From IMG/VR virus record IMGVR_UViG_2654587686_000018, positions 1 through 31,892 of that record: DNA of 31,892 nt. One strand, written 5' to 3'. Numbering within the stretch: position 1 is the stretch's first letter; the number at the start of each line of letters is the position of its first letter. This document shows positions 1-31,892 of the stretch, piece by piece. This DNA is from a virus (taxonomy: Duplodnaviria > Heunggongvirae > Uroviricota > Caudoviricetes). The position numbers were made by a program, and so were the translations under genes. The notes below the pieces were generated by a model that had not been told where the DNA came from, did not search any database, and saw only the letters and a list, made by a program, of their open reading frames with translations.

Positions 1-492
1 AATGTATTCTAGCTTGGCGTTTGAATTATTTGATTGTTTGATTTCAAGTAATAATTCTGAAAGAACATTCTCATCTTGTGTTTTTTCGAATAAAATGTAA
101 GAGAAGAAAGAATGTTCTTTATAATAATCAACATTATTATTCTCCCTTATGAACTCAAGGAAAACATTTTTTGCTTCTTTAACTTTATTTTCTTCCAATA
201 ACGACTCTACAGGTAAAAACCAGTGAGTGTCCTTTCTTTCTTGTATATCAGTTGAAGGTGGGGTATCTAAATTTCCTGTTTCGTCTAGGTTATCATCATT
301 CGATATGGATTGATTTTCATCAGTTTCAAAAGTGAGCGGGCCCGCATTCATTTTTAATTTTTTTGCAGAGATTAATTTATTAATGAGTGATTTTAATTGC
401 TTATGATAAACTACTGCGATGACAATACAAAGAATTGGCCATAGAGAAAATTTTAATGCCGTGTCTATGAGTGAGTACATTTCAGGTGTCAT
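1..492 (-). CDS. hypothetical membrane-anchored protein, 5' part only (ORF runs off the window start); AT-rich accessory gene
   Basis: My own translation of the minus strand from the ATG at 490-492: MTPEMYSLIDTALKFSLWPILCIVIAVVYHKQL..., open to position 1. One N-terminal hydrophobic helix. Very AT-rich compared with the neighbouring phage genes. Same strand as CI and 14 bp downstream of its stop. Absent from the ORF track because it has no stop inside the window. Confidence 0.5.
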   Translation of the reverse strand, partial: MTPEMYSLIDTALKFSLWPILCIVIAVVYHKQLKSLINKLISAKKLKMNAGPLTFETDENQSISNDDNLDETGNLDTPPSTDIQERKDTHWFLPVESLLEENKVKEAKNVFLEFIRENNNVDYYKEHSFFSYILFEKTQDENVLSELLLEIKQSNNSNAKLEYI

Positions 493-506
493 ACCCTACG
501 TCCTGT

Positions 507-1064
507 TTAGATGAATGATTTTTTTATGTTCGCTTTGAAATTCAGATCTTTTATAGGGCAGTCAAAGGAAATATCATCCTTAGTCACCCTAACTGAGTTA
601 TTAGGTATACGCGATACATTTCTTATACTAAATTTTTCATCAATACTCAGAAGCCACTTGCCATCGGTAATATCTTCAAAAAATGAATCAGCAATGAATA
701 TGTTGTTATTTTCTTCGATAACAATGGGGCTGACAATATTTTTAGGTAGTATTGTTTTATCAAAAAAAACAGTTCCGGCATCATATAGATTTCCATCAAC
801 TATTTTTTGCTTATGCAATCTTAGAATGTCCTGCCTTTCTATATCAAAAACAGGACCATTACCGTTAACTAGCCAGGTCAGTGATGCTCCTGTTTGTAAA
901 GCGCATGTAATTACCCAATCTGATGGGAAAATATCTCTCATGTATCTAGTGGCAAGGGTGCTTTTCGATACACCCAAGTGATCGGCTAGCGCCTGCCGTG
1001 TGGTGAAACCATATGCTTCAACCAATCTCTCGATAACTTTTCGCCCACCACTGTTGAAATCCAT
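507..1064 (-). CDS. prophage repressor, coliphage 186 CI-like
   Basis: 185 aa with an N-terminal helix-turn-helix (AYGFTTRQALADHLGVSKSTLATRYMRD) and a pattern I recall from 186 CI. Good SD (aagggga) before the ATG at 1062-1064. Divergent from the rightward early operon. Confidence 0.7.
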   Translation of the reverse strand: MDFNSGGRKVIERLVEAYGFTTRQALADHLGVSKSTLATRYMRDIFPSDWVITCALQTGASLTWLVNGNGPVFDIERQDILRLHKQKIVDGNLYDAGTVFFDKTILPKNIVSPIVIEENNNIFIADSFFEDITDGKWLLSIDEKFSIRNVSRIPNNSVRVTKDDISFDCPIKDLNFKANIKKSFI

Positions 1065-1192
1065 TGCTTCCCCTTGGAATCTAATCGTTCTTGACAGATT
1101 CCAAAAGCGATCATAACATCACATCGAAAGTTCGCTTTCGGAATCTTCGCTTGTTAACACTATTAATCCTTGCTCACCACAAGCAGATCAAC
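1065..1192. promoter_or_regulatory. immunity switch region: candidate rightward lytic promoter plus operator-like repeats
   Basis: Perfect -35 TTGACA at 1091-1096, 17-bp spacer, -10-like TAACAT at 1114-1119. GGAATCT at 1076-1082 and 1140-1146, its reverse complement AGATTCC at 1096-1102. Palindrome CGAAAG-N4-CTTTCG at 1125-1140. Confidence 0.4.
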
Positions 1193-1429
1193 ATGGAATC
1201 ATGCATTATGAATCAACACATTTCAATCGCAATTACAACTCCACATGTAACTATTGAACGCTATAGTGAACTTACTGGTTTGTCGGTGGAGACTATCAAC
1301 GACATGTTGGCCGATGGACGGCTCATAAGGCATCGACTACGCAAAGATAAAAAGCGTGAAAAAGTGATGATTAACATCGCAGCCATGACAATAGATGCAC
1401 TTTCTAACAGCAACGTAATCATTAGTTAG
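1193..1429 (+). CDS. Apl/Cox-like small DNA-binding regulator or excisionase (start uncertain: ATG 1193 or 1208)
   Basis: First gene rightward from the switch. HTH-like segment ERYSELTGLSVETINDMLADGRL. The track ORF starts at a TTG at 1091 that coincides with the -35 hexamer, so an internal ATG is more likely. Confidence 0.45.
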   Translation: MESCIMNQHISIAITTPHVTIERYSELTGLSVETINDMLADGRLIRHRLRKDKKREKVMINIAAMTIDALSNSNVIIS

Positions 1430-1461
1430 TTCGATTTTGAGAACTTTTGGAGGCGTTGGCT

Positions 1462-1965
1462 ATGTTTGACTATCAAACTTCTAAACATGCTCACTTTGAT
1501 GCGGCTTGCCGAGCATTTGCAATTGAACACAATCTGGAAGATGTGGCCGCTGCCGTTGGCATGAGGCCGCAGATTCTGCGCAACAAATTGAATCCAGCAC
1601 AGCCGCACCGTTTAACCTGTGACGAGCTTTTAGCTATTACGGATTACACCGAAGATGCGCGTTTACTGGATGGAATGCTGGGGCAGATTAACTGCCTTCC
1701 ATCCGTACCGGTGAACAATGCTACAGAAGGCAACATGCAGTTGTGTGCACTGAGTGCCACAGCCAGTGTGGGCGCAATTGCTGGGGAAGCCGTATCAACT
1801 GGTCATATGACCGCCGCCCGCCGTACACAAATTCTGGATCGCGCTCGCGATGCAATCCGTAGCTTATCCGTGCTGGCTTATACCGTTGAAAGCCGTATCC
1901 AGTCTGCGCCTGTTCTGGCCGCAGCGGTGGATCTGGTGACGGCTAACGCCACAGGCTTGATATGA
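1462..1965 (+). CDS. CII-like transcriptional activator (186 CII family)
   Basis: ATG at 1462 preceded by GGAGG at 1449-1453. N-terminus MFDYQTSKHAHFDAACRAFA...LRNKLNPAQPH matches what I recall of 186 CII. Sits immediately after the Apl-like gene as in 186. Confidence 0.6.
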   Translation: MFDYQTSKHAHFDAACRAFAIEHNLEDVAAAVGMRPQILRNKLNPAQPHRLTCDELLAITDYTEDARLLDGMLGQINCLPSVPVNNATEGNMQLCALSATASVGAIAGEAVSTGHMTAARRTQILDRARDAIRSLSVLAYTVESRIQSAPVLAAAVDLVTANATGLI

Positions 1966-1974
1966 GGGAGCACC

Positions 1975-2202
1975 ATGAAAGCGTTTGTTACTTACCTGAA
2001 AAAAGAATCACCAGCCATGCAACGACCAAGCGGTTCAACGGGCTGGATAGAACTGCCGAACGGTCAGCGCTGGAATCCTGGCCACACGTATAAATTCAAT
2101 GCGCATGAGTCTGTTCGAATGAAAGGCGAGGTGGTTTTACGTTTCTTGCCTACAAAAGTCCGTCGCCTGGTTGGGTGTATAGGGGGGCGCTATGGCGATT
2201 AG
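1975..2202 (+). CDS. hypothetical early protein (75 aa)
   Basis: ORF with SD (gaggga) before the ATG; tightly packed in the early operon. Confidence 0.5.
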   Translation: MKAFVTYLKKESPAMQRPSGSTGWIELPNGQRWNPGHTYKFNAHESVRMKGEVVLRFLPTKVRRLVGCIGGRYGD

Positions 2203-2620
2203 CCAGGAACAACAAAAGCGCGGACTGGAACATTTAAAACAGATCCGCCGCAAATACTTCAGTGAAAGCAGCGAGGCCGCTGAATGGTGGGACAACCTGA
2301 CACCGGAGTGGCGCGGCGTGGTGCTTCATGCCGCTGCGGTTACTTCTGGCGCCAGGGCATTTAAAGCCCACTTAAGCAAGTGCTGCTGGCGTGAGCTTTA
2401 TGAACGCCTGGGCTATCGGGACATGATTGTGCTGCGCCAGGGCATTTCACGGGCGCGGTTAACGTTTGATGGTTTCGGCAGTTTACGTGACAGCGATTTT
2501 TCGAAGCGCACCGCGAACCGTCCGATCAAGAAGGTACATCCAATTTATAGCAGTAGCGGGGTGCAGATGGTAATCGCGCCTCATATCGTCCAAAAGTTGC
2601 AGCAACAGGGGAATCACTAA
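2192..2620 (+). CDS. hypothetical early protein (142 aa)
   Basis: ORF whose start overlaps the end of the previous gene, suggesting translational coupling. Confidence 0.5.
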   Translation: MAISQEQQKRGLEHLKQIRRKYFSESSEAAEWWDNLTPEWRGVVLHAAAVTSGARAFKAHLSKCCWRELYERLGYRDMIVLRQGISRARLTFDGFGSLRDSDFSKRTANRPIKKVHPIYSSSGVQMVIAPHIVQKLQQQGNH

Positions 2621-3021
2621 TGACCATTATTTCCGTCGAGGGTAAATCGTTGGGGGCAGAGTTGGCTGTGTGGGGAGTCCCGCATAACTACGCTTTGGCA
2701 TTTGCAGAGAAAAGCACCAGTAAAAATGGTCGCATTGCGTTGCATCCATTCTTCTTTAATGACACTGAGCACATGACTAATCCGCGTCACTGGCTGGCAG
2801 TCAATGCCGCTTTCTGGTGCTGCGTGTACCGCGAGGCCGAAAGCAAAGAAGCACAGATTGAAGCGCTGGCTGGAATCCGCGCCATTTTCTATACGGCCGG
2901 TGCGCTGGGTGTTGGCGAAATTAAAGCACTGATCCAGGAGTGGTGGCGGACAACGTACGAGCTGCACCTTATTCCAGCACCGAACCATTCCGCCGTCGCT
3001 GTACAACCCGCTTTTCACTAA
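2620..3021 (+). CDS. hypothetical early protein (133 aa)
   Basis: ATG overlaps the upstream stop (TAATG). Confidence 0.5.
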   Translation: MTIISVEGKSLGAELAVWGVPHNYALAFAEKSTSKNGRIALHPFFFNDTEHMTNPRHWLAVNAAFWCCVYREAESKEAQIEALAGIRAIFYTAGALGVGEIKALIQEWWRTTYELHLIPAPNHSAVAVQPAFH

Positions 3022-3088
3022 TTAACAACCTGAATTTTTTGGTCACAGCTTAGGTGGCCGGGGATTCTTTTGCCTTAAGGAAACCAAA

Positions 3089-3322
3089 ATGCACATGACA
3101 CGTCAGGATTTACCCGCAACGAAATCAGGTACTGACCTTCTGGCCATGCTCACCAAAGCCACACAGGAAGGTAAAGCCGCTGCTGCTGATCTGTGTTCCA
3201 CCCGTCTGGATAAGCTGGCCACCCATGCAGCCAATGAAGGTTTAAGCGCAACTGAAGTCATTGAGTTAATCCGCGAAGAAGCCGCAGCGATTTGCAGTAA
3301 GGGCGGTGCAGCATGGCAGTAA
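3089..3322 (+). CDS. hypothetical early protein (77 aa)
   Basis: ORF with SD (aagga) upstream; alanine-rich, predicted helical. Confidence 0.5.
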   Translation: MHMTRQDLPATKSGTDLLAMLTKATQEGKAAAADLCSTRLDKLATHAANEGLSATEVIELIREEAAAICSKGGAAWQ

Positions 3323-4182
3323 AAACTCCGCTTAAGTGGGTGGGCAGCAAAGCCCGCCTTATGCCGCAGTTGCTTCCCCATCTGCCGGAGGGTAAGCGCC
3401 TGATAGAACCTTTTGCCGGTTCCTGTGCTGTCATGATGAATACGGATTATGACGAGTATCTGATAGCTGATGTGAATCCTGACCTTGTTAATCTGTATAA
3501 GACGATGGCTTATCACACTGATGCATTGCTCATTGAGCTGGAGGCTTTATTTTCTGCCGGTTCATTAGGTGATGAAGAAAACCGGGCAATTTTCTATTAC
3601 GCGGTACGTGATGCCTTCAACCACTCCGGCAAATCCTTTGGTTCTGAATCTGTGGAAGCTGCGGCGCGTTTTCTTTATCTGAACCGTCACTGCTTCAATG
3701 GCCTGTGCCGATACAATCGCCGTGGCCAGTTCAATGTTCCGTTTGGTAAGTACAAAAAAACCTACTTTCCTGCTGATGAAATCCGCGCTTTTGCAGAAAA
3801 AGCGAAACGTGCAACGTTCATTACTGCCCACTATTCAGAAACGCTTGATTTGGTAAGGGACGGGCATGACGTTGTTTATTGTGATCCGCCTTACCTGACT
3901 GATACCGACAATTTCACCGCGTACCATGAGCGCGGTTTTTCTCACATGGATCAGGGGCGGCTGGCGCGTAAGCTGCGCCGCCTGGCTGAGCGTGGGATTA
4001 AGGTTGTCGCGTCAAACAGCGATCTGGAAATGGTGCATTACCTGTATGCAGGATTTGACGCTGTGCGGGTAAATGCCCCACGCAGTGTGGGTGCAGCAGC
4101 TGCAAGCCAGAAAGTTGCCGCAGAGCTGATTCTTAAGTCACCTGCAAACCCGGCGATCGGCGTTAGGGCGGTGGTGGCATGA
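3313..4182 (+). CDS. DNA adenine methyltransferase, Dam-like (N6-adenine, D12 class)
   Basis: N-terminus MAVKTPLKWVGSKARL and motifs EPFAGSCAV and DPPY are characteristic of Dam-family enzymes. No restriction endonuclease gene nearby. Confidence 0.85.
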   Translation: MAVKTPLKWVGSKARLMPQLLPHLPEGKRLIEPFAGSCAVMMNTDYDEYLIADVNPDLVNLYKTMAYHTDALLIELEALFSAGSLGDEENRAIFYYAVRDAFNHSGKSFGSESVEAAARFLYLNRHCFNGLCRYNRRGQFNVPFGKYKKTYFPADEIRAFAEKAKRATFITAHYSETLDLVRDGHDVVYCDPPYLTDTDNFTAYHERGFSHMDQGRLARKLRRLAERGIKVVASNSDLEMVHYLYAGFDAVRVNAPRSVGAAAASQKVAAELILKSPANPAIGVRAVVA

Positions 4183-4391
4183 TGGCGGAAATAATCACCG
4201 GCATTTATGCCTTGTTTGCCTGTATCACTTTCGTTTTTCTCTTATGGGACGAATGCAAGGATGAATTTGATCACGATGCTGAGGACTTAGGGTTAATCAC
4301 TCTGAGTGCGGTTTTCTGGCTACCGCTGGTAGCAGCCGTACTTGTGGCCTTCCTGATTGATTTCTGGCGGCAGTGGGTTAACCGTGGATGA
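4179..4391 (+). CDS. small hypothetical membrane protein (70 aa, two hydrophobic helices)
   Basis: ORF overlapping the methyltransferase stop; two hydrophobic stretches. Confidence 0.45.
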   Translation: MMAEIITGIYALFACITFVFLLWDECKDEFDHDAEDLGLITLSAVFWLPLVAAVLVAFLIDFWRQWVNRG

Positions 4392-4392
4392 T

Positions 4393-6408
4393 ATGCTGGA
4401 GCCTGGCCAACACCACGTCGTCAATGCCTGGCGGCGTGAAACCTTTGCGCCTGGCACTCCTTCAGATGCAACGATCACAGAACGCCGTTTGTGGGCTGTA
4501 AACCCACTGGATTATGAATGGCGTTCCCAGTACCTGCATGAAATACCCGACTGGTTAGCCGGGTATTTTGGCAACCGTTACGAAAAGCTGCTGGCTGGTC
4601 TTGACGGGCGTCGCCGTGCCAATACATTCCTGCGCAAAACTATCGGCGGGAATGTATTGCCACGTCTGCGCAAAGTGGCTGCACGTTACAAGCTGGCCGC
4701 TGATGCACTTGATCTTCCTTTCGGTAAGTCGCTGGAGCGACTGCCGTCACTTGACCGCCCGGAACTCAAAAAACTGGCTGGCCAGATATCTGGCTGGATC
4801 TCCCAGTCACTTTATGACTTCACCGATCAGTTTGTGGGCAGCACTGACGATGCCGCAGAGCTGCGCCGCCGTACGCTGGAGTCTTACGGCCATTTATGCA
4901 CGTGCTCCCTGATGCTGAACAATCAACCGCCGTACTGGGCTGAACATGAAGCCAATGGCGGACAACTGGAAACGCGTAAGGCTGAATCCGGGATTCTTCG
5001 CATGATGGCACCTGAATGGTGGTATCTGCGTCTTAAGCGGGCGCGTGATATGCAGCGTGAGCATATGGCCATTGCCGTAGGGCAGGTACAGAAAGCCGCC
5101 AGTGCTTATGTGTCACGTAAAACCCTGGGTGAATGGATAGACCAGAAAAAGCGGAACCTTGAGTTCTTTAAAAAGTTTGACCTGCTGAATGATGAAGGGC
5201 TGCGTATTGCACTGGACAGTATGGTGCACCGCAGCGTTGCTAATCCGGCGATCCGTCGCTGTGAGCTAATGGTAAGAATGAGAGGGTTTGAAGATATGGC
5301 CAATGAAGAAGGGCTGGCCGGTGAGTTTTACACCATCACCGCGCCATCACGATTCCATGCGGTACACAGCAAAGGAGGCTTTGTTTCACAATGGGATGGC
5401 TGCACCCCGCAGGACACCCAGCGCTACTTATGTGGCGTATGGGCGAAAGCCCGCGCCGCTATTTCCCGCGCAGGTATCCATGTTTTTGGTTTTCGTGTGG
5501 TAGAGCCTCACCACGATGGGACACCGCACTGGCATATGCTGCTTTTTATGCGTCCTGGTGACGTGGATACCGTGCGCGATATTCTTTGCTATCAAGCCAG
5601 AATTACCGACTCCGAAGAACTGCAAACGCCAAACGCGCTAAAGGCACGTTTCCATGTTGAAGCCATCGATCCCGCTAAAGGTTCGGCTACAGGTTATATC
5701 GCCAAATACATATCCAAAAACATTGATGGATTTGCGCTGGATGGTGAGCAGGATGATGAAACAGGGGAAAATCTGCGGGATATGGCCAAATCCGTTTCTG
5801 CATGGGCTTCACGCTGGCGCATTCGCCAGTTTCAGCAGATTGGTGGTGCGCCGGTGACAGTCTGGCGTGAGCTGCGTCGGTTGCGTGATCAGGTACTGAC
5901 TGACCGCAGAATGGATGCGGTTCTGGCTGCTGCGGATGTTGGGGACTGGGCTGCATACACCCAGGCACAGGGTGGCGCACTGGTTGCCCGCCGTGATCTG
6001 GTTGTTCGTCTGGCTTATGAAATTACAGAGCAGGGCAATGAATATGCAGAGGACGTGCAGCGCGTTCAGGGTGTCTATTCTCCATTGGTTCCAGATTCAG
6101 CGGTATGTACGCGTCTGGTGAAGTGGCAGAAGGTCGCGAAGTTGGCCGAAGCGCCAGCGGAGGCGGGTTTTTCTGGCGGCAACGCCGCCCCTTGGAGTTC
6201 TGTCAATAACTGTACGGAGGGTGGAACCCGCAGACGGTTAAAACTGGAATTGCGAAGCCGGGGTTTTGAAGGTTCTGACGATGAAATAGCCATTCTCATG
6301 CGGGGTAGTGGTTTGAGATTTGGCCAGGCGGCGTTGATTTACCGTAATGGCAGGTTACAGGAGACACGAAACGAGCCAATGCACGAGCTGTGGCCGGGGT
6401 GGTTGTAG
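4393..6408 (+). CDS. replication initiation endonuclease (P2 gpA / 186 RepA-like rolling-circle initiator)
   Basis: HUH-type motif HHDGTPHWHMLLF and catalytic tyrosine motif GYIAKYISKN. Track ORF begins at TTG 4357; the in-frame ATG at 4393 directly follows the upstream stop and is preferred. Confidence 0.85.
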   Translation: MLEPGQHHVVNAWRRETFAPGTPSDATITERRLWAVNPLDYEWRSQYLHEIPDWLAGYFGNRYEKLLAGLDGRRRANTFLRKTIGGNVLPRLRKVAARYKLAADALDLPFGKSLERLPSLDRPELKKLAGQISGWISQSLYDFTDQFVGSTDDAAELRRRTLESYGHLCTCSLMLNNQPPYWAEHEANGGQLETRKAESGILRMMAPEWWYLRLKRARDMQREHMAIAVGQVQKAASAYVSRKTLGEWIDQKKRNLEFFKKFDLLNDEGLRIALDSMVHRSVANPAIRRCELMVRMRGFEDMANEEGLAGEFYTITAPSRFHAVHSKGGFVSQWDGCTPQDTQRYLCGVWAKARAAISRAGIHVFGFRVVEPHHDGTPHWHMLLFMRPGDVDTVRDILCYQARITDSEELQTPNALKARFHVEAIDPAKGSATGYIAKYISKNIDGFALDGEQDDETGENLRDMAKSVSAWASRWRIRQFQQIGGAPVTVWRELRRLRDQVLTDRRMDAVLAAADVGDWAAYTQAQGGALVARRDLVVRLAYEITEQGNEYAEDVQRVQGVYSPLVPDSAVCTRLVKWQKVAKLAEAPAEAGFSGGNAAPWSSVNNCTEGGTRRRLKLELRSRGFEGSDDEIAILMRGSGLRFGQAALIYRNGRLQETRNEPMHELWPGWL

Positions 6409-6486
6409 CCTCGTAAGTCTGTGATACATCACTGTTTGTCAACGAATAGCAGCAAAAATCACTTTCACATTTTGTGCTTAAATGTA

Positions 6487-6506
6487 TACTGTATGAATAT
6501 ACAGTT
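6487..6506. promoter_or_regulatory. LexA (SOS) box
   Basis: TACTGTATGAATATACAGTT is a CTGT-N8-ACAG palindrome close to the E. coli LexA consensus. It overlaps a -10-like TATACT at 6485-6490. Confidence 0.7.
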
Positions 6507-6523
6507 ATTCTGTTTTTAGGAGG

Positions 6524-6742
6524 ATGCTTGTGCAGGATTTGTTTATGGAAACTATCGCATTGCAGCGGATTGCGTTGTTTACCAGGTTGATCGCCAAAAG
6601 TAATTGCACTGGCTGTGAAAAGGACATTGCACTTGCCTGGCTAAGCGAGCTGACTTCAGATCTGGAAAGTAAACTTGATGAATATGAAAGTAAAAACCCC
6701 CGGGAAGGGGGCTTATCAGGCGGCGGGAGTCGCTTTCAGTAG
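6524..6742 (+). CDS. small SOS-regulated protein, candidate Tum-like antirepressor (start ATG 6524 or GTG 6530)
   Basis: ORF immediately downstream of the LexA box with a strong SD AGGAGG at 6518-6523. Function inferred from position and regulation, not sequence identity. Confidence 0.4.
   Translation: MLVQDLFMETIALQRIALFTRLIAKSNCTGCEKDIALAWLSELTSDLESKLDEYESKNPREGGLSGGGSRFQ
6692..6711 (-). terminator. putative intrinsic terminator for the Ogr-like gene
   Basis: CCCCC/GGGGG stem with 5-nt loop at 6697-6711 and an A-run at 6692-6696 (U-run on the minus transcript), 5 nt past the stop at 6716. Confidence 0.4.
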
Positions 6743-6985
6743 GTCTAATGCCATTTGACGCTGATCGGGTGACAGTGCATTCAATATTTTCTGCACCATT
6801 GCATCACCCGTTTTCGCGCTGGGGCTGAGAGTGTGGGAGAACGTCAGATTCATCACAAACGTATGGCCACACTCCACATCTGAACAGGCGCAGTAAATAT
6901 CCGCAATCTGCCGGTGCTTCCGGTTTGTTTTACGAATAACAGCCTTTGAGCCGCATTCCGGGCATTCGATTTTCAGAACTCGCAT
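6716..6985 (-). CDS. Ogr/Delta-family zinc-finger late gene activator
   Basis: CPEC...CACSDVEC cysteine pattern (CxxC-N22-CxCxxxxC) as in P2 Ogr. Start placed at MRVLKIECPEC (ATG 6983-6985) with GGAG SD; the track ORF extends to 7039. Confidence 0.7.
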   Translation of the reverse strand: MRVLKIECPECGSKAVIRKTNRKHRQIADIYCACSDVECGHTFVMNLTFSHTLSPSAKTGDAMVQKILNALSPDQRQMALDLLKATPAA

Positions 6986-7035
6986 ATTCCATGCTCCAGC
7001 TGTTAAATGATGCCTGGATTTTAGCCTTTTTCGCC

Positions 7036-8097
7036 TCATGCCGCATCCTTATCCGTTGATTCTGTGTAACTTAAATCAAAGTGAAGGTGCAGACGTTCCG
7101 GTATTTCGGGATCGTTGTTCACGGCAGTCATAAACCGACGCTGAATAGGCGCTATCTCGCTTTTCTTGTAAATCCTTTCCGCCTTTTCAACATCCCCCAG
7201 GCCAGCTGTGTTCTGCGGAACAATTCCGGCCAGCCCTGCCGGAAAGCGGTGTGCGTTGAGAATGTCCTGTGCGCTGATGTTTTTGATGTTGGCAAATTCA
7301 TCTTTTGCAGAGATATCCCCCATTTCAATAAACTTGATCGCATCCCCATCCCCGCCTGGAATGTTCACCAGAATAGTGGAGAAGTTGCCGATACCTTTGC
7401 TGTCACGCAGCTGCTGTTCAATTTCTTCTTCCATTTCATCCGTCATACTGGGATCGCGCGTGTAGAGAATGCCGCCAGTATGGGCGCCGTTGTGGTAGTA
7501 ACGGCGGCGAAAAATCACGGCTTCGCTGTTAAGCAATGCAGAATGTACACCGCCGATATAGTCGGGCAGCCCGTAAATATGCTGTTGCGGGTCGTACATC
7601 TTGATAAAAATGATATCTTCCTGTGGCCATACCTGCGGTTCCCCGTCCTGCAATACCACATAATCGCCGGGCTGGTCTGTGGCGTTGTCCCTGACTTTAC
7701 GGCGGCGAATATACAGGCCGGGTAAAGGTTCCAGGGCAATCACATCCCCCCATCCGTTGCGGATTTTGCCAATCGCAATATCCCCGAAGGTTGTATAGTC
7801 AAACGCTGCGGCTTCCAGTTGGTCGTAAGTCAGGCCACCGCCCAGATAATCAGACACAATCATATTTTTCCGGGCGTGGATGATGCCGCCATGCTGACCG
7901 TTCAGATTGATAAGCTGTGCCAGTGCCAGCCGGTCAATCGGCTGGGTGAAGTGATCGGCGGCATTGTCGTACCAGATGTCGCGGTAATCCGTGCCGGTGG
8001 TCAGGACGGGTTCCGGTTTGCCGAATGTGATGATGCTCATTTTTTTGGACTTATCGCCGCGCGGGTTGCGCTTAACGAAGCGTTTTTTTTTACTCAT
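7036..8097 (-). CDS. portal protein (P2 gpQ-like)
   Basis: 353 aa; segments YGLPDYIGGVHSALLNSEAVIFRRRYYHNGAHTGG and DISAKDEFANIKNISAQDILNAHRFP resemble P2 Q. Stop overlaps the terminase gene. Confidence 0.9.
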   Translation of the reverse strand: MSKKKRFVKRNPRGDKSKKMSIITFGKPEPVLTTGTDYRDIWYDNAADHFTQPIDRLALAQLINLNGQHGGIIHARKNMIVSDYLGGGLTYDQLEAAAFDYTTFGDIAIGKIRNGWGDVIALEPLPGLYIRRRKVRDNATDQPGDYVVLQDGEPQVWPQEDIIFIKMYDPQQHIYGLPDYIGGVHSALLNSEAVIFRRRYYHNGAHTGGILYTRDPSMTDEMEEEIEQQLRDSKGIGNFSTILVNIPGGDGDAIKFIEMGDISAKDEFANIKNISAQDILNAHRFPAGLAGIVPQNTAGLGDVEKAERIYKKSEIAPIQRRFMTAVNNDPEIPERLHLHFDLSYTESTDKDAA

Positions 8098-9869
8098 GCA
8101 GCCTCTTTCCTTACACCCCAGCGGGATTTCGGTTTATTTTCGTAGTTGAGTGGTTCGTTATGCAGGGCGTGGGTAATCGCCCAGAAAGCCTCCGCGTGGC
8201 CTGTGTCCTGGCTGCGGTCAGCGACAAATGTCATGGCGTTACCGCTTTGCGTGGTGGTGCGGCGTACAGCCATAAAGCTGGCCGGGATCTCTTTCAGGTT
8301 TTTGTCCCATTCGATACGCTGGCTTTCCACCACGTCCGCCGCTTTCAGTACCAGCTGATTTTTCGTGTTCATGTCGTAACGAATGGCGACGGCCACGCGC
8401 ATGGCAAAATGCTGGATGTTGTCAAAAACACCCTGGCCAATACCGGTAACGTCCACTCCCAGATAGGTGAAGTTGTATTTTTTAAACAGGAGTTCGATCT
8501 GCCTGGCCTGATAGCGGAAGTTCATGCCCTTCCAGTTAATGACCTTCAGAACGCGGAATTTCTCTGCGGCGTACATCGGCGGGGCAATAATCACAAAACA
8601 CGACAAATCGCCGCTGCGTGCAGGGTCAAATCCTCCCCATACCGGCCTGTCACCAAATGGCCGCGCAGCGTCCGGGTTGTGATCCTGCCAGGTGTCCACC
8701 TCCACGCCGCAGGCTTCCAGGTCTGAAAAACTGAATACAGAATCCTTGCTGTCCACGAACACGCACATATAAAGCATGTTGAAGGTGGCGGTGTTGTAGC
8801 GGTTGCGCAGCTTCTCGATGTTGGCCAGGTTGAAGCCGCCCGCAATGGCATCCTCCATCGTGATGACATAGCGCCACTGACCATCCGGGCAAAGCCGTCC
8901 GCCGTTGCGCATTTCATCAAAAGACGGGAACTGAGCGGCCGCGCGTTTTTTGCTGCCCTGTTTCCATTCCTCACCCGTCCAGAACGGGTAGGCCTGGTGC
9001 GTTTTGGCCGATGGCGTTGAAAAGTAGGTGGTGCGCCATTTGTCATGGGTGGCCATTGCGCTGGCCACTTCGTTAAGCCTGGCGAAGTTAGGCACCCAGA
9101 AATATTCGTCACAGTACAGGTGGCCACTGTAGGACTGGGCCGTGTTTTTGTTGGTTGAGAGAAAACGCAGTTCAGCGCCGTTGCTGAGGCGGATCGGGTT
9201 GCCGGTCAGCGTGATGCCAAAATACTGTTCTGCAATGTTGACGATGTAAGACCGGAAGTATTCCGCCTGGACTTTGGAGGCAGACAGGAAGATTTGCGGA
9301 TCGCCTGTCATGACCGCGTTTTCAAAGGCTTCAAATGCAAAGTACCAGGTGGCACCGATCTGGCGGCTTTTAAGGATGTTCCTGACCTGCTGGCCAATAT
9401 TCCGGCGCAGGTGTTTCTGGTATTCAAAAAGATGTTCTTCCGCCCAGGTGTCAAAATCCGCCTGAGTCAGAGAAGAAATATCGTTTTTCCTGTTTTTGCG
9501 TTTGGGGCGCGGTTCATCGCTGTTGCTGTCCCGCGCAGCTGCCTGACTGTTACTCTGGCCGCTGGCCATTTTTTCTTTATGCTTATTGCTTTGAGCACGC
9601 AGCTTTGTCGCATGGGCAATCAGCATGTCCATTTCTTTCAGGTCGAGATCGGTTTTATTATCGCGGCTGGCCAGCAGCTGGTAGCGGCGTTCAATTGCCT
9701 CCTCTGTACTTTCAAAGCTGAGTAAATCCGCCCAGCTGTATTTCTCAGCCCAGTAGTAAACGATCCGCGCATTCGGCAGATTTAATTCTGATGCAATTTC
9801 TTTTGGCGTATAGCGGCGCAAATAAAGTGCGCGGACAACGCCTTTTAGTTCTTCTGAGTATTTAGCCAT
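8094..9869 (-). CDS. terminase large (ATPase) subunit (P2 gpP-like)
   Basis: 591 aa, adjacent to and overlapping the portal gene, divergent from the scaffold gene as in P2. Confidence 0.9.
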   Translation of the reverse strand: MAKYSEELKGVVRALYLRRYTPKEIASELNLPNARIVYYWAEKYSWADLLSFESTEEAIERRYQLLASRDNKTDLDLKEMDMLIAHATKLRAQSNKHKEKMASGQSNSQAAARDSNSDEPRPKRKNRKNDISSLTQADFDTWAEEHLFEYQKHLRRNIGQQVRNILKSRQIGATWYFAFEAFENAVMTGDPQIFLSASKVQAEYFRSYIVNIAEQYFGITLTGNPIRLSNGAELRFLSTNKNTAQSYSGHLYCDEYFWVPNFARLNEVASAMATHDKWRTTYFSTPSAKTHQAYPFWTGEEWKQGSKKRAAAQFPSFDEMRNGGRLCPDGQWRYVITMEDAIAGGFNLANIEKLRNRYNTATFNMLYMCVFVDSKDSVFSFSDLEACGVEVDTWQDHNPDAARPFGDRPVWGGFDPARSGDLSCFVIIAPPMYAAEKFRVLKVINWKGMNFRYQARQIELLFKKYNFTYLGVDVTGIGQGVFDNIQHFAMRVAVAIRYDMNTKNQLVLKAADVVESQRIEWDKNLKEIPASFMAVRRTTTQSGNAMTFVADRSQDTGHAEAFWAITHALHNEPLNYENKPKSRWGVRKEAA

Positions 9870-9923
9870 GCGGATAATTATGCCGTGGCTGTTATGAAAA
9901 AACGGTGGTGTTAATTCGCGTCT

Positions 9924-9948
9924 GTTCGGTAATACGTGATAACCGAAC
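9924..9948. promoter_or_regulatory. dyad-symmetric element in the divergent late promoter region (candidate Ogr-type activator site)
   Basis: GTTCGGT-N11-ACCGAAC between the leftward terminase and rightward scaffold genes; resembles the TGT-N12-ACA half-site arrangement of P2 late promoters. Confidence 0.35.
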
Positions 9949-10030
9949 TGTTCAGAATAAAGCGTGATGCGGTGGTGGTTTTATTTGGCAATAATTGATT
10001 TGCAGCGTCGGTGAATAAATCAGGGGGGAT

Positions 10031-10834
10031 ATGTCGCATTTAAAAACTGACTGGCTGTGTGTTGCTACCGAAGGGGATACCGTTGACGGCAGAGAGATTA
10101 AACGCCAGTGGATTATCGATATGGGGGAAACCTATGACTATAACCACTATGTCGCTTTGATCTGGCCTGAACACGAGAATGATTGCGGTAATTTTGGGGA
10201 GGTGCTGGAGGCCACCTGGCATGATGGCGATGACGGACTGGCGCGGCTTTACGTCAGCCTTTGCCCGAATATGCGTTTAATTTTCGCCAACCATGAAGAT
10301 CAGCTCCTGTTCTTCTCGATTGAACCGGATGAGAACTGGCGCGGTAGTGGGCGTACATACCTCAAGGGGCTGGCGGTAACAGATACTCCCGCCAGTGTTG
10401 GCACCACACGGCTGCGCTTTAGTAGTCGGCGCAAAAAATTATCTAAGCAGGGATATTACAGTTGTGTGATTTCCCGTGACGGAAAAATTAAACAGGACAT
10501 ACGCATGAAGAACTGGCAAAAATTGTTTGGTATTAAACCGAAGTTTGAAGATGAAACGCCGCCTGATGATACCGCGCAGGGTGATGATAAGTTACAGGCG
10601 CTGGCCAACGCGGTAAATGAACTGGAAGGGCGTGTGGCCAAAATTGAAAATCAGCTCAATGATGTTCAGGGTGATGTGGATACCATTGCGGAAGTGGTCG
10701 ATACCGAAGAATTTGCGGCTATTCGTGATAATGCAAAAGATATCGTTCAACGTTTTAACGATCTGGGTAATAAATCCACCCGTACACCGGGGCGTAAGAT
10801 TTCAGAAAAAGCGGGTAAGTTTAATTTCCTGTAA
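10031..10834 (+). CDS. capsid scaffolding protein (P2 gpO-like)
   Basis: 267 aa; VATEGDTVDGREI and GLAVTDTPASVGTTRLRFS resemble gpO. Confidence 0.85.
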   Translation: MSHLKTDWLCVATEGDTVDGREIKRQWIIDMGETYDYNHYVALIWPEHENDCGNFGEVLEATWHDGDDGLARLYVSLCPNMRLIFANHEDQLLFFSIEPDENWRGSGRTYLKGLAVTDTPASVGTTRLRFSSRRKKLSKQGYYSCVISRDGKIKQDIRMKNWQKLFGIKPKFEDETPPDDTAQGDDKLQALANAVNELEGRVAKIENQLNDVQGDVDTIAEVVDTEEFAAIRDNAKDIVQRFNDLGNKSTRTPGRKISEKAGKFNFL

Positions 10835-10895
10835 TACGTTCTGACGTTAATTAGTACAAAACATTTTTATTATCGCTTAATCGCGAGGGAGTTTT

Positions 10896-11918
10896 ATGCA
10901 CCTTAATAATCGTGCACGGGATTTACTGGATAAATATTCGAGTGGTATGGCGCAGCAGTTTGGTGCACGTGATACCAGTCGCTATTTCTCCCTGAATGAC
11001 CCGCAGGAAAATGCGCTGCGTCTGGCGCTGCTGGAGTCCGTGGAGTTCCTGAACATGATCACCTGTCTGGATGTGGACCAGCTGAGTGGCCAGGTGATTT
11101 CTGTCGGTTCCTCCGTGCTGCATACCGGCCGCAGTGAAAATGGCCGCTTTGTTCGTCAGGTTGGCGTGGACGGCAATGACTATTCACTGGTTGAAACGGA
11201 CAGCTGCGCCGCACTGCGCTGGGATCTGCTTTCGGTCTGGGCCAATGCCGGTAAGGACGAAAACGAGTTTTACAACCTGGTCCAGGCGTTTACCACACAG
11301 GCTTTTGCGCTGGATATGCTGCGTATTGGTTTTAACGGTAAGAGCCGTGCCAAAACGACGAATCCAACGGATAACCCGAACGGCGAAGATGTCAACATCG
11401 GCTGGCATGAGCGTATGAAAACGCTGCTGGGCGGTAATCAGATTATGACCGATCCGGTCGTGCTGGATGAAGCCGGGGATTACAAATCACTGGATGCAAT
11501 GGCTTCTGACCTGATTAACGCCAAGATTCCTGCCCAGTTCCGCAATGACCCGCGTCTGGTGGTTCTGGTCGGTGCCGATCTGGTTGCGGCTGAACAATAC
11601 CGGCTGTATCAGGCCGCAGACCGCCCGACTGAGAAAATTGCGGCGCAGATGCTGGGCAGTACCATTGCTGGCCGTCCTGCTGTTATCCCGCCGTTTATGC
11701 CGGGTAAACGTATGGTCGTTACGCCGCTTTCTAATCTGCATATCTACACCCAGCGCAACACCCGTATGCGTAAAGCGGAATTTGTTGAAGACCGTAAACA
11801 GTTCGAAAACAAATACCTGCGCAATGAAGGGTATGCGGTTGAGGTGCCGGAACTGTATGCGGCGATTGATGAATCTGCCGTAACCATCGGCAAGGTTTCC
11901 GAACCAGCAGAGGGCTGA
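10896..11918 (+). CDS. major capsid protein (P2 gpN-like)
   Basis: 340 aa, follows the scaffold gene; SD (gaggga) upstream. Confidence 0.9.
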   Translation: MHLNNRARDLLDKYSSGMAQQFGARDTSRYFSLNDPQENALRLALLESVEFLNMITCLDVDQLSGQVISVGSSVLHTGRSENGRFVRQVGVDGNDYSLVETDSCAALRWDLLSVWANAGKDENEFYNLVQAFTTQAFALDMLRIGFNGKSRAKTTNPTDNPNGEDVNIGWHERMKTLLGGNQIMTDPVVLDEAGDYKSLDAMASDLINAKIPAQFRNDPRLVVLVGADLVAAEQYRLYQAADRPTEKIAAQMLGSTIAGRPAVIPPFMPGKRMVVTPLSNLHIYTQRNTRMRKAEFVEDRKQFENKYLRNEGYAVEVPELYAAIDESAVTIGKVSEPAEG

Positions 11919-11921
11919 TAA

Positions 11922-12623
11922 ATGGCACTTTCTCCCGCGCAGCGTCACAGCCAGCGTATTGCGATGGAACAAAAGCTGAAACGCAGCCAGGCACTGGAAA
12001 CCACGGAAAGCATGCACTTGCTGATTAAGGCGCTGGAAACGGATGTGGAACATGCCCGTAACCTGCCAACAATCGCGGATCGCGTTGAGTTTAAACGGGA
12101 TGTGTTGCTGCCGCGCTGGACACCGACTGTGGAAGCGTATCTGGAAAGCGGGCAGGTGTACGCCAACCCGGTATTTGCCTGGTGTGTTATCTGGCTGTTT
12201 GACGTGGGCGATCTGGATAAGGCGCTGGACTGGGCTGACATTGCAATCAGCCAGCAGCAGGCAACCCCGGATCGGTTGCGCAGTAATTTTCCCACGTTCG
12301 TGGCCGATACGATGCTGGCCTGGGCGCAGGAAACATCCGGGCGCGGGGAAAGTGTTGAGCCGTATTTTTCCCGCACATTTGAGCGTGTCGCCAGTACCTG
12401 GCGGCTGCATGAACAGGTCACGGCCAAGTGGTTCAAGTTTGCCGGGCTGGAGCTGCTGCGCGGCGAAGATGGCCAGACAACGGCTGCGGGCGTGGACGAC
12501 ATTGAAACGCTGGAGAAAGCCGATCAACTGCTGGCCACCGCAGAAAAATACTATTTAAAAATCGGCGTCAGAACGGCACGGCAGACGATTGCCGCCCGTA
12601 TCCGAAAACTGACGCAGGGGTAA
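11922..12623 (+). CDS. terminase small (endonuclease) subunit (P2 gpM-like)
   Basis: 233 aa; N-terminus MALSPAQRHSQRIAMEQ resembles gpM; position after the capsid gene. Confidence 0.8.
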   Translation: MALSPAQRHSQRIAMEQKLKRSQALETTESMHLLIKALETDVEHARNLPTIADRVEFKRDVLLPRWTPTVEAYLESGQVYANPVFAWCVIWLFDVGDLDKALDWADIAISQQQATPDRLRSNFPTFVADTMLAWAQETSGRGESVEPYFSRTFERVASTWRLHEQVTAKWFKFAGLELLRGEDGQTTAAGVDDIETLEKADQLLATAEKYYLKIGVRTARQTIAARIRKLTQG

Positions 12624-12719
12624 AGACTACCGCAAGCCAGGCGGACGCGGTGGAGGGCAGAACACTCCGTGTGTCACTGTGCCGTGGAAACCGGTCAGTC
12701 CGCCTTTTTCGGGGGAATT

Positions 12720-13172
12720 ATGTTTAGCGGAAAACCGCTGGATTATCAGGATGAGCCGCTGACGAATAACGGGTTCTGGCCGGATCTGAATCTGAAGGAC
12801 TTTCAGGCGCAGCGGTCACTGCCAGCTGATATCGACGCGGACACCATCAGTCAGGCGCTGCTGGCCGCAGTCGCGGAGGTGAATGCCGAGCTGGAAAACG
12901 TGGAGGCCAGCTGGAAAGCAAAAGGCCACACGCTGGCAGCAGATGTTCCGGGCGTAAAAATGGGCGGGCTTAACAGTCTGTGTGCCCAGTACATGAAAGC
13001 GGTATTTGCCAGGGCAAAAGCGGATCTGCTGGGGGAGTTCGCCACTGTAGGGCGACGTGAAACCCATCCGGGACAGGAAAGTATGGAAACCCGCGCCGGG
13101 TTACTGGCTGAGGCTTCAGTGGTTATCCGCCGCATGAAGGGGCTTAAACGTGCAACGGTGAAAAAAGTATGA
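12720..13172 (+). CDS. head completion/stabilisation protein (P2 gpL-like)
   Basis: Position after gpM. In-frame ATG at 12720 (MFSGKPL) preferred over the track start at 12669. Confidence 0.6.
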   Translation: MFSGKPLDYQDEPLTNNGFWPDLNLKDFQAQRSLPADIDADTISQALLAAVAEVNAELENVEASWKAKGHTLAADVPGVKMGGLNSLCAQYMKAVFARAKADLLGEFATVGRRETHPGQESMETRAGLLAEASVVIRRMKGLKRATVKKV

Positions 13173-13675
13173 GCCAGACGCAGCTTGAGAGCCTGACTGC
13201 ATTTTTTCAGCAAAACGTGCCGCCGCGCGCCATGCAGTCATTTGACAGTGTGCTGGATGAAATGAAGTTCATCCCCGCCGCGAAGGATTACGGGCTGGGG
13301 CAGTACCGCCAGGCGGTGATTCGCTATGACGCGGTAATCAGCTGGCAGCGTTTCCCGTATCGCCTGTGTCCGCCGCAGTTGCTCATGTCGCTGCTGGCCG
13401 CGTGGCTGGATGAGGCTGACAGGGAATTACTGGATGAAGTCGGCCTGACTGAAGCTGAACCGGACTGGGATGTGTCAGTGGAGGATGAGGAAACCGCCAC
13501 CATTGTGCTGACGGTACCAATGGCGGAAGAACTGGTGATCAGGGAGGACGAAAACGGGGCGATCCCGTGGCGGGGGAAACGCTGGTCGCTGGTTAACCCT
13601 GAAGTCTGGATAGCGATCACCGCCAATATTTATGGCGTGGATGAAACCGGTGCGCCGGTAGGCGGTAACGAATGA
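13169..13675 (+). CDS. putative head-tail joining / tail completion protein
   Basis: 168-aa ORF translationally coupled (ATGA) between the head and tail genes. Family not recognised with confidence. Confidence 0.45.
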   Translation: MSQTQLESLTAFFQQNVPPRAMQSFDSVLDEMKFIPAAKDYGLGQYRQAVIRYDAVISWQRFPYRLCPPQLLMSLLAAWLDEADRELLDEVGLTEAEPDWDVSVEDEETATIVLTVPMAEELVIREDENGAIPWRGKRWSLVNPEVWIAITANIYGVDETGAPVGGNE

Positions 13676-14379
13676 TTGCCGGTGGTGAGCTGAATAAAAA
13701 ACAGCTGGCAGAGTTGCGTAAATCACTGGCCAGCATGGAGCTGCCGCCCAAAAAGCGCCAGCGTCTTATCTGGAGGCTGGCCAAATATGGCGTGATTGCT
13801 GCCGCAAAACGGCACGTTCGCAATCAGGAAGCACCGGATGGCCAGAAGTGGCCGGGGCGTAAAACGAAGCGCAAAGGGAAGATGCTGCGGAACCTGCCAA
13901 AACTGCTGCATATCCGTGAAATGCCAGAAATTCAGGCGGTACGGATTTATTTGCAGGGTGGTGGCTACCGGAACGGGGAAACGCCGTTACCGGCCGGGAC
14001 AGTCGGATATGCGCAACAAAACGGGATGCGCGTCAGTGTCAGCCGTCGCAGTCAGCCACGGAAGGTGGAGGCCGGAAAAATGGCCATGCCAGCCCAGGCC
14101 AAAAAACTGCGGGCGCTGGGGTACCGGGTACGCACCGGTAAACGCTGGAAAAAGCCCACGCTGGGCGAGTTAACCCAAACGATGCCATACAGCCGGGCGG
14201 GGCTACTGATTCGAAAACTCAGCGGTAAAGCGGTGAAAACCAGCTGGACAGTGGATCTTCCTGCCCGTGTATTTCTGGGCATGAGTGACGATGAATTTGA
14301 TAACGCGCTGGCGCGTCAGCTTCAGGCCATCGGCTTTGGCTGGGATGTTAAGGCGCAGGATATTAAGGGGAAAGCATGA
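13672..14379 (+). CDS. putative virion morphogenesis protein
   Basis: 235-aa basic protein, coupled to flanking genes; assignment by position only. Confidence 0.45.
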   Translation: MIAGGELNKKQLAELRKSLASMELPPKKRQRLIWRLAKYGVIAAAKRHVRNQEAPDGQKWPGRKTKRKGKMLRNLPKLLHIREMPEIQAVRIYLQGGGYRNGETPLPAGTVGYAQQNGMRVSVSRRSQPRKVEAGKMAMPAQAKKLRALGYRVRTGKRWKKPTLGELTQTMPYSRAGLLIRKLSGKAVKTSWTVDLPARVFLGMSDDEFDNALARQLQAIGFGWDVKAQDIKGKA

Positions 14380-15503
14380 CCTGGCCAAACGTGACCGTGA
14401 ACCAGGTAAACCAGCTGCTGGGTGAAACCAATGAAGTGGAACGCACGCTGCTGTTTATCGGTACGGGTACCAAAAATGTGGGGAAAACGCTGGCGGTGAA
14501 TGCCCAGAGTGATTTTGATGCACTTCTGGGAGAAGGGGAAAGCCCACTGAAAAGCGATGTTCTGGCGGCACTGGCAAACGCCGGTCAGAACTGGTGGGCA
14601 TTTATTCATGTGCTGCCCGCAGATGCTGAGGACGATGCCTGGGTGAAAGCGGTTCTGGCTGCACAGGTGGTGTGTTCGGTGGAAGGGGTAGTGCTGTCCA
14701 GTGATGTGACGGCCAAAGCCCAGGTGAATCAGGCTGCGACGTTACGATCCACGCTGATTTCCAAATATGGGCGCTGGGTGTGGTTCATCCTGGCCGTGCA
14801 GGGAATGCAGGAAGAAGAAGCCCTGGCGGATTACCTGACCCGTGTGTCTGCCATCCAGGACGGGATTGCAGAGAAGGCGGTGCAGCTGGTCCCGCGTCTG
14901 TGGGGAAATGAGCCGGGTGTGCTGGCTGGCCGTCTGTGCAGTCGTGCCGTGACTATCGCAGACAGTCCCGCCCGTGTGAAAACCGGGGCGCTGCTGAATC
15001 TGGGCAGTGATGAAATGCCGGTTGATGGTACTGGGGCAGTACTGGAGCTGGCCACACTTCAGGCACTGGAAGCGCAGCGTTTTAGTGTACCGATGTGGTA
15101 CCCGGATTATGACGGCTTTTACTGGGCTGACGGGCGAACGCTGGATGTGGAAGGCGGCGATTATCAGTCTATTGAAACCCTGCGTGTTGCCGATAAAGCG
15201 GCGCGTCGTGTACGTCTGCTGGCTATCAGCAAAATTGCGGATCGCTCACTGAACAGCACACCGGGCAGCATCGCTGCACACCAGACGTTGTTTGCACGTC
15301 CACTGCGTGAAATGTCCACAGCGGCCAGTATCAATGGCGTGTCATTTCCGGGGGAAGTGAAGCCGCCGCAGGACGGTGACGTGACCATTGTCTGGAAGAA
15401 CAAAAAGACGGTGGATATTTATCTGGTGGTACGCACCTGGGAAGTTCCGCTGCAAATCACCATCAGTCTGTTACTGGATGCCAGTCTGGAGGGCGCTGCA
15501 TGA
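14376..15503 (+). CDS. putative tail sheath-like structural protein
   Basis: 375 aa, first large gene of the tail block, followed by a tube-sized gene. Not P2 FI-like by sequence. Confidence 0.45.
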   Translation: MTWPNVTVNQVNQLLGETNEVERTLLFIGTGTKNVGKTLAVNAQSDFDALLGEGESPLKSDVLAALANAGQNWWAFIHVLPADAEDDAWVKAVLAAQVVCSVEGVVLSSDVTAKAQVNQAATLRSTLISKYGRWVWFILAVQGMQEEEALADYLTRVSAIQDGIAEKAVQLVPRLWGNEPGVLAGRLCSRAVTIADSPARVKTGALLNLGSDEMPVDGTGAVLELATLQALEAQRFSVPMWYPDYDGFYWADGRTLDVEGGDYQSIETLRVADKAARRVRLLAISKIADRSLNSTPGSIAAHQTLFARPLREMSTAASINGVSFPGEVKPPQDGDVTIVWKNKKTVDIYLVVRTWEVPLQITISLLLDASLEGAA

Positions 15504-15955
15504 GTAAACGTATTTCGGGTATGTCGTTTGATACCTATCTTGATGGCGATCTGATCCATATCGAGAAAATCACACTCGATATCACGGATAACAGCGCCGC
15601 CGCCCAGACCCGTGGTGTGCCGGATGGCCATGTTGATGGTGATGTGGCCGCAGAGGGAGAAATTGAAGTCAGTTCCAAAGTGCTGGGCGTACTGACGGCT
15701 AAAGCCCGCGCCGCAGGTTCGTGGCGTGGTATTCCGCCGCTGGATTTTCTTTTCTATGCCAAAGCGGGCAGCGAAGAAATGAAAGTGGAATCGTTCGGTA
15801 ACAAACTCCAGCTGAGTAATCTGCTGGATATCGATCCAAAGGGCGGCGGTGTGGCGACGCACAAAATCAAATATTTTGTGACCAGTCCCAAGTTCGTGAA
15901 CATCAACGGTGTGCCGTATCTGGAAGCGGAAGCCACGGAAAACCTGATCGGATAA
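15500..15955 (+). CDS. putative tail tube-like protein
   Basis: 151 aa immediately after the sheath-like gene with overlapping start. Confidence 0.45.
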   Translation: MSKRISGMSFDTYLDGDLIHIEKITLDITDNSAAAQTRGVPDGHVDGDVAAEGEIEVSSKVLGVLTAKARAAGSWRGIPPLDFLFYAKAGSEEMKVESFGNKLQLSNLLDIDPKGGGVATHKIKYFVTSPKFVNINGVPYLEAEATENLIG

Positions 15956-15965
15956 GGAAGCCGGA

Positions 15966-16268
15966 ATGCAGGAACATGAAAAGAGCCTTTATTCACTGCT
16001 GATTATGGGGGCGCTCATTGCTGTTGCGAAGGTGCTGGCCAGTGATGATCCCATTACACCGCGCCTGTTTATCAGCCGTGTGATCCTGGGCAGTTTTGTT
16101 TCAGTCATCGCTGGCGCGGTGCTGATTCAAATCCCGGAGGCCAGCCCGCTGGCAATTCAGGGACTGGGGGCAGCGCTGGGTATTGCAGGTTATCAGGCTG
16201 TTGAAATGTGGCTGCGCAGACGTGCAGCGGGAAAGAAGAACGGGAGCGTGACAAATGACCCTGAGTGA
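15966..16268 (+). CDS. holin
   Basis: 100 aa with three hydrophobic segments and a charged C-terminus (RRRAAGKKNG); directly precedes the endolysin. Confidence 0.65.
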   Translation: MQEHEKSLYSLLIMGALIAVAKVLASDDPITPRLFISRVILGSFVSVIAGAVLIQIPEASPLAIQGLGAALGIAGYQAVEMWLRRRAAGKKNGSVTNDPE

Positions 16269-16596
16269 AAAGCAGCAGCTGTTTACCGTCATGGTGGCCA
16301 ACCTGATCCACTGGGCAGAAGAACGCGGCTACCGGCTGACGTTTGGTGAAGCGTACCGCACCCCGGAACAGGCGGCGCTGAACGCGAAGAAGGGCAGCGG
16401 TATTTCGAACAGTCTGCACACCCAGCGTCTGGCCGTGGATTTTAACCTGTTTGTGAATGGCCAGTACCAGACCCGTACAGAGGACTATCTGCCGCTGGGT
16501 GAATACTGGGAATCACTGGGCGGAAGCTGGGGTGGGCGCTTCAAATCCAGACCGGATGGTAATCATTTCAGCCTGGAACATAACGGGGTGCGCTGA
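16255..16596 (+). CDS. endolysin, peptidase M15-type (zinc D-Ala-D-Ala carboxypeptidase fold)
   Basis: 113 aa with SLHTQRLAVDFNLF (H-x6-D) and a C-terminal HFSLEH motif typical of M15 peptidase endolysins. Confidence 0.8.
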   Translation: MTLSEKQQLFTVMVANLIHWAEERGYRLTFGEAYRTPEQAALNAKKGSGISNSLHTQRLAVDFNLFVNGQYQTRTEDYLPLGEYWESLGGSWGGRFKSRPDGNHFSLEHNGVR

Positions 16597-16976
16597 TGAG
16601 TCACGCGCAGTGGCTGGTTGTGGTGGCGCTGGCGTTTGTCTGGGGCTGGCTGACAGCTGACTGGCGGCGCGACAGTCTGGAGCTGGCAATCAATACGGCG
16701 GCGCAGGTGGCGGGTAATGAATCGCGAAAGGCTATGCAGGGCATTGCCAGTGATTCCGCCAGGGAGCTGGAAGATAAACTGGAGGCGCTAAGAAATGCGC
16801 AACCGCGAGAGATCCGCACGGAAGTGCTTAAGCCGGTTTTTACTAACAGGTGCCTGTCTGATGAGTTTGTCAGCATGTACAACAGCGCCGTCGCCGGTAC
16901 CGAACGTGCGTTATCAGGAAAACCTGAAAACACGATGCGCCACGCAGCTGCCGCGCCTGAACGGGGCAACAGGTAA
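16596..16976 (+). CDS. i-spanin (Rz-like)
   Basis: N-terminal hydrophobic anchor (WLVVVALAFVWGWL) followed by a charged, helical periplasmic domain; position after the endolysin. Confidence 0.65.
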   Translation: MSHAQWLVVVALAFVWGWLTADWRRDSLELAINTAAQVAGNESRKAMQGIASDSARELEDKLEALRNAQPREIRTEVLKPVFTNRCLSDEFVSMYNSAVAGTERALSGKPENTMRHAAAAPERGNR

Positions 16977-17094
16977 AGATGCAGCGGAACTGCTGACTGT
17001 TTACCTTGAAATATATGGCCAGTGTGCGGCGCGTCATAATCAATTAGTTGATGAAATTAATTTAAGAGAGCGTGTTATTTATGGAACAAATTAA
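16795..17094 (+). CDS. o-spanin (Rz1-like outer-membrane lipoprotein), overlapped architecture
   Basis: +1-frame ORF starting inside the i-spanin gene. Signal peptide ending in lipobox LSAC. Runs past the i-spanin stop. Confidence 0.55.
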   Translation: MRNRERSARKCLSRFLLTGACLMSLSACTTAPSPVPNVRYQENLKTRCATQLPRLNGATGKDAAELLTVYLEIYGQCAARHNQLVDEINLRERVIYGTN

Positions 17095-17338
17095 ACTGAG
17101 TGTCTGTGGGGTTGATATTGTTTTTGAACCTAATCAGACTGCTTATAATAAACTGATTAATGAAATGGCAATGGATAATAAAGTTGCCCCTGCAAATAAT
17201 TATCTGATGCGTATTGTTACCCCAGAAACGAAAGAAGCACTGATTGACGTATTAAAACGTCCGGGTGCAGCACTGCAACTGGTCAGTAAGGTTAATGATA
17301 TTTACGCGCCGGAACTGGAGATTGAAGTAAAAAACTGA
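17072..17338 (+). CDS. tail assembly chaperone (0-frame product, gpE/G-like)
   Basis: 88-aa ORF immediately upstream of the tape measure gene; ends just after a slippery heptamer. Confidence 0.6.
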   Translation: MLFMEQIKLSVCGVDIVFEPNQTAYNKLINEMAMDNKVAPANNYLMRIVTPETKEALIDVLKRPGAALQLVSKVNDIYAPELEIEVKN

Positions 17339-17529
17339 CAAAGCGAGTCCATGATATTGAACGAAATGGACTCGAACAGTATTTAATTCTCCGTCGTCAT
17401 TATTTACCACATGGTCAGGATTCTGTTGACGATATTGCTGCCGCTATATGGCTGGATAACCGTCACTGGGAATATACGGGAATAGCCGTGGCTAATGGCG
17501 TGGCTAAAGCATTTAAAGGCACTGAATGA
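17072..17529 (+). CDS. tail assembly chaperone -1 frameshift fusion product (gpE+E' / G-T-like)
   Basis: Slippery heptamer A_AAA_AAC at 17329-17335 is in register with the 0-frame codons. The -1 frame is closed by TGA at 17323-17325 just upstream and open from 17335 to a stop at 17527-17529, which overlaps the tape measure ATG. That frame contains no ATG. Confidence 0.55.
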
Positions 17530-19586
17530 AACAGTTAGATTTTACATTAAGCCTTATTGATAAATTGTCCCGCCCGTTAAAACAGGCGCAGGGCAACGTA
17601 ACGGGCTTTGCTGAAAAATCAAAAGAAGCCTTTATGCAGATTGGTGGCGGCGTTCTGGCGCTGGCGGGTACAGGGATGGCCATTAAAGGTGCGCTGATGC
17701 CCGCCATTGAAATGTATGACGCGCTGAATGATGCGGCTGCAAAAGGGATCGATGATTCTGCGCTTAAGGCCGTTCAGCGTGATGCGCTGCGCTTCAGTAC
17801 AACCTACGGTGCCAGTGCGGTGGAGTTCGTCCAGTCCACGGAAAGTATAAATGCGTCCATTGCCGGGCTGACCGGGAATGAACTGCCGAAAGTGACGAAA
17901 GTCGCCAATACCCTGGCGTTTGCGCTCAAATCCACCGCAGCGGAAACCGCTGAGTTTATGGGGCAGATGTTCGGTAACTTCTCCGCCGATGCCAACCGGC
18001 TGGGAAAGGTTGAGTTTGCTGAACAGCTGGCCGGAAAAATGGTGTACATGCGCAAAACCTTTGGCACGGAAATGGCCGCTATCAAGGATTTGATGGAAGG
18101 GGCGCGCGGTGTGGGTACCAACTACGGCGTGGGGCTGGATGAACAGCTGGCCGTGCTGGGACAGCTTCAGCGGACACTGGGAACGGAAGCCAGCAGCGCT
18201 TATGAAGGCTTTATGACCGGAGCCATTGAGGGCGGTAAAAAGCTGGGGCTGTCCTTCACGGATTCCACCGGCAAAATGCTGTCCATGCCTGAAATGCTGA
18301 TCAAGTTACAGGGCAAGTATGGCAAAAGCCTGGAAGGGAATCTGAAAGCCCAGGCTGAACTGGATGCGGCATTTGGTGACAGTTCGGCGGTGGTGAAACA
18401 CCTTTATGGCAATGTGGCGCTGCTTCAGCGCAATATCACAGAACTGGGCAGTACTGATGGTCTGAAGCGTACCCAGGAAATGGCGCAGAAAATGGTGAAG
18501 CCGTGGGATCGGTTTGTCGCAATCCTGAAGGCTATCCAGACCGTCATTGGACTGACGCTGATCCCGGTGCTCTATCCGGTTCTGAACCGACTGGCCGATA
18601 TGGGGCAGACTTTTGCCCGCTGGATGCAGCTATTTCCCAACATTGCGCGTGTTGTTGGTTATGCGGCAATGGCCTTACTCAGCTTTGCGGCTGTGGGCGC
18701 AGTCGCCAACATCGTGATGGGTGTCTCCAGATTCATCATGATGGGGTTGCGTGGGATCTGGGTGGCGCTGACGGCTGTCACGAAGGTTCACACCGCTGCT
18801 GTCTGGCTGGGGAACATTGCCGTGGTTGCCTGGAACGCCACGCTGAAATTTCTGCGCGGTACGTTGCTGGCGGTTCGTATGGCGGCAATGATGGCCGGGA
18901 TAGGTATCAATCTGATGAGCTGGCCGATCCTGCTGGTGATTGGTGCCGTTGCCTTACTTGCTGCCGGTTGCTGGCTGCTGATTAAACACTGGGACACGGT
19001 AAAGAACGCGGTCATGGATACCGCTGCATTTCAGACATGCGCCAGGGGGGTGGCATGGCTTGCCGGGGTGTTTGCTTCAGCCTGGCAGTTTATCAGCGAA
19101 GGCTGGAACAGTTTTATTTCCATGCTGACCGGGTTTTCTCCTTCCCAGGCATTAAGCGGGCTGGCCACGGGCATTGTGTCATTGTTTGATAATGTCTGGT
19201 TGTCCGTTAAAAACGGCTTTCTGAAATCATGGAACTGGATTGTAAGTAAATTAAATAACATTCCGGGTGTTGATATTGAACTGGCGGGTGCGGCTTCACC
19301 GGATATCGCTAAAAATGAAGCGGCAGTATTTCCAGTGCCGGAATTGAAGCAATCAGCGAAAGCTGACGGTGCTCTTGCTGCGGTGACACAAAATAATTAC
19401 GCCCCAGACCGGCTTTTAACCGGAGGCGAATTAAAAGGCATTGAAAAGGGCGGGATCACCAAAACGATTAACAGTAATGCCAAATCCGTAACCGACAATA
19501 GCCGGAAAATTGACACGGTAAACATTTATCCGAAAGAAATGATTACACCCGGTCAGTTAATGGAATTTCAGGAGCTGGGCGCATGA
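17526..19586 (+). CDS. tail tape measure protein
   Basis: 686 aa, alanine/glycine-rich with a central hydrophobic block; follows the chaperone frameshift pair. Confidence 0.85.
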   Translation: MKQLDFTLSLIDKLSRPLKQAQGNVTGFAEKSKEAFMQIGGGVLALAGTGMAIKGALMPAIEMYDALNDAAAKGIDDSALKAVQRDALRFSTTYGASAVEFVQSTESINASIAGLTGNELPKVTKVANTLAFALKSTAAETAEFMGQMFGNFSADANRLGKVEFAEQLAGKMVYMRKTFGTEMAAIKDLMEGARGVGTNYGVGLDEQLAVLGQLQRTLGTEASSAYEGFMTGAIEGGKKLGLSFTDSTGKMLSMPEMLIKLQGKYGKSLEGNLKAQAELDAAFGDSSAVVKHLYGNVALLQRNITELGSTDGLKRTQEMAQKMVKPWDRFVAILKAIQTVIGLTLIPVLYPVLNRLADMGQTFARWMQLFPNIARVVGYAAMALLSFAAVGAVANIVMGVSRFIMMGLRGIWVALTAVTKVHTAAVWLGNIAVVAWNATLKFLRGTLLAVRMAAMMAGIGINLMSWPILLVIGAVALLAAGCWLLIKHWDTVKNAVMDTAAFQTCARGVAWLAGVFASAWQFISEGWNSFISMLTGFSPSQALSGLATGIVSLFDNVWLSVKNGFLKSWNWIVSKLNNIPGVDIELAGAASPDIAKNEAAVFPVPELKQSAKADGALAAVTQNNYAPDRLLTGGELKGIEKGGITKTINSNAKSVTDNSRKIDTVNIYPKEMITPGQLMEFQELGA

Positions 19587-19912
19587 GTGAGAGTCTTTAT
19601 ATTGATTTGCTTATTCAGGGCGGTGATTTTGTTCTGAATACCGGATATGAACCTGAACTGTGTAATAACCGTAAAAGTATCGGACAGGACATTATTCATT
19701 CCATTATTGAAAGCGGGCTGGCAACGGAACTGATTGCCGAACGCAGCCCAACAATGCGGGCGGATATTTTTACCCGTATGGAATTACTGATTGAAGATGA
19801 TGAACGGATTATTCCGGGAACAGTGGAAATCAGTGAGGAAAGCCAGAAACGATTATGGATAACGGCCAGCACCTATGACTTTGGCGGCATATCTGCGCAG
19901 GTGGATTTATGA
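19583..19912 (+). CDS. putative baseplate protein (gpW-like position)
   Basis: 109 aa, coupled between the tape measure and the baseplate J-like gene. Confidence 0.45.
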   Translation: MSESLYIDLLIQGGDFVLNTGYEPELCNNRKSIGQDIIHSIIESGLATELIAERSPTMRADIFTRMELLIEDDERIIPGTVEISEESQKRLWITASTYDFGGISAQVDL

Positions 19913-21093
19913 CGGAAAAACCGCAGGTTGATTTTGAGGAAGTGGTGAAGGCCAGCGGGATGCCGGTGACGGAATCTGAAGTGCGGGATCGCTTTAATGC
20001 GATTGCGGCTGAGGAGGGCATGATCACTAACACATCCCGTATGTCACCGTTCTGGCGGTTAATTACGGCCATTGTGACTGCGCCGGTGATGTGGCTGAAA
20101 GAGGTTCTGGTGTCCACGGTGCTGGCCAATATGTTTGTGGCCACGGCCAGCGGGAGCATGCTGCGCCTGTTGGCCTGGGCGGTGAACGTGACGGCGAAAC
20201 CTGCCAGCGCTGCGCAGGGTGTGATCCGTTTCTTTAAGGAAGATGCCAGAGCCGTTGTGACGGTGAAGGCCAGAACGGTTATCCAGACTGAACGCATCAA
20301 CGGCAGGGTGTACGAACTGGCGACCACGGGCGATGTGGTGATCCCTTCCGGCACGGACAGCGCATTGCTGCCGGTGAAAGCCACCGGAACCGGGGGAGCC
20401 TATAACCTTGCGCCAGGGTATTACCGCATTTTGCCTGTGGCCGTGGATGGTATCAGCCATGTGGCCAGCGAGGAAAACTGGCTGACGGTGCCGGGTGCCG
20501 ATGAAGAAAGCGATGATGAACTGCGTGAACGCTGCCGCAACCAGTTCAATCTGGTGGGCAATTACCACACGGATGCGGTTTACCGTTCAATGATTGCCGG
20601 TGTTGCCGGGCTGAGTATTGACCGGATTTTCTTTGAGCATGAAGCGCCGAGGGGACCGGGTACCGCAAACGCCTATCTGTTGCTGGACAGTGGGGTGGCT
20701 TCCGCACCGTTCGTGAATGCGGTGAATGATTACATCAACACGCAGGGACATCACGGCCACGGCGACGATATGCAGTGTTACGCCATGCCGGAAACCCGTC
20801 ACGATCTGGCTGTGACGGTGTTCGTCAGAAATCTGGCCAACCTGACAGATGACGAACGGAACAGCCTGAAGGCTGGCATTGAAAACATGATCCGCTGTGC
20901 TTTTCGTGAAAACGCTGATTTTGACGTCAGAAAGACGTGGCCATATTCGCGGTTCTCGTTTTCTCAGTTGGGGGGGGAGATCCACAAAACCTTTGCGCTG
21001 GCGGATTCGCTGTCCTTTTCACTGGGTGACATTACCAGTGAGCTGAATGTGCCGCGTCTGAAGTCACTGGTAGTGAGTCTTGAGAATGAATGA
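19909..21093 (+). CDS. baseplate assembly protein, J-like
   Basis: 394 aa in the W-J-I-fibre order typical of P2-type baseplates; weak sequence resemblance to gpJ. Confidence 0.55.
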   Translation: MTEKPQVDFEEVVKASGMPVTESEVRDRFNAIAAEEGMITNTSRMSPFWRLITAIVTAPVMWLKEVLVSTVLANMFVATASGSMLRLLAWAVNVTAKPASAAQGVIRFFKEDARAVVTVKARTVIQTERINGRVYELATTGDVVIPSGTDSALLPVKATGTGGAYNLAPGYYRILPVAVDGISHVASEENWLTVPGADEESDDELRERCRNQFNLVGNYHTDAVYRSMIAGVAGLSIDRIFFEHEAPRGPGTANAYLLLDSGVASAPFVNAVNDYINTQGHHGHGDDMQCYAMPETRHDLAVTVFVRNLANLTDDERNSLKAGIENMIRCAFRENADFDVRKTWPYSRFSFSQLGGEIHKTFALADSLSFSLGDITSELNVPRLKSLVVSLENE

Positions 21094-21673
21094 GTTCATG
21101 AAAAAGCTGGCCGGGATGGTGCTTCCTTCCTGGATGAATCAGGGGGAGCCGAACAAGCTGCTGAAAACAGCCCGGCGATTCTGGGCGGAGGTTTACGGCT
21201 GGATAACCTGGCCACTGAACCAGTTTGATCCGCTCACCTGCACACCGGCATTACTGAACCTGCTGGCGTATGACCGGGACATAACCCGCTTTGATGGTGA
21301 GCCACTGAGTCTGTTTCGTAAGCGTGTGGCGTATGCCTTTGTCAATGCCCGTGATGCCGGTTCCGTTGAGGGATTTATCAACATCTTTGAACGGCTGGGT
21401 ATTGGGTATGTGGAGCTGCGGGAGCGCCAGCCAGGTATTGACTGGGATGTGATCTTGGTACGTGTGACGGACGGCCAGATAGCAGACAACACGCAGCTGC
21501 TTATCCAGATAATCCGGCAGTACGGGCGAACATGCCGCCGCTATCAGTTTGAGGTGATCACATCGGAAAAAATGGCTATCAGAGCCGGATGGGATCAGGG
21601 GGAATATGTGGTTTATCCGGCTTCGTTAGCAGGGACGGAAACCCACAGCGCGACATTCAGCGCAGGTTTGTAA
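21080..21673 (+). CDS. tail protein I-like (baseplate)
   Basis: 197 aa; LLNLLAYDRD and RKRVAYAFVNARDAGSVEGFINIFERLGIGYVEL resemble P2 gpI. Confidence 0.6.
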   Translation: MRMNEFMKKLAGMVLPSWMNQGEPNKLLKTARRFWAEVYGWITWPLNQFDPLTCTPALLNLLAYDRDITRFDGEPLSLFRKRVAYAFVNARDAGSVEGFINIFERLGIGYVELRERQPGIDWDVILVRVTDGQIADNTQLLIQIIRQYGRTCRRYQFEVITSEKMAIRAGWDQGEYVVYPASLAGTETHSATFSAGL

Positions 21674-21683
21674 GGAATTTTTT

Positions 21684-23693
21684 ATGTCACAGACAGTTAT
21701 CACGCTGGCGTTTGAACACTGGAAAGCGCAGCAGGGTGCGACCGGCGAGCCGGTGTTACTGGATGAATTTGTGTTTGCGAATGTGCCAGGGCTGAACCCG
21801 GATATTCCCGTTGATCGCAGTGAAGCACTGCCGCCTTTGGAACAGATTGTGCACCGGCAACCTGTTACCCGCACTGGAGTGGTGAATGAAAATGGCGTGG
21901 TGTATTCCGCTGTTCTGGGCGCTGACGTGGGCGATTTCAGTTTCAACTGGATCGGACTGCTGAATAAGGCCAGCGGAACTCTGGCCATGATTGTTCATGC
22001 GCCTGTACAGCAAAAGCTGAAAACAGCGGAAGGGCAGCAGGGGAACGTGCTTACCCGTTCGTTTCTGATGGAGTACAACGGCGCACAGACTGAAACCGGG
22101 ATTACTACACCGGCTGAAACCTGGCAGATTGATTTCACGGCGCGTATGGCCGGAATGGATGAGCGTCAGCGCCTGGAAAATGCGGATATTTACGGCGCTG
22201 CGGCATTCTTTGGCGATGGCTGGATGGTCGGTAAAACGGGTAATCAGTTCTTTGTCACCAACGGCACTGGCTACGTGGCAGGGCTGCGTACATCACTGGC
22301 CGCAAATCAGAATATCACCGTGACGACAAAACCGGTCAAAGTCTGGCTGGATGTGTGCTGGACGGGATCGCTTACCAGCGTGTGGAATACGCAGTGTAAA
22401 ATTACCGTTACGGAAAACCTGGCTGATTACGTGCAGAACGGTGTGCAGCATTATGTGTTTGCTGTGGCCAGCATTGATGTGAATGGCAATATCACGGATT
22501 TACGGCCAAAAGGGACGCTAAATGAGCAGGTGGCCAGCGATGCGCTGAAAAAGCATGAGCAGTCCCGAAATCATCCTGATGCCACGACCAGCGAGAAGGG
22601 ATTCACTCAGTTAAGTAACGCGACAGACAGCGCCAGTGAAGGGCAAGCTGCAACACCGAAGGCGGTTAAAATAGCGATGGATAATGCAAACGCGCGTCTT
22701 GCAAAAGAGCGTAATGGTGCAGACATCCCGAATCCACCGTTATTTGTTCAGAATATTGGTTTGCAGGATACGGTTAACAAGGCGGATGGCGCAGTACAGA
22801 GAACAGATGTTCAGGCATCGCGTGATGATGTAACACCTGGCCGTCTGCTTACTAATGGCAGCGCAATTGCAACCCGTTCAGTTGCAGCATCGAATGCAGA
22901 ATGGGCTTTTACAAATGACTCAAACAGCTTGCCAGCTAACGCAGTGAGCTTTGTTTATTCGTCTGCCAGAAATTCACCCGGATATGAGGCGTCAGTTCTG
23001 GATTATTCCGGGCTTTCTGGTGAGTACCGAACACAAATTGCAGCAAGTTATACCGCTAACAAAATCAGTTTCAGGACCAAAAACGGCGACAATAATAACT
23101 GGAATAACTGGTTTGAGTTTTACCATACTGGAAATAAACCTACCCCGCAGGATATAGGTGCTCTGCCGGCATGGGTACTGGGTGGTGTCAGAGATGGAGG
23201 CAGTTTCGATGGTTTTACGACGCCGGGTTTTTATTGGGTAAGCATTGATAATGCAGAAACCGTCGCAGGTATGCCGTCACGTACCAATGGAACCCATTGC
23301 TATGGATATGGTTCTTTACTTGTTATTCCGGCCGGAAATGCAATCACGCAAGTGTACATCAGTGATGCCGGAGATTTTGCTACAAGGCAATGGTGGGGTA
23401 ACTGGCATCCCTGGAAATCATCCTATAGTCCGGTATCTCAACCCAATCCCGGTGATATTGGCGCTTATACGAAAGCAGAGTGTGACGCCCGTTATGTTGC
23501 TGACGTTCAGTTAGGAACGGGAACGCGGGTTACAACATGGAATTCCGCAGGAGACTGGCCTAACTCTCCAGGCTATGTCATTACGTCAGTAAATAAAGAC
23601 TGGATGGATCAAAACCTTGACGGGGTGACTTATGCTCCACTCCAGAAAAGAATAGGTAATCAGTGGTATACCGTTATTGGGGGGACGCCATAA
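21684..23693 (+). CDS. tail fibre protein
   Basis: 669 aa; conserved fibre motif SEKGFTQLSNATDSASEGQAATPKAVKIAMDNA; distal part compositionally AT-richer. Confidence 0.8.
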   Translation: MSQTVITLAFEHWKAQQGATGEPVLLDEFVFANVPGLNPDIPVDRSEALPPLEQIVHRQPVTRTGVVNENGVVYSAVLGADVGDFSFNWIGLLNKASGTLAMIVHAPVQQKLKTAEGQQGNVLTRSFLMEYNGAQTETGITTPAETWQIDFTARMAGMDERQRLENADIYGAAAFFGDGWMVGKTGNQFFVTNGTGYVAGLRTSLAANQNITVTTKPVKVWLDVCWTGSLTSVWNTQCKITVTENLADYVQNGVQHYVFAVASIDVNGNITDLRPKGTLNEQVASDALKKHEQSRNHPDATTSEKGFTQLSNATDSASEGQAATPKAVKIAMDNANARLAKERNGADIPNPPLFVQNIGLQDTVNKADGAVQRTDVQASRDDVTPGRLLTNGSAIATRSVAASNAEWAFTNDSNSLPANAVSFVYSSARNSPGYEASVLDYSGLSGEYRTQIAASYTANKISFRTKNGDNNNWNNWFEFYHTGNKPTPQDIGALPAWVLGGVRDGGSFDGFTTPGFYWVSIDNAETVAGMPSRTNGTHCYGYGSLLVIPAGNAITQVYISDAGDFATRQWWGNWHPWKSSYSPVSQPNPGDIGAYTKAECDARYVADVQLGTGTRVTTWNSAGDWPNSPGYVITSVNKDWMDQNLDGVTYAPLQKRIGNQWYTVIGGTP

Positions 23694-24250
23694 TGCAAAA
23701 TATTAGAAATTTCAGACTGGTGGATATGCCGAAAAACCGTGAGAAAACACCGGGTGAAATAAATATAGGTAGCCTGTTTTTAGAATCGGAAGACGGGCTG
23801 GACTGGTACGAGTGCCAAGCGTTTTATTCAGATGATACGGCCAAAATCATGTATGACGGATCTGGCATTATCTGGGGAGTTGTTAATAAACCTGTACCAC
23901 AGCGGAATAACACTTATGCGGTGTCGATGTTATGGCCGGTGAATATGTCTGTTGCCGAGCTGGATGTTGCGTTATGCCCTGATGATTGTTTAGGCGATGG
24001 TACATGGAGATATATTGATGGAAAAATCGAGAAAATCCCTACTGATTACGTTGCTATTGCTGAAAGTAAAAAATCCCGACTAATGAATGAAGCAAATGCT
24101 GTGATAGCGCCGCTTGAACGGGCTGTAAAACTGGGGATTGCCACGAGTAATGAGATTGCAGAGTTGGAGGCATGGGAGCGATATAGCGTCATGGTTAACC
24201 GGGTCGATACTACAAAACCTGAATGGCCAGAGGTGCCTGATGTGGCGTGA
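23693..24250 (+). CDS. tail fibre assembly protein
   Basis: ATG overlaps the fibre stop (TAATG); about 186 aa, the usual size and position for a fibre assembly chaperone. The track ORF starts 30 nt upstream, inside the fibre gene. Confidence 0.65.
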   Translation: MQNIRNFRLVDMPKNREKTPGEINIGSLFLESEDGLDWYECQAFYSDDTAKIMYDGSGIIWGVVNKPVPQRNNTYAVSMLWPVNMSVAELDVALCPDDCLGDGTWRYIDGKIEKIPTDYVAIAESKKSRLMNEANAVIAPLERAVKLGIATSNEIAELEAWERYSVMVNRVDTTKPEWPEVPDVA

Positions 24251-24965
24251 AGCGCGTCTGGCTTTCACAGACTCACTGGCCGCGCTGAATTGTTCCGTTG
24301 TTCCGGCGCATCCGTGGATAAACGGTCTGGGGCAACAGACGGATAACGGGGCATACCTCAGCCCGGTGAATGCCGTCCGCTATTTTGCTGAAAGGCTGGC
24401 CGGAACGGGCGGGAATGCCGATGTGATGATCATGATGGTGACAGGCCAGACGCATGAGAATTTTATGACCCGTCTCAACGGTCTGGTCGATGTTTTTCCG
24501 GCACCGGCATTCACGCAGGTCAAGCGCCTGGCACAATCCGCAGCGACGCTGGCCATCGAAAAAATGCAGATCCCCGCTAAAACCGGGGCGGGGTTGCCGG
24601 TGGCCATTCCGCTGTCTGTGCCAACCAGCAGGGTGGCATTATCTGCGGCGGCTGTCAGCCAGGCACAAAAAGCGGCCAGTGCGGGATTCAGCCTGGACGG
24701 ACTAAAGCAGCAACTGGGCGAGTTCGCGCAGCTGCGTGACAGCCTGATCAGTGATGTGGCCAGCGGGCTGAATGATTTGCAGGGGAAAAGTGCCAGAGCA
24801 TGGGTGTTTACCAGCACCGGCGATACAGCCACCACGCTGCTGGAACTGGTAAAGGATATCCCGCAACCGTCAGCCGTCTATACAGCGGCGGTGATGCTGG
24901 TCGGTGACAATCTGGATGGAATAAAGGGAATGATTCATGACTTCGATCCCAACGCTGGCGCTTAA
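24240..24965 (+). CDS. hypothetical tail/baseplate-associated protein
   Basis: In-frame ATG at 24240 overlapping the upstream stop; 241 aa, alanine-rich; function not recognised. Confidence 0.45.
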   Translation: MWREARLAFTDSLAALNCSVVPAHPWINGLGQQTDNGAYLSPVNAVRYFAERLAGTGGNADVMIMMVTGQTHENFMTRLNGLVDVFPAPAFTQVKRLAQSAATLAIEKMQIPAKTGAGLPVAIPLSVPTSRVALSAAAVSQAQKAASAGFSLDGLKQQLGEFAQLRDSLISDVASGLNDLQGKSARAWVFTSTGDTATTLLELVKDIPQPSAVYTAAVMLVGDNLDGIKGMIHDFDPNAGA

Positions 24966-25482
24966 TGGTGAGGCTATCCAGCTGAAAAATATGCGCGTGA
25001 CCGTCTCGCAGCAGTTTCAGGATAAAGACCAGTCCGGCCAGACAAGTGCCACAACCAAATCAGAACAGGGGGCAAAAGGGAAAGAGCTGCGTATCAGTGG
25101 CGAAATTCCGTTTAAAAGCCCGGAGATCCTGAAGCGTATTTTCGAACTGGCCAGCGCCACGGATGCCGGAGGCAACCGCCAGAAATACCGCGTGGCGCAT
25201 GAAGTGGCCAGAGCCGTGAATTTTCGTGAGGCGACATTCAGCGGAATGCTTGATGCCCCGCAGCAGGACGGGAAAATGGCCTGGCTGGTCACGTTTACGC
25301 TGGCAGAACATATCAGCGTGCAGGAAAAGCGGGAAGCCAGGGCAACAGGCAAAACGTCTGCCAAAAAACAGACGGCCGGTAATGCGGGACAATCCGGTGG
25401 CCAGAGTGCCGGGGAAGATGAAGAAAAACTGACGTGGTTTGAAAAACGGGTACTGAAACCCGTCAATGATGCTTTGGGTTAA
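24937..25482 (+). CDS. hypothetical tail-associated protein
   Basis: 181 aa, start overlaps the previous gene, SD (aaaggga) upstream. Confidence 0.45.
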   Translation: MTSIPTLALNGEAIQLKNMRVTVSQQFQDKDQSGQTSATTKSEQGAKGKELRISGEIPFKSPEILKRIFELASATDAGGNRQKYRVAHEVARAVNFREATFSGMLDAPQQDGKMAWLVTFTLAEHISVQEKREARATGKTSAKKQTAGNAGQSGGQSAGEDEEKLTWFEKRVLKPVNDALG

Positions 25483-27185
25483 TGATGAAACCAGTTAAAC
25501 GCCTGTACCTTTCAACGGATGAAGTTCACCTGGCGGATGCCAGCCTGGTGCTGGAGCTGAACAGCTGCGGCCGGGGATTTATCACTGTACAGACAGCCAC
25601 GGATTACACCGGGAAACTGGTGCGGCTGGATGTGGGGTATTCCGATCTGCTTTTGCGCTGGTTTACTGGTTATGTGGAACGCTCACAACCCGCCGAAAAC
25701 GGTTTTCAGCGTCTGTTTGTGCGCGAGCTGGTCGGCGTGTTTGAAAGGATGTGGCCATGTTCATTTCAGCACCCCACTTTGCGCAAGGTAGCCAGCTGGC
25801 TGGAGGAAAACAGCGGAATTGCTGTCAGTGTGCCGGATGCCCCTTACAGCGATAAACCGATCCCCCATTTCACCCACAACGGCACAGGCTATCAGTTGCT
25901 GAATAATCTGGGCAGGGCGTTCAGTATCCCGGATTACATCTGGTACCAGCTGCCGGATGGTTCCCTGCATGTGGGCGGCGCGGAAAAAGCGATGTTTGCC
26001 GGTCGCCCGGTCGATATCCCGGCAGAGTTTAGCCTGGGGGCGGCTGGCGGTAATTCCATGACGCTGCCGGTGATCCAGAGTCTGCGGCCGGGTGTGGAGC
26101 TGAACGGGGAGCGTGTGACCAAAGTTCATCTGACCAATGACACAATGGCTGTTACCTGGACACCCAGAAACCGTGCAACAGGTCAGCCATTACAGAAAAC
26201 ACCTGCACAGCGCCAGATTGAAAGCAATTACCCGGAACTGGCTTCCGGGCTGCATCTGCCAAAACTGGCCAGAGTGGTGGCACCCAGCGAGGCTGTGAAA
26301 AGTGGTAATTTTGCCGATCCGTTCCGGCCGCGCTATGCCGTTGATGTGCAGCTGCTTGATGCAGACGGCAACCCGGACAACCAGACACCGGTTTATTCTG
26401 CGGTGCCGCTGCCGGTACCTATGGCCGGGAATGACTCTGGCATGTTCCAGTTCCCGCCAGAAGGGACGCTGGTTGAAGTGGCGTTTACCGGAGGTCGCCC
26501 GGATAAACCGTTTATCAGGCAGACGTTGCCAGATGGTACCAGTCTGCCGGATGTTAAACCCGGCGAGCAGCTGCAACAGCAACGGGCGGAAGTGTCGCAA
26601 CGTGTTACCCAGGCTGGCGATTGGGTACGGCAGACCGATCAGACCATCAGCGAAACATCGATGGCGCGGACGGTTAAAGCCGATACGGAACAGCGTGATT
26701 TGGTCAGCCGTGAAACCACGGTTAAAGCCACCGACAAAACCACGGTTCTGGGTACCGCCACCCTGTTGGCCGGTGCCATCCAGCAGGTCAGCGCCGGGGA
26801 TTTTAGCCAGGCCGTGAAGGGCAACAGACTGGCCAGCATTGAAGGCAATGACGAAACCGATATTTCCGGGAAACAGTCCACTAAGGTGGCCGGAGCCGTG
26901 GATGTTGATGTGGGGGGAACCCTGACTGAAAAGATTGCTGCATTACGTAAATCGGTGGCGGCGGGCGGTCAGCAGATTATGGGACCAACCGTCCATATTG
27001 GCAGTGAGAGCGTCAACACGCTGACTATGATGCTGGACACTATTGATTTACTGGCCGAGCTGGCGCAGCAGTGTGCGAGCCATTCACACCCCAGTGTTGG
27101 TACGCCAACCAATGCCGGGGCATTCACACAGACGGCGGAGAAGGCCGGACAGACCCGAAGTAAGTACCAGAAAATAATCGCCTGA
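25482..27185 (+). CDS. baseplate central spike protein (gpV / gp5 / VgrG-like OB fold) with C-terminal extension
   Basis: FPPEGTLVEVAFTGGRPDKPFI matches the spike OB-fold motif (FxPxxGxxVxVxFxxGxxDxPxI). C-terminal HSHP is reminiscent of the HxH tip of P2 gpV. Confidence 0.5.
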   Translation: MMKPVKRLYLSTDEVHLADASLVLELNSCGRGFITVQTATDYTGKLVRLDVGYSDLLLRWFTGYVERSQPAENGFQRLFVRELVGVFERMWPCSFQHPTLRKVASWLEENSGIAVSVPDAPYSDKPIPHFTHNGTGYQLLNNLGRAFSIPDYIWYQLPDGSLHVGGAEKAMFAGRPVDIPAEFSLGAAGGNSMTLPVIQSLRPGVELNGERVTKVHLTNDTMAVTWTPRNRATGQPLQKTPAQRQIESNYPELASGLHLPKLARVVAPSEAVKSGNFADPFRPRYAVDVQLLDADGNPDNQTPVYSAVPLPVPMAGNDSGMFQFPPEGTLVEVAFTGGRPDKPFIRQTLPDGTSLPDVKPGEQLQQQRAEVSQRVTQAGDWVRQTDQTISETSMARTVKADTEQRDLVSRETTVKATDKTTVLGTATLLAGAIQQVSAGDFSQAVKGNRLASIEGNDETDISGKQSTKVAGAVDVDVGGTLTEKIAALRKSVAAGGQQIMGPTVHIGSESVNTLTMMLDTIDLLAELAQQCASHSHPSVGTPTNAGAFTQTAEKAGQTRSKYQKIIA

Positions 27186-27196
27186 CCATCCCATCA

Positions 27197-27227
27197 GCCC
27201 GCGCATAATGCGGGCTTTGTCGTTTGC
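27197..27227 (+). terminator. intrinsic terminator after the tail operon
   Basis: GCCCGC / GCGGGC stem at 27197-27215 followed by a T-rich tract (TTTGTCGTTTG). Confidence 0.55.
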
Positions 27228-27290
27228 TCAGTTCCTTGTTAGGATTGTTGCGATAGGATTATTGCTGACTCAAAGGATAAGAAAAGGGAT

Positions 27291-27623
27291 ATGAAAAATT
27301 TCATTATGTTAGCTGTAGGCGCAGCAGTTTCATTCAATGTGTTAGCCGCTGAAGTTTTTACTGTGCCAACGGATACGAAGGCTAGCTATACGGTCTTAGA
27401 GAAGACGCGTACCGGTGATATGGCTACGATAACAACCAAGAGAGAGGGACCATCTGGAGTGTCATATTCTAAGCGCTTGTACGACTGTACGGCCTCGACG
27501 GTCAAGTATCTTGGAAGCGGTGACACTATAGAGCAAATGAATGGCTCAGCACCAGATCCAAATATGGCACCTATAATTGACCGTTCAATTGCATACTATG
27601 TTGGTCAGAAAGCCTGCCGATAA
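27291..27623 (+). CDS. moron: small secreted/periplasmic protein of unknown function (110 aa)
   Basis: Signal-peptide-like N-terminus MKNFIMLAVGAAVSFNVLA-AEV. Two cysteines in the mature part. AT-richer than the tail genes. Bracketed by two terminators. Confidence 0.6.
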   Translation: MKNFIMLAVGAAVSFNVLAAEVFTVPTDTKASYTVLEKTRTGDMATITTKREGPSGVSYSKRLYDCTASTVKYLGSGDTIEQMNGSAPDPNMAPIIDRSIAYYVGQKACR

Positions 27624-27665
27624 CCATAGCTTCATATCAGTTGATATAAATTGAGTATTCCGCTA

Positions 27666-27688
27666 ACCCGCATAATGCGGGTTTTTTT
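27666..27688 (+). terminator. intrinsic terminator after the moron
   Basis: ACCCGC-ATAAT-GCGGGT hairpin followed by TTTTTTT. Confidence 0.7.
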
Positions 27689-28191
27689 GTGCCTGTTAAC
27701 AGGCGGCACAGAACGCACACTGTACGCATTGCAATGCTCAGATACCACACGAGACACATCAATAGGATCAAGTGCACAGCGAAGCACTGACGGCTCTACA
27801 TGCTGACAAAAGAAATACTTCACAGACAAAAACGGCACTACACCGCACCCGCCTGCGGTTTCTGGATCGATAAAATTTTTCAGTTTTCTTTTCCTACAAA
27901 CCAGACCGCCGGACAGCGCCAGTTCTGGCTGATTGCGGGAAATCTCCAACTGAAAAAATTGAAAGGAATTTCAGTGATTTTCAGTAAAAAGGATCTCTCA
28001 AGAAATTGAAGGATTGTGTAAGTTACAGATAAATAATGGAAAAAATAATTTTAGATGATTGCTTGGATGCTAATAGCGCAGGGAATTATTTATAACGAAT
28101 AGCCCGCAGTGTTAAGCTGGGGGCGGGCTAGAGTATGCATGTTGGCATTTTACCTGCTGAAAAAATGAAGAATCTAACGTCGTAAATAAAA

Positions 28192-28554
28192 TTACTCTGT
28201 TTTAGGGCAGACTATTCCTTCTTGTCTCATTTTGGCTATAAAACCAACCCCATCCCCTGTAAGGTGACTTCCATCATCTTCCAGGATACCGTCATCTCTG
28301 CCGGCACTGAGTGGAGCGCTATAAATTTCCTTATGGAACAACAGGCAAGCTCTCCCAACACCTTGCTTTTTGCATTTATCAAGGCCTAAATTCGTAATGT
28401 GATACAGTACATAAGGTGGATGTGGAAGCTCAACCTCTCTAAACACAATGCTACCAACGGCCTTGCCATCAAGACGAACTTCAATTTCAAGGCCTGAGTG
28501 ATTAACTAGTTGATACTCAACACCTCTTTTTGATTCGAAAATAGAAGTTTCCAT
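28192..28554 (-). CDS. hypothetical protein, possibly a minimal GNAT-like fold (second gene of an AT-rich cassette)
   Basis: 120-aa ORF with SD GGGAG about 9 nt upstream. Segment KKQGVGRACLL resembles the acetyl-CoA-binding motif A (Q/R-x-x-G-x-G/A) of GNAT enzymes, but the protein is short for that fold. Confidence 0.5.
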   Translation of the reverse strand: METSIFESKRGVEYQLVNHSGLEIEVRLDGKAVGSIVFREVELPHPPYVLYHITNLGLDKCKKQGVGRACLLFHKEIYSAPLSAGRDDGILEDDGSHLTGDGVGFIAKMRQEGIVCPKTE

Positions 28555-28582
28555 ATCTTTTCTCCCTATATGTAAGATAAAT

Positions 28583-28981
28583 TTATTTCTCTTCGCACTC
28601 CTGCTTAGTTTTGTTATTGATAGATATTGCTGCGCATTTGTCTAGTAATAACATGCACTTATCAATATCATCTGCTTTTCTGAGTTTTACTCGTGTTACA
28701 CCTTGGTTGTTGTCAAGTGTGGAACATATCATTTCAATTTCTATGTCATTTCGATTGAATAATCCCATAATAGTTTTAGCTACCTCTCTGCTTTTTTCTA
28801 CAATATCAAACACTAAGGATAGCTTATCTGGTGCTTTTTCAGAAAAACAAAGCACTTTGCTCAGAGGCAAATTATTATGAGAAAAGTGTCCTTTGACTTC
28901 CTCTAGAAGTTCTTGGGAGGTGTAGATGGTGATTCCTGCGAATTGTCCTAGGTGGAGAGCATTTTGTCTTGTTCTGGTCAT
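28583..28981 (-). CDS. hypothetical protein (first gene of an AT-rich two-gene cassette)
   Basis: 132-aa ORF with SD AAGGA about 7 nt upstream; 28-bp gap to the downstream gene; no family recognised. Confidence 0.5.
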   Translation of the reverse strand: MTRTRQNALHLGQFAGITIYTSQELLEEVKGHFSHNNLPLSKVLCFSEKAPDKLSLVFDIVEKSREVAKTIMGLFNRNDIEIEMICSTLDNNQGVTRVKLRKADDIDKCMLLLDKCAAISINNKTKQECEEK

Positions 28982-29117
28982 GAAGAATCCTTGAACAAAT
29001 TGTTATCAAGATTTGTTATTGATGTCGGCAGAGAAAAATGTGTCGCCACTTTGCCGCCACAGGTTAGATTGAAGAGTTTTAACTATCTGATTTGTATAGG
29101 GGATGATAACAGGCAAC

Positions 29118-29160
29118 AAAAAACCCATCAACCTTGAACCGAAATGGCGGGGTTGATGGG
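29118..29160 (-). terminator. putative terminator downstream of ybjL
   Basis: 10-bp inverted repeat CCCATCAACC / GGTTGATGGG at 29124-29160 (long loop) with AAAAAA on the plus strand at 29118-29123 (U-run on the minus transcript). Confidence 0.35.
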
Positions 29161-29272
29161 CTCCACAAAATGGGGACATCAAAGAAAAGCAGTGGCACTA
29201 ATTAAGACTGATGCCCTGCGGAAAAGTTCTGCGGTTGTGCAAAAAAATTTCATTTTCAGGGCAACTTCAGTT

Positions 29273-30958
29273 TTATCCTAATCCTGGCCATACCATGACG
29301 ATGATTGTCCCTGCCAGCGTCAGCAGGACGTTGGCGATTGCATAGGTGCCCGCATAGCCCAGCGCCGGGATGTTACTGCGAGCTGTATCACTGATGATCT
29401 CCATTGCCGGCGCGCAGGTGCGTGCGCCCATCATTGCGCCGAACAACAGTGCGCGGTTCATTCGCAATACATAAGCACCGAACAAGAAACAGATAACCAC
29501 GGGCACCAGACTGACAATCAATCCGGCAATCAACATTTGACCGCCAATCGCGCCCAGGCCGTTATTAATACCGCTACCGGCGCTCAGACCAACGCCTGCC
29601 ATAAACACCATCAAGCCGAACTCTTTCACCATGCTTAATGCACCTTGCGGAATGTAACCGAAGGTCGGGTGGTTAGCACGCATAAAGCCCAGCATAATTC
29701 CGGCGAATAACAACCCGGCAGCGTTCCCCATGCCGAAACTGAATGTGCTGAACTGGAAGGTGATCATCCCGATCATCAGCCCAATAACAAAGAAGGCGCA
29801 GAATGCCAGCAGGTCAGTGACCTGGCTGTGAATCGAGATAAAGCCGATGCGATCGGCGATGGTTTTTACGCGGCGGGCATCGCCGCTGACTTGTAAAACG
29901 TCACCTTTGTTAAGCACGACGTTGTCATCTATCGGCATCTCAATCTGGCTACGAATGACGCGGTTAAGGAAGCAACCGTGATCGGTCAACTTCAGTTGTG
30001 CGAGACGTTTGCCCACGGCGTTATGGTTTTTAACGACCACTTCTTCAGTGACGATACGCATGTCGAGAAGGTCACGATCGAAAACTTCTTTGCCGTTACG
30101 GAAGCTGGGATCGAGTCGTGCGTGGGCGTCGGGATAGCCTACCAACGCTATTTCATCGCCCATTTGTAGCACAGCATCACCGTCTGGATTCGCCAGAATC
30201 CCGTTACGTCGAATACGTTCAATGTAGCAGCCAGTTTGTCGATAAATACCCAGTTCACGCAGATTTTTGCCGTCGGTCCAGGCCACCAGCTCCGGGCCGA
30301 CGCGGTAGGCGCGGATCACCGGTAAATAAACCTTACGGTTGGCATCAGTGTCCAGACCACGTTCGCGGGCGATTTGCTGGGCGCTGGTCTGTAAGTCCTG
30401 ATGCTGCAATTTCGGCAAGTAACGCGCACCAACAATCAAACTCACCAGACCGATTAAATAGGTTAAGGCATACCCGAGGCTCAGATTATCCAGTGCCAGT
30501 GAGAGCTGCCTGCTTTCCATGCCGGAATGACGCAGTGTATCGCCAGCACCGACCAGAACCGGTGTCGACGTCATAGAGCCAGCTAACATACCGGCCGTCA
30601 GGCCAATATCCCAGCCAAACAGCTTACCTAACCCTAAGGCGATCACCAGCGCACTGCCAACCATCACCAGTGCTAACATTAGGTAATTTTTCCCATCGCG
30701 AAAAAAAATGGAAAAAAAGTTCGGTCCGGCTTCGACCCCGACGCAGAAAATAAACAGCATAAAGCCAAGATTAAGCGCGTCGGTGTTAATGCTGAAATGT
30801 TGTTGGCCTAATAACAGCGATACGACTAAAACGCCAATGGAATTACCCAGTTGGATCGAACCAAGTCGTAATTTCCCGAGACATAGCCCAAGCGCGAGGA
30901 CCACAAATAATAACAGAATGTAATTCCCATTTAACAATTCGGCGACGTTTATATTCAC
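29273..30958 (-). CDS. ybjL: putative transport protein YbjL (AAE-family transporter)
   Basis: 561 aa; N-terminus [33 protein letters not shown] matches E. coli YbjL as I recall it; multiple membrane helices. Confidence 0.9.
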
Positions 30959-31227
30959 GGAGGCTAACTTCTTGTTTACTAGTAAGCTGTTGAAAGAAAT
31001 GGTAATTTACGATAATGTTTTTTACCAGAATTCAGGGCGCAGATTCATTCAGCGCACCTAAACGATAGTAAAGTAACAATATATTTTACTAGTGTAATCA
31101 CATTAGGTATCAACGGCTATATGAATTGCGTTGGCCTATATTAGCATGGAATGCGAAGCGGCTTTATCTTACTGAACGCCACACTGGCGAAAATTGTGTT
31201 CGATAGACGCAGTGTCAGGAGGAACGA

Positions 31228-31605
31228 GTGAAACATAAACAACGTTGGGCGGGGGCAATTTGCTGTTTTGTCCTCTTCATTGTGGTGTGTCTTTTTCTGG
31301 CGACGCACATGAAAGGCGCTTTTCGGGCTGCCGGGCATCCTGAAATCGGTTTGCTATTTTTCATTCTTCCTGGTGCAGTTGCCAGCTTCTTTTCACATCG
31401 TAGAGAAGTCCTGAAACCTCTGTTTGGCGCAATGCTGGCGGCACCCTGTTCGATGCTCATTATGCGGCTGTTTTTTTCACCGACGCGCTCATTCTGGCAA
31501 GAGCTGGCATGGTTATTAAGTGCGGTGTTCTGGTGTGCGCTGGGGGCATTGTGTTTCTTATTTATCAGTAGTTTGTTTAAACCACAGCACAGAAAAAATC
31601 AATAA
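31228..31605 (+). CDS. ybjM: inner membrane protein YbjM
   Basis: 125-aa hydrophobic protein MKHKQRWAGAICCFVLFIVV..., GTG start; conserved position between ybjL and grxA. Confidence 0.85.
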   Translation: MKHKQRWAGAICCFVLFIVVCLFLATHMKGAFRAAGHPEIGLLFFILPGAVASFFSHRREVLKPLFGAMLAAPCSMLIMRLFFSPTRSFWQELAWLLSAVFWCALGALCFLFISSLFKPQHRKNQ

Positions 31606-31606
31606 A

Positions 31607-31623
31607 GCCCTCAACGCGAGGGC
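31607..31623. terminator. hairpin between convergent ybjM and grxA
   Basis: GCCCTC-AACGC-GAGGGC stem-loop in the 29-bp gap between the two convergent stops. Confidence 0.45.
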
Positions 31624-31634
31624 TTGTCAGACGA

Positions 31635-31892
31635 TCAGGCGTCCAGATTCTCTTTCACCCATGCAGCAAAATCGGTATAGCCGCCGATATGTTGCTGATC
31701 GACAAAAATCTGCGGCACGGTTTCTACGGGTTTTCCTGCCTTTTGTTGTAGATCTTCTTTAGTGATCCCTTCCGCACGAATATCTACATACTGATACTGG
31801 AAATCATCGCGTTCATTGCTCAATTTCTCAGCCAGATCTTTTGCACGCCCACAGTAAGGGCAACCCGGACGACCAAAAATAACGGTTTGCAT
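31635..31892 (-). CDS. grxA: glutaredoxin 1
   Basis: 85 aa with the CPYC active site (MQTVIFGRPGCPYCGRAKDL); the start codon is the last three bases of the window. Confidence 0.9.
   Translation of the reverse strand: MQTVIFGRPGCPYCGRAKDLAEKLSNERDDFQYQYVDIRAEGITKEDLQQKAGKPVETVPQIFVDQQHIGGYTDFAAWVKENLDA

What the first reader, a model, noticed from the sequence alone, without database searches (positions are those of the whole stretch)
13169..27185. Mosaic tail module attached to a P2-type head module
The head genes follow the P2 order (Q, P leftward; O, N, M, L rightward). The tail genes do not follow the P2 order X-lysis-R-S-V-W-J-I-H-G-FI-FII-E-T-U-D. Sheath- and tube-like genes come directly after the head completion genes. 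The lysis cassette is inserted between the tube and chaperone genes. The baseplate block is W-like, J-like, I-like, fibre, fibre assembly, and the central spike gene comes last, after two unknown genes. This indicates a module exchange at the head-tail junction.
Basis: partly seen in the sequence, partly recalled or inferred. Interest (0 to 1): 0.4.

Follow-up and report, generated by a model that had tools for sequence, protein, structure and literature searches.

The report
Ordinary HP1-type tail genes, P2-family prophage
The unusual tail gene order is real, but it is the standard layout of the long-known HP1 branch of the P2 phage family, so this E. coli prophage is an ordinary member and not a new hybrid.

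Summary
It runs: gpR-like, gpS-like, sheath (DUF2586), tube (HP1_Orf24), holin, M15 endolysin, Rz/Rz1, tail chaperone with a -1 frameshift, tape measure, DUF2590, J-like, I-like, fibre, fibre assembly, orf33-like, ORF34-like, and a fused hub-spike.

This order is not peculiar to this genome. It matches Haemophilus phage HP1 orf20-orf35 gene for gene. The same order occurs in K139, phiO18P, phi3, SI7, ACA1, ESSI-2 and ESSI2_ev129, which represent seven named Peduoviridae genera plus the unclassified ACA1. It also held in all 90 related loci I scored.

Identity to relatives does not change across the L/R junction, so there was no recent exchange there. The head proteins are also closer to HP1 than to P2. 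[quoted passage not shown]

The real local mosaicism is elsewhere: the fibre tip plus assembly gene, the lysis genes, and the immunity region.

- The ORF34-like protein has a tube fold of the ripcord/tube-initiator (P2 gpU) kind.
- The last gene carries a gp5/VgrG-type spike.

Sheath and tube identity rests on curated annotation and published HHpred results. My own profile tests could not link them to P2 FI or FII.

The parts
12669..13172 (+). gpL head completion / head-tail adaptor. This is the last gene of the P2-type head block, given here as context. The real start is probably ATG 12720.
   Evidence: Pfam Phage_GPL E 1.3e-39. 39% identical to HP1 orf20 and 32% to P2 L. hhalign against the P2 L family gives 99% probability.
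13169..13675 (+). gpR-like tail terminator / tail completion protein
   Evidence: Pfam P2_Phage_GpR E 4.5e-25. PHROG 65 'tail terminator'. hhalign against the P2 R family gives 81% probability. HP1 orf21 is 26% identical.
13672..14379 (+). gpS-like tail completion / Neck1 protein
   Evidence: Pfam Phage_tail_S, exactly at the cut-off. PHROG 26. hhalign against the P2 S family gives 97% probability. HP1 orf22 is 29% identical.
14376..15503 (+). HP1-type tail sheath (DUF2586 family)
   Evidence: Pfam DUF2586 E 2e-137. PHROG 907 'tail sheath' E 5e-166. 51% identical to HP1 orf23. The ACA1 GenBank note records HHpred matches of its orthologue to HP1 orf23 and the P2 sheath. The best PDB profile hit is the phage 812 tail sheath, with collinear N- and C-terminal segments, but only E 0.099. 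My hhalign against P2 FI was negative.
15500..15955 (+). HP1-type tail tube protein
   Evidence: Pfam Phage_HP1_Orf24 E 6e-62. 60% identical to HP1 orf24. Orthologues are annotated as tail tube in K139, phiO18P, phi3 and ACA1, and the ACA1 note records an HHpred match to P2 FII. It always lies directly after the sheath gene (90 of 90 loci). No direct sequence link to solved tube proteins was found.
15966..16268 (+). Holin, P2 gpY type
   Evidence: Pfam Phage_holin_3_2 E 6e-39. 54% identical to P2 Y and no match to the HP1 holin.
16255..16596 (+). Endolysin, M15 metallopeptidase
   Evidence: Pfam Peptidase_M15_4 E 6e-11. Unrelated to HP1 lys and to P2 K. 94% identical to the ESSI-2 copy, against 55-83% for the neighbouring genes.
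16596..16976 (+). Rz-like inner-membrane spanin
   Evidence: N-terminal hydrophobic segment WLVVVALAFVWGWL. Orthologues are annotated as Rz-like spanin in ev129 and ESSI-2.
16795..17094 (+). Rz1-like outer-membrane lipoprotein spanin, overlapping Rz in another frame
   Evidence: Lipobox-like ...CLMSLSAC. Weak NCBIfam P2_Rz1 (LysC) hit, E 0.001 and below the cut-off.
17072..17338 (+). Tail assembly chaperone, the gpE analogue
   Evidence: Pfam Phage_TAC_10 E 4e-34. 42% identical to HP1 orf26.
17329..17529 (+). Slippery heptamer A_AAA_AAC (17329-17335) and the -1 frame extension 17335-17529, which would give the longer chaperone form (gpE+E' analogue)
   Evidence: Read from the sequence. The -1 frame is open for 64 codons, and its stop overlaps the tape measure ATG. 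The same stretch is annotated as a separate small ORF (DUF6890) in E. coli SC455. ACA1 is annotated with the analogous frameshift. The frameshift itself is inferred, not shown.
17526..19586 (+). Tape measure protein
   Evidence: Pfam PhageMin_Tail E 1e-22. 32% identical to HP1 orf27. hhalign against the P2 T family gives 99% probability.
19583..19912 (+). DUF2590 protein, the presumed sheath initiator (gpW / gp25 analogue)
   Evidence: Pfam DUF2590 E 5e-45. 61% identical to HP1 orf28. The ACA1 note records HHpred matches to HP1 orf28 and P2 gpW. My own tests against P2 W and the PDB were negative.
19909..21093 (+). Baseplate wedge protein, gpJ-like
   Evidence: Pfam Baseplate_J E 2e-28. PHROG 6 'baseplate wedge subunit'. 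52% identical to HP1 orf29. The P2 J family is the top hhalign partner, at 32% probability, E 5e-4.
21080..21673 (+). Baseplate wedge protein, gpI-like
   Evidence: Pfam Tail_P2_I E 2e-5. 56% identical to HP1 orf30. The P2 I family is the top hhalign partner, at 30% probability.
21684..23693 (+). Tail fibre, with a conserved N-terminal baseplate-attachment part and an exchangeable C-terminal tip
   Evidence: Pfam Phage_tail_fib (residues 3-158) and Phage_fiber_2. Only the N-terminal 43-50% matches ev129, ESSI-2 and HP1. The DNA of the 3' end (from about 23.5 kb), together with the assembly gene, is about 68-70% identical to cassettes in ST64B, Fels-2, SJ46 and 118970_sal3.
23663..24250 (+). 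Tail fibre assembly protein, gpG type. The start may be ATG 23693.
   Evidence: Pfam Caudo_TAP E 3e-29. 39% identical to P2 G and no HP1 match.
24240..24965 (+). HP1 orf33-like protein, specific to the HP1-type module, role unknown. Presumed to be a baseplate or tail-tip structural protein.
   Evidence: 25% identical to HP1 orf33, E 7e-17. PHROG 1677, unknown function. No Pfam, NCBIfam or PDB match. All named homologues are 'hypothetical protein'. The ACA1 orthologue is noted as detected by mass spectrometry. The AlphaFold model is unusable, mean pLDDT 43.5.
24937..25482 (+). HP1 ORF34-like baseplate protein with a tube fold: ripcord / tube initiator, the P2 gpU analogue
25482..27185 (+). Fused hub-like N-terminal domain plus central spike. 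The spike part has an OB domain, a gp5-type beta-helix and a C-terminal tip with an invariant HxH.
   Evidence: Residues 413-508 match the T4 gp5 beta-helix, E 3e-10, and residues 290-355 match the VgrG OB region. Weak Pfam Phage_base_V and Gp5_C hits. 41% identical to HP1 orf35 over the full length. PHROG 4011 covers only residues 243-566. In ACA1 the two halves are separate genes. H534 and H536 are invariant in 7 sequences. The hub identity of residues 1-240 is inferred.
27196..27216 (+). Intrinsic terminator closing the structural gene run
   Evidence: Stem of 8 pairs (6 G-C) followed by a T-rich tail. It is the strongest + strand terminator-like site in 12600-28000. The only other comparable + strand site, 27665-27683, lies beyond the structural genes.

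Best explanation
Window 13169-27185 is the standard HP1-type contractile-tail and lysis module of a temperate P2-family (Peduoviridae, HP1 subgroup) prophage of E. coli. Its closest relatives are the ESSI2-like phages (Quadragintavirus, Seongnamvirus).

How it works is inferred from the family assignments.
- The hub-spike trimer (25482), the tape measure (17526) and the tube-fold initiator/ripcord (24937) form the core of the baseplate.
- The J-like and I-like wedge proteins and the DUF2590 sheath initiator build around that core, and fibres attach through their conserved N-terminus.
- The tube (15500) and then the sheath (14376) polymerise to the length set by the tape measure. The chaperone and its -1 frameshift form assist.
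- gpR-like and gpS-like proteins cap the tail, and it joins the gpL-completed P2-type head.
- On infection the fibres trigger sheath contraction, which drives the spike through the outer membrane.
- The holin, M15 endolysin and spanin genes sit in a variable slot between the tube and chaperone genes and are expressed with the late genes.

The head-plus-tail combination was inherited as a unit from the common ancestor of the HP1 subgroup. It was not assembled in this genome.
For: Shown:
- Family assignments for every gene.
- Gene-for-gene collinearity with HP1 orf20-35, at 25-61% identity.
- The same order in K139, phiO18P, phi3, ACA1, SI7, ESSI-2, ev129 and E. coli SC455.
- All families present were collinear and on one strand in 90 of 90 loci. 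88 of those loci also have gpL and 84 have a P2-family capsid gene.
- Sheaths only 24-31% identical to this one still sit behind P2-type head genes.
- Identity is level across the junction: SC455 98-100%, ev129 86-97%, and ESSI-2 58-88% in the head against 69-82% in the first tail genes.
- The head is closer to HP1 than to P2.
- ORF34-like fold and spike domains.

Published:
Against: - I could not link the sheath, tube, DUF2590 or hub domain to P2 FI, FII, W or D, or to solved structures. Those roles rest on PHROG and GenBank annotation, published HHpred results, position and size.
- The function of the orf33-like gene remains unknown.
- Whether this prophage is inducible and makes tails was not tested. 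The window does not include its left end or integrase.
Confidence: 0.9

Rival explanations
1. A recent recombination in this prophage's own lineage joined a P2-type head module to a foreign tail module at the head-tail junction.
For: The tail proteins have no BLAST similarity to P2 tail proteins, while the head proteins do. The gene order differs from P2.
Against: There is no identity step at the junction against any relative, from 98-100% (SC455) down to HP1. The head is itself closer to HP1 than to P2. The same pairing is found in seven named Peduoviridae genera plus the unclassified ACA1, in 90 of 90 loci, and with sheaths as low as 24-31% identical.
Confidence: 0.02
2. There was never an exchange. 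HP1-type and P2-type tails descend vertically from one ancestral Peduoviridae tail. They diverged faster than the head and were rearranged by moving the W-J-I-H-G block between T and U, moving the lysis genes, and fusing D with V.
For: R, S and T are confidently related to their P2 counterparts, and J and I weakly. The set of building blocks is the same. The order U-like then D-like is kept at the end of the module. One block transposition explains most of the order difference (inference). [quoted passage not shown]
Against: The sheath and tube are usually among the better conserved tail proteins, yet here they are undetectable between the two types while head proteins keep 27-43% identity. 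The published sheath timetree places the split among the earliest myovirus radiations, older than the portal split (PMC10612066).
Confidence: 0.25
3. The region is a defective remnant or a domesticated tailocin-like element and not a working phage tail module.
For: The relative in E. coli SC455 carries a frameshifted capsid gene. The window lacks the integrase end.
Against: All 24 structural and lysis reading frames in the window are intact and full length compared with the deposited phage genomes ev129 and ESSI-2. The complete head, packaging, replication (gpA) and Ogr genes are present.
Confidence: 0.08

Closest known systems
Escherichia phage ESSI2_ev129 / ev015 / ev040 (Quadragintavirus) and the prophage of E. 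coli SC455
   Same: Identical gene order from portal to spike. DNA identity is 85-86% over 74% of window 7000-31892 for the ev phages and 95.5% over 90% of the tail region for SC455. Protein identity is 86-100% across both head and tail.
   Different: The fibre tip and fibre assembly gene differ (only 36-46% identity, with partial coverage). The CI repressor is only about 40% identical. There is an extra small secreted-protein gene at 27291. The integration site is next to ybjL here, but between mntS and mntR in SC455.
Haemophilus phage HP1 (Hpunavirus), orf20-orf35: the type example of this tail module (Esposito et al. 1996)
   Same: Gene-for-gene collinear. Sheath 51%, tube 60%, DUF2590 61%, J 52%, I 56%, ORF34 39% and orf35 41% identical. 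The lysis genes sit between the tube and chaperone genes, and the hub-spike gene comes last.
   Different: The holin and endolysin are unrelated. HP1 has a SAR muramidase and pinholin (PMC7312051 abstract), whereas this window has a P2 Y-type holin and an M15 peptidase. The fibre tip and assembly protein differ. The host is different.
Phage P2 tail genes (Peduovirus): X, R, S / V, W, J, I, H, G / FI, FII, E, E', T, U, D
   Same: The same functional parts list for a minimal contractile tail. R, S and T are detectably homologous, and J and I weakly. Both have a -1 frameshifted chaperone before the tape measure. A U-like gene is followed by a D-like gene. The holin (54%) and fibre assembly protein (39%) are directly similar.
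   Different: P2 has three separate operons in a different order. Here there is one uninterrupted run with no strong internal terminator. Sheath, tube, W, U, D and V have no detectable sequence similarity. Hub and spike are fused. No gpX (LysM) homologue was found. An extra orf33-like gene is present.
Pyocin R2 / phage Pa193 / cyanophage Pam3 baseplate 'ripcord' and tube-initiator proteins
   Different: Sequence identity is only 11-15%. The protein has a disordered, charged C-terminal region (residues 129-161) and a terminal helix. Its position in the particle has not been shown.

Membership tests
HP1 subgroup of Peduoviridae (HP1-type tail module) | P2-type head and packaging block: portal and large terminase on one strand, then scaffold, P2-family capsid, small terminase and gpL on the other | tested here: met
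   Pfam hits for all six genes, in the right order and orientation. 33-51% identical to HP1 orf15-20.
HP1 subgroup of Peduoviridae (HP1-type tail module) | DUF2586 sheath followed directly by an HP1_Orf24 tube, placed right after gpL, gpR and gpS | tested here: met
   51% and 60% identical to HP1 orf23 and orf24. The adjacency held in 90 of 90 loci.
HP1 subgroup of Peduoviridae (HP1-type tail module) | Order chaperone, tape measure, DUF2590, J, I, fibre, assembly, orf33, ORF34, orf35 (hub-spike last) | tested here: met
   The same order is seen in K139, phiO18P, SI7, ESSI-2 and ev129.
HP1 subgroup of Peduoviridae (HP1-type tail module) | Tail proteins much closer to HP1 than to P2 (the criterion of PMC10612066, Table 2) | tested here: met
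   25-61% identity to HP1. There is no BLAST hit to the P2 counterparts for sheath, tube, W, J, U, D or V.
HP1 subgroup of Peduoviridae (HP1-type tail module) | Virion with an approximately 60 nm head and a contractile tail | not testable with these tools
   Needs induction and electron microscopy.
Genus Quadragintavirus (ESSI2_ev129-like) | Nucleotide similarity over the whole genome above the ICTV genus threshold. I recall this as about 70%; I did not check it. | tested here: inconclusive
   85.8% identity over 74% of window 7000-31892, which is roughly 63%. The window lacks the prophage's left end, and no whole-genome comparison was run.
P2-type tail module (Peduovirus and the rest of the P2 subgroup) | Gene order X-lysis-R-S, V-W-J-I-H-G, FI-FII-E-T-U-D in three operons | tested here: not met
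   Order compared with the annotated P2, phiCTX and RSA1 records.
P2-type tail module (Peduovirus and the rest of the P2 subgroup) | FI-type sheath and FII-type tube recognisable by sequence | tested here: not met
   No Pfam sheath or tube family hit, even at E up to 10, in 48 family members. hhalign against the FI and FII families gave no match.
Contractile-tail sheath superfamily | Sheath fold with conserved N- and C-terminal domains | tested here: inconclusive
   The best PDB hit of the family profile is the phage 812 sheath, with collinear N- and C-terminal segments, but only E 0.099. Published HHpred results align ACA1 sheath residues 86-310 with P2 101-334 and T4 354-597 (PMC10612066). 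No structure was predicted here.
gp5 / VgrG / gpV central spike | OB-fold domain followed by a triple-stranded beta-helix, with a terminal tip | tested here: met
   T4 gp5 beta-helix match at E 3e-10. The VgrG OB region matches residues 290-355. HxH is invariant near the C-terminus. Its role as a metal site is from my recollection of the P2 gpV structure work and was not tested.

The most novel reading that the evidence does not exclude
The HP1-type tail module may be strictly tied to P2-type heads. The P2-type tail module, by contrast, is reported to have moved into other phage families. In every context I could read, the HP1-type sheath sat behind P2-type head genes, even at 24-31% sheath identity. 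PMC10612066 states that this question is open. A related point is that the module's orf33-like virion protein (24240-24965) has no recognisable fold or family. It could be a baseplate component without a counterpart in solved contractile tails.
Probability: 0.4. Interest if true: 0.3.

Novelty: already known. Interest (0 to 1): 0.1.

Why it matters
It matters little as a discovery. The combination of a P2-type head with an HP1-type tail has been known since the HP1 genome (1996). [quoted passage not shown]

The check still has three uses:
- It stops this prophage from being recorded as a new hybrid.
- It assigns a fold-level role (tube-fold ripcord/initiator, P2 gpU analogue) to the ORF34-like protein, which Pfam names only 'baseplate complex protein' and which the ACA1 record's visible note compares to P2 gpU only by size and position.
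- It locates the real exchange-prone spots of the module: the slot between the tube and chaperone genes, and the fibre tip with its assembly gene.

Tried and rejected
- AlphaFold on the orf33-like protein (24240-24965) with 40 homologues gave mean pLDDT 43.5. The model is unusable, so no fold search was run.
- Linking the DUF2586 sheath to known sheaths all failed or was only suggestive. I tried hhalign of a 48-sequence profile against P2 FI, against an 82-sequence FI family, Pfam at E up to 10 on all 48 members, and a PDB profile search (best hit a sheath at E 0.099).
- Tube family profile against the PDB and against the ORF34 family: nothing.
- DUF2590 profile against the PDB and P2 W: nothing.
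- hhalign of the hub-spike N-terminal domain ranked P2 D first, but at 2.5% probability, so I did not use it.
- IMG/VR scans with divergent sheaths P0337 and P0336, and with an alignment of divergent sheaths, found nothing or could not run. Their contexts came from the look-up of encoding contigs instead.
- PADLOC on the flanking low-GC genes gave no credible defence hit.

Full report
**1. What is in the window**

The window carries most of a P2-family prophage, followed by E. coli chromosome. From left to right it holds:
- a CI-type repressor (507-1064, minus strand)
- early genes, a gpA replication protein (4357-6408) and an Ogr/Delta zinc-finger gene (6716-7039, minus strand)
- the head block, then the region under review

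From about 29040 onward the sequence is the ybjL-ybjM-grxA region, 97-98% identical to almost every complete E. coli genome. The integrase end of the prophage lies beyond the left edge of the window. No tRNA gene is present.

**2.

Pfam places portal and large terminase on the minus strand. GPO scaffold, P2-family capsid, small terminase and GPL head completion are on the plus strand, exactly as in the annotated P2 record.

From 13169 to 27185 there is one uninterrupted plus-strand run in this order:

| Start | Gene |
|---|---|
| 13169 | gpR-like |
| 13672 | gpS-like |
| 14376 | DUF2586 (PHROG 'tail sheath') |
| 15500 | Phage_HP1_Orf24 (tube) |
| 15966 | holin |
| 16255 | M15 endolysin |
| 16596 / 16795 | Rz / Rz1 |
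| 17072 | Phage_TAC_10 chaperone |
| 17526 | tape measure |
| 19583 | DUF2590 |
| 19909 | Baseplate_J |
| 21080 | Tail_P2_I |
| 21684 | fibre |
| 23663 | fibre assembly |
| 24240 | unknown |
| 24937 | HP1_ORF34 |
| 25482 | 567-aa spike protein |

The only strong plus-strand terminator-like hairpins in 12600-28000 are at 27196-27216 and 27665-27683, both after the last structural gene.

- The two genes between L and the sheath are the tail-completion genes R and S, not head genes.
- The unknown gene starts at ATG 24240.
- The apparent gap 17338-17526 is coding in the -1 frame. The slippery heptamer A_AAA_AAC lies at 17329-17335, and the -1 frame is open for 64 codons and stops on the tape measure ATG. 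This is the usual gpE/E' arrangement.
- The last protein is more than a spike.

**3. The order is the norm, not an oddity**

The nearest phage records are Escherichia phages ESSI2_ev129, ev015 and ev040 (Quadragintavirus; about 85% identity over 74% of the query) and Cronobacter phage ESSI-2 (Seongnamvirus). Their RefSeq annotation shows the same order gene for gene.

Haemophilus phage HP1 orf20-orf35 is collinear with window 12669-27185. Protein identities to HP1 are:

| Protein | Identity to HP1 |
|---|---|
| sheath | 51% |
| tube | 60% |
| chaperone | 42% |
| tape measure | 32% |
| DUF2590 | 61% |
| J | 52% |
| I | 56% |
| orf33 | 25% |
| ORF34 | 39% |
| orf35 | 41% |

The same order appears in K139 (Longwoodvirus), phiO18P (Bielevirus), phi3 (Phitrevirus), SI7 (Irrigatiovirus) and ACA1, and in an E. 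coli SC455 prophage.

I called ORFs in 90 loci that carry this sheath type: the window, 8 named phages, SC455, and 80 IMG/VR contigs. I located each protein family with iterated HMM searches. Every family present was collinear and on one strand in 90 of 90 loci. 88 loci had gpL and 84 had a P2-family capsid gene where the flank allowed.

A tblastn search with the tube protein found 76 phage records. Every full genome record among the 60 rows shown is about 29-39 kb, and all come from Gammaproteobacteria hosts. About 1% of complete E. coli genomes (51 of 5426) carry a similar tail region.

**4. No exchange at the junction in this lineage**

Per-gene tblastn identities are level on both sides of the L/R boundary:

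| Comparator | Head (Q to L) | First tail genes (R to tube) |
|---|---|---|
| E. coli SC455 | 98-100% | 98-99% |
| ESSI2_ev129 | 89-97% | 86-94% |
| ESSI-2 | 58-88% | 69-82% |

For HP1, head proteins are 33-51% identical and tail proteins 25-61%. The head proteins are also closer to HP1 than to P2: Q 46 against 33%, P 51 against 43%, O 35 against 29%, N 33 against 27%, M 39 against 30%, L 39 against 32%. Head and tail have therefore travelled together since the ancestor of the HP1 group.

The real breaks in similarity are elsewhere:
- the CI repressor
- the C-terminal half of the fibre plus the assembly gene, whose DNA resembles cassettes in ST64B, Fels-2, SJ46 and P2-like phages at about 68-70% identity
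- the lysis genes: the holin is 54% identical to P2 Y, and the endolysin is an M15 peptidase unlike either HP1 lys or P2 K
- a small extra gene at 27291

The slot between the tube and chaperone genes varies from 623 to 2661 bp among the 86 loci that hold both genes. It holds different cargo in different phages: a zinc-finger gene in K139 and phi3, a methyltransferase in phiO18P, and no lysis genes in ACA1.

**5. Relation to the P2 tail**

BLAST finds no P2 counterpart for sheath, tube, chaperone, DUF2590, J, orf33, ORF34 or orf35.

I built family alignments from the HP1-type loci. For the P2 side I used 83 loci: P2, phiCTX, RSA1, and 80 genomes found with P2 FI. I then ran hhalign all against all:

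| HP1-type protein | Best P2 partner | Probability |
|---|---|---|
| L | L | 99% |
| 13169 | R | 81% |
| 13672 | S | 97% |
| tape measure | T | 99% |
| 19909 | J | 32% (E 5e-4), correct partner ranked first |
| 21080 | I | 30% (E 6e-4), correct partner ranked first |
| sheath, tube, chaperone, DUF2590, orf33, ORF34, orf35 | none | no signal |

Detectable P2 similarity therefore continues through gpS and fades from the sheath onward.

Read as parts lists, the two modules differ mainly in three ways. The W-J-I-H-G block sits between T and U, the lysis genes have moved, and D and V are fused. This comparison is my inference.

The literature already covers the pattern:
- Lavigne et al. [quoted passage not shown] **6. 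Are 14376 and 15500 sheath and tube?**

Evidence for the assignment:
- PHROG 907 'tail sheath', E 5e-166.
- RefSeq and GenBank annotation of the orthologues.
- The ACA1 record's notes of HHpred matches to the P2 sheath and tube, and the published alignment ranges.
- The invariant sheath-tube adjacency.

My independent tests did not confirm it at significance. The DUF2586 family is small: 217 clusters at 50% identity in 1.84 billion representatives. A 48-member profile gave no hhalign match to P2 FI. No sheath Pfam family was hit even at E up to 10. The best PDB match was the phage 812 tail sheath at E 0.099, with two collinear segments at the N- and C-termini. That the top hit among 177,635 sequences is a sheath, matched at its conserved ends, is suggestive but no more. 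The tube profile hit nothing. I spent both structure predictions on the two unknown genes, so the fold test for sheath and tube remains to be done.

**7. The three last genes**

- **25482-27185.** Residues 413-508 match the T4 gp5 beta-helix (E 3e-10), and residues 290-355 match the VgrG OB region. H534 and H536 are invariant in seven sequences. As I recall, this resembles the metal-binding tip of the P2 gpV spike. PHROG 4011 covers only residues 243-566, and in ACA1 the N-terminal domain and the spike are separate genes. The protein is therefore a fusion of a presumed hub domain with the spike.
- **24240-24965 (orf33-like).** This gene stays unexplained. There is no Pfam, NCBIfam or PDB match. 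Every source name shown among its 120 listed homologues (of 270 found) is 'hypothetical protein' or 'Phage protein'. The model is poor, with mean pLDDT 43.5. Its ACA1 orthologue is noted as detected by mass spectrometry.

**8. Does the HP1-type tail occur with other heads?**

PMC10612066 says nothing is known about this. In the few divergent contexts I could read, sheaths 24-31% identical to this one (P0336, P0301, P0371) sit behind portal, terminase, GPO, P2 capsid, small terminase and GPL genes. Two further short contigs show only gpR-like or HP1_Orf24 neighbours. This is a small sample and not a survey.

**9. Verdict**

The interpretation as a notable mosaic is not. This is the ordinary architecture of the HP1 subgroup of Peduoviridae in an ESSI2-like E. 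coli prophage, and it is already described. Interest is low.

Noticed in passing
window 17329-17529: A canonical -1 slippery heptamer, A_AAA_AAC, lies at the end of the chaperone gene. It is followed by a 64-codon open -1 frame that stops on the tape measure start codon. RefSeq annotates the same stretch in E. coli SC455 as a separate 'DUF6890' gene and not as a frameshift product.
   Followed up: partly
window 27291-27623 (flanked by hairpins at 27196-27216 and 27665-27683): A 110-aa gene with an N-terminal signal-peptide-like segment sits between two terminator-like hairpins that share the core CCGCATAATGCGGG. It lies at the prophage's right end. It has no counterpart in SC455, ev129, ESSI-2, HP1 or P2, and no Pfam or PADLOC hit. 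It looks like a moron (a cargo gene added to the prophage).
   Followed up: partly
window 1-495 (minus strand, runs off the left edge): A low-GC (34%) open reading frame lies downstream of the CI repressor gene and has an N-terminal hydrophobic segment. HP1 has orf1-4 in this position, and K139 has the exclusion gene glo. There was no PADLOC hit.
   Followed up: partly
window 27775-29040, genes 28192-28554 and 28583-28981 (minus strand): A low-GC (38%) stretch with two small genes of unknown function lies between the prophage end and ybjL. It is present in only a few E. coli genomes (for example EcPF15), whereas nearly all genomes match from about 29040 on. The only family hits were sub-threshold Cas1 matches, which I regard as chance.
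   Followed up: partly
window 22674-24250: The 3' end of the fibre gene (from about 23.5 kb) and the fibre assembly gene are unlike those of the closest relatives. At about 68-70% DNA identity they resemble cassettes in unrelated Salmonella and E. coli phages (ST64B, Fels-2, SJ46, 118970_sal3). This is the usual host-range cassette exchange.
   Followed up: yes
window 16255-16596: The M15 endolysin is 94% identical to the ESSI-2 copy, while neighbouring genes are only 55-83% identical to ESSI-2. It is unrelated to the HP1 and P2 endolysins. This suggests separate exchange within the lysis slot.
   Followed up: no
window 6716-7039 (minus strand): The Ogr/Delta zinc-finger late activator lies directly downstream of the portal gene on the same strand. 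At 107 aa it is longer than P2 Ogr (72 aa). It is 99-100% conserved in ev129 and SC455.
   Followed up: no
L177 18990-20716: In a prophage with a divergent 440-aa DUF2586 sheath, the HP1_ORF34 gene follows the fibre gene directly and is followed by an integrase. No fibre-assembly, orf33-like or hub-spike gene was called. It is either a truncated prophage or a variant arrangement.
   Followed up: no
L005 12727-13750: The major capsid gene of the 95-100% identical prophage in E. coli SC455 is annotated as frameshifted, so that copy may be defective. The window's copy is intact.
   Followed up: no

What the first reader, a model, noticed from the sequence alone, without database searches (positions are those of the whole stretch)
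17323..17529. Programmed -1 ribosomal frameshift site in the tail assembly chaperone gene
The heptamer A_AAA_AAC at 17329-17335 is in register with the chaperone frame, one codon before its stop. The -1 frame is closed by TGA at 17323-17325 immediately upstream and then stays open for 64 codons to a stop at 17527-17529 that overlaps the tape measure ATG. That frame has no ATG of its own. This is the hallmark of the conserved chaperone frameshift of tailed phages (lambda G/GT, P2 E/E').
Basis: partly seen in the sequence, partly recalled or inferred. Interest (0 to 1): 0.5.

Follow-up and report, generated by a model that had tools for sequence, protein, structure and literature searches.

The report
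Tail chaperone -1 frameshift site
This is a genuine but ordinary example of the programmed ribosomal slip that tailed phages use to make a short and a long version of their tail assembly chaperone; its only added value is that it explains a small "unknown function" protein family (DUF6890) that genome annotators wrongly list as a separate gene.

Summary

Across 114 unique relatives, including HP1, the heptamer is invariant and in register, even at sites synonymous in both frames. The -1 ORF never carries a stop and shows pN/pS 0.29, against 1.1-1.6 in the other frames. Selection already acts on the 17 codons upstream of the ATT that PGAP uses as a "start".

A -1 ribosomal frameshift giving a 149-aa fusion is therefore strongly supported (about 0.9). 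An 8-bp hairpin 8 nt downstream is conserved with compensatory changes in the Enterobacteriaceae clade, but it is not family-wide and not unusually stable.

A_AAA_AAC is a weak heptamer in E. coli, so the fusion should be a minor product.

The phenomenon is well known (lambda G/GT, P2 E/E+E'). One distant homologue is already annotated with the frameshift. Most databases instead list the extension as stand-alone "DUF6890". Verdict: new member of a known kind, low interest.

The parts
17081..17338 (+). Tail assembly chaperone gene (0 frame), 85 aa from ATG 17081. The mechanical ORF from GTG 17072 would give 88 aa.
17329..17335 (+). Slippery heptamer A_AAA_AAC in 0-frame register (GT[A AAA AAC]).
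   Evidence: AAAAAAC in 113 of 114 unique relatives and AAAAAAA in one. The preceding codon varies GTA/CTA/ATA but always keeps its third-base A. Same site in HP1, K139 and phiO18P; A_AAA_AAA in yong1 and ACA2; A_AAA_AAG in phi3.
17336..17338 (+). 0-frame stop codon (TGA) directly 3' of the heptamer. Possible pause element.
   Evidence: A stop abuts the heptamer in all 114 unique Enterobacterales relatives (TGA/TAA/TAG) and in HP1, K139, phiO18P and yong1. It does not in phi3 or ACA2. Any role in stimulation is inference.
17323..17325 (+). TGA that closes the -1 frame upstream. Together with the 0-frame stop it confines any shift to 17326-17338.
   Evidence: Not conserved in relatives, where the overlap is 10-154 nt.
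17335..17529 (+). -1 frame extension: 64 codons plus TGA. It has no initiation codon of its own and corresponds to Pfam DUF6890 / PHROG 7050. Predicted fusion CDS: join(17081..17335,17335..17529), 149 aa.
   Evidence: Pfam PF21830, E 3e-24. PHROG 7050. Entropy by codon position 0.54/0.38/1.20; pN/pS 0.29 against 1.08 and 1.59 in the other frames; no stop in 114 sequences. The first 17 codons alone give pN/pS 0.40, and there is no conserved start.
17344..17374 (+). Candidate stimulatory hairpin. 8-bp core 17344-17351 / 17367-17374, with a 9th pair 17352:17366 in the window's subclade. 13-15 nt loop; begins 8 nt after the heptamer.
   Evidence: MFE -14 kcal/mol. RNAalifold finds the same helix. 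92.5% of cells paired against 8-39% when slid. One pair is AU 28 / GC 24 / GU 1 / unpaired 0; a second pair is GC 51 / AU 2. About 4 independent AU<->GC switches on an NJ tree. Only modestly more stable than the locus background, and absent or different in distant clades.
17316..17320 (+). Invariant UGGA, which is UGGAG (SD-like GGAG) in the window. It ends 8 nt upstream of the heptamer. Function unproven.
   Evidence: TGGA is invariant in 114 unique sequences. The Leu codon's third base is G in 119/119, against 89/119 at each of two control Leu codons. Full GGAG occurs in only 16/114. The motif is absent in HP1, K139 and yong1.
17526..19586 (+). Tail tape measure protein gene. Its ATG overlaps the stop of the -1 extension (ATGA).
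   Evidence: Pfam PF10145, E 1e-22. PHROG 28 tail length tape measure protein. PGAP annotation.

Best explanation
A small fraction of ribosomes translating the chaperone mRNA slip back one nucleotide on A_AAA_AAC (17329-17335). This happens at the last two sense codons, just before or while the 0-frame stop TGA (17336-38) occupies the A site. Those ribosomes then read CTG ACA AAG ... in the -1 frame up to TGA 17527-29.

Two proteins with the same N-terminus result:
- an abundant 85-aa chaperone;
- a minor 149-aa fusion carrying a 64-residue helical extension, which databases call DUF6890.

By analogy with lambda gpG/gpGT and P2 gpE/gpE+E', both would bind the tape measure protein encoded immediately downstream. 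The extension would recruit the tube protein so that the tail polymerises to the right length. Neither protein would stay in the virion.

Shown here: the sequence geometry, conservation of the heptamer at nucleotide level, protein-level selection on the -1 frame from the slip site onward, absence of an own start, and the chaperone fold.

Inferred: that the shift is ribosomal, its efficiency (probably about 1% or less to a few per cent, because A_AAA_AAC is a weak motif in E. coli), stimulation by the adjacent stop, the 8-bp hairpin and the upstream GGAG, and the molecular role of the extension.
For: Geometry:
-. The shift is confined to 17326-17338, which is essentially the heptamer.

Gene identities:
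- PF10963, PF21830 and PF10145.
- Tail-assembly-chaperone fold.

Conservation of the slip site in 114 unique sequences from 55 genome loci, 80 viral loci, annotated records and the window:
- The first six bases are A in all 114. The seventh is C in 113 and A in one.
- The motif sits at the same position.
- This includes three sites that are synonymous in the 0 frame: 17329, 17332 and 17335.
- 17335 is synonymous in both frames (AAC/AAT for Asn; CTG/TTG for Leu) yet is never T.

Selection on the -1 frame:
- pN/pS 0.29, against 1.08 and 1.59 in the other frames; no stops.
- pN/pS 0.40 for the 17 codons lying between the slip site and PGAP's ATT start.
- That ATT is replaced by ACN or GCA in 16 of 114 sequences.
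- The first canonical start codon falls at scattered positions or is absent.

Wider family:
- The two-frame tblastn match persists in HP1, HP2, K139, phiO18P, F108, and Vibrio, Pseudomonas and Pseudoalteromonas phages.
- The homologous V-K-(N/K) slip site is retained in these.
- The ACA2 homologue is annotated with a programmed frameshift.
- The P2 reference case has the same layout.

Precedent and function:
- A_AAA_AAC is a proven -1 site in IS1 and gives 0.16-0.74% in E. coli reporters (PMC4066793).
- A low fusion level fits the 30:1 G:GT ratio of lambda (PMC5009743).
- ESSI2_ev phages, 87-88% identical here and with the same site, were isolated as infectious coliphages (PMC6969025). The module is therefore functional.
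Against: - No protein or reporter data exist for this lineage.
- The heptamer is intrinsically weak in E. coli and barely responds to stimulators in reporter assays, so the fusion may be very rare.
- The hairpin is not exceptionally stable: a median 25% of background windows are at least as stable. It is not shared by distant relatives.
- Full GGAG is restricted to the window's subclade.
- There is no sequence similarity to P2 E, so the functional assignment of the extension is by analogy only.
- The extension models with low confidence (pLDDT 66).
Confidence: 0.9

Rival explanations
1. The fusion is made, but through transcriptional slippage. RNA polymerase adds one extra A in the A6 run, so that normally translating ribosomes read the -1 frame.
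For: The site is a homopolymeric A run (17329-17334). Relatives yong1 and ACA2 have A7. Transcriptional slippage is used by some IS elements and type III secretion genes (PMC5009743). Sequence analysis alone cannot fully separate the two routes.
Against: The run is only 6 A. From general knowledge, productive bacterial slippage sites usually have 8-9 or more identical bases. The run never expands in 114 relatives, apart from one A7. Its register relative to the reading frame is invariant, and the flanking Z base is fixed although synonymous in both frames. Those features matter for tRNA re-pairing, not for polymerase slippage. Pseudomonas phi3 has A_AAA_AAG, the best ribosomal motif in E. coli.
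Confidence: 0.05
2. The -1 ORF is an independent small gene (the 'DUF6890 family protein' of PGAP). It would be initiated at a non-canonical codon such as ATT 17386 or CTG 17335, with no frameshift.
For: RefSeq annotates a separate 47-aa CDS starting at ATT. Databases hold 37 stand-alone DUF6890 clusters. Pfam and PHROGs model it as its own family.
Against: - The annotated N-termini are inconsistent, from 45 to 71 aa, all starting at non-ATG codons.
- The ATT is not conserved; it is ACN or GCA in 16 of 114 sequences.
- No canonical start occupies a conserved position.
- The 17 codons upstream of the ATT are themselves under purifying selection in the -1 frame (pN/pS 0.40), with invariant Arg and near-invariant Gln.
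- Conservation begins exactly at the heptamer.
- No AGGAGG-type Shine-Dalgarno sequence is apparent by eye in the bases just upstream of 17386.
Confidence: 0.03
3. The -1 ORF is not expressed at all. The open frame and heptamer are by-products of composition or of constraints from the neighbouring genes.
For: 64 open codons is not very rare on its own: 25% of heptamers in the window have at least 64 open -1 codons. The heptamer encodes the conserved C-terminal residues V-K-N.
Against: No other gene overlaps 17339-17525, so nothing else explains the following observations. There is a period-3 substitution pattern. pN/pS is 0.29 and no stop occurs in 114 diverged sequences. Homology reaches HP1 and Pseudomonas phages at 32-47% identity. 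Three sites of the heptamer that are synonymous in the 0 frame are invariant.
Confidence: 0.01

Closest known systems
Phage P2 gpE / gpE+E' (-1 frameshift in the FETUD tail operon; Peduoviridae)
   Same: - Same virus family and a contractile tail.
- A chaperone of about 90 aa directly upstream of the tape measure gene.
[quoted passage not shown]
- An extension of about 50-64 aa without its own start, ending in overlap with the tape-measure start.
- From memory of PGAP output (not checked here), the E' part of P2-like prophages is likewise often called as a separate small protein.
   Different: - Different heptamer: T_TTT_TTG, 18 nt before the stop in P2, against A_AAA_AAC abutting the stop here.
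- No significant sequence similarity (BLASTP E 0.09). The Pfam families also differ: only PF10963 and PF21830 matched here, and no P2 family.
- Here a lysis cassette separates the tube gene from the chaperone gene.
- P2 frameshifting is about 10% (Christie et al. 2002, from memory). The review states it is 2-3 fold higher than lambda (PMC5009743).
- This motif is expected to be weaker.
- No downstream hairpin is reported for P2 (PMC3091744). A conserved one is present here.
Phage lambda gpG / gpGT
   Different: Lambda is a siphovirus and uses G_GGA_AAG. Similarity to lambda G/T was not tested here. The extension's binding partner would be a contractile-tail tube protein, not gpV.
Haemophilus phage HP1 orf26 and homologues (HP2, K139, phiO18P, F108; Pseudoalteromonas phage ACA2 gp36/36a)
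   Same: True homologues of both parts, at 32-58% identity over the two-frame match. HP1, K139 and phiO18P have the identical A_AAA_AAC plus stop arrangement. ACA2 is deposited with a joined CDS, 'tail assembly chaperone with programmed frameshift'.
   Different: Most of these records leave the extension unannotated or as a hypothetical small ORF. ACA2 and phi3 have A_AAA_AAA or A_AAA_AAG, with the 0-frame stop 21 nt further on. K139's upstream ORF is 192 aa, and only its extension matched the query.
IS1 insA-insB' -1 frameshift
   Same: Same heptamer, A_AAA_AAC. It is a proven low-level -1 frameshift in E. coli without an established stimulator (PMC4066793).
   Different: A transposase, not a phage tail protein. 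The genes are unrelated.

Membership tests
Conserved tail-assembly-chaperone -1 frameshift of tailed phages (lambda G/GT, P2 E/E+E' type) | Two overlapping ORFs located between the major tail/tube gene and the tape measure gene | tested here: met
   Tube gene 15500-15955 (PF10772), chaperone 17081-17338, extension to 17529, tape measure 17526-19586. A holin/endolysin/Rz/Rz1 cassette sits between the tube and chaperone genes, as in HP1-type phages.
Conserved tail-assembly-chaperone -1 frameshift of tailed phages (lambda G/GT, P2 E/E+E' type) | The downstream ORF is in the -1 frame and lacks its own translation start | tested here: met
   No ATG/GTG/TTG before 17488. No start at a conserved position in 114 relatives. 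Selection extends upstream of every proposed start.
Conserved tail-assembly-chaperone -1 frameshift of tailed phages (lambda G/GT, P2 E/E+E' type) | X_XXY_YYZ slippery sequence in register within the overlap, conserved among relatives | tested here: met
   A_AAA_AAC at 17329-35 is the only heptamer in the 13-nt overlap. It is invariant in 113/114 unique relatives and in HP1, K139 and phiO18P.
Conserved tail-assembly-chaperone -1 frameshift of tailed phages (lambda G/GT, P2 E/E+E' type) | The upstream ORF is a tail assembly chaperone (TAC fold) | tested here: met
   [not shown]
Conserved tail-assembly-chaperone -1 frameshift of tailed phages (lambda G/GT, P2 E/E+E' type) | The fusion protein is actually produced at a low fixed ratio and is required for tail assembly | not testable with these tools
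   Needs mass spectrometry, western blot, reporter assays and genetics. Only indirect support is available, from purifying selection on the -1 frame.
P2 gpE / gpE' sequence families | Detectable sequence homology to P2 E and E' | tested here: not met
   BLASTP against P2 gpE gives E 0.09 over 28 residues. A Pfam scan at E<=0.1 returned only PF10963 and PF21830. The P2 E' part was not compared directly. The locus works like P2 E/E+E' but is not a member of its sequence families.
Pfam PF10963 (Phage_TAC_10) + PF21830 (DUF6890) | Score above Pfam gathering threshold | tested here: met
   117 bits against a cut-off of 25.7, and 84.8 bits against a cut-off of 23.6.
-1 PRF signals with a downstream stimulatory RNA structure (IS3 / dnaX type) | A stable stem-loop or pseudoknot starting 5-9 nt after the heptamer, conserved with covariation | tested here: inconclusive
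   An 8-bp helix starts 8 nt downstream. It is conserved in 53 Enterobacteriaceae-clade sequences with about 4 independent AU<->GC switches. Its stability is unexceptional. It is not conserved outside the clade. There is no Rfam match. The motif responds poorly to stimulators in reporters.
-1 PRF signals with an upstream Shine-Dalgarno-like stimulator (dnaX type) | SD-like sequence 6-17 nt upstream of the motif, conserved | tested here: inconclusive
   GGAG at 17317-20, 8 nt upstream. UGGA is invariant, but the fourth base is G in only 16/114. The motif is absent in HP1, K139 and yong1.
Programmed transcriptional slippage | A long homopolymer run (typically 8-9 nt or more) whose length, not reading register, is conserved | tested here: not met
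   The run is A6. The register is invariant, the length does not expand, and the flanking C is fixed. The length criterion comes from general knowledge.

The most novel reading that the evidence does not exclude
HP1-type phages retain the intrinsically weak, stimulator-insensitive A_AAA_AAC placed directly against the 0-frame stop codon. The Z base is fixed even though it is synonymous in both frames. This arrangement may define a termination-coupled -1 slip. In that model, Asn-tRNA in the P site re-pairs while the ribosome waits for a release factor. The chaperone:fusion ratio would then be set by release-factor activity and stop-codon context, not by an RNA structure. That would couple tail assembly stoichiometry to host translation state.
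Probability: 0.12. Interest if true: 0.5.

Novelty: new member of a known kind. Interest (0 to 1): 0.22.

Why it matters
Biologically this is an expected feature of a tailed-phage tail module and adds no new principle.

Practically, it resolves a recurrent mis-annotation. Pfam DUF6890 and PHROG 7050 are labelled "unknown function". The many RefSeq "DUF6890 family protein" CDSs start at ATT, CTG or other odd codons. None of these is an independent gene: all are the frameshift-encoded C-terminal extension of the PF10963 tail assembly chaperone in HP1/ESSI-2-type Peduoviridae. Correct joined annotation would improve prophage and phage-therapy genome annotation and frameshift training sets.

The family also offers a naturally conserved example of the weak A_AAA_AAC motif abutting a stop codon, with a lineage-specific hairpin. 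That could serve as a test case for how bacteria tune very low frameshift ratios.

Tried and rejected
- **Independent initiation of the -1 ORF (PGAP's ATT start).** Rejected. The start is not conserved, database N-termini are inconsistent, and selection extends upstream to the heptamer.
- **Chance open frame.** Rejected by pN/pS and the absence of stops in 114 sequences.
- **Other heptamer/ORF junctions in the window.** None is a frameshift candidate.
  - 8085 lies opposite genes on the minus strand.
  - 25473 precedes an ORF with its own ATG at 25482.
  - 31593 lies in an ORF with its own GTG start.
- **Fusion proteins in the 5.8-billion-protein database.** None were found. All chaperone hits cover only the chaperone part, and most are 85-86 aa. 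All extension hits are 45-71 aa with PF21830 only.
- **NCBIfam.** No model for either part.
- **PDB sequence search with the chaperone profile.** Only spurious hits.
- **Rfam.** Nothing in 17200-17600.
- **Thermodynamics of the downstream segment.**
  - The z-scores against shuffles were not significant (-0.73 and -0.95).
  - Comparison with the locus background showed only a modest excess.
  - Evidence for the hairpin therefore rests on position and covariation.
- **AlphaFold of the extension.** It gave a low-confidence helical model (pLDDT 66), so no fold search was run on it.
- **Literature.**
  - Xu et al. 2004 and Christie et al. 2002 are not in the library, so I could not verify whether they already list HP1 orf26.
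  - Full-text searches for DUF6890 and for HP1 with tail-chaperone frameshift terms found nothing relevant.

Full report
**1. What is in the sequence**

The chaperone frame reads ...GAG ATT GAA GTA AAA AAC TGA.
- AAAAAAC at 17329-17335 is therefore in A_AAA_AAC register, and the 0-frame stop (17336-38) abuts it.
- The -1 frame has TGA at 17323-25. It is then open for 64 codons, from CTG 17335 to GAA 17524-26.
- It ends at TGA 17527-29, inside the ATGA that starts the tape-measure gene (ATG 17526).
- The -1 ORF contains no ATG, and no GTG or TTG before 17488.
- Any change of frame must therefore happen within 17326-17338, which is essentially the heptamer.
- The likely start of the chaperone is ATG 17081 (85 aa), not GTG 17072 (88 aa). 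That matches PGAP and most of the 120 database homologues.
- The geometry alone is weak evidence. AAAAAAC occurs 9 times on the + strand, and a quarter of all XXXYYYZ sites have at least 64 open -1 codons.
- This is nonetheless the only site in the window with a stop right after the motif, a -1 frame closed one codon upstream, and a long downstream ORF lacking its own start.

**2. What the genes are**

Pfam assigns the following:

| Coordinates | Assignment |
|---|---|
| 14376-15503 | DUF2586 (annotated as tail sheath in the related phage ESSI2_ev015) |
| 15500-15955 | HP1 Orf24 tube protein |
| 15966-16268 | holin |
| 16255-16596 | M15 endolysin |
| 16795-17094 | Rz1-like LysC |
| 17081-17338 | PF10963 Phage_TAC_10 (E 4e-34) |
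| start-less -1 peptide | PF21830 DUF6890 (E 3e-24) |
| 17526-19586 | tape measure |

- The DNA is 97-99% identical to a few E. coli chromosomes.
- It is 81-88% identical to the infectious coliphages ESSI2_ev015/040/129/239 (Peduoviridae, Quadragintavirus) and 77% to Cronobacter phage ESSI-2.
- The ESSI2_ev phages were isolated as plaque-forming temperate coliphages (PMC6969025).

**3. Comparative evidence**

I collected 55 genome loci and 80 viral loci encoding relatives of the chaperone.
- The 114 unique sequences span Escherichia, Salmonella, Enterobacter, Yersinia, Serratia, Xenorhabdus, Photorhabdus, Providencia, Morganella and Arsenophonus.
- In these, the first six positions of the heptamer are A in all 114. 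The seventh is C in 113 and A in one.
- The motif always lies immediately before the stop.
- The preceding codon changes amino acid (GTA/CTA/ATA) but always keeps its third-base A.
- The Z base 17335 is synonymous in both frames (AAC/AAT; CTG/TTG), yet it is never T.
- Downstream, nucleotide variability has the period-3 signature of the -1 frame: entropy 0.54/0.38/1.20 by codon position, the same as in the upstream gene.
- pN/pS is 0.29 in the -1 frame, against 1.08 and 1.59 in the other two frames.
- The -1 frame has no stop in any sequence. The 0 frame has at least 1 stop and the +1 frame at least 3.
- The 17 codons between the heptamer and the ATT that PGAP uses as a start are themselves selected (pN/pS 0.40).
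- That ATT is replaced by ACN or GCA in 16 sequences. The first canonical start falls at scattered positions or is missing.
- A tblastn search with the conceptual fusion finds the same two-frame arrangement in 65 phage records. These include HP1, HP2, phiO18P, F108, and Vibrio, Pseudoalteromonas and Pseudomonas phages, down to 32% identity.
- HP1, K139 and phiO18P carry GTA/CTA AAA AAC plus a stop. Vibrio yong1 and ACA2 have A_AAA_AAA, and Pseudomonas phi3 has A_AAA_AAG.

**4. How databases treat it**

- RefSeq/PGAP annotates a separate 47-aa 'DUF6890 family protein' starting at ATT.
- Phage RefSeq records leave the gap empty or call a hypothetical small ORF.
- Among 5.8 billion proteins, no hit fuses the two parts.
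  - The chaperone hits cover only the chaperone part, and most are 85-86 aa.
  - The 37 DUF6890 clusters are 45-71 aa with arbitrary non-ATG N-termini.
- PHROG 7050 is likewise a 47-residue family of 'unknown function'.
- Only Pseudoalteromonas phage ACA2 carries a joined CDS noted 'tail assembly chaperone with programmed frameshift'.
- The P2 reference record annotates E and E+E' with a -1 shift.

**5. Mechanism**

The best-supported reading is -1 ribosomal frameshifting on A_AAA_AAC.
- This heptamer is the proven IS1 site.
- In E. coli reporters it gives 0.16% alone, 0.19% with the IS911 stimulators and 0.74% with the IS3 pseudoknot. A_AAA_AAG reaches 39% with the pseudoknot (PMC4066793 Table S3).
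- The fusion should therefore be a minor species. This fits the need for a low GT:G ratio in lambda, about 1:30 (PMC5009743).

Three candidate modulators were examined.

(a) *The abutting stop codon.*
- It is conserved in all Enterobacterales relatives and in HP1, K139, phiO18P and yong1, but not in phi3 or ACA2.
- A slow-to-decode A site is known to favour shifting (PMC5009743).
- A role here is inference.

(b) *A hairpin 8 nt downstream.*
- The core is 17344-51 / 17367-74, at -14 kcal/mol.
- RNAalifold recovers it.
- In 53 sequences chosen by clade, 92.5% of cells pair, against 8-39% for slid controls.
- One pair is AU 28 / GC 24 / GU 1 with none unpaired. Another shows a GC to AU double change.
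- An NJ tree implies about four independent switches.
- The segment is only modestly more stable than the locus background.
- Distant clades have different hairpins (Xenorhabdus, Ewingella) or none (Providencia, Photorhabdus).
- Rfam has no match.

(c) *An upstream SD-like motif.*
- In the window it is UGGAG at 17316-20.
- UGGA is invariant, including a Leu third base that is G in 119/119, against 89/119 at control codons.
- Full GGAG is confined to the window's subclade.

**6. Rivals**

- *Transcriptional slippage.* Disfavoured by the short A6 run, the invariant register and the fixed Z base. It cannot be excluded without RNA data.
- *Independent initiation.* Contradicted by the comparative data.
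- *A non-expressed ORF.* Also contradicted by the comparative data.

**7. Comparison with known systems**

- Functionally and architecturally this is the conserved tail-chaperone frameshift (lambda G/GT; P2 E/E+E').
- It is not a sequence relative of P2 E. Its true homologues are the HP1 orf26 group.
- The role of the extension is inferred by analogy. In lambda the T domain binds the major tail protein.
- The extension models as low-confidence helices.

**8. Verdict**

- The feature is a new, largely unannotated member of a well-known class. Interest is low.
- The useful by-product is that DUF6890 / PHROG 7050 can be re-labelled as the frameshift extension of PF10963 chaperones.

Noticed in passing
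L001:1987-2130 (equivalent to window 17386-17529); proteins P0121-P0157: RefSeq 'DUF6890 family protein' entries are 45-71 aa with arbitrary non-ATG starts (ATT, the CTG right after the heptamer, and others). Pfam DUF6890 and PHROG 7050 model only the C-terminal 44-47 residues. They are fragments of the frameshift extension, not independent genes.
   Followed up: yes
window 15966-17094: A complete lysis cassette sits between the tail tube gene and the chaperone gene. This is the HP1-type order and differs from P2. The cassette comprises holin 15966-16268, M15 endolysin 16255-16596, an Rz-like ORF 16596-16976, and an overlapping Rz1/LysC-like ORF ending at 17094, which overlaps the chaperone start.
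   Followed up: partly
window 17316-17320: UGGA is invariant in all Enterobacterales relatives, including a Leu third base that is G in 119/119 against 89/119 at control Leu codons. It reads GGAG (SD-like) in the window, 8 nt before the heptamer, but GGAA in most relatives. It is absent in HP1, K139 and yong1. The cause of the constraint is unexplained.
   Followed up: partly
L031-L036, L043, L044, L057 (Xenorhabdus); L019-L023 (Ewingella/Rahnella and relatives); L047, L050 (Providencia): Distant clades replace the window's hairpin. Xenorhabdus has an 11-bp GGGUUAAGGCU/AGCCUUAACUU helix about 9 nt after the motif. Ewingella-type loci have a GGCGCG/CGCGCC helix about 4 nt after it. Providencia and Photorhabdus show no notable structure.
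   Followed up: partly
[not shown]
   Followed up: partly
L144 (Vibrio phage K139 orf30): The upstream ORF is 192 aa, and only the extension part matched the query fusion in tblastn. It ends in the same CTA AAA AAC TAA slip site followed by a homologous extension. This suggests module exchange upstream of a conserved slip site and extension.
   Followed up: no
L004 (JAEWTL010000126.1, 'Bacillota bacterium' MAG), L039 ('Bacillales bacterium' MAG): Contigs labelled as Firmicutes MAGs carry enterobacterial-type versions of this prophage locus (87% and 56% chaperone identity). They are probably mis-binned contigs.
   Followed up: no
window 25473-25485; 8085; 31593: Other heptamers next to long -1 ORFs are ordinary. 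T_TTG_GGT plus TAA at 25473 precedes a gene with its own ATG at 25482. 8085 lies opposite minus-strand genes. 31593 lies in an ORF with its own GTG start.
   Followed up: yes
L012, L018, L054-L056, L058, L092: These related loci did not match my motif filter and were left out of the statistics. L054 has a 256-nt match, not a multiple of three, and L055/L056 (Sodalis endosymbiont) match only residues 1-48. These may be degraded copies.
   Followed up: no

What the first reader, a model, noticed from the sequence alone, without database searches (positions are those of the whole stretch)
22700..24250. Compositionally distinct distal tail fibre and fibre assembly region
From about 22.7 kb the fibre gene and the following assembly gene are visibly more AT-rich than the N-terminal fibre region and the rest of the tail module. 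This is consistent with horizontal exchange of the receptor-binding cassette, the usual host-range determinant. No invertase or inverted duplicate of the fibre 3' end is present, so switching is not by DNA inversion here.
Basis: seen in the sequence. Interest (0 to 1): 0.35.

Follow-up and report, generated by a model that had tools for sequence, protein, structure and literature searches.

The report
Swapped AT-rich tail-fibre tip cassette
The outer half of this E. coli prophage's tail-fibre gene and most of its helper (assembly) gene form an AT-rich block that has been exchanged with other phages, which is the ordinary, long-known way such phages change which bacteria they attach to.

Summary
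A GC3 change-point places the AT-rich block at 22637-24160 (GC3 0.39 inside, 0.62 outside). Only 0.2-0.5% of same-size prophage segments have GC this low.

The block matches a homology break. The window is an ESSI-2-like (Peduoviridae) prophage next to ybjL in E. coli. Its closest E. coli relative (about 95% nt) loses homology between about 22650 and 22801 and regains it at 24100. ESSI2_ev015-type relatives break at 22513 and 24224.

The replaced unit is fibre residues about 366-669 plus the fibre-specific N-terminal domain of the assembly protein. It is 87-96% nt identical to Citrobacter contigs. Its tip and assembly gene are 68-70% nt identical to ST64B, Fels-2 and SJ46.

Both junctions lie in conserved motifs. 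The left one is the GLQ(D/E)TVN linker, the position where phage Mu carries its gix inversion site. The right one is the conserved C-terminal domain of the assembly protein.

There is no invertase, inverted repeat or second cassette.

One caveat applies. Every allele at this locus, and P2 H/G and Mu S/U, shows the same AT-rich drop. So the composition marks a shared cassette pool, not a datable import.

This is an ordinary new member of a known kind.

The parts
21684..22514 (+). Fibre aa 1-277. This is the N-terminal baseplate-anchoring domain and is conserved across the phage lineage.
   Evidence: PF12571 matches aa 3-158, E 7e-33. phrog_8239 matches aa 1-277. It is 84% nt identical to ESSI2_ev015 and L002 and 92-95% to L001. 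GC3 is 0.58.
22515..22742 (+). Fibre aa 278-353. This is a Mu Sc-like shaft segment containing the Phage_fiber_2 repeat. It is shared with L001 but not with ESSI2_ev015-type relatives.
   Evidence: PF03406 matches aa 301-341, E 7e-19. Fibre aa 293-374 align to Mu S aa 105-186 in 5yvq/8ju3. Homology to L002/L003 ends at 22513. Identity to L001 decays from 0.94 to 0.79 across 22500-22750.
22743..22801 (+). Left junction: the conserved linker FVQNIGLQDTVNKADGAVQR. It is the position homologous to the Mu G-segment boundary (gix).
   Evidence: L001 homology ends at 22801 and Citrobacter L010/L016 homology starts at 22780-22781. Mu gix lies on the codons FIQNLGLQE, and the window site matches gix at 18/26 with no partner site. 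The same linker occurs in L001, Mu S aa 171, P2 H aa 380 and ST64B sb24 aa 102. In many relatives homology ends at aa 363-374.
22802..23467 (+). Fibre aa 374-594. This is the variable distal region and the presumed receptor-recognition part.
   Evidence: It is 95.9% nt identical to C. freundii contig L016 (22780-23467) and 87% to Citrobacter sp. Cf115 L010. aa 286-495 are 56% identical to the fibre of a classical P2-type C. freundii prophage. There is no Pfam match. GC3 is 0.39.
23468..23693 (+). Fibre aa 595-669. This is the C-terminal tip domain of Mu S/S' type, starting at the GDIGAYTK motif. It is inherited together with the assembly protein's N-terminal domain.
   Evidence: The L016 homology stops at 23467 while L010 continues. 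The tip is 72-73% aa identical to ST64B sb24 and a Salmonella prophage fibre, and 67-70% to the tips of ST64B, Fels-2 and SJ46 by tblastn. It matches the Mu S' tip in 8ju3 at E 2.9e-14.
23693..24099 (+). Assembly protein (TFA) aa 1-136. This is the variable, fibre-specific N-terminal domain and is part of the exchanged cassette.
   Evidence: Caudo_TAP PF02413, E 2.9e-29. Mu U (5yvq_B), E 1.1e-30. It is 86% aa identical to L010 TFA1 and 68% to ST64B sb25 over the full length. The TFAs of backbone relatives align only from aa 116-120 onward. GC3 is 0.39.
24100..24250 (+). TFA aa 137-185. This is the conserved C-terminal helical domain and the right junction. Its end overlaps the start of the next gene (24240).
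   Evidence: Homology to L001 resumes at 24100 (91-93% nt) and to L002/L003 at 24224. It is 70-78% nt identical to P2 G, Mu U, D108 U, SfMu and D6. GC is 0.527. The domain roles come from PMC9608196, citing North et al. 2019.
22637..24160 (+). AT-rich block as delimited by composition alone.
   Evidence: The GC3 change-point analysis gives 0.391 inside and 0.617 outside, with 2dLL 83.3 against a shuffle maximum of 21.6.

Best explanation
The AT-rich block is the exchangeable receptor-recognition cassette of a P2 H/G - Mu S/U type tail-fibre system. It sits in an ESSI-2-like (Peduoviridae, Quadragintavirus-like) prophage of E. coli.

The fibre is a chain of modules:
- aa 1-277: a lineage-specific anchor.
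- aa 278-365: a Mu Sc-like shaft ending in the conserved linker GLQDTVN.
- aa 366-594: a variable distal part.
- aa 595-669: a Mu S'-like tip.

The assembly protein has two parts. Its variable N-terminal domain (aa 1 to about 120-136) is matched to the tip. Its conserved C-terminal helical domain covers about aa 120-185.

The segment from the linker to the start of the conserved assembly-protein domain was replaced as a unit. I infer that this happened by homologous or relaxed-homology recombination within those two conserved motifs. The partner would be a phage or prophage of the Citrobacter/Salmonella gene pool.

The cassette itself is a sub-mosaic, with an internal joint at GDIGAYTK (nt 23467).

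The lower GC3 is the common composition of this cross-family cassette pool.

Functionally (inferred), the cassette sets adsorption specificity, most likely to an LPS-core structure as in Mu and P2. Specificity is fixed in this phage, because there is no inversion switch.
For: Shown here:
- Composition shift.
- Homology breakpoints at about 22650-22801 and 24100 against the 95% relative L001, and at 22513 and 24224 against L002/L003.
- Cassette identity of 96% (22780-23467) and 87% (22781-24228) to Citrobacter contigs.
- No megablast match to the cassette in 5,426 complete E. coli genomes.
- Tip plus TFA 68-70% nt identical to ST64B, Fels-2, SJ46 and 118970_sal3.
- Protein-level mosaic map.
- Recurrent homology ends at aa about 307 and 363-374 among 120 relatives that share the N-terminal domain.
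- The linker is conserved in Mu S, P2 H, ST64B and L001 and coincides with the Mu gix position.
- Mu S, S' and U are the only solved homologues.
- The same AT-rich drop occurs in other alleles and in P2, Mu and ST64B.
- The identical fibre protein is found on 15 contigs. Two of these are different E. coli chromosomal sites (near ybjL and near mntR), which suggests a phage that actively lysogenises E. coli.

From the literature:
- The TFA N-terminal domain is variable and binds the fibre; the C-terminal domain is conserved and drives trimerisation (PMC9608196).
- The Mu S/U cassettes determine host range through LPS (PMC4406740).
- ESSI-2-like prophages are commoner in Citrobacter, Salmonella and Enterobacter than in E. 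coli (PMC6969025).
Against: - The direction and timing of the exchange are not resolved. All alleles are AT-rich, so this allele could be the older one in the lineage.
- The Citrobacter relatives are known only from 1.5-3 kb contigs that break at the linker, so the donor phage type is unknown.
- The recombination mechanism is inferred from junction positions only.
- No receptor or adsorption data exist.
- The AF2 monomer model of aa 366-669 was unusable (mean pLDDT 49).
Confidence: 0.85

Rival explanations
1. The polarity is reversed. This cassette is ancestral to the prophage lineage, which may itself have come from Citrobacter, and the relatives L001, L002 and L003 are the ones that acquired new cassettes. 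The AT-richness would then say nothing about a recent import into this genome.
For: All alleles are equally AT-rich. The backbone N-terminal fibre domain also occurs at 94-96% aa identity in C. freundii (P0121, P0122). Cassette identity to C. freundii (96% nt) is similar to backbone identity to the nearest relative (95%). ESSI-2-like prophages are reported as rare in E. coli and commoner in Citrobacter.
Against: P0121 from C. freundii diverges from the window fibre after aa 363, so that Citrobacter copy is not collinear. No collinear Citrobacter copy was found. Exchange at this locus is still required under this reading; only who changed differs.
Confidence: 0.3
2. The cassette is a relic of an invertible G/C-type segment. 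It would have been captured from a Mu- or P1-like phage through the gix-homologous site, with the invertase and the alternative cassette lost afterwards.
For: The left junction is exactly at the position homologous to the Mu G-segment boundary. The shaft before it is Mu Sc-like, and the tip is closer to Mu S' than to S. ST64B, which carries the nearest characterised tip and TFA, retains a pin/gin-like fragment.
Against: The window site matches gix at only 18/26. That is the level expected from conservation of the encoded peptide. There is no partner site, no invertase and no second cassette. The same linker is also present in non-invertible fibres such as P2 H and L001.
Confidence: 0.08
3. There was no transfer. 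The low GC would reflect constraints on the protein or on translation of the distal fibre and chaperone, for example amino-acid composition or slow codons for co-translational folding.
For: The drop recurs in every allele and in P2, Mu and ST64B. A functional constraint could also produce that pattern.
Against: The drop is in GC3, not GC2 (GC2 0.525 is above the flanks). The compositional edges coincide with sharp losses of homology to a 95% relative. The cassette is 87-96% nt identical to sequences in another genus while absent from 5,426 E. coli genomes.
Confidence: 0.04
4. The fibre 3' end is diversified by targeted hypermutation (a diversity-generating retroelement) rather than by cassette exchange.
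For: None found.
Against: No template-repeat copy of any part of 22500-24250 exists in the window (longest extra match 25 nt). No reverse-transcriptase domain is present in the genes scanned. The allele is 99.65-100% identical over window 21001-25000 in the six contigs retrieved.
Confidence: 0.01

Closest known systems
Bacteriophage P2 genes H and G (tail fibre and tail-fibre assembly). This is the classical case of horizontal transfer of fibre genes among unrelated phages: Haggard-Ljungquist, Halling & Calendar 1992, J Bacteriol 174:1462, seen here only as a citation.
   Same: The gene order is the same: J, I, fibre, TFA. The fibre length is the same (669 aa). Both have the PF12571 N-terminus, the GLQETVN linker and a Caudo_TAP chaperone. 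The compositional step is the same: P2 H aa 1-300 has GC3 0.59, H aa 301-669 has 0.44 and G has 0.40.
   Different: The backbone is ESSI-2/HP1-like, with DUF2590 in place of gpW and with the HP1_ORF34 and spike genes downstream of the TFA. The distal sequence is unrelated to P2 H except for the shaft repeat and a weak tip match (36% over 64 aa). The TFA is only 39% identical to G.
Phage Mu S/U and S'/U' in the invertible G segment, with Gin (structures 5YVQ and 8JU3).
   Same: The shaft before the junction is about 75% identical to the end of Mu Sc. The junction is at the same codons as gix. The tip resembles Mu S'. The TFA resembles U (E 1e-30), with the same division into a variable N-terminal and a conserved C-terminal domain.
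   Different: There is no gin, no inverted gix pair and no alternative cassette, so specificity is fixed. The N-terminal anchor is P2/HP1-type, not Mu-type. The middle module (aa 374-594) has no Mu counterpart.
Escherichia phages ESSI2_ev015, ev040, ev129 and ev239 (Quadragintavirus) and Cronobacter phage ESSI-2.
   Same: The tail and baseplate module is collinear at 83-84% nt (77.5% for Cronobacter phage ESSI-2), with the same fibre anchor domain.
   Different: Their fibres are 524-525 aa and diverge after aa 277-307. Their TFA (195 aa) aligns only over the last 60 or so residues.
Salmonella phage ST64B sb24/sb25, and the equivalent genes of Fels-2, SJ46 and 118970_sal3.
   Same: These are the nearest characterised relatives of the tip and the assembly gene: 68-70% nt, 72% aa for the tip and 68% aa for the TFA.
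   Different: They are different phage types, and their fibres share nothing with aa 374-594 of this one.

Membership tests
Caudo_TAP tail-fibre assembly proteins (Mu gpU, P2 gpG, lambda Tfa) | Sequence match to PF02413 above the curated threshold, and to Mu U | tested here: met
   102.3 bits against a cut-off of 22.1. 5yvq_B E 1.1e-30 over aa 3-183. phrog_136 E 2.7e-53.
Caudo_TAP tail-fibre assembly proteins (Mu gpU, P2 gpG, lambda Tfa) | Gene lies immediately downstream of the fibre gene it serves | tested here: met
   The fibre stop and the TFA start overlap by 1 nt at 23693.
Caudo_TAP tail-fibre assembly proteins (Mu gpU, P2 gpG, lambda Tfa) | Two modules: a variable fibre-binding N-terminal domain and a conserved helical C-terminal domain | tested here: met
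   The TFAs of backbone relatives align only from aa 116-120 onward. TFAs that align over nearly the full length accompany related tips. The domain roles come from the literature.
Caudo_TAP tail-fibre assembly proteins (Mu gpU, P2 gpG, lambda Tfa) | Required for folding/trimerisation of the fibre and binds its tip | not testable with these tools
   Needs co-expression or a multimer model. The monomer AF2 model was poor.
P2 H / Mu S type long tail fibres | N-terminal tail-collar fibre domain (PF12571) and Phage_fiber_2 repeat (PF03406) | tested here: met
   E 7e-33 and E 7e-19.
P2 H / Mu S type long tail fibres | C-terminal tip homologous to the Mu S/S' tip that is bound by the TFA | tested here: met
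   8ju3 (S') aa 389-484, E 2.9e-14. 5yvq_A aa 434-502, E 9e-5.
P2 H / Mu S type long tail fibres | Binds an LPS-core receptor and determines host range | not testable with these tools
   Inferred from Mu and P2 only.
Invertible fibre switches (Mu G/Gin, P1 C/Cin, e14 P/Pin) | Serine invertase gene next to the fibre genes | tested here: not met
   No resolvase/invertase domain in the Pfam scans of the tail region or in the called genes of identical contigs.
Invertible fibre switches (Mu G/Gin, P1 C/Cin, e14 P/Pin) | Pair of inverted crossover sites (gix-type, 26-34 bp) flanking the variable part | tested here: not met
   No window match to gix at 7 or fewer mismatches. The homologous site is 18/26. 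The longest inverted repeat is 27 nt at 78%, and it lies elsewhere.
Invertible fibre switches (Mu G/Gin, P1 C/Cin, e14 P/Pin) | Second promoterless fibre 3' end plus TFA in the opposite orientation | tested here: not met
   blastn and tblastn self-searches find no second copy.
Invertible fibre switches (Mu G/Gin, P1 C/Cin, e14 P/Pin) | Constant/variable boundary at the conserved QN(L/I)GLQ(E/D)TVN linker | tested here: met
   The junction at 22743-22801 aligns codon for codon with the Mu G-segment boundary.
Horizontally exchanged fibre cassette (mosaic module in the sense of Haggard-Ljungquist 1992) | Homology to close relatives breaks at the edges of the compositionally distinct block | tested here: met
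   Homology breaks at about 22650-22801 and 24100. The GC3 change-point is 22637-24160.
Horizontally exchanged fibre cassette (mosaic module in the sense of Haggard-Ljungquist 1992) | The cassette or its parts are found in phages of other types or other hosts | tested here: met
   Citrobacter contigs at 87-96% nt. A classical P2-type C. freundii prophage. ST64B, Fels-2, SJ46 and Mu.
Horizontally exchanged fibre cassette (mosaic module in the sense of Haggard-Ljungquist 1992) | Phylogenetic incongruence between cassette and backbone across many genomes | not tested
   Only three backbone relatives were compared in full. A survey of 120 proteins shows diverse C-terminal architectures on a conserved anchor.

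The most novel reading that the evidence does not exclude
The most novel reading not excluded is a recent cross-genus shuffle. This rare allele is absent from 5,426 complete E. coli genomes, yet it is 96% (over 22780-23467) and 87% (over 22781-24228) nt identical to Citrobacter sequences. In Citrobacter those sequences sit in tandem arrays of start-less 'linker - fibre 3' end - TFA' cassettes. Each cassette begins with a gix-like AAAAC-N4-GTTTA site directly after the preceding stop codon. The window's fibre would then be one cassette drawn from such a silent array, which would be a cassette-reservoir switching system distinct from DNA inversion. It could also give the phage a dual E. coli/Citrobacter host range.
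Probability: 0.12. Interest if true: 0.5.

Novelty: new member of a known kind. Interest (0 to 1): 0.2.

Why it matters
It matters little beyond annotation. The work gives exact module boundaries that could be used to engineer or predict host range in ESSI-2-like coliphages: the linker at 22743-22801, an internal joint at 23467, and the assembly-protein domain boundary at about 24100.

It also shows that the AT-rich signature is a property of the whole P2/Mu-type cassette pool and cannot be read as evidence of a recent import.

The only lead of wider interest lies outside the window: the tandem cassette arrays in the Citrobacter contigs.

Tried and rejected
- AlphaFold2 monomer model of fibre aa 366-669 with a 42-sequence alignment. 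Mean pLDDT was 49 and pTM 0.28; only the last 70 or so residues exceeded 60. It was too poor for a fold search, so none was run.
- Megablast of 22700-24250 against 5,426 complete E. coli genomes: no match.
- Scan of one genome per species (genome contigs) and of IMG/VR viral contigs with fibre aa 374-669. Only remote relatives turned up (25-39% identity: Xenorhabdus, metagenome-assembled genomes and unnamed viral contigs), so no donor context was obtained.
- Pfam at E <= 5 on aa 374-669: nothing.
- Search for gix-like sites in the window at up to 7 mismatches: none. The relic-invertible-segment idea was therefore kept only as a low-probability rival.
- Diversity-generating retroelement: rejected, because there is no repeat of the fibre 3' end.
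- Amino-acid composition as the cause of the low GC: rejected on GC2 against GC3.
- PADLOC on the three small genes downstream of the spike gene: only sub-threshold Cas1 noise.
Full report
CONTEXT

The right flank of the window (29273-31892: ybjL, ybjM, grxA) is 99.6% identical to E. coli chromosomes. The stretch up to about 27.2 kb is a prophage.

Its early genes are:
- a CI-type repressor,
- a CII/CP76 regulator,
- a Dam-type methylase,
- a gpA replication protein,
- a portal protein,
- a terminase.

Its tail and baseplate module is:
- tape measure, 17526-19586,
- DUF2590, 19583-19912,
- baseplate J, 19909-21093,
- gpI-like, 21080-21673,
- fibre, 21684-23693 (669 aa),
- Caudo_TAP assembly protein, 23693-24250 (185 aa),
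- a gene of unknown function, 24240-24965,
- HP1_ORF34 baseplate protein, 24937-25482,
- a spike-like protein, 25482-27185.

The nearest isolated phages are the Escherichia ESSI2_ev phages (Peduoviridae, Quadragintavirus) at 83-84% nt. The nearest E. coli prophage is in strain JNE25-001 at about 95%.

THE OBSERVATION

It is correct and statistically solid.

- GC is 0.455-0.463, against 0.529 +/- 0.03 for same-size prophage segments. That puts it at the 0.2-0.5 percentile.
- The drop is at synonymous positions. GC3 is 0.39, against 0.58-0.65 in the neighbouring genes. GC2 is unchanged or higher.
- A likelihood change-point on GC3 from gene J to the spike gene picks 22637-24160. Its 2dLL of 83 compares with at most 21.6 in shuffles.
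- The last 150 nt of the assembly gene return to backbone composition, with GC 0.527.

The block is the longest AT-rich island of the tail module but not the only one. 16977-17525 has GC 0.40 and 19000-19950 has 0.46.

WHAT IT IS: BREAKPOINTS

The compositional edges are homology breakpoints.

- Against the 95% relative L001, an ungapped alignment holds from 16252 to 22801. Identity decays from 0.94 (22500-22600) to 0.73 (22700-22800) and then falls to noise. Homology resumes at 24100.
- Against L002 and ESSI2_ev015, homology stops at 22513 and resumes at 24224.
- In 120 proteins sharing the N-terminal anchor, alignments to this fibre end repeatedly at aa about 307 and aa 363-374.

WHAT IT IS: RELATIVES OF THE REPLACED SEGMENT

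- It has no megablast match in 5,426 complete E. coli genomes.
- Its best relatives are partial Citrobacter proteins at 87-88% aa.
- At the DNA level, 22780-23467 is 95.9% identical to a C. freundii contig (L016), and 22781-24228 is 87% identical to Citrobacter sp. Cf115 (L010).
- L016 diverges after 23467, at the motif GDIGAYTK, so the cassette is itself mosaic.
- The tip (aa 605-668) and the assembly gene are 68-70% nt identical to ST64B, Fels-2, the P1-like SJ46 and 118970_sal3. At protein level the tip is 72% and the TFA 68% identical.
- aa 286-495 are 56% identical to the fibre of a classical P2-order prophage of C. freundii.

ANATOMY OF THE JUNCTIONS

Left junction. Fibre aa 293-374 align with Mu S aa 105-186 in the solved structures 5YVQ and 8JU3. 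The annotated Mu G-segment boundary, and the 26-bp gix site I located in the Mu record, fall on the codons FIQNLGLQE. These align with the window's FVQNIGLQD at 22743-22769. So the left junction is the classical constant/variable boundary of this fibre family.

The same linker is present in L001, P2 H (aa 380) and ST64B sb24 (aa 102). In each case different sequence follows it. The window's copy matches gix at only 18/26 and has no partner site.

Right junction. It lies at the start of the conserved C-terminal part of the assembly protein. The TFAs of backbone relatives align only from aa 116-120 onward. By contrast, TFAs that accompany related tips align over nearly the full length.

This fits the published two-module model. 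The variable N-terminal domain binds the fibre, and the conserved helical C-terminal domain drives trimerisation (PMC9608196, citing North et al. 2019).

NO SWITCH

- Inverted repeats in 19.0-29.5 kb are at most 27 nt.
- blastn (word size 7) and tblastn self-searches show no second fibre 3' end or TFA on either strand.
- No invertase domain was found.

WHAT THE AT-RICHNESS MEANS

The three relatives carry three other cassettes, and all of them are AT-rich too (GC3 0.40-0.46, against 0.55-0.65 in their flanks). The Citrobacter cassettes have GC3 0.41-0.45.

P2 itself shows the same step. H aa 1-300 has GC3 0.59, H aa 301-669 has 0.44 and G has 0.40. Mu Sv/U/Sv'/U' have 0.41-0.47, and ST64B sb24C/sb25 have 0.40-0.45.

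The signature therefore belongs to the cross-family pool of exchangeable cassettes. It supports 'this is the exchangeable module'. It does not date the event or give its direction.

HOW IT MOST LIKELY WORKS

Shown:
- the module map,
- the junction positions,
- the co-inheritance of the tip with the TFA N-terminal domain.

Inferred:
- exchange by homologous or relaxed-homology recombination at the two conserved motifs, between co-resident phages or prophages;
- the cassette fixes adsorption specificity, probably to an LPS-core structure as for Mu and P2;
- the TFA N-terminal domain folds and stays with the tip.

The identical fibre protein occurs on 15 contigs. Two of these are different E. coli chromosomal locations (ybjL side and mntR side), and the six contigs retrieved are 99.65-100% nt identical over window 21001-25000. 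This suggests the phage, with this fibre, lysogenises E. coli.

COMPARISON AND NOVELTY

This is the pattern first described for P2 H/G and shared with Mu, P1 and lambda-type fibres (Haggard-Ljungquist et al. 1992, seen here only as a citation).

The allele itself is uncharacterised. The best match in the phage collection is 37% aa over 64% of the distal part, apart from the tip. I file it as a new member of a known kind, of low interest.

Rivals are scored in their own sections: reversed polarity, a relic of an invertible segment, coding constraint, and a diversity-generating retroelement.

DEAD ENDS

- The AF2 monomer model was unusable (mean pLDDT 49).
- Scans of species-representative genomes and of IMG/VR gave only remote hits.
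- Pfam finds nothing in aa 374-594.

Noticed in passing
L010 1-60, 1480-1560 and 2990-3048; L016 1130-1200 (Citrobacter contigs, not the window): In Citrobacter sp. Cf115 and C. freundii the related cassette belongs to a tandem, same-orientation array of 'linker - fibre 3' end - TFA' units. Each next unit starts without an obvious start codon directly after the previous stop: TAA AAC GTT GGT TTA GTA GAA, encoding NVGLVETIN. This repeated linker has the AAAAC-N4-GTTTA geometry of gix/hix sites. The short contigs begin and end in it. It may be a reservoir of silent cassettes. The genomic context and any recombinase are unknown.
   Followed up: partly
window 27186-29272: This is an AT-rich (GC 0.41) variable cargo region between the spike gene and ybjL. 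It holds three small ORFs: 27291-27623 (+, with a hydrophobic N-terminus that looks like a signal peptide), 28192-28554 (-) and 28583-28981 (-). None has a significant Pfam or PADLOC match. Relatives carry different genes at this position: a PIN plus a STAS-like pair in L001, and DUF6338 plus a zinc-ribbon protein in L004.
   Followed up: partly
L004 compared with the window/L005: The same prophage, with the identical fibre protein and 99.7% nt identity over window 21001-25000, lies next to mntR-ybiR-ldtB-ybiT in one E. coli assembly and next to ybjL-ybjM-grxA in the window. So there are two chromosomal contexts about 35 kb apart on the K-12 map (map distance from my own knowledge).
   Followed up: partly
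window 16977-17525 and 19000-19950: These are two further AT-rich islands inside the tail module: the tail assembly chaperone region (GC 0.40) and the tape-measure 3' end plus DUF2590 (GC 0.46). Unlike the fibre cassette, they are conserved with the relatives, apart from a gap at 19285-19418 against ESSI2_ev015. That gap corresponds to a tape measure 31 aa longer (686 aa against 655 aa).
   Followed up: no
window 3313-4182: The prophage encodes a D12-class N6-adenine DNA methyltransferase (PF02086, E 1.7e-66) between the regulatory genes and the gpA replication gene.
   Followed up: no
L019 6266-6487 (phage ST64B): ST64B carries the nearest characterised tip and TFA. It keeps a short pin/gin-like 'DNA binding protein' fragment downstream of its fibre genes. 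This hints that its cassette once sat in an invertible segment.
   Followed up: no

Follow-up and report, generated by a model that had tools for sequence, protein, structure and literature searches.

A moron gene for a predicted exported protein within the duplicated late-operon terminator of an ESSI-2-type prophage in Escherichia coli

Several small exported phage proteins mediate exclusion from within the envelope of the phage-carrying cell, namely Spackle of T4, Llp of T5 and Cor of phi80 and N15. The sopE cassette of Salmonella phages, reportedly described by Mirold et al. in 2001 in J Mol Biol, contains a gene for a type III effector. Morons, as a class of phage gene, were defined from HK97 and HK022 (Juhala et al. 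2000) and are reviewed in PMC3594210, where the Cor exclusion factor is also mentioned. The moron of HK97, gene 15, is located at the chaperone/tape-measure slot (PMC3594210), which is also the position of the siphophage homologues of the gene described here. Prophages of the P2/HP1 type that resemble Cronobacter phage ESSI-2 are rare in E. coli and commoner in Salmonella, Citrobacter and Enterobacter, according to a published survey (PMC6969025).

Two described bacterial proteins are relevant to the predicted fold of the gene product. Protein E of Haemophilus influenzae (PF16747; PDB 3zh5 and 6gus) is a surface lipoprotein of ~160 residues with an invariant lipobox cysteine (C16). PseM/TdeM of Pseudomonas aeruginosa (PA0989; PDB 9m3l), which is 186 residues long, is toxic in the periplasm, is reported to be a muramidase, has an immunity partner and contains a disulfide that connects a β-strand to a helix (PMC12494544). 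PseM forms a homodimer via its C-terminal helices α5 (152–169) and α6 (176–181), with both monomers contributing to the active site, and binds its substrate through Tyr36, Arg90, Glu120 and Arg128 (PMC12494544).

The window analysed here, a single stretch of 31,892 nucleotides, contains a prophage of the Cronobacter phage ESSI-2 group (P2/HP1-type), located in E. coli beside rybB/ybjL. The E. coli chromosome (ybjL, ybjM, grxA) runs rightwards from ~29044 with 98% identity to thousands of genomes, and the gene for the RybB sRNA lies at 29115–29193 on the minus strand. A repeat of the right junction (attL) was looked for within the window and was not found, so the left end of the prophage probably lies outside it. 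The last gene of the late (tail/baseplate) operon encodes a spike/baseplate protein of 567 residues and immediately follows a homologue of HP1_ORF34; the protein shares 91% identity with the 'baseplate protein' of Escherichia phages ESSI2_ev and 78% with its counterpart in Cronobacter phage ESSI-2, and its Pfam matches (Phage_base_V, Gp5_C and Gp5_trimer_C) are all sub-threshold or borderline. Two further candidates in this part of the window were rejected: a minus-strand ORF at 27632–27949 (105 aa), which is without family support, and the label 'CII family protein' on a weak E. coli match at 27743–27800, which reflects the junction of a deletion in a prophage remnant, not a gene at this position.

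Downstream of the spike gene lies a small gene of foreign composition flanked by two terminator hairpins (Table 1). Taken as a whole, the locus is probably a classical moron, a 467-bp foreign cassette past the last late gene that would have arisen and would operate by the mechanism proposed below.

Table 1. Coordinates of the features at the moron locus, given as positions in the window
Feature	Positions	Strand	Basis and details
Gene for the 567-aa spike/baseplate protein, last of the late (tail/baseplate) operon	25482..27185	+	TGA stop at 27183-27185
Upstream copy of the resident late-operon terminator	27196..27226	+	Terminator scan, fold; identical hairpin in the lone EcPF15 terminator
Left copy of the direct repeat	27202..27223	+	Exact 13-mer at 27202-27214; 22 nt, 86% identity to 27669-27690
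Moron insert, 467 bp	27217..27683	+	Absent from EcPF15 and most relatives; boundaries ambiguous within the repeat
Promoter-like element	27217..27245	+	TTGTCG at 27217-27222, 17-nt spacer, TAGGAT at 27240-27245; 8/12 consensus
14-nt tandem duplication in the 5' leader	27240..27265	+	TAGGATTGTTGC / TAGGATTATTGC
Moron gene, 110 codons and stop	27291..27623	+	ORF list, Shine-Dalgarno, 74 homologues, dN/dS, PHROG 13843
Downstream terminator	27665..27690	+	Hairpin at 27665-27683, T7 run at 27682-27688; terminator scan, fold, alignment

The sequence-only reading had described a stand-alone gene with a signal-peptide-like N-terminus, and inspection agrees with this. The N-terminus, MKNFIMLAVGAAVSFNVLA followed by AEV, is organised into n-, h- and c-regions like a Sec signal, with K2, the h-region FIMLAVGAAVSFNVLA and a V-L-A/A site of the SPase I type, and mean Kyte-Doolittle hydropathy is +2.17 over residues 4–19 compared with −0.45 over the remainder. 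The predicted signal peptide covers codons 1–19 (27291–27347), and predicted cleavage between VLA and AE would leave a mature protein of 91 residues. A Shine-Dalgarno sequence (AAGGGA) is present at 27284–27289. The ratio dN/dS between orthologues is 0.09–0.22 and degraded prophages at ybjL still keep the gene, which together indicate that it is a real gene under purifying selection.

The protein belongs to a large family of 645 clusters at 50% identity, distributed over Alpha-, Beta- and Gammaproteobacteria with a mean column identity of 41–43% across Proteobacteria, and found also in non-host-associated bacteria and metagenomes (Thiobacillus, marine samples, Roseomonas plasmids). Invariant residues are D28, R51, G53, S55, G56, S60, R62, Y64, C66, Y73, G75, S99 and C109, which include the two family-invariant cysteines, C66 and C109. 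The N-termini of family members alternate between AxA signals, lipoboxes and transmembrane anchors with long linkers, and some members are fused to DUF4124 or SH3_3 domains; judged from sequence, all of these arrangements are extracytoplasmic. Many members are inner-membrane-anchored periplasmic domains, and a lipobox-like motif occurs in ~40 of 221 representatives; the signal region of the window protein is free of cysteine. Searches of Pfam, NCBIfam and PADLOC returned no match for the window protein, and the sole library match was PHROG 13843, a family of unknown function in PHROGs.

Relatives without the gene bear on the origin of the locus. Among 26 species-level relatives collected via the spike protein, ~18 have a single terminator directly past the spike gene, followed ~175 nt later by an invariant block with the hairpin CCGCACCCGCCTGCGG. 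The downstream hairpin of the window aligns column for column with these single resident terminators, and the ~170 nt that follow it align with the insert-free relatives as the conserved block of the family. The upstream hairpin adjoins the native 3' end of the spike gene without a break. Both hairpins are native on their outer sides, and the resident terminator is therefore duplicated around a low-GC insert of 467 bp. The GC content is 43.1% in the insert and 45.0% in the moron gene, compared with 56.7% in the spike gene and 52% in the rest of the prophage. Within the insert are the gene with its promoter-like element and 3' UTR, together with the 5' portion of the downstream hairpin. A degraded prophage of this type also occupies the ybjL site of E. 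coli EcPF15 and lacks the moron gene; its single terminator, AGCCCGCGCATAATGCGGGCTTTTTTGTGCC, equals the left half of the first window hairpin fused to the second one's T-tail, and by sequence is exactly the hybrid predicted for an empty site. The earlier proposal that the gene had been inserted into, or had duplicated, the terminator of the tail operon, along with its expectation of a lone terminator in insert-free prophages, is thus borne out by EcPF15 and the other single-terminator relatives, the hairpin alignment and the native outer flanks.

The left junction, GCGGGCTT followed by TGTCGTT, is found in the window, in Citrobacter, in Salmonella and in L054, a divergent relative with 72% protein identity, which argues that the insertion took place once. 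EcPF15 and the window differ over ~95 nt past the terminator, so EcPF15 represents another allele of the region and not the pre-insertion ancestor, and comparison of the flanks suggests that the cassette probably entered the lineage of the window by recombination in them. At the ends of the insert, no terminal inverted repeats were found beyond those of the palindromic hairpins. A transposable-element interpretation (IS, MITE, target-site duplication) was rejected on the basis that there are no terminal inverted repeats and no transposase, the insert containing a single 110-aa gene.

The upstream hairpin, AGCCCGCGCATAATGCGGGCT at 27196–27216, starts 10 bases past the spike stop and is followed by TTGTCGTTTG; its U-tract is interrupted by the insert (CUUUGUCGUUUG), with just three U before the break. 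The downstream hairpin, AACCCGCATAATGCGGGTT, is located 41 bases past the stop of the moron gene, and the predicted folding energies of the two RNA hairpins are −13.8 and −11.7 kcal/mol respectively. The exact 13-mer that the sequence-only reading had reported in both hairpins, CGCATAATGCGGG, was read at 27202–27214 and 27669–27681, and the longer repeat that contains it (27202–27223 versus 27669–27690) has a spacing of 467 bp. Exact 13-mers repeated within 600 bp occur at 4 loci in the window, compared with 0.57 expected from Markov-1 simulations, and such a repeat taken alone is not exceptional. In Citrobacter the two copies are CGCACAATGCGGG and CGCATAACGCGGG, matching at 11 of 13 positions, in L054 the hairpins agree in their stems only, and in Salmonella relatives decay of the upstream hairpin leaves a fold of −5.2 kcal/mol, which does not improve on shuffled sequence. 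The exactness of the 13-mer is, by this comparison, lineage-specific and no hallmark of insertion. The 15-mer CCCGCATAATGCGGG of the downstream terminator is identical in the divergent L054 and constitutes the sole terminator in Siccibacter L021. Hairpins of the form CCCGC-loop-GCGGG are found nowhere else in the 31.9-kb window and, in 478 kb of related loci, occur almost only at this slot or beside the moron gene. It is this comparative evidence that identifies the twin hairpins as related by common descent and not by chance.

The gene is mobile between phages. In Salmonella and Citrobacter prophages at several chromosomal integration sites, this slot contains homologues with 89–93% identity, and these copies retain the same 105-nt spacing behind the spike gene as in the window. 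Homologues with 60–70% identity are found between the tail chaperone (DUF6246) and tape-measure genes of siphophage prophages in Klebsiella, Raoultella, Salmonella and E. coli, where they have their own terminator 42 nt ahead of the tape-measure gene, and one with 51% identity precedes the portal gene in the P1-like phage D6 and its plasmid relatives. Related copies of the cassette are thus seen in siphophages, a P1-like phage and plasmids. The earlier description of the gene as a typical moron holds in that it is present in some relatives only, differs in GC content and has its own terminator, the downstream U7 hairpin, which by position is the resident terminator of the phage family. That it might instead be a conserved tail component is contradicted by its absence from most relatives, its low GC content and its occurrence in unrelated phage types. 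The presence of the same secreted-protein gene in three unrelated phage types illustrates how temperate phages take up and trade accessory genes.

The slot itself also receives other cargo. In place of the 110-codon gene, related prophages have genes for an 84-aa cytoplasmic protein (E. coli EC42405 and SC477), a 149-aa protein (Enterobacter, L025) or a YfbU-like protein of 179 aa (Symbiopectobacterium, L033), so that, counted over related prophages, this one intergenic slot past the final tail gene accommodates no fewer than four different cargo genes. The 84-aa gene is bracketed by a direct repeat of 27–40 nt (hairpin and tail) with 75–78% identity, which takes in the tail beyond the T-run; the 149-aa and 179-aa genes have the downstream native terminator only. 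The siphophage copies of the moron gene terminate in AACCCGC-loop-GCGGGTTTTTTTATGCCC, which equals the resident ESSI-2-type terminator of L035 except for the loop, and this likeness hints at export of the cassette from an ESSI-2-like phage along with its terminator. As a speculation to which we give little weight, terminator hairpins might serve as landing pad and recombination handle for morons, for example through hairpin-stalled template switching, with cassettes passing between phage families along with a terminator copy whose homology would serve the next insertion. This idea is founded on two unrelated genes, of 110 and 84 aa, each within a duplicated resident terminator, and on the siphophage hairpin and tail that match the ESSI-2-type terminator; integron attC sites would be a loose analogue of such capture of cassettes.

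A scan for the sigma-70 consensus with a threshold of 9/12 found no site in 27217–27290. The weaker match TTGTCG-17-TAGGAT (Table 1) may nonetheless be regarded as a candidate weak sigma-70 promoter: TTGnCG and TTCC..G.TAGGAT are kept upstream of the gene in both the ESSI-2-like and the siphophage contexts, with differing neighbouring bases. The 14-nt tandem duplication in the leader is missing, as an alignment gap, from the L054 and siphophage versions. Transcription from a promoter of its own and expression in the lysogen are plausible from these features. With an upstream hairpin that is weak here and lost in Salmonella, the gene could be transcribed mainly by read-through from the late operon.

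The AlphaFold2 model of the protein (pLDDT 89.5, with low confidence only in residues 1–20) consists of a five-stranded antiparallel sheet, a short helix and a C-terminal helix. The top Foldseek matches against the PDB are all Protein E, and the second-best match in BFVD is 'Surface-adhesin protein E [Podoviridae sp.]' (probability 1.0, TM 0.60). As in the Protein E fold, the predicted structure combines the sheet with the C-terminal helix and places one cysteine on a strand and one on the helix. At the sequence level, 10 of 45 diverse family members have sub-threshold matches to Pfam Adhesin_E (PF16747), at 13–18 bits compared with a gathering threshold of 23.7, and these share one register, with domain residues ~40–90 aligned to profile positions 51–109 of 109, the C-terminal half. 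The window protein has no Adhesin_E match at E≤10, and profile-profile comparison (hhalign) with Protein E homologues, using a narrow Pasteurellaceae-only alignment, gave probabilities of 0.2–25% that were negative or limited to the signal region. The model assigns the protein to the Protein E/PseM fold; it is possibly a distant relative of Adhesin_E. A sequence match to PDB entry 6xi1 (E 1.9e-8) was rejected as spurious because its score sums four identical 8-bit matches to a tandem repeat.

In the proposed mechanism, a single insertion into an ancestral ESSI-2-like phage would have been followed by spread through recombination in flanking homology. The weakened upstream hairpin would partly shield the cassette against transcription of the late operon, a weak promoter of the sigma-70 type that abuts this hairpin and travels with the gene would drive expression in the lysogen, and the downstream hairpin would stop both the moron transcript and the late read-through transcript. 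The product would be exported by Sec and cleaved after Ala19 and, because it has no lipobox, the mature 91-aa protein should be soluble in the periplasm. There, a C66–C109 disulfide is predicted to pin the C-terminal helix to the five-stranded sheet, as in Protein E and PseM/TdeM, and the protein would most likely bind a conserved envelope ligand via D28, R51, S55, S60, R62, Y64 and Y73. The suggested binding role draws on the alternation of S60, R62, Y64 and C66 along one strand, from which these residues should face the C-terminal helix. We favour an envelope factor that protects the lysogen, possibly with a peptidoglycan-related periplasmic ligand. Of its components, a peptidoglycan-related ligand is a tentative suggestion, and a role in superinfection exclusion or in protection against cell-wall-directed attack is put forward with similar reserve. 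The conservation of the family is unusually high, which is atypical for exclusion or immunity proteins and counts against such a role.

Three other explanations were weighed. The hairpins might owe nothing to duplication if the cassette had brought an unrelated terminator and the 13-mer reflected convergence of GC-rich stems together with a chance match in the loop. In L054, the downstream hairpin is identical to that of the window and the upstream loop is different (GCCCGCCTATATGTGCGGGC), siphophage copies of the gene likewise end in AACCCGC-loop-GCGGGTTTTTTT, and short-range exact 13-mers occur four times in the window, all of which would fit such convergence. However, in alignment the downstream hairpin coincides, tail included, with the resident terminator of insert-free relatives and runs on into the conserved block, the CCCGC..GCGGG hairpins are unique to this site in the window and near-exclusive to it in 478 kb, and the 84-aa moron that other prophages have in this slot lies between repeats of 27–40 nt, so that an origin without duplication appears improbable.

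With the duplicated terminator retained, the role of the gene could still differ from that of an envelope factor expressed in the lysogen. In every phage context the gene belongs to a late operon or closes one, always sharing its orientation, the U-tract of the upstream hairpin is interrupted here, the hairpin has decayed in Salmonella and L048 is without any upstream terminator. These observations would suit an accessory function expressed late, by read-through of a leaky hairpin, and acting in the periplasm when the cell lyses or progeny are released, for instance through modulation of cell-wall breakdown, and the structural neighbour PseM is indeed reported as a muramidase (PMC12494544). 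Yet the gene is missing from most close relatives, isolated infectious phages of the group included, the promoter-like element is conserved with it, the siphophage terminator 42 nt ahead of the tape-measure gene is typical moron architecture, and retention in degraded, non-inducible remnants argues for a benefit to the host cell; a late function is accordingly considered unlikely. Most remote of all is a surface adhesin like Protein E, binding vitronectin, laminin or plasminogen and conferring serum resistance, which would make this a lysogenic conversion gene of the virulence type. Its appeal lies in the best structural matches, in the recurrent weak Pfam Adhesin_E matches and in the precedent of the lambda morons bor and lom, which act in this way (PMC6969025; PMC3594210). 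Against it, the window protein has no lipobox and hence no anchor for reaching or holding the surface, profile comparison with the Protein E family fails, and the family occurs widely in metagenomes and in bacteria that are not host-associated, with many members forming inner-membrane-anchored periplasmic domains.

Compared with Protein E, the window protein is shorter, at 110 aa, and lacks the lipobox; an adhesin function is unsupported here. It shares with PseM a Sec signal and a predicted strand-to-helix disulfide (PMC12494544), but with 91 mature residues it is much shorter, leaving no room for the dimerisation helices α5 and α6; it ends at the predicted disulfide-bearing helix and has no partner gene alongside. 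A large exported family without an annotated function is now linked by fold to Protein E and PseM/TdeM, and identification of a periplasmic target would provide a role for PHROG 13843, a common prophage gene. Spackle, Llp and Cor offer a plausible functional analogy, with no sequence or fold kinship found. The sopE cassette resembles the present one as a small cassette that closes the late region of a P2-like phage and recurs in unrelated lambdoid phages, a distribution that implies cassette transfer between phage families. Like the morons of HK97 and HK022, the gene is an extra unit in some close relatives only, with a shift in GC content, a promoter-like element and a terminator of its own. 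The product described here, a predicted soluble exported protein of another fold, has no sequence relationship to HK97 gp15, a superinfection-exclusion protein of the inner membrane, and unlike the HK97 moron the insert sits within the terminal terminator of the operon, which is duplicated around it. The element is a clean example of a known phenomenon, a textbook moron and not a new kind of element.

The intergenic slot directly 3' of the baseplate spike gene, where the 110-aa moron resides, holds three further, unrelated genes in related prophages, encoding an 84-aa protein (L002; E. coli EC42405 and SC477), a 149-aa protein (L025, Enterobacter) and a YfbU-like protein (L033, Symbiopectobacterium). 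On the flanks of the 84-aa gene, the resident terminator (the single terminator that follows the spike gene in insert-free relatives) and its tail are duplicated over 27–40 nt.

The leader of the moron carries a tandem duplication that yields two copies of the –10-like hexamer; the E. coli, Citrobacter and Salmonella versions of the gene have this duplication, the divergent ESSI-2-like relative L054 and the siphophage copies do not. In the Salmonella relatives (L004–L009, 5896–5940), only a decayed form of the hairpin 5' of the moron is left (AGGCACACACTTATTGCGGGCT, –5.2 kcal/mol), while the 3' hairpin is intact; in these relatives the late-operon transcript must extend into the moron, regardless of its own putative promoter.

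Features at the spike-gene slot and the right end of the prophage
Feature	Locus	Position	Strand	Remark
14-nt tandem duplication	window	27240–27265		moron leader; TAGGATTGTTGC / TAGGATTATTGC
84-aa protein gene	L002	4263–4517		in slot
149-aa protein gene	L025	4790–5239		in slot
YfbU-like protein gene	L033	4721–5260		in slot; 179 aa
Conserved non-coding block	window	27700–28010		kept in nearly all ESSI-2-like prophages
Two low-GC genes	window	28192–28981	minus	between conserved block and right junction
RybB sRNA gene	window	29115–29193	minus	Rfam RF00110, 105 bits

Within the conserved non-coding block, ~175 nt past the terminator of the spike gene, lies the invariant GACNAAAACGGCNCTACACCGCACCCGCCTGCGG (hairpin at 27843–27859); the block also contains several TTTCAGT/ACTGAAA motifs. 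It has no match in Rfam, and could serve either to terminate transcription of the convergent cargo genes or as a regulatory site. The two low-GC genes encode proteins of 120 aa (42% GC) and 132 aa (36% GC; PHROG 14142), and the same position in related prophages is occupied by alternative cargo, namely an AAA_15/AAA_21 ATPase, Abi_C, DUF2971, YafO toxin, DUF6338 or a PIN protein; the right end looks like a variable defence/accessory hot spot.

Because the window matches prophage-free E. coli chromosomes from ~29044 rightwards, the right junction is placed just past the 3' terminus of rybB, a possible attachment site for the prophage. Several degraded ESSI-2-like prophages with large internal deletions are found at the ybjL/rybB site (L054–L057 and L001); the moron gene is kept in L054–L057, while L001 (E. 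coli EcPF15) is without it and retains the same right-end cargo genes.

In some siphophage prophages (L051–L053, 1668–3850), a block encoding Arc/Mnt-like repressors, a Bro-N (antirepressor-like) protein and a 247-aa protein is inserted 5' of the moron homologue, between the tail chaperone and tape-measure genes. This block resembles an immI-like region of P22 type sited within a tail operon.

Follow-up and report, generated by a model that had tools for sequence, protein, structure and literature searches.

Two small, AT-rich genes near the right end of a P2-family prophage, here called A and B, probably make up ~1 kb of moron cargo in a variable slot of an ESSI-2-like element, with the two genes independent of one another and B encoding a minimal GNAT protein. 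They lie in the window, by which we mean the whole stretch of 31,892 nucleotides of viral DNA that was analysed. In the literature we found no description of the A family, of the B family or of cargo next to rybB.

Gene A (28583-28981, minus strand) encodes an orphan alpha/beta protein of 132 aa (phrog_14142) from an ATG start and is the first gene inside attR; gene B (28192-28554, minus strand) encodes a truncated GNAT-fold protein of 120 aa, also from an ATG. The 28-bp spacer between them (28555-28582, minus strand) holds the Shine-Dalgarno sequence of B, GGGAG at 28562-28566, 7 nt before the B start, while that of A, AAGGA at 28988-28992, is found 6 nt before its own start. The GC content of the cassette is 0.32-0.38, against 0.52-0.60 in the phage structural genes and ~0.53 in ybjL. 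A sequence-only reading of this DNA had described two open reading frames of 132 and 120 codons with a 28-bp gap, a Shine-Dalgarno site each and an AT-rich composition, all of which we confirmed. Both are genuine genes, since homologues at 30-55% identity exist for each and dN/dS is low, at 0.13-0.35 for A and 0.05-0.21 for B (deeper comparisons only); purifying selection acts on both. Among the three copies of the cassette the dN/dS of B is higher (0.38-0.66), and the copy in E. coli EcPF15 carries an R68T substitution within motif A of the protein, which could mean that constraint on B is relaxed there.

Window positions 1 to ~27200 belong to a P2-family prophage of the ESSI-2/Quadragintavirus type, with 86% DNA identity over 86% of positions 1-25000 to Escherichia ESSI2_ev phages. 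Its right boundary is marked by a 19-nt attR core, CAGGCAACAAAAAACCCAT, at 29110-29128, and the integration target is the 3' end of the rybB sRNA gene (29115-29193, minus strand; Rfam RF00110, 105 bits, E 6e-21), an arrangement that recurs in four of the loci collected here (L001, L015, L024 and L056). Klebsiella phage 4LV2017 has an annotated attR identical to this core, and in EcPF15, a strain with the same cassette in a prophage of the same type, the 19-mer forms the attL beside int; prophage-free E. coli genomes match the window only rightwards from 29110 or 29115. Some ~50-70 bp inside the core are the direct repeats TGTCGCCAC and TGCCGCCAC (29041-29060), set 11 bp apart, which form the outer limit of the cargo. 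Four prophages integrated at rybB, with flanks that show no other relationship, all have this motif at one and the same distance from the core, and the repeats are likely to be the integrase arm-type binding sites of attR. Its start directly inside the recombination site makes the cassette prophage DNA, and neither host DNA nor a junction islet; the earlier placement at the prophage-host junction has to be corrected, because the cassette lies ~130 bp inside the prophage, to the left of the attR core. No second att core was found between 27700 and 29040, and an origin of the cassette by tandem integration or as a separate islet was rejected, the arm repeats and core occurring once, to its right.

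In EcPF15 a single strand carries cI, a gene for a 528-aa TPR protein, int and attL in this order, and at the left end of the window this cI (507-1064) is found again, with the N-terminal part of the TPR protein encoded after it. These two arrangements together give a circular map of cI, TPR, int, attP, A and B on one strand, so that the slot is the first position downstream of int. Its contents vary among related phages. The ESSI-2 and ESSI2_ev129 records extend ~200 bp past the last baseplate gene and carry no cargo at this end; ev129 has an LbH (hexapeptide-repeat) acetyltransferase gene just downstream of int, at the other end of its record, and the E. coli LH13-b prophage has an LbH acetyltransferase in the att-proximal slot itself. 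Two canonical P2-like elements at rybB, 4LV2017 and FDAARGOS_497, have an empty slot in which ogr abuts the arm repeats, while an unrelated gene of 176 aa fills it in NT1F34. A B homologue occurs alone, ~270 bp after rybB and in the same orientation, in an IMG/VR contig (L024) and in Enterobacter sp. Cy-643 (L056). The slot thus has the features of a moron hotspot, in that it lies inside attR, has alternative contents in related phages and deviates in GC content.

A and B are found together in the slot in the window, in EcPF15 and in one Citrobacter braakii assembly, as copies that are 97% identical. EcPF15 is the only one of 5426 complete E. coli genomes to carry the cassette, and a tblastn search of 50,697 GenBank phage records returned no match to A or B. 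The pair is therefore horizontally acquired cargo and, as the sequence-only reading had expected, no conserved core of the ybjL locus.

The product of gene A matches only PHROG 14142, which has no annotated function; searches of Pfam and NCBIfam gave no match, and PADLOC returned only chance-level Cas1 fragments (E 0.004-0.009 over 39 residues). Its structure model is a beta-alpha-beta sandwich without RHH or HTH, for which the fold search returned no structural neighbour, and the domain scans, model and fold search all agree with the initial view of the upstream protein as one that lacks a ribbon-helix-helix and fits no recognisable family. The A family comprises ~14 homologue clusters, all enterobacterial, and no plasmid match was found. 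All homologues outside the cassette that could be placed stand alone beside btuC, where P2-like prophages of Salmonella and E. coli, or what remains of them, have their int end. In all 27 of the other A-family loci fetched, A is alone at the int end, and where int is intact it starts 10 bp after it; 23 IMG/VR contigs also carry A, mostly less than ~200 bp from a contig end. The btuC-type A was detected by DNA match in 158 of the 5426 complete E. coli genomes; the layout was the same in the one that was inspected. These loci imply that on the circular map an A-family gene is always the first one downstream of int, on one side of attP or the other.

No match to B was found in Pfam, NCBIfam, PADLOC (PADLOC-DB v2.0.0) or PHROGs, and Pfam and NCBIfam gave none even at E<=1. 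A profile search with B retrieved 342 cluster representatives at E<=0.001 (clusters at 50% identity). Members, mostly 115-140 aa in length, are spread over Beta-, Gamma-, Alpha- and Deltaproteobacteria and Ignavibacteria, and also occur on plasmids of Pseudomonas and Xanthomonas; the loci of the family were searched for with an 11-sequence alignment as the query. One apparent relative, P0087 (1243 aa, with eight matches to the B profile), was discarded as spurious, being a repeat protein that matches only a DDHTGGG-like motif.

Structure prediction and fold search assign the core of B to the GNAT fold, with a mixed beta-sheet and a beta4-alpha3-beta5-alpha4 arrangement, and so bear out the guess that the downstream protein is GNAT-like. 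The string KKQGVGRACLL that had been singled out for this protein is present as residues 62-72. In the model its motif A, K62-K-Q-G65-V-G67-R68, sits between a strand (49-57) and a helix (66-78); it is of the Q/R-x-x-G-x-G/A type and occupies the beta4-alpha3 loop, at the position of the CoA pyrophosphate. G65 and G67 are invariant in 70 relatives of B, and in alignments the motif corresponds to RQGIGK in AAC0020 and KRQGIGS in PDB 6iuf, which we take to be the structure of AcrVA5 (the chain is named only "protein-a" in the database). A second motif, D94-G-S-H97-L-T-G-D-G...F, is specific to the B family, conserved throughout it and placed before the last helix, alpha4. Five strands make up the N-terminal part of the model, which has no more than one short strand at the C-terminus; with alpha1-alpha2 and most of beta6-beta7 missing, B is a truncated GNAT variant. 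Support for a GNAT assignment at the level of sequence is weak but consistent: PF00583 matches, all sub-threshold, occurred in only 14 of the 70 relatives (best E 2e-4), and the best PDB profile matches, to GNAT aminoglycoside acetyltransferases, aligned over motif A at a weak E of 0.013. Since it lacks the elements from which GNATs usually build their acceptor site, B could be no enzyme at all and serve instead to bind CoA or as a scaffold.

In about one third of ~24 distinct contexts, B shares its operon with known defence genes or is only a few genes away from them; the sample is small, and its shares are raw and stand without a background rate. In Sulfitobacter (L064) the gene order is hsdM-hsdS-B-dGTPase-hsdR, with B overlapping the end of hsdS by 4 nt and the dGTPase recognised by PADLOC at E 2.5e-138; Yoonia (L070) has the same order of homologous gene clusters, as judged from the clusters and not from a per-protein scan. 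An operon with overlapping stops and starts (L010) consists of an HTH gene, B, a fused AriAB (PARIS, E 8e-214) and a trypsin-like protease. B is followed by HEC-07 in one locus (L051) and takes part in an HNH-B-Zn-ribbon-type IIG arrangement in another (L065); in others it lies near PDC-S21/DUF4917 (L056), DarTG (L062), a DRT-like reverse transcriptase (L063), a Dam-type methylase (L060), a second dGTPase-like (HD_assoc) gene beside an integrase (L008) or a methyl-directed restriction enzyme (plasmid pF051). Six loci have an HTH gene and an ImmA (M78 peptidase) gene ahead of B, in an element with a serine recombinase. By guilt by association, these neighbourhoods point to a role of B in conflict between phage, mobile element and host, on one side or the other, and they sustain the defence flavour that had been suspected of the cassette, now in independent contexts. 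B is best described as the founding member of an undescribed family of GNAT-fold proteins of truncated form, which turns up repeatedly in conflict loci.

The same material can be read as ordinary lysogenic-conversion or metabolic cargo with no part in phage conflict, B for example detoxifying a small-molecule amine. About half of the B contexts have no recognisable defence gene, the best structural profile matches, weak as they are, are to aminoglycoside acetyltransferases, and the LbH acetyltransferases that LH13-b and ev129 carry in the slot may modify surface polysaccharide. This reading does not account for the third of contexts with defence genes in or near the B operon, nor for the fact that no biosynthetic or transport partner of B was found in any context examined, and we regard it as quite unlikely. 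Alternatively, B may be a counter-defence acetyltransferase of mobile elements that inactivates a host immune protein as AcrVA5 does, expressed early from its int-proximal position, with A an unrelated establishment gene. B is small, has a GNAT fold and is found on prophages, recombinase-bearing islands and large plasmids, among them Xanthomonas MOBH plasmids in which it is one of several small same-strand genes between ssb and mobH. There is also a precedent in minimal GNAT anti-CRISPRs that share no sequence similarity with one another (PMC10799925). The B profile aligns with PDB 6iuf over only 23 columns, covering motif A, alpha3 and beta5 (hhalign E 1e-4, probability 58%), and because there is no similarity outside this generic motif B probably belongs to a different family from AcrVA5. 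We consider a dedicated counter-defence role unlikely, and prefer to treat the cassette as moron cargo whose B protein may act on either side of the conflict.

A further possibility, raised by the sequence-only reading, is that A and B form a toxin-antitoxin pair. In its most specific form this would be a type II, GNAT-class system in which B acetylates aminoacyl-tRNA and A is a novel, non-RHH antitoxin that regulates its own expression through 28994-29017. With the GNAT/RHH systems (TacAT, AtaRT, KacAT and ItaRT) the cassette shares a small upstream gene, a downstream gene of GNAT fold and a location in mobile DNA; the 28-bp gap, a single candidate promoter and a perfect inverted repeat in the leader would also suit such a system, and elsewhere B follows HTH or HTH-ImmA genes, which can be antitoxin-like regulators. 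Toxins can, moreover, swap antitoxins. In GNAT/RHH systems the toxin has ~160-180 aa and is recognised by Pfam GNAT models, and the antitoxin is a ribbon-helix-helix protein of the DUF1778 type, whereas B has 120 aa, is truncated, without alpha1-alpha2, and falls below every GNAT Pfam threshold, and A shows neither a DNA-binding fold nor a DUF1778/RHH match and is without a structural neighbour. Gene order is the only defining feature of these systems that we find here, and neither A nor B matches any PADLOC or NCBIfam model.

Nor is the pairing conserved, as a survey of gene pairs made clear. A is beside B in 3 of 34 B-family loci, all three of them copies of the 97%-identical cassette, and the other 31 have no A. 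The upstream neighbours of B are many and different, or there are none: B is alone beside attR in L024 and L056, and in L002 it stands next to smpB without an upstream partner. A, in turn, stands alone in all other loci fetched, as it does, judged by DNA match, in the 158 E. coli genomes. A toxin-antitoxin pair is thus very unlikely, and the reading best supported by these data is that A and B are independent accessory genes which travel together here and form no obligate two-component system; their tight spacing and single candidate promoter would still allow the two to be functionally coupled in this lineage.

Just upstream of the Shine-Dalgarno sequence of A is a perfect 7-bp inverted repeat of putative function, AACAAAT-N10-ATTTGTT (28994-29017), found exactly where the sequence-only reading had placed it and only once in the window, against 0.01 matches expected. 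The tandem TTGTTAT repeats reported alongside it do exist, at 29000-29006 and 29013-29019, 1-2 nt away from the positions first given; the heptamer is mildly over-represented (9 found, 4.6 expected), and as its two copies overlap the inverted repeat they are no independent feature. The arms of the inverted repeat are identical in all three cassette copies, but these copies are 97% identical overall. RNA folding of the leader with its inverted repeat was no better than that of shuffled sequence (z +0.84). Since it forms no stable RNA hairpin, the repeat, if functional, would be a site for protein binding on DNA; the model of A contains no DNA-binding fold.

A candidate promoter for A and B (29103-29131, minus strand) consists of TTGATG, 17 nt and the extended -10 element TGtTATCAT (29103-29111), and is the sole promoter-like site upstream of A. 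Its -35 element lies within the rybB terminator and its -10 element in phage DNA beside the core, the latter being specific to the cassette-bearing phage. Because the promoter scan was not above chance (5 sites against 5.1 expected), this site is a mere candidate, and we infer only weakly that TTGATG/TGtTATCAT drives A and B; a leader starting from it, at a predicted position near 29096, would include both the arm repeats and the inverted repeat. At the other end of the cassette, ~60 nt past the B stop, is a GC-rich hairpin with an 8-bp stem (28100-28130, minus strand) and a poor U-tract after it. The 106-nt region with this hairpin folds with a z of -1.45, which is only suggestive of a weak terminator for an A-B transcript. 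In attP the core T-run would be preceded by a phage-encoded hairpin, ACCCAT-N8-ATGGGT, which probably terminates int transcription. As this hairpin comes before the core T-run, read-through from int across attP is unlikely, and we have downgraded it as a route to expression of A and B.

Taken together, these results place the slot between the conserved phage backbone and the putative integrase arm sites of attR, in the 3' end of rybB. A is an orphan alpha/beta protein whose family occupies the att-proximal position downstream of int in P2-like prophages. B, as modelled, keeps the beta4-alpha3 pyrophosphate-binding loop and the DGSHLTGDG motif without the N-terminal alpha1-alpha2 helices; it would most likely use acetyl- or acyl-CoA to modify an amine of a protein or small molecule in the conflict between phage, mobile element and host, serving either defence of the lysogen or counter-defence for the element. 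Location, boundaries, rarity and gene neighbourhoods, the separability of A and B and the GNAT fold are shown by these data, and catalysis by B, its part in conflict and the way in which the cassette is expressed are inferred. A broader proposal, which we hold only tentatively, is that the B family, with at least 342 clusters and absent from Pfam, NCBIfam and PADLOC, is an undescribed and widespread minimal-GNAT conflict effector or accessory that acts by acetylation and has been recruited repeatedly beside type I R-M, dGTPase, PARIS, HEC-07 and type IIG genes and into att-proximal slots of prophages, and that in this lineage it may work with A as a new two-gene system.

Were B an active acetyltransferase with a part in immunity or counter-immunity, the repertoire of defence and anti-defence would gain a compact, mobile component based on acetylation, for which AcrVA5 and the GNAT toxins are, to our knowledge, the only well-studied precedents. 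If true, this could explain the presence of a small B-family gene inside type I R-M and PARIS operons. If B were instead inert or a generic detoxifying enzyme, the locus would be another pair of prophage morons. The slot itself is a previously undescribed site for cargo in rybB-integrating P2-family phages, just across attP from int, and could be mined for accessory genes.

P2-like phages have known hotspots for such genes, namely the old/tin locus between gpA and gpQ and the cI-int interval of K139-like phages (Rousset et al. 2022, PMC9122126). The slot described here resembles them as a small, AT-rich locus with high gene turnover that holds accessory genes between conserved phage features. 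It differs in position, lying between attP and the tail/ogr end, just downstream of int across attP, and in that its contents are not known defence systems; the gpA-gpQ interval of this phage holds ogr only. As for B, the mini-GNAT anti-CRISPRs AcrVA5 and AcrVA5Bsp are carried by phages and act by acetylating Cas12a (PMC10799925). With these B has in common that it is a GNAT-fold protein in the range of ~90-120 aa carried on prophages, while relatives of B are also found inside host defence operons. Within the GNAT superfamily at large, B comes closest to minimal members such as YjdJ (PDB 5i0c) and At1g77540 (PDB 1xmt). B departs from the superfamily in falling below the Pfam thresholds and in having an all-beta N-terminal extension in place of alpha1-alpha2, and is set apart by its invariant DGSHLTGDG-F before alpha4 and by a genomic context of mobile elements and defence islands.

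The integration site of the prophage in rybB, with its arm-type repeats and core, occupies positions 29041-29128 of the window; the matching positions in locus L079 are 4451-4469. P2-family phages of at least two lineages, the ESSI-2-like and the canonical P2-like, integrate at rybB, and they share the same 19-bp core and conserved arm-type repeats of the form TGGCGxCA-N3-TGGCGxC. The rybB terminator stem would be replaced in attP by a phage-encoded hairpin, ACCCAT-N8-ATGGGT.

The cargo slot holding the A-B cassette, which encodes the 132-aa orphan protein A and the 120-aa truncated GNAT-fold protein B, lies between these repeats and the phage backbone. No convincing gene was found in the ~560 bp between B and the preceding 110-aa gene (27632-28190), which includes a terminator-like site on the minus strand (27832-27846). 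A phage contig from Salmonella S.Kent shares 27787-27985 with the window, and the match to Cronobacter phage ESSI-2 covers 27806-27852, at the extreme end of that phage's record; the interval is probably conserved phage backbone, forming the inner edge of the slot. The 110-aa gene itself (27291-27623, plus strand; phrog_13843, function unknown) lies between two almost identical intrinsic terminators (27196-27216 and 27665-27683), the signature of a moron inserted past the last baseplate gene. Judged by its hydrophobic N-terminus, the product looks like a secreted or lipoprotein-type protein. Other prophages of the ESSI-2-like type, LH13-b among them, carry the gene; that of E. coli EcPF15 lacks it.

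The EcPF15 prophage (L001, 9352-11866 and 12406-12768) has lost nearly all of its tail genes, so that the last two baseplate genes come straight after the capsid gene, but it keeps the A-B cassette; its copy of B carries R68T in GNAT motif A, the CoA-binding loop. At the left end of the window, beside cI (507-1064, minus strand), a partial AT-rich ORF cut by the window edge (1-492, minus strand) has no match in Pfam or PADLOC and encodes, at 88% identity, the N-terminus of a 528-aa TM/TPR protein of EcPF15. As the gene for this protein sits between the CI repressor gene and int in EcPF15, while int directly follows cI in the reference phage ESSI2_ev129, the cI-int interval is a second cargo slot of the same prophage.

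Of 5426 complete genomes of E. coli, 158 carry a paralogue of A (44% identity). At the three E. coli loci examined (L016, L017 and L075) it is intact next to btuC, within a degraded prophage, with the integrase truncated or missing and the replication gene a pseudogene, which suggests that the paralogue is retained once the prophage decays.

Relatives of B occur on large plasmids in runs of small same-strand genes. On Xanthomonas MOBH plasmids (L072) they are flanked by PRTRC/ssb on one side and by a helicase, a TPR protein and mobH on the other; on P. aeruginosa pF051 (L071) a B homologue directly follows a homologue of a methyl-directed restriction enzyme. The 1243-aa repeat protein P0087, eight "stretches" of which scored against the B profile, is probably not homologous, since its match is confined to a DDHTGGG...GFTFIA repeat resembling the B-family DGSHLTGDG...F motif. 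Small B-family genes that no PADLOC model matches are also embedded in, and translationally coupled within, defence operons: hsdM-hsdS-B-dGTPase-hsdR in Sulfitobacter/Yoonia (L064, 3111-11873; L070), and HTH-B-AriAB-trypsin, in which AriAB is a fused PARIS (L010, 7748-11650).
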